DNA from: an uncultured Desulfospira sp.
GTDB taxonomy: Bacteria > Desulfobacterota > Desulfobacteria > Desulfobacterales > Desulfobacteraceae
Reading direction: 5' to 3'
DNA length: 64,000 nucleotides
Assembly: GCA_963663165.1 (NCBI GenBank)
Contig: OY760175.1
Coordinates: 160,001 to 224,000, forward strand
The notes beneath the pieces are model-generated. The model saw nothing but the letters and a program-made list of their open reading frames with translations. It did not search any database and had not been told where the DNA came from. Of the stretch, positions 1 to 64,000 are shown one piece after another (position 1 is the first letter of the stretch; each line of letters starts with the position of its first letter). Made by a program: the position numbers and the translations under genes.

Positions 1-160
1 GGTGTTGCATGAGAAACCCTCCTTTAGGAATTAAAAATCAGCTACAATGGCGTTGCCTGTACAAAACAAAGAAACAACTCAAAACCTGCCGGGATTAAAC
101 GACAGACTTGTAATCCTATTTTGGAAGGACGATGAAGAAATAACTCAAAGCAGCGTTTTT

Positions 161-736
161 TCAGTCCGGATTCCGCTCTTCAAGCATCCCGTTAAAAAAG
201 ATTTCAAAAAAAGTATCGCATAATTCTTGTATAGATTCCTTTCGCGAATAGTCAAACCAGTAAAACAACCAACTGCACATGCCGATCATTGAAAATGAGG
301 TAAACGCGGTATTCAATTTCTTGGCTTCACCCGCTGCCTGCATTTCACTAATGGCATCAGATATAAAATCAAAGACGTCTCTCCATATTTTTTGAATTTC
401 ACTATAATGTTCAGCAGTGAGTCGCCGGGTTTCATGAACCGACACGAACCCTACCGGCTCATTTGCCAGAAGTTTCAAATACCGCTCAAAAAAGAAAGCG
501 ATCCGTTCCTTTGGCGACTCAATTTGCTTTGCCTTTTCAATGATAGGAAGGAATTCTTTCTCAATCTGATATCGGATGATCTCATACAGCAACTGTTCTT
601 TGGTGATGAAATGATGGTAGAGCCCTCCTTTGCTCAGTCCAAGTTCTTTGGCAATTAACGACAACGGTGTGTTGTCATATCCTCTTTCCAGGATAATATT
701 TAATGCACCGATATATATTTTTTCTTTTTCTTTCAA
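161..736 (-). CDS. TetR/AcrR family transcriptional regulator
   Basis: N-terminal HTH GYDNTPLSLIAKELGLSKGGLYHHFITKEQLL; 191 aa. Confidence 0.92.
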   Translation of the reverse strand: MKEKEKIYIGALNIILERGYDNTPLSLIAKELGLSKGGLYHHFITKEQLLYEIIRYQIEKEFLPIIEKAKQIESPKERIAFFFERYLKLLANEPVGFVSVHETRRLTAEHYSEIQKIWRDVFDFISDAISEMQAAGEAKKLNTAFTSFSMIGMCSWLFYWFDYSRKESIQELCDTFFEIFFNGMLEERNPD

Positions 737-774
737 AATAGCCTTCTCTTTGCTTCAATTGAGGGTGATTTTAC

Positions 775-854
775 AAACCGGCCGACCGGCTTGTTTTCTT
801 AATAGTGCATTGGGTTTGCATATGTCAAGAAAAAACCGGCCGCCCGGCTTGTTT
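775..854. promoter_or_regulatory. Pair of imperfect palindromic operators flanking the putative tetR -35 box
   Basis: AAACCGGCCGACCGGCTTGTTT (775-796) and AAACCGGCCGCCCGGCTTGTTT (833-854); TTGACA on minus strand at 823-828. Confidence 0.6.
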
Positions 855-1056
855 TTTTTGACGGACAGGGATTAGTGACTTGAATTGCGGCCGTAAGGGA
901 TACCAGACCCTGCCGGGCATTAAGCGGCTGGCAAATTTTGACATTCGCAAAATTAAATCGTATTTTGAATTTGAAACCGGGCAGATTCTTAAAATCGGAC
1001 AGGAACAAAATTTTTCAGACCAGTAGGGCGAATATGAATACAACAAGGAGAATAAA

Positions 1057-1710
1057 ATGGAATCCACCCCAATGCCGGCCATTATAACCATCAGCCGCCA
1101 GCTCGGCAGCGGCGGGGCCAGTATCGGCCAGAAACTGGCCCGGCGCCTTTGCCTGACCTTTGTAGACCGGCAGATCATTGTAGAGGCCGCTCCCAAATTA
1201 GCCATGCTTGAAAGTGAGGTTGAATCCAGGGAAGAACGAAAATTATCTTTTTTTGAAAATCTTCTGGCATCCATGGTCAATTATCCGGCGGGCATGGTTT
1301 ATGTGCCGCCGGAAATGCATGTGACCAGCGACAAGGCCATTTCCGAAATCCAGACCGAAATTATCAGGGAGATCTCACGGCAGCAGCCTTCCGTGATTAT
1401 CGGACGGGGCAGCGCCCATATCCTCAAAGACCATCCCCGGCATTTGAGCGTGTTTTTTCATGCGTCCATGCCCTTTCGCATTGACCGGGTCAAAGAGATG
1501 TATGACATGAGTGAGGAACAGGCCCGGGCCACGGTTGAAGAAAGCGATAAAAACCGCGCGGAATACAACAAAACCGTGAGCGGCCGGGAATGGCTGGATA
1601 TCCGCCGGTACCACCTTTGCGTTGATACCGGGGTCCTTGGCTTTGAACAGGCTGAAGAACTGGTGCTTGCCTGCGCCCGGCACCGGCTTGGCATTGAACC
1701 TCAAGGATAG
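1057..1710 (+). CDS. Cytidylate kinase-like family protein
   Basis: IITISRQLGSGG P-loop, VIIGRG, YHLCVDT motifs. Confidence 0.85.
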   Translation: MESTPMPAIITISRQLGSGGASIGQKLARRLCLTFVDRQIIVEAAPKLAMLESEVESREERKLSFFENLLASMVNYPAGMVYVPPEMHVTSDKAISEIQTEIIREISRQQPSVIIGRGSAHILKDHPRHLSVFFHASMPFRIDRVKEMYDMSEEQARATVEESDKNRAEYNKTVSGREWLDIRRYHLCVDTGVLGFEQAEELVLACARHRLGIEPQG

Positions 1711-1774
1711 GCGGGTGAGCCCGGGCCGCCGGGAGCAACCCTTGAAATCATCCCCATCCTGATTTAGGCCGGGG

Positions 1775-2323
1775 TTATCCCTCTTGGATGTAGGTCCGGG
1801 CCAGGGGGCCGTCTTTGCGCCAGGCCCAGCAGGTGTCAATGAGATAGTCGTTGATGTTGACACGGGTCAGTTCTTTTCTTTCCTTGTTCCGACCTTTGAC
1901 GATCCAATAGCCTTGAAGCACCACCGGGGCCATGGAGATGAGCAGGGTGGTCAGATGGGTGCATCCCCTGATGCCGCCGGCCAGTTTTTTGACTTTCTGG
2001 GTAAATCCTGGCGCAATGACAAGCCCTTTGAGCTTGTCCAGGCTGTTTTCCATTTCCCGGCATATGTCGCTGTTGGGCACTGTGGGCATTTTGGCTTTGA
2101 TGTCGACGATTTTAAGTTCTGTGATGTTGACCAGCAGCTGAACCTGCATATGGTGATACATGCGCGGTTCAGACCGTTCTCCGGCCTTTCTGTAAACGGT
2201 GATCAGGTTTCTTTCCTTGAACTCCCCGGTGATGAGCAGATGTTCCGGGTCAACCACAAAAGTGGATAAATCAAAATTCCGGTTATGTATTTTTTCAAGG
2301 TTGTCTGTATCAAAAAAATCCAT
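1775..2323 (-). CDS. DUF2889-like domain protein
   Basis: HNRN..., HHMQV, VP..IC, GL.IAPGF, GGIRGCTHL motifs; start reassigned to MDFFDT. Confidence 0.7.
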   Translation of the reverse strand: MDFFDTDNLEKIHNRNFDLSTFVVDPEHLLITGEFKERNLITVYRKAGERSEPRMYHHMQVQLLVNITELKIVDIKAKMPTVPNSDICREMENSLDKLKGLVIAPGFTQKVKKLAGGIRGCTHLTTLLISMAPVVLQGYWIVKGRNKERKELTRVNINDYLIDTCWAWRKDGPLARTYIQEG

Positions 2324-2420
2324 GAGCTGTTTTTCTCTCTTTTTGGTGTGCCCTTCATTGGCGCAGATTCTTAAATTTTGAATGGGTTTATTTTTAGGGA
2401 GTGATAGGCCCGGGCTGGGT

Positions 2421-3314
2421 CTATGGCACAGCGGTTTCCCAGTAAAGCAAGTTGTCGTCAAAGAAAAGGGTTAAAGCGCCCTCGTTGTACAGGTAAGACA
2501 GAAAAGAGCGGACAGTGGAGCCCACCAGGGCGTACTGGCCGCAGTCAAGGGTGATGCCGAACCGGTCGCAGACGGCCTTTAACACATGGTCATAATGGGC
2601 CGGCCGGATCAGAATTTCCAGAAGCGCTGTCTCAAGATCCTGTACCACAGACAGGTTCAGGGCGGCCAGTTCGTCAATATCCGGTCTGATCCGGCCGTGG
2701 GAGGGCACATACCATGAGGCTGAAATTTTCTGAATCCGGGAAATGGAGGCCTTGAACGCCGCAACATCATAGATAAAGGGCAGTTTGTACTTTTCAAGAA
2801 CGGTTTTTCCGAACAGGGCATCGGCCGTAAACAGGACCTGATCTTTGGTTGAAAGGCCCATCATGTTGAAAAAATGGCCGTCCAGAACATGAAGGGTCAG
2901 TCCATCGGCCACCTGGCTGTCTTTGGTCAGGACATGGTCCACCGTTGAGGGAACGGCCTTGAAAAACCGGTTGTCCAGGTCCTTGACCGGTTTTCCGCCC
3001 CACAAAAAGGCGGTTTCCAGTTCCGGGTGTTCCGTAAAGGCCGCCTCAATGGCCGGGGCGTAAATGTCACAGGCAAGGTTGCGCTTAAGATAATCATTGC
3101 CCCCGATATGGTCGGCATTGGAATGGGTATTGATAATCCCGGAGAGCTGCCAGCCCATTTTTTTAAGGGCCTGGTTGATCTTTCGCCCGGCCTCTTTGCC
3201 ATTGCCGCTGTCCACAATAAACACACCGTCACTGGTGTCCATAAATCCGATATTGGTCGGCCCCTCCATCACCCAGGTGGCCGGCCCAAGCTGCGTTAGT
3301 TCTTTTACCGCCAT
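2421..3314 (-). CDS. MBL-fold metallo-hydrolase
   Basis: THSNADHIGG, GH, ADAL, PSHG metal-binding motifs. Confidence 0.88.
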   Translation of the reverse strand: MAVKELTQLGPATWVMEGPTNIGFMDTSDGVFIVDSGNGKEAGRKINQALKKMGWQLSGIINTHSNADHIGGNDYLKRNLACDIYAPAIEAAFTEHPELETAFLWGGKPVKDLDNRFFKAVPSTVDHVLTKDSQVADGLTLHVLDGHFFNMMGLSTKDQVLFTADALFGKTVLEKYKLPFIYDVAAFKASISRIQKISASWYVPSHGRIRPDIDELAALNLSVVQDLETALLEILIRPAHYDHVLKAVCDRFGITLDCGQYALVGSTVRSFLSYLYNEGALTLFFDDNLLYWETAVP

Positions 3315-3496
3315 TTAAAAATCCCCTTCATCAATGTCCGGCCATTGAACCTGATCAGCCGTTAAAAGTCAATGGTTTGAAAAAATAGGGATAAGGGTAA
3401 GATAATAATTGTTTGGCTTTTTTTTGATTTGTTTTGCTAACTTAAATTTAATTTGATTGGAATGTTGGTATCTGTTCCTATCGTGGGAGGTTGAAT

Positions 3497-6028
3497 ATGA
3501 AAGGATCAGTATTTCTGCGCGAATTTATTTTTTCTATGTTGATGACGGTGTTCCTGGCAGGTGTTTTTTTAGTTCCAAAAGTCCATGCAACCTTGTCATA
3601 CAGTGGTGGTATCAAGCCGGGTGATCTACCAAATACCTGGGACAGCTCAACAAGGGTTTATATCGGCTATGATGATACCGGAATGGTATCTGTCACCGGC
3701 GGCAGCAAAATTGAGAGCTCACAGGTCCATATCGGGTGCGGTTCTGCTACGGCGGGAACAGTGACCGTTGAAGGAGAAGGCTCTGCCTGGACCAGCAGCG
3801 GCGACCTTTATGTCGGCCGCAAGGGTGCGGGAACTATGCTGATCACCAATAGCGGGTCAATGACCAGTGCCGGGGCCTATCTTGGCTATTATGCGGGTGC
3901 CACGGGCAGTGCCATTGTTGACGGCCAAGGGTCTTCCTGGATCAATAGCGAAGACCTTTACATCGGGTATCGGGGTTCCGGCTCCCTTGATATTTTAAAC
4001 CATGCAACCGTTCAGGTTTTAGGAGAAACCGTTTTAAATGAAAACGGGACCATCAATTTTGGGGAAAACGGCGGGACATTGACCACCGGTGCCTTGTACA
4101 CCGGCGCCTCCCAGCTGTCAGGATCGGGGACCGTCAATACCTGCAGCATTGTTGCGGATGCAGATATTGTTCTGGACAGCACTTACGAAAGTACCCAATC
4201 CTTTCTAATCGATCAGGTCACTGTCAGCCTTGTGGACAGCGATACCCGAACCATCGGGGTTGGATATCGCCAGGAAGGCAATCTGACCATAAGCCAGGGG
4301 GTATCCCTGACATCATATACCGCCTATCTTGGCTACAATTCAGGCGCTCAAGGAACGGCCGTTGTGGACGGCCCTAACGCCGCCTGGACCAACGATGCCA
4401 AACTTTATGTGGGCCGCAGCGGTACCGGGACCTTATCCATTACCAACGGTGGAACCGTCTCCGGGTTAACGGATTTTTCCGGTGCCTATCTGGGGTATTA
4501 TTCGGGTTCCACCGGTGTGGCAACCGTTGAAGGGGACGGGTCCTCATGGACCAATAGCGGCGGAATGGTTGTGGGCCGAAACGGGACGGGAATACTGACC
4601 ATTGCCAAAGGCGGGAAGGTATCGGATTCCTCCGCTTATATCGGGCATGGCAGTTACGCAAAAGGTTCGGTATCCGTTGATGGAGAAGGTTCGGCTTTTA
4701 CCAGCAGCTGGAACCTGATGGTGGGCTACAACGGTGAAGGCAGTCTGTCCATTACAAACGCCGGAGAGGTGTCCAGTGGATACGGCTCTGTTGGGCGGTA
4801 TGAAGGCTCTTTCGGCACGGTGTCCATTGATGGCGAAGGTTCTTCATGGACAATTAACCGGGGCAGTTTTCTGGTGGGTGACGGGGGTACCGGGATACTG
4901 ACCATTACCAATGGCGGGTCGTTCATCAGCCTGGGCTCCCATGTCGGCTATTCTTCCAATGCCGTTGGCCGGGTCTATATTGATGGAAAAGGGTCCTCCT
5001 GGATCAGCCGGAAAAGCCTTTCCGTGGGCGGCAGCGGTACGGGATCCATTGACATCACCAATGCCGGTTCATTGTGGAGTTCCCGGGCTGTTATCGGCAG
5101 CCATTCAGGTGCCACCGGAACGGTCACCGTTAACGGGCAGGGATCTTCCTGGACCAACAGCAGTGATCTGTCCGTGGAAAGTTCCGGCAGCACGCTGGCC
5201 GTCAGTGACGGCGGCCGGGTGACTTCAGAGGGTGCATCCATTGGTAGCGGGGCGGTGGTAAGTCTTGACATTCACAGTTCTTTTCTGGTCGGTACAGCGG
5301 ACAATGAATGGGGCGGGACCATTACAAATGATGGAACCATACGCCTGGCGGCTGGTGCCGGAGCAGACACCGGGACATATACCCCCATATCCTTTGGTGA
5401 AATGAGCGGTGACGGCATCATCCAGGCCATGGGCGGCCTGTGGGATGCAGATACCCGGACGGTAACGGTTTTTGAAGCTGTTAATGCCAGGGGTGAAACC
5501 GTTGCCGCTGTTGATCTTGATCTATCTGAAAATCAGCGGGCCCTGGTTTTGGACACTTCTACCGGCATGTCAGCCGGTGCCGCATTTACAGGGACGGATG
5601 CTGAAACTCAAATACAAGTGTCTGTGGCAGCGGTTACCGGCGGAACCCTGGAACTGCTTGACAGCCTGACCAGAGGAACAACAGAGCAGATTCTGTCTGC
5701 CTGGCAATTTTCAGTCACCGGATATACCGTAAATGAAGATCGCCCGGTATACCTTTCTTTAGATGCCGCATCCGCTTCGGATCTTCTGGACCTGAGCATC
5801 TGGGTTTTTCTGGATGGGTCATGGGAAGAATATGATCCGGCAGACCTTTCATTTGATGGGGCATATGCCAGTTTCACCGCAACCGGCCTTGGCACCTTTG
5901 CCGTGACATCAGCGGCTTGTGTTCCCCTGCCCGGGGCCATGGGGCTGTTTTGTTCCGGGCTTATTTTCATCGCGGGGATCTCCAGACGCGGGGGGATAAT
6001 GAAGCCAAAAAGAAATGAGAAAAGTTAA
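3497..6028 (+). CDS. Secreted beta-strand repeat protein (T5SS/PEP-CTERM-associated repeats) with VPLPA-CTERM-type sorting signal
   Basis: Signal peptide; repeated G..G.V.V.G.GS.W.N...L.VG..G.G.L.I..GG units; C-terminal VPLPG + hydrophobic helix + RR/KPKR; RBS GGAGG before ATG 3497. Confidence 0.8.
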   Translation: MKGSVFLREFIFSMLMTVFLAGVFLVPKVHATLSYSGGIKPGDLPNTWDSSTRVYIGYDDTGMVSVTGGSKIESSQVHIGCGSATAGTVTVEGEGSAWTSSGDLYVGRKGAGTMLITNSGSMTSAGAYLGYYAGATGSAIVDGQGSSWINSEDLYIGYRGSGSLDILNHATVQVLGETVLNENGTINFGENGGTLTTGALYTGASQLSGSGTVNTCSIVADADIVLDSTYESTQSFLIDQVTVSLVDSDTRTIGVGYRQEGNLTISQGVSLTSYTAYLGYNSGAQGTAVVDGPNAAWTNDAKLYVGRSGTGTLSITNGGTVSGLTDFSGAYLGYYSGSTGVATVEGDGSSWTNSGGMVVGRNGTGILTIAKGGKVSDSSAYIGHGSYAKGSVSVDGEGSAFTSSWNLMVGYNGEGSLSITNAGEVSSGYGSVGRYEGSFGTVSIDGEGSSWTINRGSFLVGDGGTGILTITNGGSFISLGSHVGYSSNAVGRVYIDGKGSSWISRKSLSVGGSGTGSIDITNAGSLWSSRAVIGSHSGATGTVTVNGQGSSWTNSSDLSVESSGSTLAVSDGGRVTSEGASIGSGAVVSLDIHSSFLVGTADNEWGGTITNDGTIRLAAGAGADTGTYTPISFGEMSGDGIIQAMGGLWDADTRTVTVFEAVNARGETVAAVDLDLSENQRALVLDTSTGMSAGAAFTGTDAETQIQVSVAAVTGGTLELLDSLTRGTTEQILSAWQFSVTGYTVNEDRPVYLSLDAASASDLLDLSIWVFLDGSWEEYDPADLSFDGAYASFTATGLGTFAVTSAACVPLPGAMGLFCSGLIFIAGISRRGGIMKPKRNEKS

Positions 6029-6032
6029 TGGC

Positions 6033-8675
6033 TTACAATTCCCCGGCTTTTTTTCTAATATAGATTAAATCCTCCAGACCAATCTGCCCATCGCCATTAA
6101 TGTCTATTTTAATGATGGCGTTGTCTGAATATATCCCGGTATATGTACCGCCGGCCAATAGTTTAAGGGCAATGGCCAAATCATACCGGTCAATCTTCCA
6201 ATTTCCGTCCAGGTCTCCTTTGAGCCGTAAATACGGATCATCGTCAACATAATTGGCAATGCCGTCCCCATCGGTATCTGCCGTTGGATGAAAGCCTTTG
6301 ACGTATTTTAACGCATAATACGGAGCGATCCGATATAATAGATGAATCTGGCCCAAGTCATCAACACAAAAGGAATGGGTTGATTTCAAATTGTTATCAT
6401 AATCTATGGCTTCTATTCTCCAGGCGCTGTCCAGTTTCGTGATGTATTTAACCTGCTTGTAATTTGTTATCACAATATGGCAGTTCTGGTTGGCATCAAT
6501 TTTTATTTTGGGGTCATAGCTTCTGCTGTATACGGTATTTATTGATTCTGTGGCCCAGGTCCCACTTGTATTATTGGTATATTTCAAATTCCTGTAATAA
6601 CCGTTGGCGTCATAATAAATAATATGGGCTTTCCCGGACGTATCAATGTCCAGCCCAACCTCTCCCTGGACTTCTTCAAGATAGCCCAGAATTCCCTCAT
6701 CATGAACCCAGGTGCCTGATATGTTGCTGCTGTAAACAAGAACACTGGTGTTTCCTGAGCAGATATGGGCATTGCCTGACGGGTCCGCAACAATACAATT
6801 GTATAGGATTTCGTAGCCTGTGGTGCGCAGGGTCTGCCGGACCCATTCTCCGGAACCGTTGGTGAGGTAATAAAGTGCCTCATCAACCGCATAAGCAATG
6901 TGGGCCGCACCGGCATCATCCGTATCTATGGAAATACAGGCCTCGCACTCGGCGAGGACCTCTGTGGACCAGTCTCCGGAAATATTTGAGGCAAGGGCTA
7001 ATGATTCCCCGTCAATATAGGCAATATATGCTTTCCCCGCTGATGTGGCGGCTATGGCAAGGTAGTCAGAGGGGTCAACCGCCGGGTTAATGATTTCTTC
7101 GACCCACTGCCCTGAATGGTTTGTCTGATATCTGAGTGTGTTGTCGGCGTTGAAATAAGCGACGTGGACATGGCCTGACGCATCACTTGTAATGACTGAC
7201 TTTCCGTCCCATAGGTTGGTTTCTGACAGGGTTTCAAATTGGAAAAAACTGTTATCCGTTGTCCAGGTATAAGTGGTGCATTCATCAACAGACTGCCAGC
7301 ATCCTGCCGCATTCTTGACAATGACACGCAGAGAGTGAACCCCTTTTTTAAGGCTGTCAATTTTGATTTCATTGAGCGATGTCTCTTGGGAAAACGGGCC
7401 GTTATCAATGCTGTAGCGGTATGCCACAATATTGGCGCCGGTAACTTGAAAATACTCATAACAGGCAAATTCAGGTTTTGATGGTTTTGAATAAAAGGGG
7501 TGATGAAGAATAGTGACTTCAGTCGTTAAGTTGACATATTTAACCACAGGTTGGTTGTCGTCCGGATAAACTGAAAAGGGCTCCACGTCGGAATAATCCA
7601 TATATGAGAAGTGAATCGCCCCATTCAAATCTATGGCAGGCTCAATGACCATGCCGGAGCATGAAAGGCCATCTTCGTCTGCAACCCCTGTATACCATTG
7701 CCCTGAACTGTTTGTGGAATAAAAAATCCCGCCATTATCTCTGGAAAGGATGTGAGCGTTATGGTCTGAATCAATCCGGATGGCAGGGGTGGCACCATCG
7801 GTGTCATATGGGTTGACGGTTTCATAAATCCATTCCCCGGTATTGTTTGTTGCATAAATAAGAGAGTAACTCGTTGTACAATCATACGAAGTACAATATG
7901 TGGATACCTTTTGATAGGCAATATACAAACTGCCGGTCCGGTCAATGGCTAACGACGGCGACCGCAGATCTCCTGAGGCAATTTCTTGGGTTGTCCATGA
8001 GCCGTTTGAATACGTACCATAATAAATTCCCTGGGAGTGGGTGGAATTGTAATTGTCATACACAAGGTGAATATTGCCACTCGCGTCTAAGGCAAAATCA
8101 AACCCCATGCCGATATTGGATAAAAGTTCAAGGGCCTGGTTTTGCCAGGAGCCGTTTTTGTTGGTGATCAGGTTCAAGGTGCCGGCAGTCTTATCTGCAT
8201 AGCAAATATAGGCGTTGCCGTCCGGGTCAACCGCCAGTATGGCAAACCTTCCCGCATTTTGACCGTTAAGGATTTCCTTTGTAATCCATTGCGTTCCCGT
8301 TTTTCTTGCATAAATGAGGGTGTCTCCTGACTTGTCATAGGCGCAGACATGAATCGTATCAGACGCGTCAATTTTTATTGAATGATAGGTATACGTGCCC
8401 TCAATGGCACGGATGGTTTCGGCTTCCCATTCCCCGGACACCAGAATTTTGTGCTTTAGCTGATCATCTTCTGAAACCACCATATGCAATCTGTTTGTGC
8501 TGTCAACCGCTAACGGCACATTCTCCCCGGGTGTTACCGTAAAATAAGAGCAGGCGGATGGTCCTGTAATGGTTATTGCAAATAAAGGGGTTGCTGAAAA
8601 AAAGAGCGTTAAAAGAAAAAACATGGCCGTTGCGGCCGGTTTTATCATTTTTTGTTTTATTTGATTTGGCAACAT
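6033..8675 (-). CDS. Secreted repeat protein: two beta-propeller-like regions with a C-terminal Ca-binding/dockerin-like module
   Basis: Signal-like hydrophobic stretch; repeated D..G..HI.Y / Y.TN.SG.W..E units; DTDGDG and GDLDGN...DINGDGQIGLED pair; start uncertain (8729, 8675 or 8648). Confidence 0.7.
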   Translation of the reverse strand: MLPNQIKQKMIKPAATAMFFLLTLFFSATPLFAITITGPSACSYFTVTPGENVPLAVDSTNRLHMVVSEDDQLKHKILVSGEWEAETIRAIEGTYTYHSIKIDASDTIHVCAYDKSGDTLIYARKTGTQWITKEILNGQNAGRFAILAVDPDGNAYICYADKTAGTLNLITNKNGSWQNQALELLSNIGMGFDFALDASGNIHLVYDNYNSTHSQGIYYGTYSNGSWTTQEIASGDLRSPSLAIDRTGSLYIAYQKVSTYCTSYDCTTSYSLIYATNNTGEWIYETVNPYDTDGATPAIRIDSDHNAHILSRDNGGIFYSTNSSGQWYTGVADEDGLSCSGMVIEPAIDLNGAIHFSYMDYSDVEPFSVYPDDNQPVVKYVNLTTEVTILHHPFYSKPSKPEFACYEYFQVTGANIVAYRYSIDNGPFSQETSLNEIKIDSLKKGVHSLRVIVKNAAGCWQSVDECTTYTWTTDNSFFQFETLSETNLWDGKSVITSDASGHVHVAYFNADNTLRYQTNHSGQWVEEIINPAVDPSDYLAIAATSAGKAYIAYIDGESLALASNISGDWSTEVLAECEACISIDTDDAGAAHIAYAVDEALYYLTNGSGEWVRQTLRTTGYEILYNCIVADPSGNAHICSGNTSVLVYSSNISGTWVHDEGILGYLEEVQGEVGLDIDTSGKAHIIYYDANGYYRNLKYTNNTSGTWATESINTVYSRSYDPKIKIDANQNCHIVITNYKQVKYITKLDSAWRIEAIDYDNNLKSTHSFCVDDLGQIHLLYRIAPYYALKYVKGFHPTADTDGDGIANYVDDDPYLRLKGDLDGNWKIDRYDLAIALKLLAGGTYTGIYSDNAIIKIDINGDGQIGLEDLIYIRKKAGEL

Positions 8676-8815
8676 ATGAGTTTTTGTGTCCTTGGTTTCA
8701 ATGGTTTTATATGAAAGTCTCACTAACATCTTGAGAAGACTTTCATTATTCGTTGTGGGCGGTTCTTGGTTGGATAACCAGGGCGGCCCGTGGCCGTTAT
8801 TCAGTGTGGGGCCGC

Positions 8816-9760
8816 TTACCAGCAGTCAACCCTGCCGAAATCCTCAGTAAACAGGTAAAGATCAATTTCATCTACGTCACCGTCTTCGTCGAGATCACCA
8901 CTGCAAGATGAATTTGCCGTGCCGTCTTCCATGGCATAGTCCATTGAAAATATGGCGGTGTCCCTGCCGTCAACGCCATTGCCGTTATCAAAGTTTGCAA
9001 TGCAGTCCGGAATGTCATACTCGTTTTTCGGGTTGCTACCTGACAGATACTCTCGTAAATTGCAGTACCCGTCTACATCGTCATCATACAGGGCATCCGC
9101 AACCACAGGATCCAGATCATATGTTGTTTCAAAGTCATCCGGCATTCCGTCATTGTCGTCATCGAGATCGGCATTGTCCCCGATACCATCTGAATCAGAG
9201 TCCTGCCATTCTTCCGGGTCCTCGGGAAACAGGTCGTCCTGATCCTGGATGCCGTCACCATCCGAGTCCTTGAAGACACAAACCTCAATGGCTGGGTTTT
9301 GGGACAAAGTACCTATTGCGGTTTCAAAATTATTCGATTCTGAACCATATGCATTGACCATAACAGCGGCATTTTCATAGAGGTCCTGGTCCCCCGGGTC
9401 ATAGACGTTATCAGAATCCATATCCGTTCCCCAGCCGGCCCGGGGTTGAAACAATGAACTCTGGGTAAGTTCAAACCGGTATGTTCCGGAAACGGCATTG
9501 TCTTTACAGGTTAGATGAATTGTAAACAGGATGGATTCCGAAGCTGGATCTCCGGCAGCGCTCACATCAGAGCAGACACCGCTTAACTGGATTTTTCCGG
9601 CGACGGCACGGTTCGCTGTCCAGGAGGATACGGATTCTTCACCACTGTCAAAAGGAGTAAAAAAGGTGCTTGAAACCGGGTTTGTATCAAGGTCAAATGC
9701 CTGTTCGGGGTAATTTAAAGTGAACGCACAGGCCGTCTGATTGGCTGCAAATATTTTCAT
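8816..9760 (-). CDS. Cohesin-like + thrombospondin type 3 repeat + dockerin-like protein, possibly N-terminally truncated
   Basis: AFTLNY...SSTFF...LFTI beta-sandwich pattern; DSDGDG/DDDNDG repeats; ANFDNGNGVDGRD and GDLDEDGDVDEID; no signal peptide. Confidence 0.6.
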   Translation of the reverse strand: MKIFAANQTACAFTLNYPEQAFDLDTNPVSSTFFTPFDSGEESVSSWTANRAVAGKIQLSGVCSDVSAAGDPASESILFTIHLTCKDNAVSGTYRFELTQSSLFQPRAGWGTDMDSDNVYDPGDQDLYENAAVMVNAYGSESNNFETAIGTLSQNPAIEVCVFKDSDGDGIQDQDDLFPEDPEEWQDSDSDGIGDNADLDDDNDGMPDDFETTYDLDPVVADALYDDDVDGYCNLREYLSGSNPKNEYDIPDCIANFDNGNGVDGRDTAIFSMDYAMEDGTANSSCSGDLDEDGDVDEIDLYLFTEDFGRVDCW

Positions 9761-9848
9761 AATACCCTTTGGGAGTGAATGGCTGTTCCGCCATTGAATG
9801 GAAGGGGATTGGTTAAGCTATAAAACCGGTTGAATGATTTCGGAGCCG

Positions 9849-11024
9849 CTAATGAAAGGGATTTTGACTGAATGTCAATGCCAGATCGGCCCCCTTTGCA
9901 TGGGATTCTATCTGTAATGGTCCGGGCCATTGGATTTCGATCCGTGTCAGGTCCTGGCCGTCTGTCGGAACAAGATTGATAAACCCCTGGTGGGCCTTGA
10001 CGGTGAGCATGGCTGAGTAGGTGCCAAGCCCTGTGCCGTTCTTTTTGCCTGCGGTTACAAATTTTTCAAAAAACCGTTCCCGGATGCTTTCGGGTACAGG
10101 ACCCTGGTTCTCGATAACGATTAAAGGATTTTCAGGCCGGCTCAATCTTATGCCAACCTTTCCCTGACGGGGCGATGCTTCCAGGGCATTGGTGACCAGG
10201 TTGCTCACCATGGAGTAAAAAAGCATGTGGTCGCACAGAATTATAAATTGGTCATCTTTATCCCTTGGATGATCGTTAACCATAATCCGGACATTCAGTT
10301 CCATGCGCTGGGTCAGACAGTGGTTTCCCAGCAAAACCTGGTCCAGCATCGGCAGGATGTCGGTCTCTTCAATCTTAAGGTGATATAAGCCGTTTTCCAG
10401 TTTATACAGGCTCAAAGACTGATTGAGCATGTTAAGCATGGTGTAGCAGGTTTTGATCTGTTTGCCGGCCACGGCCTTGAGCTTCTCAAAGCCCATGGCC
10501 GGATTAACGGATATCAACTGTGCTGTTGCCAGGATAACCTGAAGGGGATTTTTTAAATCGTGCCGGGTGATTTGTTCCACCTGGGCCCTTAACTTAAGGT
10601 TTTCGCAAAGCAGATCATTCTGGCGTTTAAGTTCTTTTCTGGCCTGGGCCAGTTCCAGGTGGGTTTTTACCCGGGCGCTCACCACGGAAGGACTGAATGG
10701 CTTGATGATATAGTCAACCGCGCCAAGCTCAAATCCGCGGGTTTCATCTCCTTCGCGGGACAGGCTGGTTACAAAAAGGACCGGGATATCCTTTAAGCCG
10801 GGATCCTTTTTGATCCTTTTGCAGACTTCGTAGCCGTCCATCCGGGGCATTAGAATATCCAGGATCACAAGGTCCGGCTTTTCTTTGCCAATGGCCTCAA
10901 GTGCCTGGATTCCGTTGGTGGCCGCACTGACCTGATACAGGCCCCCAAGGACATTTACAAGGATATCTAAATTGGCCGGGACATCGTCCACCACCAGTAT
11001 CCGCTTTTCAGACAAGGATGACAT
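9849..11024 (-). CDS. Hybrid response regulator/histidine kinase (REC-HisKA-HATPase)
   Basis: ILVVDD, DILMP, KPF; HDLKNPL; NLVTNALEA, GTGLG. Confidence 0.9.
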   Translation of the reverse strand: MSSLSEKRILVVDDVPANLDILVNVLGGLYQVSAATNGIQALEAIGKEKPDLVILDILMPRMDGYEVCKRIKKDPGLKDIPVLFVTSLSREGDETRGFELGAVDYIIKPFSPSVVSARVKTHLELAQARKELKRQNDLLCENLKLRAQVEQITRHDLKNPLQVILATAQLISVNPAMGFEKLKAVAGKQIKTCYTMLNMLNQSLSLYKLENGLYHLKIEETDILPMLDQVLLGNHCLTQRMELNVRIMVNDHPRDKDDQFIILCDHMLFYSMVSNLVTNALEASPRQGKVGIRLSRPENPLIVIENQGPVPESIRERFFEKFVTAGKKNGTGLGTYSAMLTVKAHQGFINLVPTDGQDLTRIEIQWPGPLQIESHAKGADLALTFSQNPFH

Positions 11025-11169
11025 CTTATCTCCTGTTCGCAAGGCCGGGTGTGATAGAATTTTTTATATGCGAAGTCTCTCTAATACCCTGAAATGACGT
11101 TGATTTTCTATAATAGGCGAAGTGAGGGGGTAAATCAAGCTTTCTTTAGAGGCCGTTATTCTTCCGTAT

Positions 11170-11496
11170 TTAATTTTCTTTTTTGTTTTCAAGCACCGTG
11201 TCCATTCTTGCCAGAAAATCGTTATAGGACTGCTGGGAACAGGTGCCGTCAAAGATTTCGTTAGCAAAGGCAACATGCTGCTTATTATGAAGGCCAATCC
11301 AGCCGTACAGGCGGTGGCCGCCTTTGGAACCGGCTTCTTCAGCTCCGAAGGCCAGGTAAATATGGCCGTTTTCACAATGCCGGGGGCGGGGCACAATCTC
11401 GGCTGCCTGGCCCTTGTAATAACAATCATGTTGCCCGCCGTCGGCGGTGAGCCAGTAATCATCGGGGTTTTCTGTGGTTTTCAGGACAATGCCCAC
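11170..11496 (-). CDS. Hypothetical protein, possibly a gene fragment
   Basis: 108-aa ORF, GTG start with no clear RBS, in frame with the upstream yajD stop. Confidence 0.4.
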   Translation of the reverse strand: MGIVLKTTENPDDYWLTADGGQHDCYYKGQAAEIVPRPRHCENGHIYLAFGAEEAGSKGGHRLYGWIGLHNKQHVAFANEIFDGTCSQQSYNDFLARMDTVLENKKEN

Positions 11497-11544
11497 GGCG
11501 CGGTAATATGTACCGCTATCCCGCGTTTCCGGCCGGCAGAAAGG

Positions 11545-11904
11545 TTACAATTTGCCTTTTAACATATCTGCAAGCCCTGCAAACGGATTGGTGGAGCCGC
11601 CGGAGTCTGCGGTACTCCCGGCCACTTCATCGGAATAGGCATCAGCAACCTGGTCCCGGGAATGTTCGTTGTCGTGGCAATAGATACAAAGCAGTTCCCA
11701 GTTGCTCCCATCCGGCGGGTTATTGTCGTGGTTATGGTCTTTATGGTGAACAGTAAGTTCCTTGACTCGTTTGCCTTCAAATTCACGTCCGCAGTGGGCA
11801 CAGATCCAGGGGAACATCTTAAGGGCACGCTCCCGGTAGCCAGCCTGGCGGGACTGTTGTTCTTTTAACACTTTCTGAATAAGGTTTTCTTCTTTCTTAG
11901 ACAT
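11545..11904 (-). CDS. yajD: YajD family HNH nuclease
   Basis: YRERALK.FPWICAHCGREF...LTVHHKDHNHDNNPPDGSNWELLCIYCHDNEH; start at MSKKEE with RBS AGGAG. Confidence 0.88.
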   Translation of the reverse strand: MSKKEENLIQKVLKEQQSRQAGYRERALKMFPWICAHCGREFEGKRVKELTVHHKDHNHDNNPPDGSNWELLCIYCHDNEHSRDQVADAYSDEVAGSTADSGGSTNPFAGLADMLKGKL

Positions 11905-12129
11905 ATGATCTACTCCTGTTTTTTGGGCCTGGACCGGGGTTAAGGTTTCTTTTCCTGACCTGAAATAAATTTTTCGTTCCAGGGCATCTGTTTTTTTCGC
12001 CGGCGGTGTCAAAATCAAAGGGAAACTGGCCGAGGCTCAAATCACTGTTTTTTCATGGGGGGTGAAAAATGAATCCAGGGGACGTTACGACGCTGTGAAG
12101 CCGGATAAAGTCCCCCGGAGTTTATGCTG

Positions 12130-12191
12130 GTGTTTGAACGAAAAGTCACCCATCCGCTGTGTTGCAGAAAAACCTGCATCCGGGCAGCTTT
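12130..12191 (-). repeat. Internally deleted copy of the ~122-bp structured repeat
   Basis: Reverse complement keeps both arms (GCCCGGATGCA and TTTTTCTGCAACACAGCGGATGGGTGACTTTTCGTTCAAACAC) seen at 26091 and 46505. Confidence 0.8.
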
Positions 12192-12282
12192 GTGAGATAA
12201 ATCTCCTCTGCGAGCCGCCCCAACACGGGTTTTCCTTCAGGCAGTATGTTAAGATAAGGGCTTTCCTTGCGTGTGTAAGGGG

Positions 12283-12864
12283 TTATAATCCCAAAAGCCC
12301 TTTGCGGACCTTTTCATCGGCGTTCTCCCCGACATTATACCGGTAGTACATCTGGGCAAAGGTAGCGCCGGGAATGGTGCCCTTGACCTGGCCCTGGTAG
12401 GTCAGGGTAAGCCCCTTGCCCGGTACGTAAAGGGATTCCGAGGTCAGGCCCGGCTTCATGTCCTTGTCCAGCCAGGAAGCGTATTTCTCAATGTCCGCCT
12501 GGTTGGCCTCCACCAGGTCCTTGGGGTTTCCCTTTTCCATTAATTCCACAAATCCTTCGCTGATTTTTTTGGCCGTGGCTTTGCTGGTCAGGTAGTGGGT
12601 GAGCATGTATTTGACCTGCTCGGATTCGATCAGTTCCTTGGCATCCTTGGTGGGATGTTCAAGATAGAGGCCCACGGCATAGACCTTCACGAAGCCCAGT
12701 TTCTTCAGGTAGGAAACGCCGTTGAGCGTGAGTTTTTTACCGTCAATGGTTTTTTCGCCGGGAAACTTCACCCCTAGAATCTCCATGTCGCCGGCATGTC
12801 CCACTGCTCCGGTAAACAAGAAAACAACAACCAGTACTGCCAACACAACACCATGTCGCTTCAT
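12283..12864 (-). CDS. Chalcone isomerase-like family exported protein
   Basis: Signal peptide; GVKFP...L.LNG....FVKVYAVGLYL; ends KGLLG. Confidence 0.8.
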   Translation of the reverse strand: MKRHGVVLAVLVVVFLFTGAVGHAGDMEILGVKFPGEKTIDGKKLTLNGVSYLKKLGFVKVYAVGLYLEHPTKDAKELIESEQVKYMLTHYLTSKATAKKISEGFVELMEKGNPKDLVEANQADIEKYASWLDKDMKPGLTSESLYVPGKGLTLTYQGQVKGTIPGATFAQMYYRYNVGENADEKVRKGLLGL

Positions 12865-13054
12865 TTTCCTCTCCTTTTAAGTTTTAAACGTTTCGGTCAG
12901 CTGTCCTCCGATATAGGATAGACCTTCGTTTTTGTCAATCAAACAAAGTATGAAAAAATCAAACCGGGTTATTGTTTATGGGAAACGGACTTATATATTC
13001 AGCCTTGCTGTTAATTGGGCTCCAGCCAATGAATTTGATTAAGCGCCGGATTTC

Positions 13055-14215
13055 CTACAGCGTGTTGAAAGCGGCCAGGATATGGGCAAAGAGCAGGGAA
13101 CGGGAAATCAGGCTGTATTTGATGATATATTCATCTTCACTGTGGTCTTTGGCCCCTATGGGGCCTAATCCGTCAATGACCGGAATACCGGCAAGGGCAA
13201 TATTGTTGGCATCCGACACGCCCTGGCGAAGTTCTTCTACTACGGGAACGCCGATGGTGGCCCCAATTTTCTGGATTCGGTTGAACAGGTCTTTATTGGC
13301 CCGGGTCTGGGGCATGGCCGGCCGGGAAGAAACGGTGTTAAGGGTGCAAACGGTATGGGGGGTGGTCTGCTCTTTGACAATGCGGTTGATCTGGGTTTTT
13401 ATTTGTTCCGCGTCCAGGTCTGTTAAAAACCTGAAATCCAGGGAAGCACTGGCATGTTCAGCAACGGTGTTGGAGCCTAACCCGCCGTTTACAGTGCCCA
13501 CATTGGCTGAAATTCCTTTTTCAGGCTGGTTGAGATGTTCTATGGCAATGGTTTTTCTGGCCAGTTCCAGGATGGCACTGGCCTTGTTTTTCCCGGCAAA
13601 TGCGGCATGGCCGGCTTCCCCTTTTATGGCAAGATCCAGGGCCAGGTTGCCTTTACGGCCGGTTACAATTTCATTGGACAGGCCGCCGGCCTCAAGCACA
13701 AAGGCCGCCCGGCTTTGTTGGGCTTCTTTAAAAATAAGTTCCCGGGAACTTGGGGAGCCGATTTCTTCGTCAGGGTTGAAAACAAAGCAAAGGGGCAGGG
13801 TGTCCAGCCGGCCTGTATGCAACAGGGCCTTGATGGCATGAATGCCCACCACAAGCCCGCCCTTCATGTCTGCCGTACCGGGGCCGTAACAGCAGTTGCT
13901 GTCTTCCCGGTAAAAGTTAAATGAAGTGTTTTCAGGAAATACCGTGTCCATGTGGCCGGTGATCAGGATCTGGCTTTTGTCGGCTTTTCGGGCTGTGCAG
14001 GCCGGGCTCCGGGCAATAAGGGTGTCGCCGAAAACCGGGGATGGGCTGATCTCACAGGCAAATCCCATGGCCGCCATTTCTTTTTTGATTCTTGCCCCCA
14101 CCCGGTCCACCCCGGATTTGTTCCGGGAGCCGCTCTGGATCAGGACCAGTTCTTCCAGGAGTTGGAATGCCTCAACTGCGTGATCATACAGATACGATTT
14201 TATATCAGATGTCAT
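13055..14215 (-). CDS. M20 family metallopeptidase (carboxypeptidase G2-like)
   Basis: GHMDTVFP, GPGTADMKGG, DEEIGS, GHA, SDAN, DGLGPIG..HS.DE. Confidence 0.9.
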   Translation of the reverse strand: MTSDIKSYLYDHAVEAFQLLEELVLIQSGSRNKSGVDRVGARIKKEMAAMGFACEISPSPVFGDTLIARSPACTARKADKSQILITGHMDTVFPENTSFNFYREDSNCCYGPGTADMKGGLVVGIHAIKALLHTGRLDTLPLCFVFNPDEEIGSPSSRELIFKEAQQSRAAFVLEAGGLSNEIVTGRKGNLALDLAIKGEAGHAAFAGKNKASAILELARKTIAIEHLNQPEKGISANVGTVNGGLGSNTVAEHASASLDFRFLTDLDAEQIKTQINRIVKEQTTPHTVCTLNTVSSRPAMPQTRANKDLFNRIQKIGATIGVPVVEELRQGVSDANNIALAGIPVIDGLGPIGAKDHSEDEYIIKYSLISRSLLFAHILAAFNTL

Positions 14216-14514
14216 GAATTCCCCCTGCCTTGAGATTTGTTTCCGGCCATGATCCAGGCTATAGCCCACAAAAGGGCCACCGGAAGGATGCCGATGGCGA
14301 TAAAGGCAATCAGATTATCTTCCCATGGCTTCAGCATCAGTGCGGCCGCAACCGGAACCAGAATACTGGCCACAATACCGGCACGAAGTTTGACTGAAAT
14401 TTTTTTGGGTGACATCCTGGCCTCCCTTTTCGGGGCAGGGGCCATCATTCTCGGAATAATGAACACCAGTCCGATCAACAAAATTAAAATCAGGATTTCA
14501 CTTATGCCGGTCAA
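14212..14514 (-). CDS. Small membrane protein (3 predicted TM helices)
   Basis: Hydrophobic segments; stop overlaps the next start (ATGA). Confidence 0.65.
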   Translation of the reverse strand: MTGISEILILILLIGLVFIIPRMMAPAPKREARMSPKKISVKLRAGIVASILVPVAAALMLKPWEDNLIAFIAIGILPVALLWAIAWIMAGNKSQGRGNS

Positions 14515-14599
14515 ACTTTATATCCTTTGTATTTAGCCTTTAGACTTAAGACGGAAAGTCTTTTAATGATACTCAAGTCTCAAGTCCCAAGTCTAAAGT

Positions 14600-15952
14600 C
14601 TATGCATCAAACAACGCATTAATAAACAGCTTGGCGTCAAATTCCTGGAGATCCTCGATGCCTTCACCAACGCCGATGTATGAAATGGGAATGTTCATTG
14701 AACTTGAAACCGCTGCAACAATGCCGCCTTTGGCAGTGCCGTCCAGTTTGGTTAAAGCGATCTGGGACAGGCCCACGGCTTCGTTAAAGATTTTTGCCTG
14801 GGACACGGCGTTCTGCCCGGTAGTGGCATCTAAGACCATGAGAATTTCATGGGGTGCGCCGTTCATTTTTTTGGCCACGGTCCGCTTGATCTTTTTGAGT
14901 TCTTCCATCAGGTTCTTCTGGGTATGAAGGCGTCCGGCCGTATCAATGAGCAGGACATCTATCCCCCTGGCCATGGACGCCTCAACCGCGTCATAGGCCA
15001 CCGCCGCAGGGTCGGCGCCTTCCCTGTGCTTGACAATGGATGCATTGGACCGCTCAGCCCAGATTTCAACCTGTTCAATGGCGGCCGCCCTGAAGGTATC
15101 GGCTGCCGCAATCAGGACCTTTTTCCCCTGCCGGGTATACTTCATGGCAAGCTTGCCCAGGGTTGTGGTTTTGCCGGTGCCGTTTACCCCGACCATCATG
15201 ATCACCTGGGGTTTGGGCAATGCCACAGGGCAGCTTTTCTCCTGCTCTGTCTGAAATAGGGAAATTAGTTCTTCTTTGAGGACCTGCTTCAATTCCTCGG
15301 CACCGGACAGCCGTTTGGCCTTTTTCCGGATCCGTTCCATGATTTCCATGGTGATATCAATGCCCAGATCCGAGGTGATTAAAAGTTCCTCAAGCTCTTC
15401 AAACAGGTCATCGTCAATGGCTTTGGCTGAGATGAACAGATCGTTGATATCCGTTGTCAGGATATCCCGGGTTTTTTTAAGGCCGGATTTCAGACGGGAA
15501 AACAGGCCGCTGCTTTCGGTTTTATCCTCAGGGGGCTCCTGAGCTTCCCGTGCCAGTCTTTCCTGTTCAGCGCGTTCCCGTTCGAGTCTTTCCTGTTCAG
15601 CGCGTTCCCGTTCGAGTCTTTCCTGTTCAGCGCACTCCCGTTCGAGTCTTTCCTGTTCGGCGCGTTCCCGTTCCAGGCGCTCCTGCTCGGCGCGTTCCTG
15701 TTCCAGGCGTTCCTGCTCGGCGCGTTCCCGTTCCAGGCGTTCCTGCTCGGCGCGTTCCCGTTCCAGGCGTTCCTGCTCGGCGCGTTCCCGTTCCAGGCGT
15801 TCCTGCTCGGCGCGTTCCCGTTCCAGGCGTTCCTGCTCGGCACGTTCCCGTTCCAGGCGTTCCTGCTCGGCACGTTCCTGTTCCAGCCTTTCCTGCTCAA
15901 CACGCTCTTGTTCTTTTTTTTGTTTTCTTTTTTTAAACAGATCGAAAATCAA
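14600..15952 (-). CDS. ftsY: Signal recognition particle receptor FtsY
   Basis: [32 protein letters not shown]. Confidence 0.97.
15554..15913 (-). repeat. 12 x 30-bp in-frame tandem repeat encoding [10 protein letters not shown]
   Basis: Unit ttcccgttccaggcgttcctgctcggcgcg directly visible, with variants. Confidence 0.97.
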
Positions 15953-16015
15953 TCTTTACTCTCCTATAAGAAATGCAGCCAGTGGAACCGCATTTTCATC
16001 CTTTTTTAGGGGTTT

Positions 16016-16099
16016 GGACTGAAGGATGTTAGACTGAAGGGCTTTAAATACCCTTCGCACTGTGAAAACTTCAGCCTTCAGCCCATCCACCTTCAGCCT
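16016..16099. repeat. GACTGAAG/CTTCAGCC intergenic repeat family, copy 1
   Basis: GACTGAAGGATGTTAGACTGAAGG followed by inverted CTTCAGCC units. Confidence 0.7.
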
Positions 16100-16280
16100 T
16101 TCGTAGTGTTTGCACTTTTACAATTTTACCGGGTCAGAATCAAGCACAAGATTTTTGGGTTTACTTTATGGGCGGCAACCGTTAAAAATAGGACATCAAG
16201 TCAGAATGCCGAATCTAAGCTGCGGCTAACAGCTAAGAGCTAAAAATAGCTAAAAGCTTCCAGATAAACGGGAGGTATAC

Positions 16281-17720
16281 ATGGTAGAGCCTTTAGATAA
16301 GAAAATCGCTTTGCTTGAAGACCAGCTTAAAAAGCAAATTGCTCAAAAAGATAAGCTGGTTAAGGAATTAGATGAATTTGAGGAACAGACCCGGGAAAAA
16401 GACCGGCTGTATGCAAAATATATCCCCCTGATCATTGATATGGTTGTCCAGGACGAGGAGTCTTCATTTGGCCAGGCCTGCAAGGAGATCAGTGCCGGCA
16501 TGAAAAAGGGAACCTCCACGGCCAAAATGTCCTATGTCTTTGAGCAGTTGAAAACGGCAATGATCAAAGAAGATATCGGACCGGTGGTATTTAAAAAGAA
16601 AAAAGGGGTGTTTGCTTCCATTAAAAAATCTGCGGCTGATTTTTTTGTGGAGGACTTTAAAAAGGATTACCATGAGCTGCTCAATGAACTTAAGTCCTGC
16701 CTGGACAAGTCCTATGATCTAAGGCTCAATGAAGTTTCCAAAGGGCTTGTTGAACTGTCTGATTCCGCAGATATCACCCAGGTCCGGGAAAAAATTTTCA
16801 GCTTAATCATTGACTATATATCCGATACCAGCAAAGACCGGGAAAAAGTCAATTCCTTTGTTCTTGAGATTGTCGACAAGATACTGAAAATTGAATCCAA
16901 ACTCATTATTTCCCACGAACAGACCCGGGCCATTGCCAAAACCGGGCAGGGGTTTGAAGATGCCCTTACAAGTGAATTGGGGGAATTGAAAAAAAATACC
17001 GATATAGCCCAGAGCCTTGACGCCCTCAAGTCCCAGATTACAGAGCGGCTGACCTCCATTGACATGGCCCTGGTCAAGAAACAGAAAACCGAAAAGGCCA
17101 TTCACGATGTGGCCCGCAAAAATGTGGATGCCTTTAAAAGCAGCTTTGTAAAATTGAAAAAAGAACTGGATGAAGCGGTCCGCCATTCTGAGGAACTTGA
17201 AAAGAAACTCAACCGGGATCAGCTGACCGGTGCCTTTAACCGTCGGGCCTATGACCGGAAAATTTTAGAGGAAATGGACCGCTTTAAACGGTATGGCTCT
17301 GTTTTTTCCCTTTTGATAATTGATGCGGATAAATTTAAAAATATCAATGACCGGTACGGCCATGCCATTGGGGATAAGTGCTTGAAAGAGATTATCAAAC
17401 GGACCATGCCGTTGCTGCGCACCAACGATATGCTCGCCCGCTACGGGGGAGAGGAGTTTGCCGTCATTATGCCTGAGACCGATGGCCCGGGGGCTGTGAT
17501 CGCCGCTGAAAAGATTAGGAAGACCATTGAAAAGATAGAGTTTTTGTACAAAAACGAAAAGGTGATGGTAACGGTCAGTATCGGGGTCACCCAGGCCGTC
17601 CCCCAGGATGAAACCCACATTCAGGTGTTTGAACGGGCTGACGTTGCCGTGTACAAGGCCAAAGACGGCGGCCGCAATCAGGTGGTGCTCGAAGAAGCCA
17701 AAGAAGCAGACAGTAAATAA
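16281..17720 (+). CDS. Diguanylate cyclase (coiled coil + GGDEF)
   Basis: DQLTGAFNRR, D.DKFK.IND.YGH..GD, RTND (RxxD) five residues before GGEEF. Confidence 0.93.
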   Translation: MVEPLDKKIALLEDQLKKQIAQKDKLVKELDEFEEQTREKDRLYAKYIPLIIDMVVQDEESSFGQACKEISAGMKKGTSTAKMSYVFEQLKTAMIKEDIGPVVFKKKKGVFASIKKSAADFFVEDFKKDYHELLNELKSCLDKSYDLRLNEVSKGLVELSDSADITQVREKIFSLIIDYISDTSKDREKVNSFVLEIVDKILKIESKLIISHEQTRAIAKTGQGFEDALTSELGELKKNTDIAQSLDALKSQITERLTSIDMALVKKQKTEKAIHDVARKNVDAFKSSFVKLKKELDEAVRHSEELEKKLNRDQLTGAFNRRAYDRKILEEMDRFKRYGSVFSLLIIDADKFKNINDRYGHAIGDKCLKEIIKRTMPLLRTNDMLARYGGEEFAVIMPETDGPGAVIAAEKIRKTIEKIEFLYKNEKVMVTVSIGVTQAVPQDETHIQVFERADVAVYKAKDGGRNQVVLEEAKEADSK

Positions 17721-17850
17721 AATTGTAACTATTCAGCTAATGTTGGAAACTAAGCAAAACCAGGGTCCGTAACTGTTCATCAGCGTTCCCGCCTGCAACA
17801 ACGTTCCCCCATTGGACATTTAATATGCATCAGATTGAACAGGAGGCTGC

Positions 17851-19941
17851 ATGAGTCCCCAGGCACAAAAAAGTTCTGCGTCGGTTATGGATCATCCCAT
17901 GATCAGGGAAGCCTTGGCCGGCATCAACCATGAAAATACGGAACGGCGCTCTTTTTCCCCTGAGAAAATTCAGATTTTCAATTCTAAGGCCACCCGGCTG
18001 GAAGAAAAAAAAGAATATCAATTTTTCCTGCATCAGGAGGCGGAACGGCTGCTGCCGGATATTATTAAAAACCATGTCCAGCAGATTGTAGGAGACGACA
18101 GCCCGTCCGGGGATGCCGCAGAAAATTTTGCCCGGAAAAGGCGGATCGGCGTGGTGTTCTCCGGCGGTCCGGCGCCCGGCGGCCATAATGTGATTGCCGG
18201 CCTCTTTGACGCCATGAAATCCTGTCAGGCCCAATCCAGGTTATACGGATTTCTTATGGGGCCTGACGGTATCCTGGAGTCCAGGTTCATTGAAATTACC
18301 CGGGAACTGGTGGATAATTTCAGAAACATGGGCGGGTTTTCCATGATCGGCACGGGAAGGACCAAGATCGATTCCAAAGCCAAAATGGACCGGGCCCTTA
18401 AAACCTGTAAGGATATGAATCTGGACGGCCTGGTCATTATCGGGGGAGACGATTCAAACACCAATGCCGCCTTTCTGGCCCAGCATTTTAAAGCCTCCCG
18501 TATCAGCGTGATCGGGGTTCCCAAGACCATTGACGGGGATATCCAGGTCAAAACCCGGGACAACCAGAGCCTTTGTGCCGTCTCCTTTGGGTTTCACAGC
18601 GCGGCCCGGGGGTTTTCCGAGAACATCAGCAACCTGTGTGCGGATGCGTCTTCAGATAGAAAATACTGGCATGTGTGCAAGGTCATGGGACGGGTGGCCA
18701 GCCACCTGACCCTGGAATGCGCCCTTCAGACTCACGCCAACCTGGCCTTGATCGGCGAGGAGTTAGCCGATTATGTCAATCAGGACCGGCTGGCCCAGGC
18801 TGAAGAACAGGGGCTGACAGATTATAATGCCTTTGGGATTACCCTGCGCCACCTTTCCCGTCTGATCTGCGACATCATTGTCCGGCGGGCGGCTTTTGGG
18901 AAAAATTACGGGGTGATCATCCTGCCCGAAGGCATCCTTGAGTTTATCAACGAAATCCAGGTGTTTATTATTAAACTCAATAAAATTATCGCCGACTACA
19001 ACCGGATTCATGATCTCAGCTTTCATTTGAACTTTCCAACCCTGAAAGACAAACTGGGGTACCTGCGCCACATCAGCCAGGGAATGGTGGACAAATCAGG
19101 GTTCCCCATATGGAATGTCAGGGATGACGAGCTGTTTAACCAGCTGCCCTCCTTTTTTAGAGAAGGGCTTCTGGTGGAAAGAGACCTTCACGGCAATTTC
19201 CAATTTTCCCAGGTTAAAACCGAGAAAATCGTCATGAACATGGTCAAGGAGTACCTTGGGGTATTAAAAGAGCAGGGCCTGTATAAAATCGGCATCGAAA
19301 AAGCCGTCTATCTGTCCTTGATGGCAGATGGGGGGCTGGAACCTGAAGGTTATGCCCATGCCCTGTTTGAAGACCCGAAGGCCGAGTATCTGCTGGTTAA
19401 ACGGTCCATTATCTCATTTAAAACCTTGAAACAGGCCCTGGTATCGGGCAATGTTCTGGATGAAGAAGACCAGACCCCGGGGCCGGTCATTAAAATATTT
19501 GAAAAATCCAGGCCGTCTTTTAAAACCCAGACCCATTTTTACGGATATGACGGCAGGGGGTCGGATCCCACCAATTTCGACTGCAATTACACTTATAACC
19601 TTGGCATGACGGCGTTTCACCTGATTGCAGGACGTGCCACAGGGCAGATGGCCGCCATTAAAAACTTAGAAAAGCCCTTTGAACAATGGGCGCCCATGGG
19701 TATTCCCATCGCCAGGCTCATGCACCTTGAAGAACGAAAGGGAAAATTAGAGCTGGTCATTGAAAAAGCGCTGGTGGATATGGATTCCACCGCCTTTAAG
19801 GTCTATGCCCAGCTCAGGGAGAAATGGGCCGCTGCAGGTTCCGGGCCGGACCTCTACCGGCGGCCCGGTCCCGATCATTTTTCAGGAGAAAAAGAAGCTG
19901 AGCGGCCCATTACTCTGCTGCTGAATTCAATTACCGCCTAA
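17851..19941 (+). CDS. pfp: Pyrophosphate-dependent phosphofructokinase (long form)
   Basis: SGGPAPGGHNVI, GGDDSNTNA, PKTIDGD, VMGR, FYGYDGR; GGDD/PKTID is the PPi-type signature. Confidence 0.9.
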   Translation: MSPQAQKSSASVMDHPMIREALAGINHENTERRSFSPEKIQIFNSKATRLEEKKEYQFFLHQEAERLLPDIIKNHVQQIVGDDSPSGDAAENFARKRRIGVVFSGGPAPGGHNVIAGLFDAMKSCQAQSRLYGFLMGPDGILESRFIEITRELVDNFRNMGGFSMIGTGRTKIDSKAKMDRALKTCKDMNLDGLVIIGGDDSNTNAAFLAQHFKASRISVIGVPKTIDGDIQVKTRDNQSLCAVSFGFHSAARGFSENISNLCADASSDRKYWHVCKVMGRVASHLTLECALQTHANLALIGEELADYVNQDRLAQAEEQGLTDYNAFGITLRHLSRLICDIIVRRAAFGKNYGVIILPEGILEFINEIQVFIIKLNKIIADYNRIHDLSFHLNFPTLKDKLGYLRHISQGMVDKSGFPIWNVRDDELFNQLPSFFREGLLVERDLHGNFQFSQVKTEKIVMNMVKEYLGVLKEQGLYKIGIEKAVYLSLMADGGLEPEGYAHALFEDPKAEYLLVKRSIISFKTLKQALVSGNVLDEEDQTPGPVIKIFEKSRPSFKTQTHFYGYDGRGSDPTNFDCNYTYNLGMTAFHLIAGRATGQMAAIKNLEKPFEQWAPMGIPIARLMHLEERKGKLELVIEKALVDMDSTAFKVYAQLREKWAAAGSGPDLYRRPGPDHFSGEKEAERPITLLLNSITA

Positions 19942-20000
19942 CATTACAACTTGCCGTGAAAAACCTGATGTAGGCCGCAAAACCCTGTGTTTTCGCGGCC

Positions 20001-20208
20001 TACAATTTTTATTGTTGCAACAATAAAAATTGTAATTTTCATAACCATCCGATTTTAATCAGTTTTAGTAAAAAATCCCCACCCACACAACTTTTATTGT
20101 TACAACTTTTATTGTGAAATGAAATTTTCATTCATGGTTGAAATTTTAAAATATCCTTAATTTTCAATTGGTTAATTGTGTCCCCGGTTCTTTGGCACAA
20201 AACGTGCT
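20001..20208 (+). promoter_or_regulatory. Sigma54-type promoter of acs with four upstream activator-like boxes
   Basis: TGGCAC-N5-GTGCT at 20193-20208; ACAAYTTTTATTGT at 20002, 20020 (inverted), 20087 and 20102. Confidence 0.75.
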
Positions 20209-20286
20209 AAATTATATGAATAGATTGTATTTAGTAAATGGCATTCATTTAAGCGGCATCTTCACCTTAACCAAAAGGAGATTATT

Positions 20287-22323
<2,037 letters not shown>

Positions 22324-22415
22324 TGTTTACAGGATAATTTTTTTAGGGAACCGGCACCGCCGGTTCCCTAAGCCCAAAACATTCCCCCTGTAACCCCAAA
22401 AAAAGGAGTTTTTTT

Positions 22416-23741
22416 ATGACAACGCAAACCATTACCAAGACTGTTACTCAGGCCGAGCTTGAGGGAAAAGTACCGGCACAGGCATGGGTTACCACGTTTT
22501 CAGGCACAGCGGTTAATTTGTGTCTGGGGATTTTGTATGCCTGGAGTATCTGGAAATCGGCATTGGTCAATGTGGACTTGGCGGGACAGCCAATGAGCGG
22601 CGTTAATGAGGGGTGGCTTTACCTGACCAATGCCCAGGCCGCTACGCCCTATTCCCTGTGTGCCATTATATTCGCACTGTTTATGATCCCGGGCGGAAAA
22701 ATTCAAGATAGAATAAGCCCGGCGTTCGGCGCTACAGTGGGAGGGCTTCTGCTTGCTGCCGGGTGTATCCTGGCAGGATTCATGAAAAGCTACACCGGCC
22801 TGATTCTTGGGTTTGGCGTGCTTGGCGGTGCCGGTATGGGCATTGGTTATGCCGCCCCGACCCCGGCGGCCCTTAAATGGTTTGGCCCGGAAAAGCGCGG
22901 TTTGATCGCAGGCCTGGTGGTTGGCGGTTATGGCGGTGCGGCCCTGTACATCAGCTACCTGGGGCAGTATTTCATTGACTCCTGGGGGATTTCAGGCAGT
23001 TTTTATGCGCTTGGCGCGCTGTTCTGCATTGTGGTGATCATTGCCGGTCAGCTGCTGAAGACCCCGCCGGAAGGGTATACCCCGCCGGTCCCCATGAGCC
23101 GGGCAAATTTCAAACTGAACCAGGCAACGGAAAAAACCCATGACTGGGAAGCCGGTGATGTCCTTAGAACCTGGCAGCTGTATGCCCTGATATTCATGTT
23201 TATCCTGACCACCCAGTCCGGCCTTTTGATTATCAGCAGCGCCAAAGGGCTGATGGCGACAACGGCCAAAGGGATGCCCTTCTTTGTCACCAATGCCTGG
23301 CTTCTGGTCTCCTTCGGCGGCCTGATCAATGCGTCGGGACGGGTTGGCACCGGGTATTATTCTGATAGAATCGGGCGGTTAAATGCCTATTGCATTAACT
23401 GCTCCATTTCGGCGCTTTGCCTGTTTTCCCTGCCCTATGTGATTTCCACCCAGAATATTTTCCTGCTGTTTCTCGTGGTCGGGATTGCTTACTGGCAGTA
23501 CGGTGGCGGTCTGGCCCTGATGCCGTCTTTTACGGCTGATTTCTTCGGTTCAAAGAATCTGGGATTCAACTATGGCCTGGTGTTCTTAGGATGGGGCTTA
23601 GGCGTGTTCATCGCCCGAATCGGCGGCATGATCCAGGATGTCACAGGTTCGTTGAACTATGCGTTCTATCTGTCCGGAGGTCTGCTGATCCTTGGCGTAA
23701 TCCTGGCAAAACTGACCACAAAACCGGTTTATAACGGATAA
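22416..23741 (+). CDS. MFS transporter, oxalate:formate antiporter (OFA)-like
   Basis: LCLGILYAWS, KWF.PEKRGL..G, N.GFNYG; about 12 TM segments. Confidence 0.88.
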   Translation: MTTQTITKTVTQAELEGKVPAQAWVTTFSGTAVNLCLGILYAWSIWKSALVNVDLAGQPMSGVNEGWLYLTNAQAATPYSLCAIIFALFMIPGGKIQDRISPAFGATVGGLLLAAGCILAGFMKSYTGLILGFGVLGGAGMGIGYAAPTPAALKWFGPEKRGLIAGLVVGGYGGAALYISYLGQYFIDSWGISGSFYALGALFCIVVIIAGQLLKTPPEGYTPPVPMSRANFKLNQATEKTHDWEAGDVLRTWQLYALIFMFILTTQSGLLIISSAKGLMATTAKGMPFFVTNAWLLVSFGGLINASGRVGTGYYSDRIGRLNAYCINCSISALCLFSLPYVISTQNIFLLFLVVGIAYWQYGGGLALMPSFTADFFGSKNLGFNYGLVFLGWGLGVFIARIGGMIQDVTGSLNYAFYLSGGLLILGVILAKLTTKPVYNG

Positions 23742-23790
23742 ATCTCGTTAGATTTTCTACCGAAATCCTGACACTGATAATGAAAACAAC

Positions 23791-23826
23791 AGCCCGCCTG
23801 CAAATCCATTGCAGGCGGGCTTTTTA
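23791..23826 (+). terminator. Intrinsic terminator after acs-MFS
   Basis: AGCCCGCCTGCAA...TTGCAGGCGGGCT then a T run. Confidence 0.85.
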
Positions 23827-23845
23827 TATTCAGGGGAATAGCTTG

Positions 23846-23893
23846 GTTAGAGCGGGCCATGCCCGCGAATCGCGGGCATGGCCCGCTCCTACA
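23846..23893. repeat. GTAG-family REP doublet (REPIN-like)
   Basis: GAGCGGGCCATGCCCGCGA-A-TCGCGGGCATGGCCCGCTCCTAC, an inverted pair. Confidence 0.75.
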
Positions 23894-23953
23894 CCGTAAC
23901 CTGAGGAAATTGGTAAAATTCGGTCTTCCGTTTTCCGTTTCCGGTCTTCTTTT

Positions 23954-25060
23954 TTATTTTTTCCGCGGCTGGTAGGAACACAACGGCTCCTGGGCCAGGT
24001 AATTTCCCGTGGCCTCATAGGCCCTTGCCCGGCATCCCCCGCACACCCGGTTAAATTCACAGATACCGCATTTGGGCTCTAAGTTGGAAAAGTTGCGAAG
24101 CTCATTGAATACCTTGGAGTTTTCCCAGACATCCTTAAAGCTCTGCCGGGTAATGTCCCCGCAGGTCACATCCAAAAATCCGCAGGTCTGGACCCGTCCC
24201 ACATGGGAGACAAAACAGAACCCGGTTCCGGCAAGGCAGCCCCGGGTGACGGCATCAAGACCGTGGGTTTCAAAGCTGACCTTTTTGCCTTCTTCATGGG
24301 CCCGTTGTCTTAGAATCCGGTAGTAATGGGGTGCACAGGTGGCCTTGAGCTGGAGGCTGGTTTTGTCCCGCTGATCGTAAAACCAGTTCAGGGTCTTTTC
24401 ATACTGTTCGGCGTCAATGGATGAATCCAGGATATACTTTCCCCGGCCCGTGGGCACCAGAAGAAAAATATGGTGGGCCACTGCGCCTAAGTCTTCGGCC
24501 AAAGACAGAATCTTAGGGATTTCATCCAGGTTGGTCTGGGTGATCACCGTGTTGATCTGGAATTCCAGGCCGGCCTCTCGGGCCAGCTTAATGCCGTGAA
24601 GGGCCCGGTCAAAGGCATTGGTAAGCCCCCTGAATTCGTCATGGGACTTGGCCGTGGCCCCGTCAAGGCTGATGCTGATCCGCTTGATGCCAGAGTCTTT
24701 CATCTTTTGAACCGCGGCTTCATCCACCAGGGTGCCGTTGGGCGCCATGACCATGCGAAGCCCCAGTTCTGTGCCATAAGCGGCAATATCAAAGATATCC
24801 TTCCGCAGCAGGGGTTCGCCGCCGGTGAGAATCACGATGGGGGTGCCCACCTCCCGGATCTGTTCTAAAAGCCTGAACGAGGCCTTGGTGTCCAGTTCAT
24901 TGTCATAGGGGTGGTCTTCGGCCACAGCCCGGCAGTGTTTGCACGAAAGGTTGCACCGCCTTGTGGTCTCCCAGGCCACCAGCCTGAGGGTGTGGGATGC
25001 GTCTTTGCCGGGGTGTCCCTGGCCCTGGCCATGGCCGCCGGATGCGTGGTGATGGCCCAT
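23954..25060 (-). CDS. ahbD: AdoMet-dependent heme b synthase (radical SAM/SPASM)
   Basis: LVAWETTRRCNLSCKHC, KATCAPHYYR, TRGCLAG, CGGCRARA; clustered with hemB and ahbC. Confidence 0.9.
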   Translation of the reverse strand: MGHHHASGGHGQGQGHPGKDASHTLRLVAWETTRRCNLSCKHCRAVAEDHPYDNELDTKASFRLLEQIREVGTPIVILTGGEPLLRKDIFDIAAYGTELGLRMVMAPNGTLVDEAAVQKMKDSGIKRISISLDGATAKSHDEFRGLTNAFDRALHGIKLAREAGLEFQINTVITQTNLDEIPKILSLAEDLGAVAHHIFLLVPTGRGKYILDSSIDAEQYEKTLNWFYDQRDKTSLQLKATCAPHYYRILRQRAHEEGKKVSFETHGLDAVTRGCLAGTGFCFVSHVGRVQTCGFLDVTCGDITRQSFKDVWENSKVFNELRNFSNLEPKCGICEFNRVCGGCRARAYEATGNYLAQEPLCSYQPRKK

Positions 25061-26037
25061 TATGCGGTGAGCTCCTTTGCGGCGTCAATGGCCGAATAGG
25101 TCAGGATCATATCGGCCCCGGCCCGTTTAATGGAGAGCAACGCTTCCATGACAACGGCTTTGCCATCCACCCAGCCCATCATTTCGGCGGCCTTCATGAT
25201 GGAATATTCCCCGCTGACATTGTAGGCGGCAACGGGCAGGTCGATTTCCTGCCGGATCCTGAAAATAATGTCCAGGTAGGGCAGGGCGGGTTTGACCATA
25301 ATAATATCCGCCCCCTCTTCAATGTCCATGGTGGCTTCCCTGATGGCTTCATCGGAATTGGCCGGATCCATCTGATAGGTCTTCCGGTCCCCGAACTTGG
25401 GCGCTGATTCGGCTGCTTCCCTGAAGGGGCCGTAAAAGGCAGAACAGTATTTGACGGCATAGGACATGATGGGGATATGGGAAAACCCTTCTTCATCCAG
25501 GGTTTCCCGGATTTCCGCTACACGGCCGTCCATCATGTCCGAAGGGGCTACCATGTCGGCACCGGCCTGAACATGGGACAGGGCGGTTTTTGCCAGAAGG
25601 TCCAGGGTGGCATCGTTGTCAATGATGCCGTTGTCCACCACCATCCCGCAGTGGCCATGGTCGGTATATTCGCACAGGCAGACATCGGTCAGGACACTGA
25701 TGTCCGGCACCTTTTCCTTGACCGCGGCAATGGCCCTCTGGACAATACCGTCTTTGGCATAGGCCTGGGTGGCCAGGCTGTCTTTTTTGTCCGGGATCCC
25801 AAACAGGATAATGCCTGGGATCCCCACATCCTTGGCCTCCTGGGCTTTTTTCACAATATGGTCGATGGACAACTGAAATTGGCCGGGCATGGAGTCAATG
25901 GGTTTTTTGACCCCCTTTCCTTCAACGGCAAACAACGGCTGAATCAGGTCATCACAGGAAAGCTTGGTTTCACGGACCATCCGCCTGAAATTCTCACAAC
26001 TTCTAAGTCTTCTGCCCCTGTAGTCGGGAAAAAGCAT
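25060..26037 (-). CDS. hemB: Porphobilinogen synthase
   Basis: [36 protein letters not shown]. Confidence 0.97.
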
Positions 26038-26090
26038 TATGGATCTCCTTGATACCTTGATAAGGCAATTATTTTAAATCTCGGTTAACC

Positions 26091-26212
26091 GTTTGGTCGG
26101 GAATTTGCCCAGATGCAAGGCGCAGAAAAATTTGCAACCGGAGCAACCTTGAGGGTTGTGAGGATTACAAATTTTTCTGCAACACAGCAGATGGGTGAAT
26201 TCCCGGCCAAAC
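26091..26212 (+). repeat. ~122-bp structured (long hairpin) intergenic repeat, full copy
   Basis: Closely similar to 46505-46629; nested inverted repeats. Confidence 0.88.
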
Positions 26213-26216
26213 AGAA

Positions 26217-27395
26217 TTATTTAATTTCTTCGTCGGTCAGATAACACGCCGGGTCCGAATCCCAGGGATCATTGGCCACAGATTCCGCCCGGGCCCTGAA
26301 ATTGCCGGCACAGATATCCAGCCAGCGGCACCCGGCACACCGTCCCTTAACGTGTTTTTTCTTTTCCTTCATCTTCATGAGAAATTCGTTTTCAGGATCG
26401 GTCCAGAGTTCGGAAAAGGGGCGGTCTTTGATATTGCCAAAACTGATTTCCCGCCAGAACTGGTCCGGGTGGACCTCGCCGTCCCATGAAATACAGCCGA
26501 TGCCTCTGCCCGAGTTGTTTCCCTCGTTCATCTCAAGCAGTTCAAGCACCTCTGCGGCCCGGTCCGGGTCTTCCTTGAGCAGCCGCTGGTAAACGTAAGG
26601 GCCGTCGGCATGATTGTCCACGGTAAGGATTTCCTTGGGCTTATTTCGCTCATGAAGATCCCGGGTCCGGTCCATGATCAGGTCCAGGACCTTTCGGGTT
26701 TCCTCGTGGCTTAAATCCTCTTTGGCGATTTCACTGCCCCGGCCGGAGTAAACCAGGTGGTAAAAACAGGCCCTGGGGATGTTCTTTTGTTCAAGCAGGT
26801 CAAAGACCCCCGGGATATCCTGAACATTTCTCTTGTTGATGGTAAAGCGCAACCCCACCTTGATGCCGGCGTCCTGGCAGTATTCAATGGCCTTCATGAC
26901 CTTTTGGAAACTGCCTTTAACCCCCCTGAATTTGTCATGGGTTTCTTCCATTCCGTCCAGGCTGATGCCCACATAGGACAGGCCGATCTCCTTGAGGGTT
27001 TTGGCCTTTTCCCGGGTGATCAGGGTTCCGTTGGTGGAGATCACCGCCCGCATGCCTTTGGATACCGCATATTTGGCGTAATCCACAAGCCTGGGGTGAA
27101 CCAGGGGCTCTCCACCGGAAAACAGCAGGACCGGCACCCCGAATTGGGCCAGGTCATCAATCATGGTGATACACTGTTCATGGGTCAGCTCGTTGTCATA
27201 GGAAATGTCCTCGGATCTGGCATAACAGTGAACACACTTCAGGTTGCACCTCCGGGTCATGTTCCAGACCACCACCGGTTTTTTATCAACGGAAAACTGA
27301 AGCAGGTGGGAGGGCAGGTTGCCCGAATGTCTGGCATACCGCAGGGCATCAGAAGGTTCAACCGTGGCACAGTACAGCTTGGAAATTCCAATCAT
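26217..27395 (-). CDS. ahbC: 12,18-didecarboxysiroheme deacetylase (radical SAM)
   Basis: MIGISKLYC, KKPVVVWNMTRRCNLKCVHCY, YHLVYSGRG, LTVDNHADG, HPDQFW. Confidence 0.92.
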   Translation of the reverse strand: MIGISKLYCATVEPSDALRYARHSGNLPSHLLQFSVDKKPVVVWNMTRRCNLKCVHCYARSEDISYDNELTHEQCITMIDDLAQFGVPVLLFSGGEPLVHPRLVDYAKYAVSKGMRAVISTNGTLITREKAKTLKEIGLSYVGISLDGMEETHDKFRGVKGSFQKVMKAIEYCQDAGIKVGLRFTINKRNVQDIPGVFDLLEQKNIPRACFYHLVYSGRGSEIAKEDLSHEETRKVLDLIMDRTRDLHERNKPKEILTVDNHADGPYVYQRLLKEDPDRAAEVLELLEMNEGNNSGRGIGCISWDGEVHPDQFWREISFGNIKDRPFSELWTDPENEFLMKMKEKKKHVKGRCAGCRWLDICAGNFRARAESVANDPWDSDPACYLTDEEIK

Positions 27396-29137
27396 TGTAT
27401 TTCTTTCCTGATAAGATGGTTAAGGTATTCATTATGGTCCAGCAAGGCCTTTTTGGAGAGGAAAAACCGGTTTTTCCCTGTTTTTTCCCGGACAAGGTTG
27501 AATCCGTCATAATATTTGTCATAGATATTTCTTAAAATTTCCTCGCTGGTAGCGCGGTGTTCCACAAACTGCTCAATAAGAAAATCAATGGCATCTTCTT
27601 CAAAAACCACGTTCATATCATAGCTTTTGGATATTTCAACCTCAATTTCCTTGACCGAGTCATAGAACTTTTTGATCTGCTTGACGGCATCGTCGACTTC
27701 AATCACGTTGGAGACAAAATATTGGGCCACCAGGTCACACCTTATTCGGGACAGGGTCAGTCCGTGGCGGATGGACAGCCGTTTCCAGTTGTCTTTGAGG
27801 TAGGTGGTAATGTATGAGGTAAAATCCTGCTTTACCCGTTTGAATTCGGCTTCAAAGGCCTCAAGATTTTCACCGGCTTCCAGCTGTTTCAACACCGTTT
27901 TGGGGGAGGTTAAAAGGGTCTGGTTGACGGTCAGGTGGCCCACACTGGTGGATGGCAGCCGTTCTTCAAAAGGTAAAAGGGCATCTTCCACCACACTGAC
28001 CAGACCCCGGGCCCCGGTGTTCTCTTTAAACGCCCGTTCCGCTAAGATTTTAAGGGCATTGTCGCTGAACACAATATCCAGGCCATAGGCGCAAAAATCA
28101 AGGCGCTTGTTTAAGATCACCGGGTTGTTGGGCATTTTTAAAACGGCATACAGGTCATCCTTGTCCAGGGTGTCCAGCACACACCTTACCGGAACCCTGC
28201 CGATAAATTCAGACTCAAACCCGAACTTGACCAGATCCTCGGCCCGGGTCTGCTTGAGCAGGTCCACCTCGTCACGGCTCTGGTTGAGCCTGGACCCAAA
28301 CCCGATGCTCTGCTTGGTCAGCCGTCTTCGGACCACATCGGACAGCCCTGAAAAGGCCCCGCTCAAAATGAACAAGATATTAGCAGTGTTCACCCGCCGC
28401 TTGGTTCTTTTGCCGGTTTTCTGGAAAAATTCAAGCTCCTGCATCATGGACACGGGATCATGGGGGACTTTCAGGTCCACTTCGGTCTCTTCCATGGGCT
28501 TTAAAAGGGCACGCTGAACCCCGGTCCTGGAGATCTGGGCACCGATGACATTGGGGCTTGCCGCAATCTTGTCGACTTCATCAATGTAGATAATGCCGCA
28601 TTCGGCAAGTTCTATATCGTCATCGGCCTCCTTGACCAGATCCCGGATCAGGTCTTCCACATCGCCGCCCACATATCCGGTTTCGGAAAATTTGGTGGCG
28701 TCGGCCTTGACAAAAGGCACCCCGATCCGTTTGGCAATGAGTTTGATCAGGTAGGTTTTCCCGATGCCGGTAGGGCCGAGCAGGAGAATATTGGATTTTA
28801 TATTGCCCGAAAGCCTGGGCATATCCCGGCCCCGGATTTCTTGCTGCCGGATCCGGTTAAAATGGGTACAGATTTTTGTGGAAAGAACAGACTTGGCCCT
28901 GTCCTGCCGGACAACATATTGATCCAGGTATGAGATCAGTTCGGCGGGCTTGATATCGAAATGAATGAGCTCCTTTCTGCCTTTTGAAGGAGACTTTCCA
29001 GTGATAGGGGTCTGGCGGGGCTGTATGGAGGGAGAAATAATTTTAACACTCCCCCCGAATTTTTTATTTAAAAATTCCCCGAGTTCCTTTTCCACTTGTT
29101 TGGGGTCTTGAGCGTGAATCTCATTAAACGTTTTCAT
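27392..29137 (-). CDS. ClpX-like AAA+ ATPase lacking the N-terminal Zn finger, with a C-terminal extension
   Basis: GPTGIGKT, DATKFSETGYVGGDVE, YIDEVDK, GVQRALLK, SIGF loop, TGARGL. Confidence 0.85.
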   Translation of the reverse strand: MKTFNEIHAQDPKQVEKELGEFLNKKFGGSVKIISPSIQPRQTPITGKSPSKGRKELIHFDIKPAELISYLDQYVVRQDRAKSVLSTKICTHFNRIRQQEIRGRDMPRLSGNIKSNILLLGPTGIGKTYLIKLIAKRIGVPFVKADATKFSETGYVGGDVEDLIRDLVKEADDDIELAECGIIYIDEVDKIAASPNVIGAQISRTGVQRALLKPMEETEVDLKVPHDPVSMMQELEFFQKTGKRTKRRVNTANILFILSGAFSGLSDVVRRRLTKQSIGFGSRLNQSRDEVDLLKQTRAEDLVKFGFESEFIGRVPVRCVLDTLDKDDLYAVLKMPNNPVILNKRLDFCAYGLDIVFSDNALKILAERAFKENTGARGLVSVVEDALLPFEERLPSTSVGHLTVNQTLLTSPKTVLKQLEAGENLEAFEAEFKRVKQDFTSYITTYLKDNWKRLSIRHGLTLSRIRCDLVAQYFVSNVIEVDDAVKQIKKFYDSVKEIEVEISKSYDMNVVFEEDAIDFLIEQFVEHRATSEEILRNIYDKYYDGFNLVREKTGKNRFFLSKKALLDHNEYLNHLIRKEIQ

Positions 29138-29185
29138 AATGAAGATAATATAAACAAGGTTGGTAAATTATCAAGCAGGCCAGGC

Positions 29186-29371
29186 TTAAGAATCTTTTTT
29201 TACTTTCTCCTGAAAGTAAGAACAGGGTTCACCGGAGCTTTGGTATACGACCGTACTGGGCATCTGCCGGGATTTAAAACCCAGAGCCCTGCAACCGTTG
29301 GGATGGGCTATCTCCCAGGTAACGTAGAAGAACTGACATTTAAAGCAGTTTCGTTTATAATCCTTGACCAT
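29186..29371 (-). CDS. Small 4-Cys protein of unknown function
   Basis: NCFKC.FFYVTW....P.GC.A.GFKS..MPS..V...SG..C pattern. Confidence 0.65.
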   Translation of the reverse strand: MVKDYKRNCFKCQFFYVTWEIAHPNGCRALGFKSRQMPSTVVYQSSGEPCSYFQEKVKKDS

Positions 29372-29550
29372 GAACTGTTAAGCTGCCTGATGCTTGGGCC
29401 TTTTCTCTAAGGGTGATGGTTCGCGTTTTGTAAAAGACTTATACCATATTTTGTATGAAAAACGCTAAGGAAAAGGCTTGGGGAAATTGCCGGTTGTTTG
29501 CCCGTTGTTTGATGTCGGTTTGGAGTGGATAATAATGTAGAAAAGGTAAT

Positions 29551-29630
29551 TAGACTGAAGGTGGTTAGGCTGAAGGGATGCACTGCCCTAAATCCCTTCA
29601 GCCTTCAGTCTTCAGCCTAAATCCCTAAAT
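29551..29630. repeat. GACTGAAG/CTTCAGCC intergenic repeat family, copy 2
   Basis: TAGACTGAAGGTGGTTAGGCTGAAG...CTTCAGCCTTCAGTCTTCAGCCTAA. Confidence 0.75.
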
Positions 29631-29673
29631 AATTGGAATTAACCTGATTTTTACATGAATTGCACTGGGCAAT

Positions 29674-29708
29674 AAAAAAAGGGCTGATAAAAACTCAGCC
29701 CTTTTTTT
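29674..29708. terminator. Intrinsic terminator downstream of tRNA-Leu
   Basis: A7-GGGCTGA...TCAGCCC-T7. Confidence 0.85.
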
Positions 29709-29716
29709 AAATTGTA

Positions 29717-29801
29717 TGGTGCCGAAGGGGAGATTTGAACTCCCACGGGTCTCCCCACACGCCCCTCAAGCGTGCGTGTCTACCTATTCCACCACTTCGG
29801 C
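29717..29801 (-). tRNA. tRNA-Leu(GAG)
   Basis: GCCGAAG...CTTCGGC-ACCA acceptor; anticodon arm CACGC-TTGAGGG-GCGTG; long variable arm; GTTCAAATC. Confidence 0.96.
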
Positions 29802-29815
29802 ATTTCTTTGTTCGT

Positions 29816-30148
29816 CTATTCGGTTGCGCTGCCGGTATTGCCGGTCTGGTCTTGTGCCGGTTGTAAGGGTTGGCTTTGTTCAACCGTGTCGGCATTCTTC
29901 ATGACGCTGCTCTCTGACTGGTGGCCGGAAAGATAGGCCAGTGACAGGGAGGTGATCATAAAGATAATGGCAACGCCGGTGGTCACCTTGGCAAGAAGGC
30001 TTGCCGGACCGGAGGCACCGAACAGTGTCTGGCTTGCTCCGCCGCCGAGAGAAACCCCCATCTCAGCGCCTTTTCCGCTCTGAAGCAGTACGATCAGGAT
30101 CAAGAGAACACAGACGATAATATGTATGGTAACAATAAAACTTGTCAT
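29816..30148 (-). CDS. secG: Preprotein translocase subunit SecG
   Basis: [22 protein letters not shown]; tpiA-secG-tRNA-Leu synteny. Confidence 0.95.
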
Positions 30149-30149
30149 T

Positions 30150-30917
30150 TTATCCGCTTTGTTTGTTAAAGTTTATTATATGAATAAACTTATCCGCATC
30201 AAGGCTTGCGCCGCCAACCAGTGCCCCGTCAACATCTTCGATGGCCATGAGGTCTTTTGCATTCTCAGGCTTGACCGATCCGCCGTAAAGGATCCGGGTG
30301 GCATCGGCCAGTTCTTTGGAATATAAAGATTCCAAATGTTTTCTTAAGTGCCTGTGGACCTCTTCGACCATATCGGTGGTGGCTGTCTTGCCGGTACCGA
30401 TGGCCCATACGGGCTCGTAAGCCAGCACAAGATCCTGGATGTCTTCAGGACCTGAAGCTTTTAACCCATCTGATACCTGTTTGTCAAGGACAAAAAAAGT
30501 TTTTCCCTGGTCCCGTTCGGCTTCGGTTTCCCCGATGCAAAGGACCGGCTTTAACCCTTCTTTAACAGCGGCGGTTACCTTTTTGGAAACAGACTCATCG
30601 GTTTCCCCGAAGTACTGGCGCCGTTCCGAGTGGCCGATAATGACATATTCCGCACCCGCATCCTTGATCATGGGGGCGGATACTTCGCCGGTATAGGCGC
30701 CCTCGGCTTCAAAGTACAGGTTCTGGGCCCCTGCTTTGACCGGGCTGCCTTCAAAGGCCCTGGCCACCAGGGGAAGGGACAGGTAGGTGGGGGCAATCAT
30801 CACTTCCACGTCTGTCACATCTTTGCACAGTTCTGCCAGACGGGATGCCGTTGCCACCGCTTGGGTCCCGGTTTTGTACATTTTCCAGTTGCCTGCGATC
30901 AGTGGTATTCTGCTCAT
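30150..30917 (-). CDS. tpiA: Triosephosphate isomerase
   Basis: AGNWKM, GHSERR, AYEPVWAIGTG, YGGSV, LVGGASL. Confidence 0.98.
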   Translation of the reverse strand: MSRIPLIAGNWKMYKTGTQAVATASRLAELCKDVTDVEVMIAPTYLSLPLVARAFEGSPVKAGAQNLYFEAEGAYTGEVSAPMIKDAGAEYVIIGHSERRQYFGETDESVSKKVTAAVKEGLKPVLCIGETEAERDQGKTFFVLDKQVSDGLKASGPEDIQDLVLAYEPVWAIGTGKTATTDMVEEVHRHLRKHLESLYSKELADATRILYGGSVKPENAKDLMAIEDVDGALVGGASLDADKFIHIINFNKQSG

Positions 30918-30932
30918 ATTGTCCTCCCAACC

Positions 30933-31940
30933 CTAGAGGGATTTGCCCACCATAAGGGCCAGTTCAGCCAGTCTGGCAGAGTACCCGGCTTCGTTGTCAT
31001 ACCAGGAGTAAATTTTGACCATGTTGCCGTTGATGACATCCGTGCAGGAGGCATCCACGATGGATGACAGGGGATTGGACATGTAATCAATGGACACAAG
31101 GGGGGCTTCGGTGTAGCCCATGATGCCGGCAAGGCTTCCCTTTGATTCTTTTTCAAGGGCGGCATTCACCACTTCCTTGGTCAGGTCTGTTTTTTCGGTG
31201 AGGGCCACCAGATCCACCAGGGAGACATTGGGGGTGGGAACCCTGACGGACAGGCCGTTGAGTTTGCCCTTAAGTTCGGGAAGGACAAGGGACACCGCCT
31301 TGGCGGCGCCGGTGGTGGTCGGAATCATGGAAAGGGCGGCTGAGCGGGCTCTTCTCAGGTCTTTATGGGGGAAGTCCAGAAGCCGCTGATCACCTGTATA
31401 AGAGTGAACCGTGGTCATCATGCCGGACACAATCCCGAAGTTTTCCAAAAGAACCTTGGCGACCGGCGCCAGGCAGTTGGTGGTGCAGGATGCATTGGAA
31501 ATAATGGTATGGGCGGACGGGTCGTACATGGCATCGTTGACGCCCAGGACGATGGTCACGTCCGGATCAGGTGCCGGCGCGGAGATCAATACTTTTTTGG
31601 CCCCGCCCTTAAGGTGTTTGGAAGCCCCTTCCTTGTCCCGGAAAATACCGGTGCATTCAAGGACGATATCCACTCCGGCATCTCCCCAGGGGATCTCAGC
31701 CGGATCTCTGTGGGCCGTAACCGTAATCTTTTTATCGTCAATGAAAATAGCACCTTCTTCTGCACGGATGTCCTTGTTGAGGATGCCGTGAACAGAGTCG
31801 TAAGTCAAAAGGTGTGCTGTCGTCTTTGTGTCTGTAAGGTCGTTAATATGGACCACCTCAAGTTCAGGGTGGTTCAGGGCGGATCTAAGAACCACCCGGC
31901 CGATTCTGCCGAAACCGTTTATACCCAGTTTGATACTCAT
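30933..31940 (-). CDS. gap: Type I glyceraldehyde-3-phosphate dehydrogenase
   Basis: GINGFGRIGR, ASCTTNCL, WYDNE. Confidence 0.98.
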   Translation of the reverse strand: MSIKLGINGFGRIGRVVLRSALNHPELEVVHINDLTDTKTTAHLLTYDSVHGILNKDIRAEEGAIFIDDKKITVTAHRDPAEIPWGDAGVDIVLECTGIFRDKEGASKHLKGGAKKVLISAPAPDPDVTIVLGVNDAMYDPSAHTIISNASCTTNCLAPVAKVLLENFGIVSGMMTTVHSYTGDQRLLDFPHKDLRRARSAALSMIPTTTGAAKAVSLVLPELKGKLNGLSVRVPTPNVSLVDLVALTEKTDLTKEVVNAALEKESKGSLAGIMGYTEAPLVSIDYMSNPLSSIVDASCTDVINGNMVKIYSWYDNEAGYSARLAELALMVGKSL

Positions 31941-31942
31941 AC

Positions 31943-32356
31943 TTAGCTCCTTTTCGTTCCTTTTAATATCCCGCTGGCCAGAGAAATGCTCCGTTTCCCA
32001 TGGTCGATAAGGGATGAGGTTAATTCCCCAATGTCCATCTTAGTTCTAGATGTGACTGCTTTAAGCAAAATGGGGAGGTTGACTCCGGATATCACTTCAA
32101 CTTTTCCCTCCTCGAGAAAAGAGTAACTTAAGTTTGACGGGGTTCCGCCAAACATATCCGTCAGTATAATTACGCCGTTGCCTGACTCTACCTTGGCAAT
32201 GGACCGTTTAATCTTTTTTCTTAAATTGTCCGGATCTTCCTTGATGTCAATGGTCAAAGAAATCAAATCCTCGGGCTTATCCCCGAGTATGAGGCCGGCG
32301 GTGTCTGTCAAGGACCTGCCAAGGTCTCCGTGGGTTACCAGTACAATTCCAATCAT
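31943..32356 (-). CDS. PTS EIIA component, mannose/fructose type
   Basis: IVLVTHG, LTDMFGGTPSN, GVNLP. Confidence 0.9.
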   Translation of the reverse strand: MIGIVLVTHGDLGRSLTDTAGLILGDKPEDLISLTIDIKEDPDNLRKKIKRSIAKVESGNGVIILTDMFGGTPSNLSYSFLEEGKVEVISGVNLPILLKAVTSRTKMDIGELTSSLIDHGKRSISLASGILKGTKRS

Positions 32357-33234
32357 TTTTCCTTGATGTCCCGGTCGATGTCTCTGTTGACGATTCCGGG
32401 AGATAATCCTTTTTGGTTTAGGTGTTCAAAAATGGACCGGGCAATGGCCACGCTCCGGTGTCTGCCGCCGGTGCAGCCGACGGCTATGGTTAAATAGGCT
32501 TTGTTTTCTTTTTTATACAGGGGAATCAGATAGTCAAGAAGGCTGGTGTATTTTTCTAGAAATGTCCGGGTTTCGGGGGCGGACAGGACGAAATCCTTCA
32601 CGGCTTGTGAGTCTCCGTCAAGGGGTTTTAATTCTGGAATAAAATAGGGGTTGTTTAAGAATCTGACGTCGATGACCAGATCGGCATGGCTGGGAATCCC
32701 ATACTTGAACCCAAAAGAAACCAGGTTCAGCTTCATGGGAAGGGCGTTCTGGTTGGGGCTGCCGATCAGGCTTAAAATATGCGCTTTGAGTTCATGGACG
32801 TTAAGACCGGTGGTGTCGATAATATGGTCGGCGGCCTGGCGGACCGGTTCCATGGTTTTCTTTTCAAGCAGGATGCTGTCGATAAGGCCGCCTTCACGGC
32901 TTAGGGGATGAAGCCGTCTGGTCTGGCTGTACCGGTTGACCAGGATGTCTTTGTCCGCCTCAAGAAAGATAATCCGGGGGCTGACGCCAAGGTCTTTCAT
33001 GGCCTTTATTCCGGGTGCAAAGTTTTGAATAAAGGATGTCAGCCGCATGTCCATGACAAAGGCGATTCCCTTGATATCTTCCCCTTGTTTGAGGGGCAGT
33101 TCAAGGAATTTGGGGGCAAGCTCCATGGGCATGTTGTCGATACAGCAAAAGGACGCATCTTCAAAGGCCTGGACAGCGGTGGTCTTTCCCGACCCGGAAA
33201 GGCCGGTAATGATATATAACTTTTTGGTTTTCAT
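32353..33234 (-). CDS. rapZ: RNase adapter RapZ
   Basis: TGLSGSGKT, SFGFKYG.P, DVRFL.NP, GCTGGRHRSV. Confidence 0.95.
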   Translation of the reverse strand: MKTKKLYIITGLSGSGKTTAVQAFEDASFCCIDNMPMELAPKFLELPLKQGEDIKGIAFVMDMRLTSFIQNFAPGIKAMKDLGVSPRIIFLEADKDILVNRYSQTRRLHPLSREGGLIDSILLEKKTMEPVRQAADHIIDTTGLNVHELKAHILSLIGSPNQNALPMKLNLVSFGFKYGIPSHADLVIDVRFLNNPYFIPELKPLDGDSQAVKDFVLSAPETRTFLEKYTSLLDYLIPLYKKENKAYLTIAVGCTGGRHRSVAIARSIFEHLNQKGLSPGIVNRDIDRDIKEK

Positions 33235-33693
33235 TCAGAATTCTTCATCCTGGGCCTGAATGATGTCGTATATGTCCTCGGCTGACTCGGCAAACCTCAG
33301 ACTGTGTTTAAATTCGTCTTTTTTGAGCAGTTTGGAAATCTGTGCCAGGACTTTTAAGTGGCCGCCCGAGGAGTTTTCGGGGGTGAGCAGCAAAAAAAAG
33401 ATGTGAACCGGTTTGTCGTCCAGGGAATCATATTCAACCCCTTTCCGGCTCAGCCCGAATCCGATGGCCACTTCTTTTACTGAATTGAGTTTGCCGTGGG
33501 GAATGGCAATGCCGCCGCCAATGCCGGTGCTGCCAAGTCCTTCCCGTTCCATTAATACCCTTGCAATATCCTTGGCCTCAGCGTTGGTCGTTTTTGAAAC
33601 CGCCAGGGAAAGTTCATTGATAATTCCGGGTTTGTCCGTGGATTTCAGGTCATCGATGATCGCGTCTTTGTATAGCAGTTCACTGATTTTCAT
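33235..33693 (-). CDS. ptsN: PTS EIIA-Ntr-like protein
   Basis: RE.LGSTGIG.GIAIPHG; located in the rpoN cluster. Confidence 0.88.
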   Translation of the reverse strand: MKISELLYKDAIIDDLKSTDKPGIINELSLAVSKTTNAEAKDIARVLMEREGLGSTGIGGGIAIPHGKLNSVKEVAIGFGLSRKGVEYDSLDDKPVHIFFLLLTPENSSGGHLKVLAQISKLLKKDEFKHSLRFAESAEDIYDIIQAQDEEF

Positions 33694-33700
33694 AAGAGAA

Positions 33701-34243
33701 CTATCCCCTGGGCTGAATCAGCCTAAGCTTTCCGTTATTGTGTTTGTAAAGAACATTTAACTGTTCGGTCCTGGCATTGTTGAAAACAAAAAAAGGCGGG
33801 TTGTCTGAATTAAACCTGGCCACGGCATCGTCTATGTCCATAGGCTTTGTGTCGATTATTTCAACAATGAGGTCATCTGATCCCAAGTCATCTTCAAGCG
33901 CATATTCCGGGTCAAATTCAGTCTTTGCCGCTTTATACTGCTGCTTTTTCCCGGACAGGTGCTGCTTGACCTTTTCTTTGTTTTTTTTGATCTGGGCCCG
34001 GACCTTGTCCACAAGGGTATCAATGGATGAGTACATGTTTTCAGAGGCCTCTTTGGCATGAATATTCATCCGGTCACAGGTTAAGGTCAATTCGGCAATA
34101 TGCCGTATTTTTTCAACACTTAATACCACATGGGCCTCTCCGGGGCTGTCCAGCATCCGGTCAAACTTGTCCAGTTTTTTCTGGACATAAGCCTTTAAAG
34201 ACTCGGACGGGTCAATCTGTTTAAATGTCACCGTTGTCTGCAT
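33701..34243 (-). CDS. hpf: Ribosome hibernation promoting factor (long HPF/RaiA)
   Basis: MYSSID...K...QIKK.KEK; C-terminal KPM..DDA...FFVF.N. Confidence 0.92.
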   Translation of the reverse strand: MQTTVTFKQIDPSESLKAYVQKKLDKFDRMLDSPGEAHVVLSVEKIRHIAELTLTCDRMNIHAKEASENMYSSIDTLVDKVRAQIKKNKEKVKQHLSGKKQQYKAAKTEFDPEYALEDDLGSDDLIVEIIDTKPMDIDDAVARFNSDNPPFFVFNNARTEQLNVLYKHNNGKLRLIQPRG

Positions 34244-34253
34244 ATCCGACCTC

Positions 34254-35702
<1,449 letters not shown>

Positions 35703-35703
35703 G

Positions 35704-36426
35704 TTATAATCTAAAATTATCTCCCAGATAGATTTTTTTGGCTATTTCGCTTGCAATAATCCGGTCCGGCGGGCCGGATTCAATCACCACGCCCTGGCTC
35801 ATGATATAAGCCTGGTTGCAGACCCCGAGGGTTTCCCTTACATTGTGATCGGAGATCAGCACCCCGATGCCTCGGCAGGTCAACTGAGTGATGATCTGCT
35901 GGATATCAATTACCGCCAGGGGATCAATGCCGGCAAATGGCTCATCAAGAAGGATAAACTTGGGGTCCGTGGCCAGCACCCTTGAAATCTCCAGACGCCG
36001 CCGTTCTCCTCCGGACAGGGACGAAGCTTTCTGGTCCGCGAGTTTGTGTATGCCAAGTTCTTTCATCAGGCCCTGGGCCTTCTCCTCTATATTGACGCCG
36101 TTTACGGGAAGCACTTCCAAAATAGCGGTAATGTTCTGGCGCACCGTGAGTTTCTTGAATATGGAAGATTCCTGGGGCAGGTAGCCAATCCCTTTTCTTG
36201 CCCTGATGTACATAGGGTCATGGGTGATGTCATCCCGGTCTAAAAAAACCTGTCCCTGGTCCGGCCGGATCAATCCGATGGTCATGTAGAAGGTGGTGGT
36301 TTTTCCCGCACCGTTGGGGCCTAAAAGTCCCGTCACATCACCTTGCTTGACAATAAGGTCCACATGGTCAACCACGGTTTTCCGGTTGTAAATTTTAACC
36401 AGGTTTTTAATTAAAAGTTCTGCCAT
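35704..36426 (-). CDS. lptB: LPS export ABC transporter ATP-binding protein
   Basis: GPNGAGKTT, LSGGERRR, DEPFAGIDP, DHNVRE. Confidence 0.96.
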   Translation of the reverse strand: MAELLIKNLVKIYNRKTVVDHVDLIVKQGDVTGLLGPNGAGKTTTFYMTIGLIRPDQGQVFLDRDDITHDPMYIRARKGIGYLPQESSIFKKLTVRQNITAILEVLPVNGVNIEEKAQGLMKELGIHKLADQKASSLSGGERRRLEISRVLATDPKFILLDEPFAGIDPLAVIDIQQIITQLTCRGIGVLISDHNVRETLGVCNQAYIMSQGVVIESGPPDRIIASEIAKKIYLGDNFRL

Positions 36427-36446
36427 GCCCCCTGTCGGGCTCCTGT

Positions 36447-37100
36447 TTATTTCTTTTTATCCTCAGGGTTATCCTCAGGATCAAAAAAAGCCTCTACACG
36501 GTTGGTGCCGCCACTTTCCACCATGGCCCTGCCGTCTTGTTTGAACAGGGTGATTTTCTTGCCGGTTATCCAGCTTTTACCGGTGAGCAGTCTTGGGGCG
36601 TTTCCCGTCATCACCAGAACTTCGTCGGCCGTGGTATAAACCATTTTGTCTGCAAACGCTTTACGCTCTCCTTCCGTATATTCAACATTGCCGGTGGAAA
36701 CAATTTTTTCGACATTGACCTGCCGGCCGTCCTTGTTTTGATCTGATGCTTGCTTAGGTTTCTGGTCCGAAGAATAAAAATATATCTTTATGGAATCCGC
36801 CAGAATAATGGATTCTTCCCGGGTTGCCCTGACATTGCCGATGAACTCCACCATGGATGAGTCCTGAAGGGCAATCATTTTATCTGAAGTGACATGAAGT
36901 TTTTTATCGGCCGCTTTAGGGGCTGTGTCAGAAGGCTTTTCAGTATCCGTTAAAGCCATTTTCCCCGGGTCTTTTTGTTCCAGGGCGGCATCGGGTTTTT
37001 TGACTTCGGGCTCAGCAGCAACATTTCCTGAAACAATCAAGGCGGCAAGAACCAACATGGTCACAAGGAGTGAAGCATTAAGGGATCTGAGAGGTTTCAC
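36447..37100 (-). CDS. lptA: LPS transport periplasmic protein LptA/OstA
   Basis: Signal peptide, beta-jellyroll pattern (F.GNV.A, TGNV), position between lptC and lptB. Confidence 0.85.
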   Translation of the reverse strand: MKPLRSLNASLLVTMLVLAALIVSGNVAAEPEVKKPDAALEQKDPGKMALTDTEKPSDTAPKAADKKLHVTSDKMIALQDSSMVEFIGNVRATREESIILADSIKIYFYSSDQKPKQASDQNKDGRQVNVEKIVSTGNVEYTEGERKAFADKMVYTTADEVLVMTGNAPRLLTGKSWITGKKITLFKQDGRAMVESGGTNRVEAFFDPEDNPEDKKK

Positions 37101-37656
37101 TTAAATTTCCTTTGACATGTCCTTTTAATGTGATCTTATTTTCGTTTAAATCAACCGCCATGGAGTCGGCTGTAATGACCGATGCATGGTCTTCTACACG
37201 CACCTTTGTTTGGGAGCGTATTATATGTGTTTTTTTCTTATAATGCAACTTGTCAGTTTTCAGGACATAGTTTTCAAACCGGACAACAACATTCTTTAAA
37301 AATGTGATGTCATGGGTTTGGGTGTCTAAAATGCCCTGATCTGAATCCAGGTAAACCTTGCCGTTGTCTTTGGTGTAAAAAATGATGTTCACCTGTTCAA
37401 GTATGGCCTTGTTTTCCTCTTTTTTCAAGGTGGCACTGGCGGCTTTCAGCTGCCATTCCGTGATGCCGTTCTTTTTGGAGATCTGTTCAAGGGCATTGAG
37501 CTTAAAGGCGGCCTGGGAGTCAACGTGGATGTCCGTGAGCTTGGGCGGATCAATGCCTGTCCGGTTAATGAAAAAAAACAGGGCAAGGCCGGCAAACAAC
37601 AGAACCAGAAACCCGCTCAGGGATATGATCACCTTTTTTTTAAGGGCCTGGTTCAT
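37078..37656 (-). CDS. lptC: LPS export periplasmic protein LptC
   Basis: N-terminal TM, W.L.A..A, L.TD.L.Y; synteny. Confidence 0.85.
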   Translation of the reverse strand: MNQALKKKVIISLSGFLVLLFAGLALFFFINRTGIDPPKLTDIHVDSQAAFKLNALEQISKKNGITEWQLKAASATLKKEENKAILEQVNIIFYTKDNGKVYLDSDQGILDTQTHDITFLKNVVVRFENYVLKTDKLHYKKKTHIIRSQTKVRVEDHASVITADSMAVDLNENKITLKGHVKGNLSETSQIP

Positions 37657-38168
37657 GCTAAAAACGGGGCAATGGTCTGATCCCACAGTCCCTGGGCCTT
37701 TAAAATGGCTTCACAGACCTCCCTGACTGCCCCGGATCCACCCCTGGCGCGGGTGACATAATGGGCCCGGGACTGGACCTCTTTGGGGGCATCCGGGACA
37801 CTGAGGGCCGTGCCGGCCCGGGTCATGGCGGGCAGGTCGATGAGGTCGTCTCCCATAAAGGCAATCTGTTCGGGCTTGAGCTTTGTCTTTTCGACAATTT
37901 CATCAAAGGCTTTGGCTTTGTCTCTGATGCCTTCAAAGACCAGGTCAATGTTCAGGTTTTTACACCGGTGGATCAGGGCTTCAGATGCCCGGCCCGTAAC
38001 AATGCCCACACCAATGCCGGCCTGCATCAAAAGCCGGATGCCGATGCCGTCACTTGAGCAAAAGCTTTTGATCTGTTCTCCTGAGTCGGCATAGGTGATG
38101 GTCCCGTCAGTGAGAACCCCGTCAACGTCCAGGAGAAGCAGTTTGATGGCTTTAAAACAGTCTGTCAT
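37653..38168 (-). CDS. kdsC: KDO 8-phosphate phosphatase
   Basis: DVDGVLTDG, GDDLID, GG.GAVRE. Confidence 0.93.
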   Translation of the reverse strand: MTDCFKAIKLLLLDVDGVLTDGTITYADSGEQIKSFCSSDGIGIRLLMQAGIGVGIVTGRASEALIHRCKNLNIDLVFEGIRDKAKAFDEIVEKTKLKPEQIAFMGDDLIDLPAMTRAGTALSVPDAPKEVQSRAHYVTRARGGSGAVREVCEAILKAQGLWDQTIAPFLA

Positions 38169-38177
38169 GGCAGATCC

Positions 38178-38993
38178 TTAAATTTCACAAGCCTTTTTGA
38201 CGGCCAGAAGACAGCGCAGCAACGGTTCCATGTCCGTCAGGCGCATTGAGTTGGGCCCGTCACAAAGGGCTTTTTCCGGGTTGGGGTGGGTTTCAATAAA
38301 CAGGCCGTCGGCCCCTGCGGCCATGGCGGCCCGGGACAGGGTCGGGACAAACTTGCGTTCTCCGGCTGAGGAATCCATGGCCCCGCCCGGCAGCTGCACG
38401 CTGTGAGTGGCGTCAAACACCACGGGGATTCCCAGTTCCCTTAAGATATGGATGGACCTGAAATCGACCACCAGGTTGTTGTACCCGAAACTGCTGCCGC
38501 GCTCGGTAATACAGATGTCTTTTGCCCCTAAGGATTCAGCCTTTTTGATAATATTCCGGCACTCCATGGGGGATAAAAACTGGCCTTTTTTCACGTTTAC
38601 GGGTTTGCCGGTCTGAGCGGCAGCAAGGATGATGTCGGTCTGCCGGCACAAAAAGGCCGGGATTTGGAGCACATCAAGAACCGTGGCCGCTTCCTTGGCC
38701 TGATCCGGCAGATGGATATCTGAAATGACCGGAATGTGAAGCTCGGTTTTAATCCGGTCCAGGATGCCAAGGCCTTTTTCAAAGCCCGGTCCCCTGAACG
38801 ACTGGATGGATGTCCGGTTTGCCTTGTCAAAGGATGCCTTGAAGATGAACGGGATACCCAGCCGGCCCGTTATTTCTTTAAGGGTGCCGGCAATGTCGCA
38901 GGTCAGCTCATAGCTTTCAATTACGCAGGGGCCGGCCATCAGAAAAAAACGGGAACGGTCCGGTTCCACAAGGTCAAAGAAAAAATTTTTCAT
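38178..38993 (-). CDS. kdsA: KDO 8-phosphate synthase
   Basis: [36 protein letters not shown]. Confidence 0.97.
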
Positions 38994-39445
38994 AAACAGT
39001 CTTTGTTTAAACCATCCATAACGGTTGTAGAAATAGTGTCTGGCCGATTAATTATAGCCACAGACCTTAAAAGTCAACCCTGATCAACTGTCAAGGCAAG
39101 ATAATTGCATGTGAATTGTCCGCCGTTTGATGTCAGTTTGGAAAAGCAAACAGCTATGCCGCCTTGGTGATCTTTCCGGGAAAGGCTCACCGCAACCCAT
39201 GGACGCCATGGGGTCAGGAAATTCGAAGCCTTGACAGCCTTCAGTCCAAACCGCTTCAGCCGTTAGGAAAAAAAAATTAAACCGTGGCTTTGCGTCAAGA
39301 ATTCCTTGCCAAGTTGCCCCATTACTGGTATTTTTAATGGCATTTTGATTGAGAGGATCTAACCTCTTGAAAAATAAGCGTTATTGTAATTCTCAAAACA
39401 CAGAACCTGGCATCGGAAGCCAGGTTTGACATACGGGCAGCATCC

Positions 39446-40837
39446 ATGAAAAAAATTTTTCTGTTTTTGCTTTTTTTGGTTATCATTGTCCCCCTGGCAT
39501 GGGTTTTGACCTTTAAATATGAGGGGACAGCCCCCGATGTCACCGTTGACCTGCCCTCCATGTACCTTAAAAAATCATATGAGATGTCTTTTATGGCCAT
39601 GGATTCTGGGACCGGACTAAGGAACGTGACCTTGTCCATTATGCAGAAAGGGAACGAAAAAACGCTGCTGGATAGATCTTATCCGGCATCTTCCATATTA
39701 AGTCTCTTTTCAGACAACCGGGTCAGCCAGGAAGAATTTACCGTCCCCATAGAGGCAGAAAAATACGGGATGAGTGATGGCGAAGCCGTTATCCGGATCA
39801 GGGTCAGTGATTACGCCTGGAAATCCTGGAACAAGGGAAATGTCTATTATGCGGAAAAAAAGCTGATCATTGACTCTACGGCACCCAAAGTGCAAATTTT
39901 AAGCCACCAGCATAACATTACAAAAGGCGGGTCAGGCATAGTCATTTACCGGCTTTTTGAAGCAGATATCCAAAGCGGGGTAAAGGTCGACGATAATTAT
40001 TTCCCCGGCTATGCCGGATTGTTTGAGGACGACCATATTTATGCGGCCCTGTTTGCCTTGGATTATACCCAGGGACCGGGTACCAAAATCCGGGTGACGG
40101 CCCGGGATCCAGCCGGGAATATTGCCCAGAAAGGATTCCACCACTACATAAAAGACAAAAAATTTAAAACCGATATATTGAATATTCCGGACCAGTTTCT
40201 GGATACTAAAATGCCGGATTTCAGTGTCGAGGCGGCTTCAGGAGGGGAACGGCCCGGGGATAACCCCATGCTCAATAAATTTTTGGAGGTTAACCGGAAA
40301 CTTCGGGAGGCCAATGTCAAAAAAATTCTGGAAATTCCGGCGAACACGGTAAATGAAATGCTTTGGGAGGGCCGGTTCACCCGCCTTGCCGGGGCTGCCA
40401 ACCGGGCCGGGTTTGCCGACCAGCGCATTTACAAATATAAAGGCCGGGAAATTGACCGGGCGGTGCATATGGGCATTGACCTGGCGTCCACAGCCCATGC
40501 CCCGGTTGGCGCGGCCAACAACGGCCGGGTGATTTTTAGCGGAGATGTGGGGATTTTCGGCAATACCGTGATCATTGACCATGGGTTTGGGCTTTCAAGC
40601 CTTTATGCCCATTTGAGTGGCGTTAATGTGTCAGTTGACGATAAGGTTGCCAAAGGGGATATTATCGGCCAGACCGGTAAGACCGGCCTTGCCGGAGGGG
40701 ACCATCTTCATTTTTCCATAATCGTTCACAACGTATTTGTGACCCCGGTAGAATGGTGGGACAGTTCCTGGATTAAAAATAATATTACATCAAAGATTAA
40801 GGCGGCAGGCCCGTTGAAAAAGACTGAAGGTCGATGA
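39446..40837 (+). CDS. M23 family metallopeptidase
   Basis: N-terminal TM; HMGID, YAHLS, GDHLHF. Confidence 0.9.
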   Translation: MKKIFLFLLFLVIIVPLAWVLTFKYEGTAPDVTVDLPSMYLKKSYEMSFMAMDSGTGLRNVTLSIMQKGNEKTLLDRSYPASSILSLFSDNRVSQEEFTVPIEAEKYGMSDGEAVIRIRVSDYAWKSWNKGNVYYAEKKLIIDSTAPKVQILSHQHNITKGGSGIVIYRLFEADIQSGVKVDDNYFPGYAGLFEDDHIYAALFALDYTQGPGTKIRVTARDPAGNIAQKGFHHYIKDKKFKTDILNIPDQFLDTKMPDFSVEAASGGERPGDNPMLNKFLEVNRKLREANVKKILEIPANTVNEMLWEGRFTRLAGAANRAGFADQRIYKYKGREIDRAVHMGIDLASTAHAPVGAANNGRVIFSGDVGIFGNTVIIDHGFGLSSLYAHLSGVNVSVDDKVAKGDIIGQTGKTGLAGGDHLHFSIIVHNVFVTPVEWWDSSWIKNNITSKIKAAGPLKKTEGR

Positions 40838-40896
40838 AAAAAAGGTGATGGAGTGAGTCCCTTCAGCCTAAACACCTTCAGCCTAATTCCCTAAAT
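40821..40896. repeat. GACTGAAG/CTTCAGCC intergenic repeat family, copy 3
   Basis: AGACTGAAGG...CTTCAGCCTAAACACCTTCAGCCTAATTCCCTAAAT. Confidence 0.7.
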
Positions 40897-40911
40897 ATGT
40901 AAAGGACAGGT

Positions 40912-42075
40912 ATGAGCGACCATACGGTTAACAAAACCTACGAACAGATAAATGAAAAGATCCGCCGGGGTGAGGCGGTTGTGGTTACGGCCGAAGAAGT
41001 GATCGGCATTGCAAAACAGGAGGGGATCGTCAAAGCGGCCCAGCAGGTGGATGTGGTCACCACCGGGACATTTGCCCCCATGTGCTCCTCAGGGGTATTT
41101 ATCAATATCGGCCAGTCCACGCCGGTGGTCCGGACCACCCAGACCTGGTTTAACGATGTGCCGGCGTATTCGGGCCTGGCGGCGGTGGACTGTTATCTTG
41201 GGGCAACCCAGACCCGGGAGGGGGATCCCCACAATGCCTTTCATCCCGGGGAGTTTAATTACGGCGGCGGCCATGTGATCCAGGATCTGGTGGCCGGCAA
41301 GAAAGTGGCGGTGAGGGCTTTAAGTTACGGGACAGACTGTTATCCCAACAGAAAAATTGAAAAGACCGTCACCCTCAAGGACCTGCCCAATGCCATCCTC
41401 TGCAGCCCCCGGAACGGGTATCAGAACTATAACTGCGCCATTAACCGCTCGGATAAAACCAAATATACCTACATGGGGACCTTGAAACCCCGGATGGGGA
41501 ACGCCAGCTACTCGACATCGGGTGCGCTCAGCCCCTTGTTAAATGACCCTTATTTGAAGACCATCGGCCTTGGAACCCGGATTTTCCTGGGCGGAGCCCA
41601 GGGGTATGTGACCTGGTCGGGAACCCAGCATAAAAGTAACGTGGAGCGAGGGGAAAACGGGGTTCCTTTAACCCCTGCCGGCACCCTGATGGTCACCGGG
41701 GATTTAAAACAAATGTCCCCGGAATGGCTGGTGGGCCAGTCTATCAGGGGGTACGGGGTTTCCCTTTCCGTAGGGCTTGGTATCCCCATCCCCATTTTAA
41801 ACGAAGAAATTTTAAAATATACGGCTGTTTCAGATGACGAGATTTTTACTCAGATCGTGGATTACGGGTTTGATTACACCGAGGGCATATCCAAGTCCTA
41901 TGGGCAGGTCAGTTATGGGGAGCTCAAAAGCGGCACCATCATGGTGCGCGGCCAGAAAGTGCCGACGGTTCCCTTGTCCAGCATGGTCAAGGCCAGAAAA
42001 ATAGCCCAGCTTCTGAAAACGGCCATTCAGCAGTCCAGGTTTTTTATCGGCCAGCCTCAGCACATGTTCACTTAA
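40912..42075 (+). CDS. Homocysteine biosynthesis protein (DUF39, aspartate-semialdehyde sulfurtransferase family)
   Basis: INEKI..GEAVVVTAEE, VDVVTTGTF.PMCSSG, GTDCYP, RN.YQNYN, SPL.NDP. Confidence 0.88.
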   Translation: MSDHTVNKTYEQINEKIRRGEAVVVTAEEVIGIAKQEGIVKAAQQVDVVTTGTFAPMCSSGVFINIGQSTPVVRTTQTWFNDVPAYSGLAAVDCYLGATQTREGDPHNAFHPGEFNYGGGHVIQDLVAGKKVAVRALSYGTDCYPNRKIEKTVTLKDLPNAILCSPRNGYQNYNCAINRSDKTKYTYMGTLKPRMGNASYSTSGALSPLLNDPYLKTIGLGTRIFLGGAQGYVTWSGTQHKSNVERGENGVPLTPAGTLMVTGDLKQMSPEWLVGQSIRGYGVSLSVGLGIPIPILNEEILKYTAVSDDEIFTQIVDYGFDYTEGISKSYGQVSYGELKSGTIMVRGQKVPTVPLSSMVKARKIAQLLKTAIQQSRFFIGQPQHMFT

Positions 42076-42123
42076 CCCCCCAACGGCCAGCGCTGGGGAA
42101 AATCCAAAAGGGTGTTACAATTC

Positions 42124-42753
42124 ATGGCGAAAGTTCAAGCAAAAAAGAAAAACCCATGGCGGGAGAATATTGAGGCAATTTTGATTGCCATTGTTATTGC
42201 CCTGTTTATCCGGACATTTATTGTCCAGGCATTTAAAATTCCTTCCGGCTCCATGCTGGAAACCCTCCAGATCGGTGATCAGATTCTGGTCAATAAATTT
42301 ATATATGGCGTTAAAATTCCGTTCACCGGCGGCAAAACCCTGATTCCGGTAAAAGACCCCGAAAGAGGGGATATCGTGGTATTTGTTTATCCCGAAGACC
42401 ACACCAAGGATTTTATCAAGCGCGTGGTTGCTGTGGCAGGGGATACGGTTGAGATTAAAAACAAACAGCTTTATGTAAATGATAAAAAAGTGGTCAATGA
42501 ACCCTATGCTGAACATAAAGACAACCGGGTCATCCCCGCAAACTTCAGCACCAGGGACAATATGGAAAAGAAAACCGTACCGGACCACAAGCTTTTTGTC
42601 ATGGGGGACAACCGGGACAACAGCCATGACTCCAGGTTCTGGGGATTTGTGGACCTGAATGCCGTAAAAGGGGAGGCCTTCATGATCTACTGGTCCTGGA
42701 ACAAGACAAGTTTTGGAGTCAGGTGGGGCAGGATCGGTACGTTATTGTTTTAG
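42124..42753 (+). CDS. lepB: Signal peptidase I
   Basis: IPSGSM, FIKR, MGDNRDNS.DSRFWG. Confidence 0.96.
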   Translation: MAKVQAKKKNPWRENIEAILIAIVIALFIRTFIVQAFKIPSGSMLETLQIGDQILVNKFIYGVKIPFTGGKTLIPVKDPERGDIVVFVYPEDHTKDFIKRVVAVAGDTVEIKNKQLYVNDKKVVNEPYAEHKDNRVIPANFSTRDNMEKKTVPDHKLFVMGDNRDNSHDSRFWGFVDLNAVKGEAFMIYWSWNKTSFGVRWGRIGTLLF

Positions 42754-42845
42754 TAAGCTGTTAGCCATTAGCCGTTGGCTTTTAGCTGACCATAACCAAT
42801 TTCCGTCTAGGACGGTCTTGTCGAGACGGTTTGAAGGAAATATTC

Positions 42846-43787
42846 ATGGTGTTTACCAAGAAAGATATTCTGGACATCAACTCCCTGGACCCGGAGGAAA
42901 TCAACCTGATTCTGGATACGGCCCAGGGAATGAAGGAAATTTCCAAAAGGCCGGTCAAAAAGGTCCCCACCCTTCGGGGAAAGACCATTGTCCTGTTTTT
43001 TCAGGAACCCTCCACCCGGACCAAGCTGTCCTTTGAAATTGCCGCCAAGCGACTGTCTGCGGACACGGTTTCCATTTCAACCTCATCTTCTTCCATTGTT
43101 AAAGGGGAAACCCTTGTGGATACGGCCCGGAACCTTGAATCCATGAACCCGGATATTATTGTCATCCGGCATTCATCCTCCGGGGCGGCCCAGCAGATAT
43201 CCCGAAGGGTGGCCTGTTCCGTGATCAATGCGGGAGACGGCACCCATGCCCATCCCTCCCAGGCCCTGCTGGACATGATGAGCATCCGTGAGAAAAAAGG
43301 CAAAATTGAGGGCTTAAAAATTTCCATTGTGGGGGACATTACCCATTCCCGGGTGGCCCGTTCCGATATCATTGGCCTTTCAAAGCTCGGCGCCCATGTG
43401 TCGGTCTGTGCGCCGGGAACCATGATCCCGCCGGGAATTGAAAATTTGGGGTGCCGGGTGTCTAAAACAATGGAATCCTGCGTGACCGGGGCTGATGTCA
43501 TCATAATGCTCAGAATCCAGAAGGAACGTCAGGAGAAAAATCTTTTCCCATCGGAAAGGGAGTATGCGGCCCTTTACGGGTTGAACCGGGGGCGGCTTGC
43601 CCTGGCCCATGAAAAGGTGGTGGTCATGCACCCGGGCCCCCTGAACCGCGGGGTTGAGATCTCAAGCGATGTGGCCGATTCGGGCTGCTCCATGATCCTT
43701 GAACAGGTCACCAACGGGGTAGCGCTCCGGATGGCCCTCTACTATCTTGTTGCAGGAGGAGGAACCCGTAATGAAGATGCTGATTAG
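42846..43787 (+). CDS. pyrB: Aspartate carbamoyltransferase catalytic subunit
   Basis: EPSTRT, HPSQALLD, HSRVARS, MHPGP.NRG. Confidence 0.97.
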   Translation: MVFTKKDILDINSLDPEEINLILDTAQGMKEISKRPVKKVPTLRGKTIVLFFQEPSTRTKLSFEIAAKRLSADTVSISTSSSSIVKGETLVDTARNLESMNPDIIVIRHSSSGAAQQISRRVACSVINAGDGTHAHPSQALLDMMSIREKKGKIEGLKISIVGDITHSRVARSDIIGLSKLGAHVSVCAPGTMIPPGIENLGCRVSKTMESCVTGADVIIMLRIQKERQEKNLFPSEREYAALYGLNRGRLALAHEKVVVMHPGPLNRGVEISSDVADSGCSMILEQVTNGVALRMALYYLVAGGGTRNEDAD

Positions 43788-45054
43788 GCAGGCCCATGTC
43801 CTGGACCCGGGGCATATCAATGCCAAAAAAGATATACTGGTCCGGGACGGGGTGATTGAAGCCGTTCTTGACCCTGAAGACAGTCCGGAAAACCCCGATG
43901 GGGACATTCAGGTGGTTGAGGCTGACGGCATGATCCTTACCCCCGGCCTGATAGATGTTCATGTGCATTTAAGGGAACCGGGCCACGAATACAAAGAGAC
44001 CGTTGCCTCCGGTCTGAAAGCCGCGGCTTTCGGCGGATTTACAGCGGTCTGTGCCATGCCCAATACCCGCCCTGTAAACGATAACGGTCAGGTGACCGCA
44101 TTTATCCTCCTTCAAGGGGAAAAAGCCGCTATGGCAAGGGTCTATCCCGCCGGCGCCATTTCCGTGGGGCTTAAGGGACAGAACCTTGCTCAGATCTATG
44201 ACATGAAAAATGCCGGGATCCGGGCCGTGACCGATGACGGCATGCCCGTTGAAGATTCCCAGCTTATGCGCAGGGCTTTGGAATACTGCAAAGACCTTGA
44301 TATCCCTGTGCTGGTCCATGCCGAAGACAAACAACTTACCGCCGGCGGGTCCATGAACGAGGGGCCCCAGGCCACCCTCATGGGCATCAAGGGGATCCCC
44401 AATCAGGCTGAATCCGCCATGGTTGTCCGGGATATCGGGTTGTCTGAGCTGACCGGCGCCCATGTCCATTTCTGCCATATCAGCACGGCCCAGTCTGTTG
44501 AGGCCATCCGCCAGGCCAAACAGCGCGGTGTGTCCGTTACCTGCGAGACCGCCCCCCACTATTTTACCCTGACGGATCAGGCCATCACCGAATATGACAC
44601 CAACTTCAAGATGAACCCGCCCTTAAGGTCTGAAACCGATCGCATGGCCGTTATCCAAGGGCTTTGTGACGGTACCATTGACATGATTGCCACAGACCAT
44701 GCCCCCCACAGCGTGGATGAAAAAGACCTGGAATTTGACCAGGCCGCCTTTGGGATCATCGGCCTTGAGACAGCCCTTCCCTTGTCCTTAAAATTGGTTC
44801 AGGACGGCCATTTGACCATGGAAGAACTAATTGTGAAGATGGCTAAAAATCCGGCCCGGCTGATGGGTGTTGAAAACGATATCAAACCGGGCAATGTGGC
44901 AGACCTGACACTTATTGACCCGGAAACGGCCTTTACCATTACCCCGGAAGCGTTTGTTTCCAAATCAAGGAACACCCCCTTTGCCGGGATGGAAGTCAAG
45001 GGCCGGGCATTCATGACCATTGTCGGCGGCCGTATTGTTTATCAAAAATCTTGA
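43771..45054 (+). CDS. pyrC: Dihydroorotase
   Basis: DVHVHLREPG, MPNT, KMNPPLR, ATDHAPH. Confidence 0.96.
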   Translation: MKMLIRQAHVLDPGHINAKKDILVRDGVIEAVLDPEDSPENPDGDIQVVEADGMILTPGLIDVHVHLREPGHEYKETVASGLKAAAFGGFTAVCAMPNTRPVNDNGQVTAFILLQGEKAAMARVYPAGAISVGLKGQNLAQIYDMKNAGIRAVTDDGMPVEDSQLMRRALEYCKDLDIPVLVHAEDKQLTAGGSMNEGPQATLMGIKGIPNQAESAMVVRDIGLSELTGAHVHFCHISTAQSVEAIRQAKQRGVSVTCETAPHYFTLTDQAITEYDTNFKMNPPLRSETDRMAVIQGLCDGTIDMIATDHAPHSVDEKDLEFDQAAFGIIGLETALPLSLKLVQDGHLTMEELIVKMAKNPARLMGVENDIKPGNVADLTLIDPETAFTITPEAFVSKSRNTPFAGMEVKGRAFMTIVGGRIVYQKS

Positions 45055-45082
45055 AGTCTAAATCTTAAGAGGTTAAGCGCCT

Positions 45083-46474
45083 ATGAGCGATAAGCACCGG
45101 ATACTGGTTGTTGATGATGAGCCGTCCATGCGGGAGTTTTTAGATGTTCTCTTATCCAAAGAAGGGTATGATGTGGTGCTCGCCAAGAACGGTAAACAGG
45201 CCTTGGGGCTAATTAGAAAGCGCAGTTTTGACCTGGTGCTTTCAGATATCCGTTTAGGGGACATTACCGGACTCGATGTTTTAAGGGAAGTCAAAAAACA
45301 TGAGTCCGGCACGGTGGTGATTCTGATTTCTGCCTACTCCACAACGGAGATTGCCGTTGAGGCCATGAACGAAGGGGCCTATGACTTTGTTCCCAAACCT
45401 TTTGACAATACAGAACTCAAGGACACTATTGCCAAGGCCTTAGAGCTTAAGACCCTGGAGCATGAAAAGGAACGGGTCAGCAGCGAACTTAAAGACCAGA
45501 CCCATTTTAACCGGATCATCGGCAAAAGCCCGGGCATGCAGGCCATCTATAAACGGATCGAACAGGTCGGCCCCACCAAGACCAACGTATTGATTACCGG
45601 TGAAAGCGGTACGGGAAAAGAACTGATTGCCCGGGCCATCCATGAAAATTCCGACCGCAGGAACAAGCCCTTTGTGGTGGTCAACTGCGGCGGCATCCCG
45701 GACACCCTTATGGAAAGCGAGTTTTTCGGCCATGTCAAAGGTTCGTTCACCGGGGCCGTGGCCGATAAACAAGGCCTTTTTGAGGCGGCGAACCAGGGCA
45801 CCATTTTTCTGGATGAAATTGGTGAATTATCCATGATGCTCCAGGTAAAGCTCCTCCGGGCGGTTCAGGAAACCTCATTCAAGCCGGTAGGCGGGACCCA
45901 GGAAATTGATGTGGATATCCGGATTATTTCCGCGACCAATAAACAATTGGAGCAGGAAGTGATTGAAGGCAACTTCAGGGAGGACCTTTTTTTCCGGCTC
46001 AATGTGATCCCCATAAAAGTGCCGCCCTTAAGGGACCGCAAAGGGGATATTGAACTGTTATCCAAGCATTTTGCTGAAAAGTATGCCAAAAAAATGGGAA
46101 AGGATATTGTCAAGCTCTCCTCCTATGCCATTGATTTTTTAAACAAGTACGATTTTCCCGGCAATGTCAGGGAACTTGAAAACCTCATTGAACGGAGCGT
46201 GGCCCTGTCATCCACCAATATCATCCTGCCCGAAAGCCTGACCATTTCTACCCACAAGAAACGCCGGTGGGTGGAGGGAATCGACAACCGGCGGTTTGAT
46301 TTGGAACAGGTGGAGCAGGGGGTTGATTTAGATGACATTCTCAACACCATTGAAGCGGCTTACCTGAAACGGGCCATGGAGCTTGCCAAGGGCAATAAGA
46401 GCAAGGCTGCCGAATATCTAGGCTTAACCCTTCGATCCATGCGATACCGCCTGAATAAAGTAGATGATATTTAA
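45083..46474 (+). CDS. Sigma54-dependent response regulator (NtrC/PilR-like)
   Basis: REC domain, GESGTGKE, GSFTGA, FLDEIG, PGNVREL, C-terminal Fis-type HTH. Confidence 0.93.
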   Translation: MSDKHRILVVDDEPSMREFLDVLLSKEGYDVVLAKNGKQALGLIRKRSFDLVLSDIRLGDITGLDVLREVKKHESGTVVILISAYSTTEIAVEAMNEGAYDFVPKPFDNTELKDTIAKALELKTLEHEKERVSSELKDQTHFNRIIGKSPGMQAIYKRIEQVGPTKTNVLITGESGTGKELIARAIHENSDRRNKPFVVVNCGGIPDTLMESEFFGHVKGSFTGAVADKQGLFEAANQGTIFLDEIGELSMMLQVKLLRAVQETSFKPVGGTQEIDVDIRIISATNKQLEQEVIEGNFREDLFFRLNVIPIKVPPLRDRKGDIELLSKHFAEKYAKKMGKDIVKLSSYAIDFLNKYDFPGNVRELENLIERSVALSSTNIILPESLTISTHKKRRWVEGIDNRRFDLEQVEQGVDLDDILNTIEAAYLKRAMELAKGNKSKAAEYLGLTLRSMRYRLNKVDDI

Positions 46475-46504
46475 AATTTTTAAATAGTGTCTAACTGAAA
46501 CCTT

Positions 46505-46629
46505 GTGTTTGGACGAAAAGTTGCCCAGATGCAAGGCGCAGGAAAAGTTGTAACCGGAGCAACCTTTTGGTTGTGAGGATTGCAACTTTTCCTGTAACGC
46601 AGCAGATGGGTGACTTTTCGTTCAAACAC
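46505..46629 (+). repeat. ~122-bp structured intergenic repeat, full copy
   Basis: Homologous to 26091-26212, with compensatory substitutions. Confidence 0.88.
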
Positions 46630-47750
46630 TAAATTGGGTGCCTGATTTTAAAACAGGTCCCCAACACCTCAGACGTTTCAAACCAGACCCGGCTGTTTAA
46701 ACAGGTTTCACCGAATAATTTCATGGAATAGGTCCCAAATCCCCTGCCTGGCCCGGGCTTTGACGTAAAGTGGCGCTGAAAGATCCGTTTTTGGAAATGT
46801 TCCGGGATGGCGGTCTGGTTCCAGACTTCAAAGGTGACGGCATCAACAGACGGTTCCACGGATATCCGTATGGATCCGCCGTCAATGGTCGCCTCAAGGG
46901 CATTGATCACCATGTTGCCAAGGATTCGTGACAAGAGAAGCAAGTCGGTCTTTAAGCAGATGGCTGGATCTGTCCAGTTTTCCAGAATCTTTTTGTTTTT
47001 AAGGGCCTTATGCCCTTTTATGGCAACACCAAGCGCCTGACGTATGTCGGAAAGCGGCACCACCTTGGGGGCAGGGGTATAGGATTGATCTTTGTGCAGG
47101 GAAAACCGTTTCTGAACGGCCACTTCGCTGATCAGTCGTTCAACGGCCCCCTTTATGGCCTGGATAGACCCGTCGTCCGGGTGGTCCATATCGGCTATCT
47201 GAAGGTGGCCGTAAAGGGAGGTCAGGGTATTGTTGATATCATGGAAAAACACATGGTCTAAATTGGCCCAGAACTGCTCTTTGGTGATATCCCGGGCATA
47301 AATTAAAATCCACCGTTGACCGTCCGCTTTAATGGGCCTGGCCTTGATTTGAAGACAGATGTCCGAAATTTCGCCGTTTTGATCTGAAACCAGGGCGCAG
47401 ATCCGCTCATCGCTCTGGTTCTGGTCAATGGCCGCCATCATGGCAATGGCCGCCCCGCAGGTAAGACAGTACTCGGTGGTGCCGCATCCGGCAGGCCCTT
47501 TACCGGCATGGACACAGCTCAAACTTTCTCCAAGCCTTAAACCCAGGGCCTGTTCCGCATCTTCAATGCCCAGTTGTTCCAGGAAATGGTGGTTCAATGC
47601 CACGATCTGGCGGTCTTCGTTCAAGACCACCAGAACCCCGGATGCGGTTTCCAGCAGGGCGTTCATAATGGAGCTTTCGGCAATGGAAGACAGCTGGTTT
47701 TTAAATTTTCTTCGTTCAGTTCTGTGTGCTGGTGCAAAAAATGTATCCAT
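46629..47750 (-). CDS. Sensor histidine kinase with a Cys-rich PAS-like domain
   Basis: GE.L.C.H..G..GCGT...C..C; FFHDINN; NMVINALEA; GRGFG. Confidence 0.85.
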   Translation of the reverse strand: MDTFFAPAHRTERRKFKNQLSSIAESSIMNALLETASGVLVVLNEDRQIVALNHHFLEQLGIEDAEQALGLRLGESLSCVHAGKGPAGCGTTEYCLTCGAAIAMMAAIDQNQSDERICALVSDQNGEISDICLQIKARPIKADGQRWILIYARDITKEQFWANLDHVFFHDINNTLTSLYGHLQIADMDHPDDGSIQAIKGAVERLISEVAVQKRFSLHKDQSYTPAPKVVPLSDIRQALGVAIKGHKALKNKKILENWTDPAICLKTDLLLLSRILGNMVINALEATIDGGSIRISVEPSVDAVTFEVWNQTAIPEHFQKRIFQRHFTSKPGPGRGFGTYSMKLFGETCLNSRVWFETSEVLGTCFKIRHPI

Positions 47751-47903
47751 GGCCGTATCCCTTTAAAATTTCATGGCGAAGAAAGGGTTTCAAACCCGTC
47801 ATCAAAGTATTGATTTTAGATTTTGTGAATATCATCGAATATGTATCACATTCGCCAGGTTAAGTTTAGGGGATCAGATCATTTTTTTTTGCAATCAACA
47901 ATA

Positions 47904-48027
47904 CAACGTCATTAACTTAAGCGTTAATACAAGAAACTGGAAACAAGAGACAAGAGGGTGAAGCGCCGTTGGCGCCCATTTTATAACCCCTGCGCGCTAT
48001 GCCAAATTTCTTAAGTTAATGGCATTG
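47904..48027. mobile_element. 124-bp MITE with IS4/IS231-like terminal inverted repeats
   Basis: TIRs CAACGTCATTAACTTAAG / CTTAAGTTAATGGCATTG (16/18); flanking 10-bp direct repeat ATCAACAATA / ATCGACAATA. Confidence 0.85.
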
Positions 48028-48301
48028 ATCGACAATAAATACCTGGCATCAGGAATGGGTTGCCCAAATGGAAAAATAGATGGGGAACGTGCCTGAAACA
48101 GCCGTACAAAAAAGTCCTTCTGAGCCGGGAAGGGTTCAAAGGGGGGAGATCCGGAAAGGGGAAGAGCCCCATCGGCCCGGATGAGGCCGACGTTGATGCC
48201 AGTTCCGAGAATAAGAAATCCTATTCATGAAGGGGCATACCAAGGGGCCATTCGATCAGGGAAATAAAAAACCGAAATCAAAAATGATTCCGGTTAAATG
48301 G

Positions 48302-48378
48302 TGGTCGGGATGAGAGGATTTGAACCTCCGACCCCCTCGTCCCGAACGAGGTGCTCTACCAGGCTGAGCCACATCCCG
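48302..48378 (-). tRNA. tRNA-Pro(CGG)
   Basis: CGGGATG...CATCCCG-ACCA; anticodon loop TTCGGGA; GGTTCAAATCC. Confidence 0.96.
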
Positions 48379-48415
48379 ACTAAAGCAGGTTAATTACATT
48401 AAAGTTCTTTGATTG

Positions 48416-50163
<1,748 letters not shown>

Positions 50164-50420
50164 ACTGCCCGGACTATATAAGGCTTTTATTTCAAGGTCA
50201 AATACTAATGTAACGGAGAACGGAAGAAAAGGGGACCGCAGGCCGGAATGCGAACCTCCTGAATATACACTCCGGTCTTGGTTTTATACATCTGACGTCT
50301 TTCTCTTCGCCTGTTTCCAGTTTTTTTCAATATCATGCTGGCGTATATATACGGTTTTCCTGGATCAATTTGTAAAATACCTTGAAATTCAAAAAAGGCT
50401 TTGGTATAAGATCTGCTGTT

Positions 50421-50497
50421 GCGCCCGTAGCTCAGCTGGATAGAGTACTTGACTACGAATCAAGGGGTCGGACGTTCGAATCGTCTCGGGCGCGCCA
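50421..50497 (+). tRNA. tRNA-Arg(ACG)
   Basis: GCGCCCG...CGGGCGC-GCCA; anticodon arm CTTGA-CTACGAA-TCAAG; GTTCGAATC. Confidence 0.97.
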
Positions 50498-50554
50498 TAA
50501 ACGATAAGGGTTTTCAGGTTTTGGCTTGAAAACCTTTTTTGTTTTCAAACATGA

Positions 50555-50580
50555 TTTTGCCCACTTTTTGCCCACTTTTT
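50555..50580. repeat. Tandem direct repeat, putative tyrosine-integrase arm-binding sites
   Basis: TTTTGCCCACT x2, about 60 bp from the tRNA end. Confidence 0.6.
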
Positions 50581-50949
50581 TAATCATATGGACTGGTCTT
50601 CATGGCTTGAAAATATTTCCCCAAGAAAAATGGGGTCCTTATTTAGATTGGGCCGTCAAAAAAGGGAAGGGGGCACCAGGACACCCCGGATTAGGCCAAA
50701 AATCAGCCTCCACCCTCCAGGGTGACCGGCGGGGGCTGGTCAAAAATGTAAAGGTTAAGCAAGAAAAGTGCCGCTCTGTATCCATTGGTAGTCAAGCTAT
50801 TTCAGTTACGGCATGGATCATGCTTAACATTTACATTACTTTATAATCAATATGTATGTGAATAATGAACCGCCGCGTAAAATTTTTGATCAAGGCAGGG
50901 TTTCTGCCGGATTGGGAACCGCCCCTTCCACCCGTCCGTTTTTGGGCAT

Positions 50950-50983
50950 AAAAAAGCCCCTGGCAGCGGATACCACCAGGGGC
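50950..50983 (-). terminator. Intrinsic terminator closing the element's leftward operon
   Basis: Minus strand GCCCCTGG...CCAGGGGC then T6. Confidence 0.8.
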
Positions 50984-51005
50984 CTGATAGGGGTTTAGGA
51001 ATTAT

Positions 51006-51344
51006 TTACGAGTTCAACACCTGCCGGATATTGGAAGCCACGATTTTAAAATCCCAATCTTCCTGGCCTTCCTCCATCTGCCTGGCCAGACCATCCAGGA
51101 ACCTTTCAAGCCGCTCTGTCCGGGCTAATTCTGATTTGTTTATCTGTTTTTTCAGTGAAGCTACGACATCATCCATACCAACGACCATATCATCCAAGAA
51201 TCCAGCTAAAGCCCTCAAACAATCAAAATTTTGAATTGCATCCATATTTTTGGAATGGAATAAGACGGTTGATAGGAAATACATTTTTTGATTTATGCCG
51301 ACGATGTCATCATATGTGGTCCTTAGGGGATTAGATGTTTTCAT
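51006..51344 (-). CDS. Hypothetical protein
   Basis: ORF overlapping the upstream stop, RBS GGAGG. Confidence 0.6.
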   Translation of the reverse strand: MKTSNPLRTTYDDIVGINQKMYFLSTVLFHSKNMDAIQNFDCLRALAGFLDDMVVGMDDVVASLKKQINKSELARTERLERFLDGLARQMEEGQEDWDFKIVASNIRQVLNS

Positions 51345-51747
51345 ACTGCACCTCCAATCTTTCAACCTGAGCCCGGAAATCCGCAATCAGGTCCCTTAAT
51401 ATGTCATGGCTTGCCTTTTCCGGCAGAGAGGCAAAGAAACCCTTGCACAGGTCCTTGTATCCCTTGGCTTTCATTTTCAACTTTGGGTATTCACCAAGTT
51501 GTTGTCTCCACTGCTCATTGGAAATATCGATCAGATATTCAATCTCCTCACAAGCGTCTTTGAGCGAACCTGACAGGGTAAGAATATTGTCTTGATTAAT
51601 GACGTTGCCAGTTACAAGCTCCTCTTTGTCCAGGCACCAAAGCATGTCAGCCAGCAATTTTATCTTTCCTATTGGGTGGCATACTTCGGCAAAGATATCA
51701 TAGTGGTTCAACAGCTCTTCTTTTGTGAAATCGGCTTTAATTTGCAT
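51331..51747 (-). CDS. Hypothetical protein
   Basis: ORF coupled to both neighbours, RBS AGGGGG. Confidence 0.6.
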   Translation of the reverse strand: MQIKADFTKEELLNHYDIFAEVCHPIGKIKLLADMLWCLDKEELVTGNVINQDNILTLSGSLKDACEEIEYLIDISNEQWRQQLGEYPKLKMKAKGYKDLCKGFFASLPEKASHDILRDLIADFRAQVERLEVQYENI

Positions 51748-52327
51748 GACTGACACCCCCTTGTTCACTTTTCCATTTTTCTATCTCTTGGGGGAAGGCA
51801 TACCAAAATTTTCGGCCAGGGATCTTGAAAGCCGGCAGGCCTTTTTTATTAACAAAAAGCTTTATCTTATTATATTCAATACCAGCAGCCTTTGTTATTT
51901 CCATTGTGCCTCTAAGAATGGTCATTTCTTCGGGTGGCGAGTTTGGGAACGGCATTCTGTTTGCTTCCACTTCCTTTTTCCGGAAATCGAAGGTAATGAC
52001 TTTTGCATAAGGGATCTCATCAAGCTTTTTTTCTTGACGTTGTATTTGATCTCTTAGCATTTCTGCTAATTCATCCCTGGTTTTCTTAAAAAACCCCTGG
52101 GGAACTCCTGCACAAGATTCTATCCGATTACCACTGAGATCTGTTCCCGAAAATTCCAAGCCAAGAACACAAGAATGCATTGAAATTTTCATCAATTCTG
52201 ACAAGAGATTTTTAGCAGAATGGATATCTTTTTCAAGTTTCTTTGCCTCTTCTCTACGTTCATATGTTCTAAGAGGAAGTTGTTCTCTAATCTTATATCT
52301 ATATTTTTCCATGCCATAAGCGCTCAT
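51737..52327 (-). CDS. Hypothetical protein with a C-terminal excisionase-like HTH
   Basis: G..EI....G......V..KGLPAFK....W.A....IEKW pattern. Confidence 0.55.
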   Translation of the reverse strand: MSAYGMEKYRYKIREQLPLRTYERREEAKKLEKDIHSAKNLLSELMKISMHSCVLGLEFSGTDLSGNRIESCAGVPQGFFKKTRDELAEMLRDQIQRQEKKLDEIPYAKVITFDFRKKEVEANRMPFPNSPPEEMTILRGTMEITKAAGIEYNKIKLFVNKKGLPAFKIPGRKFWYAFPQEIEKWKSEQGGVSHAN

Positions 52328-52722
52328 TATTCCCTCCTTTCTGCAATTATTTTCAATTCCTTCATTACTTCAGGGGAAACGACCGGATGCTGGTCAGGAA
52401 AGCACTCATCATACTTCCGTTCAATGAAGCGCTTGGCGTTCTCGTAATAAAATGGGTGATCGTCTCTTAATATTCTCATTAAAGGAACAATGTAATATTC
52501 CGGATTCTCCCCTCTGGCTTTTTTTCTCTGGTACAACACTTCAGCATAAATTGATTTGATCACTTCTTGATCGTGTCCCATATCTGATAGTTTTATCAGC
52601 CAAAGGTAATCATTTTCTGTTTCTTCCTTGGGGTGTTTTTCTTCTGGAAATGTTGATTGTTTTGAAAAAGGGATGATCTCAGTTTGATTGACAGGTGTTC
52701 GTGGTTTCTGACAAGATTTCAT
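52327..52722 (-). CDS. Hypothetical protein, first gene after the C4-like RNA
   Basis: RBS GGAGG before ATG 52722. Confidence 0.6.
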   Translation of the reverse strand: MKSCQKPRTPVNQTEIIPFSKQSTFPEEKHPKEETENDYLWLIKLSDMGHDQEVIKSIYAEVLYQRKKARGENPEYYIVPLMRILRDDHPFYYENAKRFIERKYDECFPDQHPVVSPEVMKELKIIAERRE

Positions 52723-52744
52723 TTGTACCTCCAAAAACAAAATG

Positions 52745-52810
52745 GGGGTTAGGTGTCTCAAGGTTTCAGAAAAACCTTTGCGGTCCTTTCGGATTGCGCC
52801 ACCATACCCC
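52745..52810 (-). ncRNA. Putative C4/CI-like antisense RNA (three-way junction)
   Basis: Outer stem GGGGT..GGTG/CACC..ACCCC; TCC-GAAA-GGA hairpin; AAGGTTT-TTCTG-AAACCTT hairpin; complementary target at 52872-52886. Confidence 0.6.
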
Positions 52811-52893
52811 AATTATATTTTGAGTACTGCATATACAAATAAATATACCGGATTAACGGCCCGGTTCACCGTTCTGAATTTTGAGAGGTCTCC

Positions 52894-52922
52894 ATTCTCA
52901 TAAAATTTGGGCATGGTGTCAA
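52894..52922 (-). promoter_or_regulatory. Sigma70-type promoter for the C4-like module
   Basis: TTGACA-17 nt-GAGAAT. Confidence 0.65.
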
Positions 52923-52978
52923 GGCTTAATTTTGTGGCTCATATTTTCGGGATTATGATCCACAAACAGAATTGAGGT

Positions 52979-53194
52979 TCATTCATTAACACCAAACCGC
53001 CGCTCCAGCCGGGGAAAAACCTTCAACAGCAGCCGGGTACATTTCAGGGCCTCTTCCCGGATCACTGCCGGGTCTTTCACTTGGCCGCTGTTATCTTCCA
53101 TCTGGGGGCAACCGGAGCAATCAAATCCGGCGCTGTCTTCAATGGCGGCCCGGGTCAGGCAATCGTTATACTGAGAACACCATATGTTTCTCAT
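52979..53194 (-). CDS. Small Cys-rich hypothetical protein
   Basis: RN..C..Y..CL..AA......FDC..C. Confidence 0.55.
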   Translation of the reverse strand: MRNIWCSQYNDCLTRAAIEDSAGFDCSGCPQMEDNSGQVKDPAVIREEALKCTRLLLKVFPRLERRFGVNE

Positions 53195-53203
53195 TGGCCC
53201 CCA

Positions 53204-54580
53204 TCAGGCCGCCAACCTGCTCAAAATTCCCTGGTTTTCATATGTATAATTACGGCTCTTGGCTGATGCCGCAAAGACAGGGTTCAACCCATCCACAAAG
53301 TCAAAAATTACAGCCTTATCTTTTCCGGGTGCTGGCCGGAGTGCCCGGCCTATGTACTGGATCAGGCGGCCTGAAAATTTAACCGGCGTTGCCAGGAACA
53401 CAGTGGATATTCCCGGCAGGTCAAACCCTTCTCCGATAAGCTGGCCTGTGGCAATCAGGTAACGGCATTCATCATTCTGCAGGGCCTTGATTATCCGTTC
53501 CCGGTCACTTTTGGTGGTGGCTCCGGTCAATACCTCAGCCTGAATTCCATGGGCATCCTCCAGGATATTTTTAAGCACCTGGCAGTGTTCTTTTCTGTCA
53601 GACAGAACCAGGCTGACACCATGGCCGTTATTCTCGGCAACCGTCCTGCAAATCAACCGGTTCCTGGTTGAATCTTCGGTCAGTTCTGACAGGGCCTTAG
53701 AATAGAACTCGCTGGCATCCACAAAGGGAGAAAATCCGGTCTTAATCCATTTGACCTCTGCCGGGCAAAGGTTGCCGGCCTGGACAAGGTCCTGCTTATC
53801 AATCCTGCCGGCAACGTCCCCGACGTGCCAAAAGATGACCTTTGAAAGTCCGTCACGTCTCCAGGGGGTAGCCGTGAGCCCAAGCAAGTACTTACAGTCA
53901 AAGGCGGTCACGGCATCGGTAAAGGTCCTGCTCGAAACTCTGTGGCATTCATCCACAACCAGGTGGCCGATATGGGGAACAACATCATCCACCCGTTTGA
54001 AAAGGGTCTGAACCGTGGCAACGGTGATCCGGTCCCCGATGGTGAACTTACCGCTGCCGATTATGCCGATTTCATCTCGGGGGATTCCCAGGAACTGTTC
54101 AATCCGGTCAATCCACTGGTTCAAAAGTTCCTTGGTATGAACGATGATAAGCGCCGGCTGTTTTCGCTCAGCAACCAGGTAAAGGCCCATGACGGTTTTC
54201 CCGGCACCGGTCCCGGCTTCAAGTAACCCTGAGTCACGGGAAAGAATCCCATCAACCGCCTGCTGTTGCAATGGCCGGAGCTTTCCCTGAAACTGGAATT
54301 CAGCCGGAGCTAGGATCCTACGTTCGTCAATTATCCGGATATCTTCACCCATTCGGGTACATAAAAAATAAAGTTGCTTTGCTGCCCCTCTGGGACAGGC
54401 CAGGAAGTCCGGAGCCTCATGATAAAATTTCAACTCCCGATCAATTCCCCAGGTGGCCCGGCCCATTTTTTTTGCTTCGGCATATTTAGGATTGGGCATG
54501 GTCAAACGCCGTTTGACTGCTTCCCGGGTTGCCGGATTCAGGCCGGTTAAAATTGCCTTGCTGTTCAGTTTAAATATCAT
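53204..54580 (-). CDS. Superfamily 2 DEAD/DEAH-box helicase (ResIII/UvsW-like)
   Basis: LRPLQ, AGTGAGKT, DECH, GLTATP, EGFD, QYIGRALR. Confidence 0.92.
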   Translation of the reverse strand: MIFKLNSKAILTGLNPATREAVKRRLTMPNPKYAEAKKMGRATWGIDRELKFYHEAPDFLACPRGAAKQLYFLCTRMGEDIRIIDERRILAPAEFQFQGKLRPLQQQAVDGILSRDSGLLEAGTGAGKTVMGLYLVAERKQPALIIVHTKELLNQWIDRIEQFLGIPRDEIGIIGSGKFTIGDRITVATVQTLFKRVDDVVPHIGHLVVDECHRVSSRTFTDAVTAFDCKYLLGLTATPWRRDGLSKVIFWHVGDVAGRIDKQDLVQAGNLCPAEVKWIKTGFSPFVDASEFYSKALSELTEDSTRNRLICRTVAENNGHGVSLVLSDRKEHCQVLKNILEDAHGIQAEVLTGATTKSDRERIIKALQNDECRYLIATGQLIGEGFDLPGISTVFLATPVKFSGRLIQYIGRALRPAPGKDKAVIFDFVDGLNPVFAASAKSRNYTYENQGILSRLAA

Positions 54581-54584
54581 GCTA

Positions 54585-57446
54585 TCAATCCCCTACTCCC
54601 AACAAAGAAAGCCCCTCAGCATTGGCTGTGACCTGGGCCATTTCCATAATTTCCTGGAAAATCATCTCCAAGGCCGGGGCCAGGGCAGATGATTCAACCT
54701 GTATCCCTATCGGCTCCCCGCTTTCGATCCGGGCGGCCTGGGCATTGGCAAGACGGGTTTCGGCAGCCACAAGGCTTTCCTGCATGTTGATTTCTTTTTC
54801 CAGGAGATCGTAAAGCTCATAGAAATGAGCCCCGCCGCCCTCTGACAGGCTCGAAAACATAGTGCTGACCGTATCGGATGTTGCTTCAATTGCCACCCCA
54901 AGGCTTTCCATGGTGGCCTTGACTTGTTCAGTTTCAGCTTCAAGTGAGGCAATGTTCAGCTTTGCATCCCATTCAATAGCGGTGTTCATGGTGTCAGTTA
55001 GATTGCCGAACATATTTTCAATTGTCTCAAGTTTTGCCTTATCAAGCTCGGTCTGAATCTCTAACGTTTTTGCCGGTTCTAAAGTTTCCTGAATATCTTT
55101 AGTGGCCTTGGTTGCTGATGTCATATCCGCCTCCACTGTATAGGAAACGGTTGTGCCGTCCTCAAGCTCAACTTCCAAGGTCTGCCAAGCCTTTTTGGCC
55201 TCTTCTATGGGATCAGTTTTTACGGCGATATCAACGATTTTTTCTCCCGGGATTTCTTCAAGCATGGAAATGGCGGCCTTGAGTTCTCCGGCATCTATCA
55301 ATGATTGAACCAGGATCTGTTTTTCTTCGGGAAGATCTTGCAGGCCATTGTAAAGGGTTCCCAGATCCCCCATGGATACGTTGGCAAAAACATCAACCTT
55401 TTTTTCATCCGGGATATCGGCCAGGGTCCCGTTTATTGAGTTGAGATCCGAGTTCAGGCCGTCAATCCCGGTCATTTCAATCTTGGATTCTTTTTTTTCC
55501 GGGATCTTATCTAATTTTTTGGGAATGGCTTCGATCTTTTCGACCGACTCAGCAGCGGTGTCATTCAGTTCAGTGAAATTGACCTTCATGCCGGTGAGTT
55601 TTTCCGTTGCGGCTGATGCGGCATCGTACATTGCCTTTTTAGTCTCAGTTTTCCAGCTTTGCACCTTAGTGATATTCTCTTCGATATCATCCGAGAATGC
55701 ACCAAACATGAACGTCTTTGAAAACGTGTTCCCGGCAAGCATGAGATCCTCAACGATTTCAAGGAATGCAAGCTTTAGCGTGTTCCAGCCAAGTTTCATT
55801 GTTTCCAAGGCCCCTGAAATGGTATTGATAACCACATTGAACACGGGGGCAAGGTTATCCGCAGACTCTGACATTGCAAGAATAATTGCCGTGAATTTTG
55901 GGCCGAACTCAACAACAGCTTTAGAGAGTGCAAGGATTTGCCCGGCGGCTTCCTGGGTCTCTGTTTTAAGCTCGTTGAAACTGCTGATTGACCCTTTGAT
56001 GGATTCCCAAAAAGGTTTGAACCCGTCCACCATCCCGGCAGTGGTGTTCAACAGACTTGATATCGTGTTGAGAACGCCTTGAAGTGCTTCTTTCAAACCT
56101 TCCGAAGTAGTCAAATCAACATCGCTGAACAGGCCTCTAACTGAATCTTCCAGGTTTTCAAAGGAGTCAATCAGGTCCTTAAACTCAATTCCTTCAAAAG
56201 CTTCCGGCAGGTTCTTAGCGATTGCTTTTAAATCAGCCCCAAGCTGATTCCCAAATTCATTGATTTTCTCGAAAATTTCATCAAAAGTGCCGTCCTTCAC
56301 CATCTGCTGTAAAGCGAGAACAATTGAATTCCCGCCGTTAATGACGTTTTTAGAGGCATTTTCAAATTCGGTACCGATCAGGGTAGCCAGGTTTTCCAGC
56401 CTGGCCTTGAGTACGTCAACAGCATGTTCTGCTGACCCAAAATAACTTTCAAGTTCCTTGGCTGCTGACCCGGCAGCGCCCATGGCCGTTTCCGTTACCT
56501 CAAGGGTTTTATTCATTGAGGAAAAGGCCAGGGCCATCTTTGCCGCCTGGTCTTTTCCGACAAGTTGCTGGGCGTAATACGTTTTTTCAGTGTCGGTCAG
56601 GTTTTGGAAAACCGCCTGAACCTCATAGAAGATATCCCGGCCGGACTTCATCTGGCCGTTTACGTCGGTCTGCGATATCCCGAGTTCGGCCAGGGCCTGG
56701 GTAACCCGGGGCGTGTCTGATGTTAAATTGAGAAGGCCTGTTCTAAATGCCCGGCTCACCTCATCCCCAGAACGGAAAACCTCAATTACCGGTGTGAGAA
56801 TGCCGGCTGTTTCCTCAAATGAAAAACCCATCTGTGAGGCAATCGGGGAGAGATCGGCCATGCCTGTGGCAAGCTCTTCCACATTGGTGGCGTAGTTGTT
56901 GGAAGTTTCATTCAAGATATCAAGCAGCCGGTTCGCTTCTGATGCAGGAGAACCAAAGCCCTTCAAAGTGGATACCAACAGGGCACTTGCTTCTGATGCG
57001 TCAACGCCGCCCACGATAACAAGGTCCATGGCATTTTTGGCAAGCTGCATGGCTTCCTCAACATCATACCCGGCCTGTTTGAAATTGGCTGTGGAATTGA
57101 GAATATCTGATGCTGATTGCCCATACTGGTTTGACAGGTCGATAGCGGCATCTTGGGCTATTGCCAGGCTTTCCGGGGTTTCGTCCCCAAGGACTTTGTT
57201 TAGTTCAACCGCTGCGCTTTCAAACTGCATGGCTTTGGTGAAAGCATATGCCAGGCCACCAACCGCCATAGCTGACAAGGCGGCATCCGCTTTAATGACC
57301 CCATCGGCTATATCCGCAAAGGGATCAGCCACGGAACCCACTATGCTTTCAAAACTACCCAGGGTCCCGGACAAGGAGTTTATGGTCTGGCTGACCTGAT
57401 CGTCCCCCTGGAACAATATTTTTACGGTTTTCTCAAGATCGCCCAT
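54585..57446 (-). CDS. Phage tail tape measure protein (TP901-family core)
   Basis: 953 aa, helical; A..FE.....NK, A....Q.G....EA, N.YATNVEELA.G, G.....AFRT.L..L pattern. Confidence 0.85.
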   Translation of the reverse strand: MGDLEKTVKILFQGDDQVSQTINSLSGTLGSFESIVGSVADPFADIADGVIKADAALSAMAVGGLAYAFTKAMQFESAAVELNKVLGDETPESLAIAQDAAIDLSNQYGQSASDILNSTANFKQAGYDVEEAMQLAKNAMDLVIVGGVDASEASALLVSTLKGFGSPASEANRLLDILNETSNNYATNVEELATGMADLSPIASQMGFSFEETAGILTPVIEVFRSGDEVSRAFRTGLLNLTSDTPRVTQALAELGISQTDVNGQMKSGRDIFYEVQAVFQNLTDTEKTYYAQQLVGKDQAAKMALAFSSMNKTLEVTETAMGAAGSAAKELESYFGSAEHAVDVLKARLENLATLIGTEFENASKNVINGGNSIVLALQQMVKDGTFDEIFEKINEFGNQLGADLKAIAKNLPEAFEGIEFKDLIDSFENLEDSVRGLFSDVDLTTSEGLKEALQGVLNTISSLLNTTAGMVDGFKPFWESIKGSISSFNELKTETQEAAGQILALSKAVVEFGPKFTAIILAMSESADNLAPVFNVVINTISGALETMKLGWNTLKLAFLEIVEDLMLAGNTFSKTFMFGAFSDDIEENITKVQSWKTETKKAMYDAASAATEKLTGMKVNFTELNDTAAESVEKIEAIPKKLDKIPEKKESKIEMTGIDGLNSDLNSINGTLADIPDEKKVDVFANVSMGDLGTLYNGLQDLPEEKQILVQSLIDAGELKAAISMLEEIPGEKIVDIAVKTDPIEEAKKAWQTLEVELEDGTTVSYTVEADMTSATKATKDIQETLEPAKTLEIQTELDKAKLETIENMFGNLTDTMNTAIEWDAKLNIASLEAETEQVKATMESLGVAIEATSDTVSTMFSSLSEGGGAHFYELYDLLEKEINMQESLVAAETRLANAQAARIESGEPIGIQVESSALAPALEMIFQEIMEMAQVTANAEGLSLLGVGD

Positions 57447-57456
57447 GTTTCACCTC

Positions 57457-57789
57457 TCAGTTCAATGTTTTTTGGGAAGGGGCCGGAGCGCCCCCGGTTG
57501 ATACAATTCGTTCGTGGATTTCTGAAATCCAATCCCGACAGATTTCTTTGATTTCCGGGGGAGCATCTTTTTTATCAATTTCGGCAAGGAACCTTTCTGA
57601 CACTTTTTGCATATGCTCCCCGATAGGCGGAAACGCTTTCATAAGGGCACCGTGTACCCATGCTTCAAAATGGGCGTTGGCTTCAAATTTTGCCCTCAAG
57701 ATTGCCAAGTCTCGGGCCTGGAGAGCGATCGCGGCCCTCAGTCCTTGTATCTGCTTTTCAAGCCGTTCTATTTTTTCTGAATCTGACAT
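57457..57789 (-). CDS. Hypothetical protein immediately upstream of the tape measure gene
   Basis: 110-aa ORF, RBS AAGGA. Confidence 0.6.
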   Translation of the reverse strand: MSDSEKIERLEKQIQGLRAAIALQARDLAILRAKFEANAHFEAWVHGALMKAFPPIGEHMQKVSERFLAEIDKKDAPPEIKEICRDWISEIHERIVSTGGAPAPSQKTLN

Positions 57790-57879
57790 TTTTAATTCCT
57801 TTTACCGTGTGTGGGCATAGACCCTGATCCATCCCGTTTTCCGCCGGAAGGGTCAGGGCCTATGCTGAATCTAAAAATT

Positions 57880-58356
57880 TTACGCTTCCAGCGCTTCGAT
57901 TCGGGCATAAAGTTCAGCCAGGGCACCCTCGACGGTCGTCTCATCTGTATGGGTGTCGGCATCGGCTATCGAAACGGCTGAAGCAGTCGTGAATGCGACT
58001 TTTAGTCTGACGGCTTCAACGATATCCCCGTCTGCCGTGGCCTCTTCCAGGGCAATAAACTGGGCTGCGCCGCTGGAAGTCCCGGACACTTTCCCGTCTG
58101 CGTCACCGTACAGGGTGGCCCCGATGGAAAAGGCGGCCGCTGCGACAACCAGACAGGTTTTCATCTCAACGGTTATTGCATCCCCTTCTTTTTCGTTCGA
58201 TGCGGTAAGACCGATATAGGCCTCTCCGGCATCGGCATGAACAACTTCAAGGGGGATTGTTGTTGTCCCAGATTTAACCTTAACTCTGCGGTTGGCAATC
58301 AGATTCTCACCGGCCACAAAAGACTTGCCTCCAAGGTTGTAAACAGATTGTGTCAT
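57880..58356 (-). CDS. DUF2190-like head decoration/capsid cement protein with a fibre-like tail
   Basis: SF.AG..L...RRVK, A..G...IG, G..LY..ADGKV, G/F.ALE.AT.DGD.VE; C-terminal VEGALAEL. Confidence 0.7.
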   Translation of the reverse strand: MTQSVYNLGGKSFVAGENLIANRRVKVKSGTTTIPLEVVHADAGEAYIGLTASNEKEGDAITVEMKTCLVVAAAAFSIGATLYGDADGKVSGTSSGAAQFIALEEATADGDIVEAVRLKVAFTTASAVSIADADTHTDETTVEGALAELYARIEALEA

Positions 58357-58396
58357 GGTTCATCTCCTTATTTGGGATTGAGTTTATTAAAGAGGG

Positions 58397-58693
58397 CTAT
58401 TTCCCCTCGATATAAGCGGCGTGGAGCCCAGGCCATTTTTTAGCAATAGCCTTCAAGGCTTCGGTTCTGGTGCAACCCTCTATTTTTTGGTAATCATCAA
58501 CAATTTCCATGAAGGTGTGCTTTGGCTTTTCTTCATGGGAATTGCCTGTAGTGCCTTCGAGTTTGTTATTTTCCTGGATAAACGCTTCGTGAAGATCCGG
58601 ATTCTCCATGGCGATCACGGATAGTGCCTCAGTCCTGGTACAGTCTTTGCTCTTTTGGTAGTCCTTAACCATTTGCATGAATGTCTGTTTCAT
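58397..58693 (-). CDS. 98-aa protein made of two ~36-aa repeats; scaffold C-terminus-like
   Basis: TFMQMVKDYQKSKDCTRTEALSVIAMENPDLHEAFI and TFMEIVDDYQKIEGCTRTEALKAIAKKWPGLHAAYI. Confidence 0.65.
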   Translation of the reverse strand: MKQTFMQMVKDYQKSKDCTRTEALSVIAMENPDLHEAFIQENNKLEGTTGNSHEEKPKHTFMEIVDDYQKIEGCTRTEALKAIAKKWPGLHAAYIEGK

Positions 58694-58891
58694 ATCAAAA
58701 AATCCTTTTATTCCTGTTCTTGTTGTGTGCTGGCTGACCAAACGGCCAGCCAGCATGAAAGGAGACCTGGGGAACATTCTATCCCCAGGCGACTCATAGA
58801 AATGGACTAAGCCAGCAATGCTCCAAAGAGCTGACATGTAGCCCCCGCCTTATTATCTTAAAGGGGGCAGGCCGGTGTGCCCCCATTGTGG

Positions 58892-59488
58892 TTAACCGCC
58901 AAGTTTATCAATGGCCATTCGTAGCTCACGCTGCCGATTCTGCAGGGCGTCAATTTCAGCAGGCAAGCTGATTTTTCCTTCTCGGGCGGCTTTAAATGCA
59001 CCGCTAAAACACGCCCTCTGCTCGTCCGACAGTCTGTTAAAAAGAGCTGGTAAATTGAAAACGATTCCGATCTCACCAAAAACTTGAGTAACTTGAGCGG
59101 CGGCCTCACCGAAGTTTTTCAAGGCATCAGGGGCCAGGGTTTCCTTTTGTTCACGAAGGGCCGCTATTTTTTCCCCGATTTCCTTGAGTTCGGAATCGTT
59201 TTCAAGATTCACGGTGCCGGTATGGATCCTTTCCAATTTAACCAGGGCAGCCCCAATGGTGGGGATACGATCTTCCAGGGACAGCCTTTCAGATTCCATG
59301 GTTTTGATTTCCTTGGTCGCAGGTTTATCCAAGTTTTCAATTTTTGCGACTTCAATCTCATTTTCGATTGTATTGAGCTTCTCTTCGGCCTCCATTTTGG
59401 CAGCGGAAAGGGCATCGATTTCTTCCTGGATCTCAATAGAGGTGAAATCCCCTTCGCCTGACAAAATTTGTTTTAATCGGTCACTCAT
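58892..59488 (-). CDS. Coiled-coil hypothetical protein
   Basis: Heptad-rich E/K/L sequence, RBS AAGGAG. Confidence 0.7.
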   Translation of the reverse strand: MSDRLKQILSGEGDFTSIEIQEEIDALSAAKMEAEEKLNTIENEIEVAKIENLDKPATKEIKTMESERLSLEDRIPTIGAALVKLERIHTGTVNLENDSELKEIGEKIAALREQKETLAPDALKNFGEAAAQVTQVFGEIGIVFNLPALFNRLSDEQRACFSGAFKAAREGKISLPAEIDALQNRQRELRMAIDKLGG

Positions 59489-59510
59489 GCTTTCTCTCCT
59501 TTTTTGGGGT

Positions 59511-59735
59511 TTATTTTTCTGTTTCTATGCTTTTGAACCTGGTTCCGCATCTTCGGCAAAGGTGATACCTCACTCGGATTCCATCTTCCCACGGCAAGGT
59601 ATTTGTCGTTGTTTGGCCGGGAAGTTTTTTAAGATCCGTTTTGCACTTGGGACACTGAACTCCGCTCACTCGATCAAAGCTCACCCCATCAAGTGGGGCT
59701 TTTGATTTTCTTCTTTCATTGGTCTCTGCTGCCAT
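59511..59735 (-). CDS. Zn-ribbon protein (Ogr/Delta- or NrdR-N-like)
   Basis: CPKC...R.RYH.C..CG.RFKSIE. Confidence 0.65.
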   Translation of the reverse strand: MAAETNERRKSKAPLDGVSFDRVSGVQCPKCKTDLKKLPGQTTTNTLPWEDGIRVRYHLCRRCGTRFKSIETEK

Positions 59736-59777
59736 GTCGCCACCTTTTTTTGAAATTTGGTTTAAGGAATGGTCCCT

Positions 59778-60269
59778 TCATGAGTGCCGTTTAACCTCGT
59801 CATCGGACAAAGTAAGCTCAGAATCGGCAATAATATTCCGGCATTCAGCAATTGATTTTTTCACGAGCGTTATCTGGTCCCCGGTGATCTCCGGCCAGTT
59901 CCTTTTCATGACCAAGGGAATGGATTCAAGAATAGGAATGATCTGGTTTGCGGATTTTTCCAAGGCATAGGTAAGGAGTGAGACAGGGGCAATCTTTTGT
60001 TCTTCAAGGTCATTTTGCCGTTTCTTTTCCCGGTGCTTTTCTTTTTCCAGAAGGGCTGAATAGTCACGATCGTCAAGCTCTTCGGAGTCACACTCCCGGA
60101 CCTGGCCGGAAGAGACTCCCCTCAAATATTTGATATATGCTATGCGGCAAGCGTCAAGATCATACCCGCCCGGCCCTTTGCTGGAAGGGAGTATCCCGTC
60201 TTTAACAAGACCCCTTACCCGGCGGGGGGTCAGGTCCAAGTGGTCTGCTATTTCTTGTTGGGTTGCCAT
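59778..60269 (-). CDS. Terminase small subunit, lambda Nu1-like
   Basis: wHTH TQQEIADHLDLTPRRV..L...G, YDL..C..AYI.YLR, then a coiled coil. Confidence 0.8.
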   Translation of the reverse strand: MATQQEIADHLDLTPRRVRGLVKDGILPSSKGPGGYDLDACRIAYIKYLRGVSSGQVRECDSEELDDRDYSALLEKEKHREKKRQNDLEEQKIAPVSLLTYALEKSANQIIPILESIPLVMKRNWPEITGDQITLVKKSIAECRNIIADSELTLSDDEVKRHS

Positions 60270-60499
60270 TTCCGCTCCCTTTTTTAATAATTTATAGAGC
60301 CAAATCCTGATTTTTCTCTATTATTCTTGATTATCCATGGTTATTTGAATTTAGTATTATTTCGAATAGCCTGTGGGTATTTCTTCCTTGGTTTGCAAGG
60401 ATTAACCCTGAGAGTTCCTAATTTTCGATTTAAAGCCCGTTGTATTTTTTGATGCATAAGTTCTCGCTTCGTCTTCTATTCGATTATTTGCCCACTTAA

Positions 60500-60590
60500 C
60501 CGGAAACGGAAACGGATTTTTTGAGGGTCGTAATTAGAAAAATATCGCGCCTTGCCGACCCGTAATAAATTAGGCCCTTGGAAGGACCCA
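60500..60590 (-). other. Lambda-like cos packaging site (cosQ-cosN-R3-like)
   Basis: Minus strand GGGTCCT, 17 nt, TTACGGGTCGGCAAGGCGCG, then CCGTTTCCGTTTCCGG; upstream of terS. Confidence 0.7.
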
Positions 60591-60621
60591 AAAGCTCTGA
60601 TTTGCTCTAAAATTCTCAATT

Positions 60622-60813
60622 TTACTCTCCTTTCCGATTGCCATTTTCCAGGAATTTTCTCAAAACCAAAAATTTTCTGAAAACTTCAATTTCATTTTTA
60701 ATCCGGAGCAACTCAATATCCAGCCGTTCAAGTCCACCTCCACAAGGAAGAGAATTAACCCTGTCTTTTAAATTTGTGATCCGGCCGTTGATTTCTGCTG
60801 TGAGTTTGTCCAT
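60622..60813 (-). CDS. Small hypothetical protein
   Basis: 63 aa from MDKLTA, RBS GAGG. Confidence 0.5.
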   Translation of the reverse strand: MDKLTAEINGRITNLKDRVNSLPCGGGLERLDIELLRIKNEIEVFRKFLVLRKFLENGNRKGE

Positions 60814-60843
60814 ATTCGCCCTCAAATATTTAATTAAAATTTG

Positions 60844-60955
60844 CCTCCCCAAATGACCTCCCCATTTCCCCACCCCCCTAAAGGGGGGTTGGGGTAAAAT
60901 GGGGAATTGTCCTCATTCTTCCCCATTGGGGCTATTTGGGGTATTTTGGGGAGCC
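60844..60955. repeat. CCCCA/TGGGG short-repeat cluster around a palindrome; putative replication origin
   Basis: CCCCCC-TAAA-GGGGGG hairpin flanked by CCCCAAAT/CCCCATTT and ATTTGGGG/AATGGGG units at the helicase 3' end. Confidence 0.55.
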
Positions 60956-62445
60956 ATTTCAAAGTAAGGAGTATTGACTTTTATACCTTCTAACTCACTT
61001 AAATAATTGAAATATCTATTCCAATGTTTTAACGGCATCCCCTTCGAAACAGCTTCGTCTTTGATATCCTGAATCAACACTTTTGCCCCATTTGGGGAGA
61101 AACCACTTTTTTCAAGATTTCGACGCTGTTTTTCAAAAAGATCCATCAAAATGCCCTGGCAAATTGCCTGCCATTTTCCCTGCTTTTTGACGGGTGTTTT
61201 TTTAACAGGTGCCTGATATCCGATCGGGTCTAAAATGCCGCCGGTGATCTCCTGGCCCTCTTCATCTTTGATACCAAGTTCAACCGACCGAATTTTGAAA
61301 GCCATGGGTGCAGGCGGTTCAAAATCTTTCATCTTTGTATTGGTCATCCGCACCACGCCTACATCATCTTTTTCAAGCCGGTATTCTGCATCCAGGGCAC
61401 CTTTTAAAGCCATGGCTCCCCGGCCCCTGGATTTATCCCCATGGCCGCTATGATGGATCAAAACGATAGCACAACGATACTTTGTCCTGATTGCATCCAA
61501 GGAAGCGATAAACGATGTCATTTCCTGGGTGCTGTTCTCATCACCAGGGCCAAAGTTACGGGCAAGTGTATCAATGAATATGGCCGCCGGTTTTTCTCTG
61601 GTACCATCAACGGCAGCCTCGACAATAGGAATAGATGCCGGATCACAAAAACTTGCCGGCGCCGTGGAAACAAACAGGGAGACAGACTCAAAGGAAACCT
61701 GGTGCCGAATCTGCCATGCCTGAAACCGTCTTCTTAGGCCATTTTGACCCTCTCCCGCGATATACACTACCGGCCCGGCGTTGACTCCCGTGCCATGGAA
61801 ATCTGTCCCTGTGGCGATACAGCAGGCCAAATCGACCCCTATGAAAGTTTTTCCACATCCCGGGTCACCAAACCACTGAGAAAGAGAGTCTCTCTCAAGG
61901 AGACCAGTTACAAGCCAATCAGGAGTTTTGCATTCAAGCTTCGAAATTGGGGTAAGCCGAAATAGTGTCTCTGAAGACAGTGAAAGGTTGTTTGTTTTTT
62001 CCCGGATTAAAGCCAATAAATCATCGACAGATTGCCCTGATCCCGCCCCACTGACTAAACATGACCCAAGGGCTGCAATCGCCCTTTTCACAGCACAATT
62101 TTTGATGATTTCGGCATGCCCGGCAGGATTCAGGGAGATGGGTGCCCTGTCTGCTATCTTTGCAAGCAATGAAGCGCCACCAGCCTTATCAAGCTCTCCG
62201 GATTCCTTGAGCTGATTCGCCACTGTGACCAGATCCACCCCGGCACCCTTTGATTTAAGCGTTAGGATTGCCTTAAATATCAACTGGTGTGAAGTCTGGT
62301 AAAAATGGCCCGGTTCCAAGCTGTTTACAATGCCGTCCAAGGCCTTGACACCCATGACAAAAATCGCGGCCAATAATCTATCTTCGGCGTCCAGGTCCTG
62401 GGGCGGTTGGATGATCGGGTCAGGATTATAGGCCAGCATATTCAT
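60913..62445 (-). CDS. DnaB N-terminal domain fused to an AAA_25/RepA-like helicase
   Basis: PPQDLDAE..LL, FY...HQLIF.AI, VDLVTV; GDPGCGKT, YIAGEG, IDTLAR, DENS, IHHSG, RG..AL. Confidence 0.85.
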   Translation of the reverse strand: MNMLAYNPDPIIQPPQDLDAEDRLLAAIFVMGVKALDGIVNSLEPGHFYQTSHQLIFKAILTLKSKGAGVDLVTVANQLKESGELDKAGGASLLAKIADRAPISLNPAGHAEIIKNCAVKRAIAALGSCLVSGAGSGQSVDDLLALIREKTNNLSLSSETLFRLTPISKLECKTPDWLVTGLLERDSLSQWFGDPGCGKTFIGVDLACCIATGTDFHGTGVNAGPVVYIAGEGQNGLRRRFQAWQIRHQVSFESVSLFVSTAPASFCDPASIPIVEAAVDGTREKPAAIFIDTLARNFGPGDENSTQEMTSFIASLDAIRTKYRCAIVLIHHSGHGDKSRGRGAMALKGALDAEYRLEKDDVGVVRMTNTKMKDFEPPAPMAFKIRSVELGIKDEEGQEITGGILDPIGYQAPVKKTPVKKQGKWQAICQGILMDLFEKQRRNLEKSGFSPNGAKVLIQDIKDEAVSKGMPLKHWNRYFNYLSELEGIKVNTPYFEMAPQNTPNSPNGEE

Positions 62446-63080
62446 TTTGCCCCCCCGATATTGGGACTTAATATCTGCGGCATCGGATTTGTCTTTGGCG
62501 AGCGATCGACTAACCTATCATACAGCCTTGCTGCCTGGCTCGATCGTTCCATTATTCGGGTCGGATAGTGGGGTAGTCGGTGTCCTGTTATGGCAAGGTA
62601 TCGGCCATGTTCGAAAATCTTAACCGGCCCATTGCTCCGTCCTTCGGGGGGGAGCGATCCCTTGATAAGGGTTCTTAATCCGGTTCCGCTCGGGCTTATC
62701 TCCGAGTAGGAAAACAGTCTGTTCAAGATTTCCAAAGCCCATGATTCGATGGCACCTGTTTGTGGATCTCGGCAGTCGTTTAAATCGAAAACAACAAATG
62801 GATCTTTAAGGGCCAGGGCGAAACTCAACCCGGTAAAAGCGAGTTTCTGACAATAAATGAAAACATCACAGACCTGTTTAAAGGTTCCCAAGGGATGAGG
62901 GATGAGGGCATCGACATTCCTTCCAAGGTACGAATATGGAATTTCTGTCCATTTTTTATCCTGTTGCTTAGCCTTCCACAGAATCCACTGGTGGTGAAAC
63001 CTGAGTTCTTCGGGGATGTTTTCCAAGACAGGACATAGCCAGGCGGGCTCCATAACTTCTTTCTGGCCTGGCATCAGCAT
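62442..63080 (-). CDS. Primase-polymerase (prim-pol)-like domain with degenerate catalytic motifs
   Basis: IPEEL...QW..W, DPFV.FDL.DC, SYSEISPSGTGL, RY..ITG. Confidence 0.75.
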   Translation of the reverse strand: MLMPGQKEVMEPAWLCPVLENIPEELRFHHQWILWKAKQQDKKWTEIPYSYLGRNVDALIPHPLGTFKQVCDVFIYCQKLAFTGLSFALALKDPFVVFDLNDCRDPQTGAIESWALEILNRLFSYSEISPSGTGLRTLIKGSLPPEGRSNGPVKIFEHGRYLAITGHRLPHYPTRIMERSSQAARLYDRLVDRSPKTNPMPQILSPNIGGAK

Positions 63081-63175
63081 GTGGCCTCCACCATGGCAAA
63101 AAAAATCAGTGCCGCCAGCACCGCCGGATCAAGCTTGACACAAGACAAGTAATTGATTATATTGAAATAAATCAT
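63074..63175 (-). CDS. Putative 33-aa leader/hydrophobic peptide overlapping the prim-pol start
   Basis: MIYFNIINYLSCVKLDPAVLAALIFFAMVEATC; G-rich RBS; below the ORF-track cutoff. Confidence 0.45.
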   Translation of the reverse strand: MIYFNIINYLSCVKLDPAVLAALIFFAMVEATC

Positions 63176-63218
63176 CTCTGTTCCCCCCATGCGCCGGTTG
63201 CCGCCGGCGTTTTGTTTT
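63135..63218 (+). ncRNA. Putative short antisense RNA unit (promoter + about 50 nt + terminator)
   Basis: TTGACA-17 nt-TATATT at 63135-63163; CGCCGG-TTGCCG-CCGGCG-TTTTGTTTT at 63192-63218. Confidence 0.55.
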
Positions 63219-63433
63219 TACATAAACGCAACGGGACCGCAGCCGTTGGAATCAAGGTTTTGCATATAACCTCTACGGAAAGGTAGACCATGTTTGTCTG
63301 CGAGATCGTTCCAACGGGATCGCCAGATTATGGGGGGGAGTTCTTCGATAACTTCTGTCCAGTCGGTTTCCGGGAACCGGCTTTCCAAAAATTTTCTTAC
63401 CGCTGATTTGGGATAATGAATTGCTAACGCCAT
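63218..63433 (-). CDS. Excisionase/AlpA-like small protein, possibly C-terminally short
   Basis: LPPII.R...G.....Y..NLDS.G.GP motif. Confidence 0.5.
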   Translation of the reverse strand: MALAIHYPKSAVRKFLESRFPETDWTEVIEELPPIIWRSRWNDLADKHGLPFRRGYMQNLDSNGCGPVAFM

Positions 63434-63608
63434 AAAAAAACCTCCTGTACCTTGCACTTGTGAAAGAAAATCAACCACAATGGCAGGATATAGGAGGTTT
63501 ATGATTATAAGGAGTGTCTAAGATTTTAAAAATTTATTTTGTCAGTGACAAAAGTATAGGTGTTTTTATTTGTCACCTTTGATTGGGTGCAATCCCATTT
63601 AGTCTAAC

Positions 63609-63785
63609 GTAAAAACCCTGGCCCTCTGGGCCAGGTCAGAGTGCAGTGGCTTTGCCATCTGTACGGCTCAATGCTACTCAATACTCGAAGTTGTCCCCAC
63701 AACGAGGAGTAAGGAGTAACAAATGAGCCGATTTAAAAAGCTATCACAGACAATATGGTGTTGCCAATATCATATTGTCTGGGTC
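63609..63785 (+). mobile_element. Left end of an IS200/IS605-family element
   Basis: Subterminal hairpin CCTGGCCC-TCT-GGGCCAGG (63617-63635), RBS AAGGAG and tnpA start. Confidence 0.75.
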
Positions 63786-63800
63786 AGTGCTGACGCATGA
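63723..63800 (+). pseudogene. tnpA: IS200/IS605 TnpA N-terminus, interrupted
   Basis: MSRFKKLSQTIWCCQYHIVWV, then unrelated SADA-stop instead of the expected PKYR. Confidence 0.75.
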
Positions 63801-64000
63801 ATAAAAAAAGGTTGGCTTTAGTCGATCTAACCACTCCCTTTGGGGGGAGATCCAGCCTTTTTTAATTCAAAAAGGCAGTCCTTCAGACACTGACTATGGC
63901 CGAAACGAAAGACGGTCCTTCGGTCCGAACATAGCGTTCCCACCTCTCTGCTTGGGAGAGTGTTTTCGATTACCCGTCCGTCGTTGCCGTCATACTAATC

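Follow-up and report, generated by a model that had tools for sequence, protein, structure and literature searches.

A tRNA-Arg island in an uncultured Desulfospira sp. is probably a satellite of lambda-like cos phages that carries its own tape measure gene

The stretch of DNA analyzed here (the window) is 64,000 nucleotides long. Positions past its end continue its numbering (window position + 160000 = genome position) and were taken from two loci (L001, window positions 62001 to 82000; L079, 52801 to 72800). A tRNA-Arg(ACG) gene (50421 to 50497, plus strand; ARAGORN) marks the left end of an integrated island that reaches 72494, i.e., 8.5 kb past the window. An exact-word scan of the genome detected two copies of a 67-bp core derived from the 3' end of this tRNA gene, namely, attL (50451 to 50517) and attR (72428 to 72494; 10428 to 10494 in L001), which are identical at 67 of 67 bp. 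The island is thus inserted precisely into the 3' end of the tRNA-Arg gene and bounded by this repeat. It measures 21,977 bp, or approximately 16.7 kb after subtraction of two recent insertion sequence (IS) copies. The site is uninterrupted in a genome of the same genus (G406), where the tRNA-Arg gene is directly followed by the right-flank gene, and the right flank of the island aligns to this genome starting exactly at 72428. Two tandem TTTGCCCACTT repeats (50555 to 50580), with the same pair at 72279 to 72302, are candidate arm-type integrase sites. In the assembled contigs of public runs, the island was present in its integrated form. The original prediction had described a gene run at 50498 to 63600 that ends next to a tRNA-Arg gene. 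The tRNA gene is there, and every listed gene lies on the minus strand where it had been reported; the span itself is only part of the island. An integrase and a duplicate of the tRNA 3' end, expected farther along the contig, were both found.

The intact tyrosine integrase gene (71018 to 72382, minus strand; probable start near 72259) adjoins attR, and an int-alpA RNA motif (RF02996; 70228 to 70309, minus strand) lies between it and the neighboring gene. A 242-aa open reading frame (ORF) occupies 69483 to 70208 (minus strand). Between this ORF and an 86-aa ORF (63218 to 63478, minus strand) are two IS copies and an IS200-like gene. IS-A (2777 bp; 63785 to 66561), which is cut by the window end, carries a transposase gene and a DruA-like ORF, has a 9-bp target duplication, and splits the IS200-like tnpA gene into two parts (63765 to 63784 and 66562 to 66943). 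IS-B (2461 bp; 67037 to 69497) carries a DruA-like ORF and an ISKra4-family transposase gene. The two recent copies enlarge the island by one third, and together with the IS200-like gene they may have disabled its regulation. Neither an excisionase nor AlpA was recognized in the island; the 86-aa ORF, previously labeled xis-like, matched none of the families of Pfam, PHROGs, NCBIfam, or PADLOC.

The replication module comprises a prim-pol type primase (62442 to 63080, minus strand; phrog_13901, 2.5e-32; without a Pfam match) and a replicative helicase (60913 to 62445, minus strand; DnaB N-terminal domain, 7.6e-24; AAA_25, 1.5e-35). At the 3' end of the helicase gene, an iteron-like cluster (60847 to 60951) is a candidate origin. 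Five of the 34 matches to CCCCAWWW in the window fall within it, in inverted order, and the previously proposed ori-like tract is therefore a real cluster. An 83-aa ORF (60622 to 60873) that overlaps the cluster is doubtful. Toward the tRNA end, an SF2 helicase (ResIII/DEAD; 53204 to 54580, minus strand; ResIII, 4.3e-26) is 63% identical to a chromosomal paralogue and partially matches two PADLOC profiles (PbeA, 7.2e-31; type IV restriction enzyme, 3.8e-26). Five small ORFs (126, 145, 196, 161, and 71 aa) lie in a low-GC stretch (51006 to 53194, minus strand), and a strong hairpin terminator is located at 50985 to 50954. The C-terminal helix-turn-helix of the 196-aa ORF resembles a small ORF found after TerL in related phages (8e-11). 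Of the 17 ORFs, 10 had no Pfam family at an E value of ≤0.01. Profile searches found no conjugation genes in the island, and no complete defense system was recognized there.

The packaging module contains a small terminase (TerS) of the lambda Nu1 type (59778 to 60269, minus strand; PF07471, 35.1 bits with the cut-off at 30; phrog_57, 1.6e-27), which is 77% identical to the TerS of a prophage in G406 and 94% identical over aa 101 to 152. The cos region (60500 to 60610, minus strand) has a TTGGGTCCTTCC hairpin with a presumed cut approximately 30 nt downstream (around 60550 to 60556), and two viral contigs terminate at the aligned position, approximately 30 nt past a common GGGTCCTT motif. The terS gene and a 340-bp cos region share 75.6% nucleotide identity with their counterpart in the G406 prophage. 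The assignment of the cos-like site is thus supported by homology, with a presumed cut position.

Three head-accessory genes are present. A Zn-ribbon protein (59511 to 59735, minus strand), which had weak zinc-ribbon matches only, is 52% identical to an ORF located between TerL and portal in a related phage (L047); this homology extends to 59768, and the start may be further upstream. A protein of 98 aa (58397 to 58693, minus strand), whose ORF stays open up to 58837, is a twofold repeat of the module found at the C terminus of S49, ClpP, and Mu-type prohead proteases and of scaffold proteins, a stand-alone scaffold piece resembling Nu3/Z. The protease domain of these types was present in 12 of the 15 long relatives scanned for the motif. 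Folding of the scaffold piece with an L047-type capsid protein gave a score of 0.39 (best control, 0.00), with runs agreeing in at least 46% of contacts and a partner pLDDT of at least 69. Of 157 solved complexes, 116 pass the mark for such folds, as do 2 of 215 mismatches; among the passing cases with scores of ≤0.60 are only 18 of the 157 complexes and both of these mismatches. The predicted fold thus lends weak support to a pairing of the two proteins. The third protein (158 aa; 57880 to 58356, minus strand) is a head decoration (cement) protein of the DUF2190/Phage_cement_2 family (PF09956; 8.1e-5; 23.4 bits, slightly below the cut-off of 24), with 67 to 70% identity to the ORF preceding the major capsid gene in L047. 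A coiled-coil orphan of 198 aa (58892 to 59488, minus strand) gave a hint of Psu (Atlas score, 0.90 at rank 21) that the fold search did not bear out (3RX6 at rank 50; E value, 1.5).

The tape measure protein (953 aa; 54585 to 57446, minus strand; PF10145, 7.3e-42; phrog_4211, 3.2e-56) is intact and 58% identical overall to that of the G406 prophage. The identity is concentrated at the N end (65 to 100% over aa 1 to 300) and the C end (88 to 94% over aa 801 to 950), whereas the middle (aa 501 to 700) is unrelated (15 to 21%). Identities to the tape measures of other phages were approximately 50% (N end) and 35% (C end). The ratio of nonsynonymous to synonymous substitution rates (dN/dS) was 0.20 for the N end, 0.12 for the C end, and 0.08 for terS at dS values of 0.6 to 2, each ratio spanning both lineages since their split, i.e., satellite and phage together. 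Within aa 201 to 300, there were 10 synonymous changes and no nonsynonymous changes relative to the G406 prophage. The cos-terS and tape measure tracts show purifying selection. Tail length had been proposed as a property that the island sets, a proposal that was not supported. The relatives' tape measures have 841 to 956 aa, and that of the G406 prophage differs from the island's by 71 aa. Directly before the tape measure gene lies a helical orphan ORF of 110 aa (57457 to 57789, minus strand) that had no homologue and is unrelated to the ORF family found at this place in phages. No tail assembly chaperone was found in the island.

The island encodes no TerL, portal, protease, major capsid, connector, tube, tail-tip, or lysis genes. 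The original prediction that broken remnants were lacking held in tblastn searches with all of the relatives' proteins, where TerL, portal, capsid, and tube queries gave E values no better than 0.05. The contig extended past 64000 brought no genes for TerL, portal, capsid, or tail either. Across the whole genome, PF05876, PF03354, PF03237, PF04860, and PF05065 had no match, the only PF10145 protein was the island's tape measure, and searches with 28 structural proteins from related phages yielded just two matches (E values, 0.07 to 0.1). Outside the island, TerL, portal, capsid, tube, and lysis genes were likewise missing, as were remnants of them. Neither a co-resident helper nor, among the families tested, a phage structural gene is present in the genome. 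A lambda-like cos phage of the kind proposed as helper exists in the same genus: G406 carries a 47.9-kb prophage, att-bounded at a tmRNA gene, with the order TerS, TerL, adaptor, portal, protease, decoration, capsid, Neck1, tube, tape measure, and tail tip. Its tracts of nucleotide homology to the island (59818 to 60607, 56460 to 57448, and 54593 to 55072) end at gene boundaries. The island without its IS copies has 0.35 of the size of this prophage, which is the satellite/helper ratio known for SaPI and P4. Full-phage relatives are distant (34 to 77% amino acid identity; dS, 0.6 to 2); given this distance and the termination of the shared tracts at gene boundaries, the island did not arise from them by deletion, a relationship that would have contradicted its reading as a satellite. 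The Zn ribbon, scaffold piece, and cement protein lack homologues in the G406 prophage and belong with the head type of L047 (capsid phrog_1005), whereas the phage matched by cos, TerS, and the tape measure has capsid phrog_29. Either the helper would have to be an unseen mosaic or the head genes would have a different helper as their target.

Searches baited with the tape measure uncovered six further small islands with a tape measure and without the TerL-portal-capsid set, four in genomes of the same order and two in metagenome contigs. The 15 same-order loci comprised these 4 islands with an integrase and a tape measure but no TerL or portal, 7 phage-type loci, and 4 undetermined loci; the 2 metagenomic islands were among 12 loci. 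Three of the four same-order islands encode a D5_N primase, three are att-bounded (12.4, 15.9, and 16.2 kb), and none of the four genomes holds a gpA-type TerL. A sibling element that ends at a tRNA (L070) shares the helicase (40%), SF2 helicase (53%), tape measure (47%), and a phrog_57 TerS. The expected recurrence was thus observed for the logic of the element; the islands are heterogeneous and do not share its gene set.

These observations make it probable that the island is an integrated phage satellite that parasitizes lambda-like cos siphophages and is functional or only recently disabled. Hijacking of a lambda-like phage of the G406 prophage kind is its most likely way of spread. Helper infection or induction would lead to excision and replication of the island. 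TerS would then bind the satellite cos via its diverged N-terminal DNA-binding part and recruit the gpA-type TerL of the helper via its conserved C-terminal part, so that satellite DNA would be packed into capsids made by the helper. The scaffold piece and decoration protein may re-size and stabilize these capsids. The helper-like ends of the tape measure, flanking a different middle, would dock to helper tail parts, and its incorporation would yield chimeric tails as in PLE11.

A decayed lambda-like prophage, i.e., a deletion leftover without a life of its own, is an unlikely origin. The retained head and tail genes do keep full-phage order (with absences in brackets: TerS, [TerL], Zn ribbon, [portal, protease], scaffold piece, decoration, [capsid to chaperone], tape measure), and the accumulated IS elements, the lack of a helper in the genome, and the two orphan ORFs in the module would suit decay. 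This origin, however, needs at least four separate losses, each ending at gene boundaries with no fragment left. Every retained gene is full length relative to its homologues, and the cos-terS and tape measure tracts have the low dN/dS values given above. The identical att cores, paired arm sites, and intact integrase also argue against it, as do the satellite-type replication module (prim-pol and helicase) and the small size relative to the helper type. Furthermore, the combination of helicase, SF2 helicase, TerS, and tape measure recurs in L070, and the three other att-bounded islands of 12 to 16 kb follow the same logic in genomes without a gpA-type TerL.

Satellites often interfere with helper assembly, and the tape measure, perhaps with the head genes, could mainly sabotage helper tails or heads instead of serving in the satellite's own particles. 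A protein with helper-like ends but a foreign middle might be taken up into helper tails and ruin them, the head genes mismatch the head type of the candidate helper, and Rta of PLE11 blocks the helper's tape measure (PMC12987554). We regard this reading as improbable: the length of the tape measure is normal, and the known precedent is structural use, since deletion of tmp in PLE1, PLE4, and PLE11 lowers the satellites' own transduction by 96 to 99% (PMC12987554). There is very little to recommend a different integrative element, such as a replicative genomic island or defense island, that acquired phage genes by recombination and transfers independently of phages. The integrase, primase, and helicase, the partial PADLOC matches of the SF2 helicase, and the small ORFs of no assigned function at the tRNA end would fit such an element. 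The SF2 helicase, however, has a housekeeping paralogue, conjugation genes are absent, no complete defense system was recognized, and cos and TerS would be useless without a phage packaging motor.

The satellite reading thus places the island among elements that bring their own tape measure, which to our knowledge were first demonstrated experimentally only in 2025-26. The element had been proposed as a new satellite type, a claim since overtaken: a satellite with its own tape measure is not new in kind, being preceded by PLE11 (PMC12987554) and the EPIPs (PMC12822802). The PLEs of Vibrio cholerae (PLE1, PLE4, and PLE11) are satellites of the myovirus ICP1 (Mathur, Boyd et al., Nature 2026, PMC12987554), and PLE11 and other PLEs form chimeric tails with their own tape measure. 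Like the island, they lack a capsid gene; for capsid, tube, and tail tip they depend on the helper, as the island presumably does. The length gap to the helper's tape measure is 95 aa in PLE11 and 71 aa in the island. Identity to the helper protein is approximately 20% in PLEs, whereas in the island only the middle differs. Unlike PLEs, the island combines tRNA integration by a tyrosine integrase with prim-pol replication and a cos with a Nu1-type TerS, its likely helper type is a temperate siphophage, and no chaperone, baseplate-hub gene, or Rta homologue was found in it. The EPIPs of Mycolicibacterium aichiense (bioRxiv Dec 2025, PMC12822802), compared here by description only, resemble the island in that they are described as having TerS, a scaffolding protein, and a tape measure while lacking tail genes and holins. 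They form particles with small capsids and tails of altered length. They differ in their serine integrase, head-to-tail adaptor and stopper, actinobacterial host, and extracellular lifestyle that induces a helper prophage.

SaPI-type and Gram-negative PICIs, including cos-packaged SaPIs, share with the island an integrase, regulator region, primase/helicase, origin, and packaging module, their own TerS, and a size of about one third of the helper. The int-alpA RNA motif also occupies the same place as in PICI-like layouts, although no AlpA or Stl homologue was recognized in the island. Classic PICIs lack the tape measure and decoration protein. The scaffold piece recalls CpmB of SaPI1, a small protein with the C-terminal capsid-binding module of a helper-type scaffold, which competes with the helper scaffold via this common C terminus (Dearborn et al., eLife 2017, PMC5644958). 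The island's protein is a copy of the widespread protease/scaffold C-terminal module and no CpmB homologue. P4, without TerS or a tape measure, is similar in its cos homologous to that of the helper, its lack of a capsid gene, its decoration protein (Psu), its primase-helicase replication, and its integration at a tRNA; no Sid, Psu, Delta, or Eps homologues were found in the island. The cf-PICIs encode TerL, portal, protease, and major capsid protein, of which the island has none. Like the island, they are small integrated islands with phage-derived head-module genes in phage order, and putative tmp genes are noted in some of them and in PLE-like elements (PMC12987554, legend of Extended Data Fig. 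10).

Extension of the window within its single 6.74-Mb contig placed both ends of the island (positions beyond 64000 continue the numbering of the window; adding 160000 gives genome positions). The 3' end of the tRNA-Arg gene (50451-50517) recurs as an exact 67-bp copy at 72428-72494, and the island measures 21,977 bp from the tRNA-Arg gene to this repeat. Rightward of 63.5 kb, we found two multicopy insertion sequences (ISs) and an IS200-like tnpA gene, a 242-aa ORF, a tyrosine integrase gene (PF00589, 4e-31), and, beside it, the 67-bp copy. The integrase and the tRNA-Arg copy had been anticipated by the original prediction of a new satellite type at 50498..63600, and no terL, portal, or capsid gene was present beyond 64000. 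A TTTGCCCACTT repeat pair occurs in both arms (50555-80 and 72279-302), the arrangement expected of arm-type integrase sites, for which these pairs are candidates. An int-alpA RNA motif (Rfam, 39.2 bits; cutoff, 35.8) lies between the integrase gene and the 242-aa ORF, for which there was no AlpA family match. In a genome of the same genus (G406), the site is empty: the right-flank gene, whose protein is 92% identical, follows tRNA-Arg after ~210 bp, and the right flank of the island aligns to G406 from exactly 72428.

Without the two recent IS insertions, the island would be ~16.7 kb. IS-A (63785-66561; 1785-4561 of L001, the locus fetched for 62001-82000) has a 9-bp target duplication and at least nine other copies in the genome, and IS-B (67037-69497; L001 5037-7497) has at least eight full copies (99.7 to 100% identity for both elements). 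IS-A splits the IS200-like Y1 transposase gene, which is single copy in the genome (63765-63784 plus L001 4562-4943), with the duplication TGTCTGGGT; a single intergenic region of the island holds three nested IS events. From 63785-64000 onward, each IS pairs its transposase (508 aa with DDE_Tnp_1_assoc; 466 aa, ISKra4 family) with an ORF of ~290 aa matching Druantia DruA (PF14236, 3e-40 and 3.5e-36), which is an odd passenger for an IS. The island stretch was detected in seven public runs from two studies, with no RNA run among those listed. The contigs from these runs, which are blind to excision, contained the integrated form with both IS copies and were identical between the studies (runs X1 and X3).

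All island genes between 51006 and 63478 are on the minus strand. Profile searches bore out most of the earlier labels, i.e., a prim-pol primase (phrog_13901, 2.5e-32), a helicase (DnaB N-terminal domain plus AAA_25), a Nu1-type small terminase (TerS; PF07471, 35.1 bits versus a cutoff of 30; phrog_57, 1.6e-27), a DUF2190-like cement protein (a weak Phage_cement_2/DUF2190 match, 23.4 bits versus a cutoff of 24), a 953-aa tape measure protein (PF10145, 7.3e-42), and an SF2 helicase. The label of a xis-like ORF found no match in any of four libraries, and 10 of the 17 ORFs had no Pfam family at an E value of ≤0.01. The ori-like tract, a candidate origin, is a true cluster of CCCCAWWW motifs: 5 of the 34 matches in the 64-kb window are within 105 bp at the 3' end of the helicase gene, in inverted order about a G/C palindrome. 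Five small ORFs at the tRNA end are located in DNA of 38 to 42% GC. PADLOC detected no complete defense system in the island, with partial helicase matches only.

Two ORFs are orphans. The 198-aa coiled-coil ORF had no homolog among 5.8 billion clusters (a word-limited search) and a single chance coiled-coil match in the genome contigs. Its AlphaFold model (pLDDT, 63.8) gave nothing at an E value of ≤0.001 in a Foldseek search of the PDB, and Psu was not supported as its identity (an Atlas hint of 0.90 at rank 21 with low recognition; Foldseek Psu 3RX6 at rank 50, E value of 1.5). The 110-aa ORF preceding the tape measure gene also had no homolog, and its model (pLDDT, 73.7) retrieved nothing from BFVD at an E value of ≤0.001. 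We rejected it as a tail assembly chaperone (0.3% probability by hhalign against the family of pre-tape-measure ORFs in the related phages), and no chaperone homolog was recognized in the island.

To search for missing virion genes, we compared all proteins of related phages and islands with the element by tblastn (E value of ≤1). The only significant matches were to TerS, a Zn-ribbon ORF, a double-repeat motif, the cement protein, the tape measure protein, the integrase, and one HTH protein. There was nothing better than an E value of 0.05 for the large terminase (TerL), portal, capsid, or tube, and no tail-tip or lysis gene or remnant was detected in the element. In the whole genome, PF10145 was present once only, PF05876, PF03354, PF03237, PF04860, and PF05065 were absent, and 28 structural proteins of related phages yielded just two tblastn matches (E values of 0.07 to 0.1). 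Thus, the genome contains neither a scattered remainder of a prophage nor the coresident lambdoid prophage that the original prediction proposed to look for. The SF2 helicase has a 63%-identical paralog at ~658-662 kb, accompanied by an S49 peptidase; we rejected this locus as a second phage region because it sits amid housekeeping genes (neighbors: ribosomal protein S1, SppA, TsaC, and cytochrome c3). In the same stretch (G000:C1 ~651-662 kb; locus L062), a 1,401-aa SNF2 helicase with strong DpdE/ZorD-type PADLOC matches (2.4e-176) adjoins a copy of IS-A, with rpsA and SppA downstream, and may be part of a defense system.

A candidate helper type, proposed by homology, was found in G406. Its second contig carries a PF10145 match inside a 47.9-kb prophage at a tmRNA gene, with a 31-bp att repeat, an adjoining integrase gene, and a full lambda-like gene order. 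The length ratio of the island to this prophage is 0.35, similar to the size ratios of SaPI1/80alpha and P4/P2. The TerS proteins of the island and the prophage are 77% identical (68% over aa 1 to 60, the DNA-binding part; 94% over aa 101 to 152); in lambda, the C-terminal part of Nu1 contacts the large terminase. Together with ~340 bp upstream, terS is 75.6% identical to the prophage at the nucleotide level, and the shared stretch contains a TTGGGTCCTT hairpin and a TTACGGGTCG.CAAGGCGC stretch. Distant IMG/VR phages encode TerS proteins 41 to 47% identical, each followed by a 630- to 690-aa TerL, and two of the IMG/VR contigs (47 kb and 4.8 kb) terminate at one common point of the alignment, ~30 nt past the shared motif, as expected of genomes with ends at cos. 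These observations strengthen the earlier assignment of a cos-like site. The G406 prophage (C2 ~101800-106800; loci L092/L093) also has six plus-strand ORFs (395, 62, 462, 431, 136, and 166 aa) between TerL and the head-tail adaptor, opposing the direction of the late operon.

The tape measure protein is a mosaic. Its identity to the G406 protein per 100 island residues is 65, 80, 100, 58, 41, 15, 21, 35, 88, and 94%, and that to other phages in the same bins is about 50, 50, 57, 40, 40, 25, 20, 25, 32, and 40%. On these alignments, the ends are common to the island and the G406 phage lineage, and the middle is not. Nucleotide homology to the prophage is confined to three tracts (59818-60607, 56460-57448, and 54593-55072), whose limits are the ends of terS and of the tape measure gene. 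The dN/dS ratio was 0.20 for aa 1 to 340 of the tape measure protein (dS, 0.78), 0.12 for the last 150 aa (dS, 0.63), and 0.08 for terS (dS, about 2). Residues 201 to 300 differ by 10 synonymous and no nonsynonymous changes, and the low dS (0.15) suggests a more recent exchange. Such a mosaic would mark the parts that need to match the helper, with ends nearly identical, 100 residues changed only synonymously, and the middle unrelated. The earlier suggestion that the element sets tail length, as the purpose of its tape measure, is not favored because satellite and phage tape measures are of similar length (828 to 956 aa).

The head genes point elsewhere. L047, a related phage, has the nearest homologs of both the Zn-ribbon ORF (52% identity) and the cement protein (67 to 70%), located between TerL and portal and directly before the capsid gene, respectively. 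For the double-repeat protein, a start at M49 giving a 98-aa product is the better reading, in agreement with public gene calls, and each half of this product matches the final ~45 residues of the S49 prohead protease/scaffold from related phages. An exhaustive HMMER search for this module returned 64 cluster representatives (E value of ≤1e-3; query included). About a dozen were stand-alone proteins (96 to 117 aa) matching nearly the whole query, and many were long proteins with the module at the C terminus; 15 of the latter were scanned (9 Peptidase_S49, 2 ClpP, 1 Mu protease I domain, and 3 with no family). By sequence, the module is the C-terminal part that prohead proteases have in common with their nested scaffolds; a protease with a nested scaffold is exemplified by lambda C/Nu3 and Mu I/Z. 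The tandem motif is not a satellite invention, as many of the 64 representatives have both repeats, prohead proteases included.

The C terminus of CpmB, a SaPI1 protein, is almost identical to that of the helper scaffold, and CpmB binds the capsid protein through it, in competition with the scaffold (PMC5644958). The 98-aa module, standing without a protease, invites an analogy with CpmB. A predicted fold of the 98-aa protein with the L047-type capsid lent weak support to such a pairing (score, 0.39; best control, 0.00; contact agreement between runs, ≥46%; partner pLDDT, ≥69). Among 157 solved complexes, 116 attained the mark used for this fold, as did 2 of 215 mismatches, but only 18 of the 157 did so at a score of ≤0.60, as did both passing mismatches. 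None of the three head proteins (Zn ribbon, 98 aa, and cement) has a homolog in the G406 prophage, which has a different head type (capsid, phrog_29; decoration, phrog_49). The island is a mosaic, and either its helper combines these modules in an unseen way or the head genes serve a different helper. This mismatch between head genes and helper is the main loose end.

Taken together, the island is likely a phage satellite that is functional or was only recently disabled by IS insertion. It shares with satellites in general the 67-bp att repeat, integrase, arm repeats, empty site in G406, and prim-pol, helicase, and iterons, as well as an incomplete virion gene set that would form no particles alone. 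Its Nu1-type TerS with a homologous cos region resembles the packaging hijack of PICIs. A decayed prophage could also present an incomplete virion gene set interrupted by ISs; this origin is unlikely, given that a defective prophage would be expected to retain fragments and none was detected at an E value of <0.05, while phage homology stops at gene boundaries. It is also quite improbable that the tape measure serves for interference only. Another kind of island is considered very improbable.

Tape measure matches were present in 37 of 401 genomes of the order (including the host genome), and we annotated 15 loci around the best of them (in one annotation round, 52 of 84 ORFs were submitted, with L040 and L041 omitted). 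Seven were phage-type (L033, L035, L039, L043, L044, L045, and L047), four were small islands (in G162, G246, G343, and G322), and four (L040, L041, L042, and L046) could be placed in neither class. L044 has the full lambda order, i.e., TerS (phrog_57), TerL (phrog_15), adaptor, portal, S49 protease, decoration, and capsid, continuing with Neck1, a 330-aa tube-position protein (phrog_30644), the pre-tape-measure ORF, the tape measure, and tail-tip genes. Next to this phage are group II intron RNA domains (L044 595-1197; G304:C27), and L043 (2-1258; G193:C107) has a reverse transcriptase gene (phrog_1423, 4e-115) directly upstream of the tube-position gene.

The four islands encode an integrase and a tape measure with a capsid-protease fusion, xis, and D5_N primase (G162); a ligase, motif protein, primase, S49 protease, Neck1, and xis (G246); xis, Neck1, and primase (G343); or small ORFs (G322). 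Both att sites were identified in three of them (tRNA-Leu, tRNA-Leu, and tRNA-Arg[CCT]; 12.4, 15.9, and 16.2 kb). No gpA-type TerL was found in the four island genomes, compared with three in a phage-bearing control (G124). The 12.4-kb G162 island also carries a c4-2 antisense RNA (L034 4038-4111, minus strand; RF02944, 51.4 bits versus 41), of the P1/P7-type immunity RNA family. The G246 island has an int-alpA motif at its attR end (L036 17301-17369, minus strand; 51.8 bits), which would face the integrase across attP once circular; the 266-aa ORF beside it has no similarity to the 242-aa ORF. In the G322 and G343 islands, the tape measure gene is followed by a PAPS-reductase-like gene (PF01507, 1e-19; L038 15918-16889 in G322) and an M41-peptidase-like fragment, which may be cargo or defense.

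Metagenomes added 12 loci (5 phage-type, 2 islands, 3 too short to class, and 2 distant). The closest sibling, L070, has the order primase, helicase (40% identical to that of our island), SF2 helicase (53%), TerS (phrog_57), TerL, two unknown ORFs, tape measure (47%), small ORFs, and tRNA-Cys, with portal, capsid, and tube absent over 15.4 kb. The other, L072, has the order tRNA-Glu, integrase, capsid/protease-like ORF, and tape measure. Tape measures of islands and of phages intermingle in a tree built from the 450 N-terminal residues. The predicted recurrence in other genomes held for islands with a tape measure, and for the helicase, SF2 helicase, and TerS shared with L070, but the gene sets are heterogeneous. 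The constancy of the tape measure is partly by design, as it was the bait with which sibling islands were sought. The element and the six further small islands of the same logic suggest that manipulation of the tail core is a widespread satellite strategy; it would escape current satellite finders, which depend on markers such as capsid, AlpA, or P4/PLE genes.

That a satellite may carry its own tape measure is already known. According to one report (PMC12987554), PLE1, PLE4, and PLE11 carry tmp and tac, PLE11 also carries a baseplate hub, the PLE tape measure takes the place of that of ICP1 in particles (with tails 10 nm shorter), deletion of tmp lowers transduction by 96 to 99%, and putative tmp genes are noted in other satellites. 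EPIPs are described with TerS, scaffold, tape measure, and serine integrase genes in another (PMC12822802). PLE11 and EPIPs precede our island, and the original prediction is supported as regards a phage satellite but not as regards a new kind.

The intact tape measure of our island, which is under purifying selection, may be used in chimeric tails as in PLEs. The island differs from PLEs in lacking the chaperone of the tmp-tac pair, in having a tyrosine integrase rather than a large serine recombinase and a prim-pol and helicase rather than a RepA_N-type initiator, and in its helper type (a siphophage rather than an ICP1-like myovirus). In addition to TerS and cos, it has an integrase, int-alpA RNA motif, 242-aa ORF, prim-pol, helicase, and iteron cluster, which may correspond to the PICI layout (integrase, Stl or AlpA master regulator, primase/replication initiator, and origin), although ISs interrupt the region. 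Unlike cf-PICIs, it lacks its own major capsid protein, portal, protease, and TerL, and unlike P4-like satellites, it gave no family matches to Sid, Psu, Delta, Eps, or alpha-type primase. Literature searches on phage satellites in Desulfobacterota turned up no relevant paper among those listed. What is new is that cos, a Nu1-type TerS, a scaffold piece, a cement protein, and a tape measure occur together in the absence of any capsid, portal, TerL, or other tail gene; that the middle of the tape measure differs while its ends resemble those of the helper type; that a candidate helper type can be named; and that sibling islands occur within one order.

To our knowledge, no satellite-encoded tape measure was known before 2025-26, and experimental demonstration is confined to a Vibrio myovirus system. 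The present element offers a siphophage counterpart that is tractable and comes from a very different bacterium; its 16.7 kb unite a cos/TerS packaging hijack with a scaffold piece and a decoration protein. We tentatively suggest an order-wide guild of 12- to 17-kb tRNA-integrated satellites with one constant virion gene, i.e., a tape measure whose middle is swapped and whose ends are helper-like. If so, a satellite would not remeasure the tail but would swap the first-ejected, envelope-opening protein, and might escape blocks by helper or host on the helper tape measure (superinfection exclusion or Rta-like inhibitors); alternatively, satellite-modified heads might be coupled to satellite-marked tails. 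In this element, the stand-alone C-terminal protease/scaffold module would also redirect capsid size, convergently with CpmB.

Two of the public runs (X3 and X6) contain contigs at 13 to 17 times the depth of the strain's own contigs, with stretches that are at least 90% like the conserved tape measure ends. The stretches map to 54753-54939 and 56556-56808 (1953-2139 and 3756-4008 of L079, the locus fetched for 52801-72800), with one joint skipping 462 nt, and may derive from a related phage or satellite that was abundant in those samples.

Follow-up and report, generated by a model that had tools for sequence, protein, structure and literature searches.

The exchange of a phage's tape measure protein (TMP) for a satellite's own is already a published strategy, described for PLE and EPIP elements. 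In the Vibrio cholerae PLEs, experiments with PLE1, PLE4, PLE11 and the helper ICP1 established that satellite TMPs are incorporated into chimeric tails and required for transfer, and the benefit that a satellite draws from its own TMP is left there to further work (PMC12987554). The element described here, found in a 64,000-nucleotide stretch of DNA from an uncultured Desulfospira sp. (the window), is a probable satellite and resembles the PLEs in carrying a TMP while lacking a complete tail operon. PLEs nevertheless encode a chaperone and some a baseplate hub, none of which was detected on the island; their TMP and that of the helper have only 20% identity, whereas the island TMP is 58-63% identical to that of its candidate helper and 100% identical in one tract; and their helper is virulent and contractile-tailed, whereas the candidate helper is temperate and lambda-like and the island backbone resembles that of cos-type PICIs (PMC12987554). 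PLEs are parasites of virulent ICP1-like phage in Vibrio, whereas the kin of the island are Desulfobacteraceae prophages.

The EPIPs of Mycolicibacterium aichiense are likewise small, combine terS, a scaffold gene and a TMP with an absence of tail genes, and have a prophage helper, which they induce (PMC12822802). They differ in being 11 kb long with a serine integrase, where the island has a tyrosine integrase (PF00589); in their head-tail adaptor and stopper genes, neither of which was found on the island; and in having little DNA in common with the helper (coverage about 8.5%), whereas three DNA blocks link the island to its candidate helper (PMC12822802). The Gram-negative cos-type PICIs EcCICFT073 and Rpp share with the island an end integrase, att repeats, primase/helicase genes, a helper-like cosQ/cosN before a TerS-like gene and a size of about one third of the helper (PMC6092414, PMC6739421, PMC9026076). 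RppC, however, is 25% identical to lambda TerS over the DNA-binding domain, whereas the island TerS is 77% identical to the phage's; both elements have a different cosB, whereas the island also has a phage-like cos-terS spacer; and the portions of these papers used here describe no TMP (PMC6092414, PMC6739421, PMC9026076). The AlpA of cos-type PICIs occurs in the related island G550 (PF05930, at the position matching ORF86) and was not detected in the present copy. Finally, cf-PICIs are PICI-type elements with a putative tmp gene, but they form their own capsids (PMC12987554), whereas Pfam, PHROG and custom profiles found no capsid, portal or terL on the island. Our literature search, which covered few subscription papers, yielded no description of such islands in Desulfobacterota.

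Limits and gene content of the island

The island lies in a tRNA-Arg gene and measures 22.0 kb with its insertion sequences (IS) or 16.1-16.7 kb without them. The att copies at both ends are intact, and in genome G513, of the same genus, the row of tadA, tRNA and downstream gene is uninterrupted, leaving an empty attB. The IS block consists of an IS200 element interrupted by a 2.78-kb IS, followed by a 2.46-kb IS; these insertions may have crippled the present copy. The original prediction of a satellite-like element is supported by gene content and att sites, which describe a capsid-less, tRNA-integrated, PICI-like island. As in PICIs, a terminal integrase and att repeats accompany an empty site in a relative, a primase/replication module is the island's own, the set of virion genes is incomplete, the core is about one third of the 47.9-kb candidate helper, and a predicted cos, helper-like by sequence and position, stands beside a TerS-like gene. 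The mapped TMP-bearing islands measure 16.1-16.7 (here, without IS), 16.27, 16.29 and 16.40 kb, against 15.98 kb for a third of the candidate helper (47.94/3); TMP-less relatives, three of them mapped, measure 7.5-8.6 kb.

Table 1. Features of the island, numbered on the window except where genome positions (C1) are given.
Feature	Position	Strand	Evidence or remark
tRNA-Arg(ACG), integration target	50421..50497	+	ARAGORN; site empty in same-genus G513
att repeat, 67 bp, exact direct repeat	50451..50517	+	second copy beyond window, C1:232428-232494
ORF126, function unassigned	51006..51386	-	weak homologue in G550 island, E 0.0025
ORF145, function unassigned	51331..51768	-	G550 island homologue, 33% over 84 aa, E 6e-8
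ORF196, C-terminal HTH	51737..52327	-	43% over 56 aa to G442 prophage gene
ORF161, function unassigned	52327..52812	-	weak homologue in G440 island, E 0.001
ORF71, Cys-rich	52979..53194	-	Pfam/PHROG: no family
SF2 (ResIII/DEAD) helicase	53204..54580	-	53% to island L006 helicase, 63% to chromosomal paralogue
Tape measure protein, mosaic	54585..57446	-	residues ~150-330 and 800-951 track G513 prophage TMP; 450-625 nearer other phage TMPs
ORF110, orphan, three predicted helices	57457..57789	-	candidate tail inhibitor or adaptor
Capsid cement/decoration-like protein, 158 aa	57880..58356	-	PF09956 E 8e-5, just under cut-off
Tandem C-terminal (likely scaffold) domains of S49 prohead proteases, 98 aa	58397..58693	-	S49 profile E 4.8e-5
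Coiled-coil protein, 198 aa, marker of island family	58892..59488	-	Psu-like as lead only
Zinc-ribbon protein, 74 aa	59511..59735	-	weak zinc-ribbon matches
Small terminase, Nu1 type	59778..60269	-	76-77% identical to G513 prophage TerS
Predicted cos	60549..60589	-	layout compared with lambda record ends
ORF83 (likely 63 aa)	60622..60873	-	homologue, same place in G550 island, E 3e-7
DnaB-N + AAA_25 helicase	60913..62445	-	40% to island L006
Primase-polymerase domain	62442..63080	-	PHROG primase families, E 2.5e-32
ORF86	63218..63478	-	position of AlpA/excisionase-like gene in relatives; no Pfam/PHROG family match
Insertion sequences, ~5.9 kb	from 63610 on (C1:223610-229497)		multi-copy blastn, PF01797
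ORF242, likely truncated	C1:229480-230208	-	stop codon inside IS end
HicA, HicB-like, HTH genes	C1:230318-231010	-	PF07927
Tyrosine integrase, adjoining second att copy	C1:231018-232382	-	PF00589 E 4e-31

The cement-like protein is 42-52% identical to the N-terminal half of the pre-capsid gene that one class of the related phages has, the scaffold-like tandem pair (longest ORF starting at 58837) matches the protease of the G550 island at E 5e-8, and, farther along the island, the HTH of ORF196 resembles a small head-region gene of related phages. The predicted cos comprises a 7-bp cosQ-like box, a 17-bp spacer, TTACG and a 12-bp putative cohesive end, the last identical to that of the G505 prophage and matching that of G513 at 11 of 12 positions. 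The zinc-ribbon protein presumably resembles Ogr/Delta activators. An assignment of the coiled-coil protein as Psu was set aside, its sole lead being an Atlas score of 0.90 to PF07455, with Pfam and PDB scans negative. A promoter scan gave chance-level results (14 vs 16.5).

A tape measure gene outside a tail operon

As originally predicted, the TMP is full-length: its 953-aa frame starts at ATG, is free of internal stops, matches the whole of PF10145 (model 1-201) at residues 98-297 (E 7e-42; 144 bits vs a cut-off of 33.2) and matches 27 PHROG families labelled mostly as tape measure protein. 'Full length' is a valid description because 953 aa falls within the range of 77 complete phage relatives (779-1036 aa, median 897). 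The predicted surroundings were recovered as well: a single 110-aa ORF (ORF110) ends 10 bp ahead of the TMP, GAGGTG stands directly ahead of the start, the SF2 helicase lies 4 bp beyond the stop, and tail tube and tail tip genes are missing by Pfam/PHROG scans and custom profile searches. The Pfam/PHROG scans, applied to 17 ORFs of the window and a further 5 from the part of the island outside it, revealed no gene for a tail tube or tail tip, portal, capsid or terL. Profiles of the tube, chaperone, tip, portal, capsid and terL of related phages located none of these genes, either on the island or elsewhere in the 6.74-Mb genome. The island TMP is the one PF10145 match in the whole genome. A profile labelled terL15 had nine matches in the genome, which we took not to be terminase and ignored, and a region with S49 and helicase genes near 657-662 kb, considered as a second island, is housekeeping instead.

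This lone state is unusual. Among 70 non-redundant TMP relatives with sufficient flank, 66 have all three adjacent tail-gene families, for which the labels tube, chaperone and tip are positional; in the remaining four the TMP stands alone, on similar islands. The same three families surround the named TMP of the annotated phage PS3, and Pfam, PHROG or PDB supplied no name for them in the phages. The closest relatives of the island system are lambda-like prophages of Desulfobacteraceae.

The suggestion that ORF110 might be a tail chaperone found no support: the protein is a near-orphan without detectable likeness to the G or T parts of the phages' chaperones (hmmsearch --max and hhalign against G and T profiles were negative, with a best HH probability of 0.3%), and its model yields only generic coiled-coil matches. 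Among 1.84 billion representatives no homologue was found bar one marginal match, and the ESM Atlas gave only matches at 0.85. The structural comparison lent the chaperone no support either, the model being a generic single-sequence one (pLDDT 71, pTM 0.38) in which a chaperone fold could remain unnoticed; Foldseek against BFVD returned 0 matches at E<=0.001, VIA-align returned coiled coils only (Z<=7.2) and PADLOC gave no match. The ORFs ahead of other lone TMPs are unrelated to ORF110, bar a marginal match in L006 (E 0.004).

Relation to a candidate helper and repeated capture

The likely helper type, judged by sequence, is the 47.9-kb lambda-like prophage of G513. Island and prophage have three DNA blocks in common and no others: cos and terS including their spacer (795 nt, 76%), the 5' part of the TMP gene (80% over about 1 kb, with 72% in a neighbouring 107-nt piece) and its 3' part (482 nt, 85%). 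Comparison of the TMP termini with a candidate helper, as had been proposed, accordingly finds both the N- and C-terminal regions matched in the G513 prophage TMP (882 vs 953 aa). Residues 200-308 are identical at all 109 positions, with 10 synonymous and 0 replacement changes, whereas residues 451-750 are 16-34% identical, and the best phage match to the TMP middle reaches at most 55%. A variable middle is not specific to satellites, because the TMPs of the full phages L039 and L044 also differ there (40% at 526-625). Shorter tails were rejected as the purpose of the exchange, the TMP lengths going both ways (953 vs 882; 895 vs 905; 842 vs 792).

In the public runs X3 and X6 a second TMP maps on the island TMP and G513 prophage sequence co-occurs with the island, every one of the 26 listed variants and all 4 of the loose ends tested being G513 prophage sequence; the two runs come from one study, possibly the source of G513, so this co-occurrence is not independent of that genome. 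Searches with PF10145 and the custom profiles found no helper prophage in the island's own genome. The matches to the scaffold-like and cement-like genes of the island come from phages whose head type differs from that of G513, so the G513 prophage may not be the helper.

The proposed dN/dS comparison revealed purifying selection on an intact frame, with omega about 0.04-0.14. On the island branch omega is ~0.14 (residues 1-330), 0.04 (170-310) and 0.08 (790-950), much as on the phage branch; neutrality is rejected (p 5e-9 and 2e-5). Such branch values may partly reflect a period in a phage that preceded capture. Between an island and a probable island, L130 and L147, omega is 0.11 over 359 codons (dS 0.86, dN 0.10).

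Lone TMPs also occur on islands G550, L130 and L006, the last of which keeps terL, and on G440, there from another TMP family; the complete ones, including that described here, are 719-953 aa long. Six lone TMPs occupy five places in the tree, which requires 5 changes, and a single clade is rejected (p-AU 3.6e-6). A phylum sample of 400 other genomes contained 1 distant TMP match, viral contigs searched with the coiled-coil alignment contained no further island, and matches in G408, G462 and G733 fell on contigs where island limits could not be set.

Possible roles of the tape measure protein

Taken together, we regard it as reasonably probable that this is a PICI-like satellite that places its own TMP into helper tails. 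Growth of a lambda-like, long-tailed helper would trigger excision and replication of the island, whose DNA the helper TerL would package at the predicted cos, into small heads or as trimers because the core is one third of the helper genome. Recombination would keep the TMP ends matched to the helper and so acceptable to its chaperone, tip and terminator, the reliance on a helper chaperone following from the lack of a recognisable one on the island. The different middle may be the pay-off, allowing satellite particles to escape blocks directed at the helper TMP, such as entry defences or, as in PLE11, a tail inhibitor that the island itself encodes, or to use another injection partner; this step is the weakest of the mechanism, and we hold it tentatively. 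If 95 aa correspond to 10-15 nm of tail, satellite tails would be ~7-11 nm longer than those of the G513 type (953 vs 882 aa; scaling from PMC12987554).

The original prediction had offered swapping and poisoning side by side; sequence cannot decide between them, and full length and conserved ends favour the swap. It is improbable that the TMP is a decoy that enters the helper tail pathway through its matched ends, sequesters chaperone or tip, cuts phage yield and is absent from infectious satellite particles. Matched ends around a mismatched middle would also fit a competitor, the island's own chaperone was not detected, and satellites often carry defences that block tails (Tai, PMC11364771; Rta, PMC12987554). 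A length of 953 residues, however, is more than a poison would need, and the five complete lone TMPs all measure 719-953 aa; the island's own spread would require functional tails, and selection is as strong on the island branch as on the phage branch.

We find it quite improbable that the TMP is a recent passenger, acquired by recombination with a helper and retained mainly for packageable size with no tail role. The five separate TMP origins, the TMP-less relatives of about half the size and the near-identical tract, which shows recent exchange, are all consistent with such cargo. L130 and L147, however, have diverged to dS 0.86 with dN 0.10, filler would not remain an open full-length frame in five islands, and a middle at most 55% identical to any phage is not a fresh whole copy of a phage found.

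Least credible is a decayed prophage with the TMP left over after deletion of most head and tail genes, a reading that draws on the late-operon order of cos-terS, scaffold end-cement and TMP, the IS insertions and the terL kept by L006, but is unlikely given the comparative data. Neither att copy is damaged, and the backbone, made up of the coiled-coil gene, ORF83, ORF145 and the AAA and SF2 helicases, is common to other small islands and absent from the tested G513, G505, G442 and L016 prophage DNA. The sizes of four mapped islands fall together at 16.1-16.4 kb, genes of head type and genes of tail type have their matches in different classes of phage, and searches next to the TMP uncovered no remains of other genes.

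Returning to a satellite that swaps its TMP, a speculative extension, doubtful as a whole, would be a Desulfobacterota satellite family in two packaging classes, in which ~8-kb members take over the helper particle unaltered and ~16-kb members remodel head (scaffold/protease, cement) and tail. At least five TMPs would have been captured from current helpers and their ends re-matched by recombination, with the foreign middle serving as the satellite's own injection module that escapes TMP-directed blocks and helper chaperones sufficing.

Satellite-encoded TMPs are known from experiment only in Vibrio PLEs and from description in EPIPs; the island would add sulfate reducers, with cos-type islands that have no capsid genes, to the range of this strategy. 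TMPs of a satellite and its candidate helper that are identical in one tract, close at the ends and unlike in the middle constitute a natural experiment, and the mosaic makes domain-swap tests direct. Repeated, traceable captures, set beside TMP-less relatives, may reveal in which segments the TMP has to fit the assembly parts of the helper and in which it can vary.

A lone tape measure gene in a PICI-like island

The tape measure ORF is free of internal stops and hits PF10145 along the entire length of the model (E 7e-42), as well as many PHROG tape measure families. It provides the only PF10145 match in this single-contig genome, which is 96.7% complete. Gaps of 10 and 4 bp separate the ORF from ORF110 upstream and an SF2 helicase downstream, respectively. 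Profiles built from related phages detect no tube, chaperone, tip, portal, capsid or terL gene in the genome, which bears out the original prediction of a full-length tape measure protein (TMP) lacking tail tube or tip genes.

A 67-bp direct repeat overlaps the 3′ part of tRNA-Arg(ACG), and its second copy, 21,977 bp off, adjoins a tyrosine integrase. This integration site is empty in the same-genus genome G513, where the flanking proteins are 92–97% identical. From the integrase end, the genes follow on one strand in the order HTH, HicB-like, HicA, ORF242, IS block, ORF86, primase, DnaB-N/AAA helicase, ORF83, cos-like site, terS, zinc ribbon, coiled-coil protein, doubled S49 C-terminal domain, cement-like protein, ORF110, TMP, helicase and five small ORFs. 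This layout is PICI-like; that the region is instead a decayed prophage is less likely. IS DNA accounts for ~5.9 kb, and the remainder is 16.1 kb (16.7 kb counting the IS200 part). This copy may be inactive, since its IS elements disrupt the stretch preceding ORF86, seem to truncate ORF242 and bring the island to 22 kb. Each of the two larger IS elements is present in several genomic copies and has a DruA/DUF4338-like passenger gene ahead of its transposase.

Locations of the island features, related islands and neighbouring observations
Feature	Location	Size, site	Content
TMP ORF	54585-57446 (-)	953 aa	
ORF110	57457-57789 (-)	110 aa	
Direct repeat	50451-50517	67 bp	
Coiled-coil gene	58892-59488		Marker of the island family; ESM Atlas row at 0.90 leads to Psu, an unconfirmed lead
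IS block	63610-64000 and beyond, C1:223610-229497		IS200 split by 2.78-kb IS, then 2.46-kb IS
Chromosomal SF2 helicase	C1:660707-662095		63% identical to island helicase; amid housekeeping genes
This island		core ~16.1 kb	Lone TMP; prohead protease C-terminal domain
G550 island		16.27 kb, 13-bp repeat	Lone TMP; prohead protease or its C-terminal domain
G440 island		16.40 kb	Lone TMP of another family; prohead protease or its C-terminal domain; Doc-like toxin adjoining integrase
L130 island		16.29 kb, tRNA-Glu	Lone TMP
L006 island		tRNA-Cys, one end mapped	terS and terL
G471 island	C10:22715-31343	8.63 kb, tRNA-Lys	Integrase, terS-like, coiled-coil; TMP-less; extra partial att copy ~1.2 kb outside
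G526 island	C117:18032-25569	7.54 kb, tRNA-Cys	Integrase, terS-like, coiled-coil; TMP-less
G456 island	C362:13207-21354	8.15 kb, tRNA-Arg	Integrase, terS-like, coiled-coil; TMP-less
L006 segment	L006:5502-9541		terS and full GpA-type terL; zinc-metallopeptidase-like ORF two genes before TMP
G440 replication genes	C1:834421-835829		Phage-type initiator and loader pair besides D5 primase
G550 prophage	C148:69866-79916	just past far att of island	Apparent Mu-type transposable prophage, from gene layout
G513 prophage block	C2:101812-106804	~5 kb, reverse-oriented	Helicase-like gene; between terL and head genes
L015-type tail module	L015:8341-18436		Widespread in uncultured phages (about 130 related loci, several head types)

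Relatives, mosaicism and origin of the TMP

We searched viral, genome and metagenome collections together with 161 family genomes and obtained 188 TMP-family ORFs, duplicates included. Of these, 156 aligned from the N-terminus up to residue 340, which left 101 at 90% identity; L125, a copy of the L006 locus, and more distant TMPs were excluded. Seventy of these carry at least 1.4 kb of upstream and 0.5 kb of downstream sequence, the other 31 being short-flanked. All three flanking tail-gene families, called tube, chaperone and tip by position and without a name from family or structure searches, occur in 66 of the 70 neighbourhoods; none occurs in the remaining four, namely this island, L006, L130 and G550. 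In the cultured phage PS3, these families likewise flank the annotated TMP. No named Pfam, PHROG or PDB entry matches the tube-, chaperone- and tip-position genes of L015-type modules; one tip gene bears a transglutaminase-like C93 domain. Two short-flanked loci, L147 and L162, lack the chaperone upstream (L162 judged on 538 bp only) and entered the tree as probable islands.

On this quick tree (30 rows, N-terminal 360 residues), from which direction of change is not readable, the six lone TMPs require five changes, and a single clade is rejected (p-AU 3.6e-6). Four of the five lone-TMP groups adjoin a different phage TMP at 70–81% identity, and G550 does so at 64%. Since phages outnumber islands 66 to 4, capture of TMPs by islands from phages is the simpler reading of these sequences.

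The island TMP is mosaic. Comparison of its termini with the G513 prophage TMP, as originally proposed, reveals identity over residues 200–308, with 10 synonymous changes, and 86–98% identity over residues 801–950, but only 16–34% over 451–750. Residues 451–625 are closer to other phage TMPs (up to 55%). The L130 TMP repeats this pattern against phage L008, the L006 TMP tracks L039/L044 up to residue 625 and not at the C-terminus, and the G550 TMP has no close partner; TMPs of full phages likewise differ most in the middle. Parsimony counts put omega on the island branch, which may include time spent in a phage, at ~0.04–0.14, similar to the phage branch, and reject neutrality; neutral decay is not seen. 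The L130/L147 pair, mostly free of the phage-time problem, gives 0.11 (L147 being a 2.6-kb contig). That the TMP is a passenger is less likely.

A candidate helper and the proposed role of the TMP

The 47.9-kb G513 prophage encodes a GpA-type terL, portal, S49 protease, lambda-type decoration protein, capsid E and a tail operon. In this operon a second large gene is absent from the interval separating terminator and chaperone, so the tail is likely non-contractile. Three regions of DNA are common to island and prophage: the cos-like site with terS (795 nt, 76%), the 5′ kilobase of TMP (80%) and its 3′ 482 nt (85%). The cos-like site is laid out as the ends of the lambda record, except for a spacer of 17 rather than 18 nt, and contains a 7-bp cosQ-like box. 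Because the loose motif by itself turns up 12 times across the genome, the case for cos lies in the position ~290 nt before terS together with the match to prophages of G505 (12/12) and G513 (11/12). Similar sites precede terS in G471, G550 and L006.

In X3 and X6, public sequencing runs of two samples from one study, the island is present at depths of ~10–16 and 1–13, with no changes among the listed non-IS pieces. A second TMP occurs there at depth 141–268 with G513 prophage sequence, which was confirmed at 26 of 26 listed variants and 4 of 4 tested loose ends. For the scaffold-like and cement-like island genes, the matching phages belong to a different head class from the G513 prophage, and the true helper may therefore be a mosaic relative.

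Most likely, the helper terminase would package the island at its own predicted cos, and the island TMP would be supplied to helper tails, using the helper's chaperone and tip proteins; this proposed reliance would account for TMP ends that track the helper. A benefit to the island is suggested by PLE11, which couples its own TMP to an inhibitor that targets the TMP of the helper (PMC12987554), and by lambda-like phages, in which TMP segments are described as setting injection route and defence sensitivity (PMC13190303). Poisoning of helper tails by the TMP, also raised in the original prediction, is less likely.

The suggestion that ORF110 is a tail chaperone gained no support: database searches returned no real homologue, comparison with the chaperone G and T parts of phages found no likeness, and the predicted structure is a generic three-helix model. 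A small ORF of 103–147 aa also precedes TMP in G550, L006, L130 and L147, the ORFs of different groups being unrelated to one another, and the coiled-coil gene takes this place in G440. Such a variable gene would suit a putative inhibitor or adaptor role.

An island family in two size classes

Relatives of the coiled-coil gene occur in 8 of the 161 family genomes, this one included, and att repeats delimit six of these eight islands. Neither protease nor terS was detected in the L130 island. Island sizes lie near 1/3 and 1/6 of 47.9 kb, the seven mapped islands being too few for statistics.

TMP-bearing satellites are already described among PLEs and, with putative tmp genes, some cf-PICIs (PMC12987554), and among EPIPs (PMC12822802). 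As far as literature searches show, a cos-type, capsid-less TMP satellite in Desulfobacterota without a recognisable chaperone is new, as are its matched candidate helper, mosaic TMP, repeated capture and two size classes.
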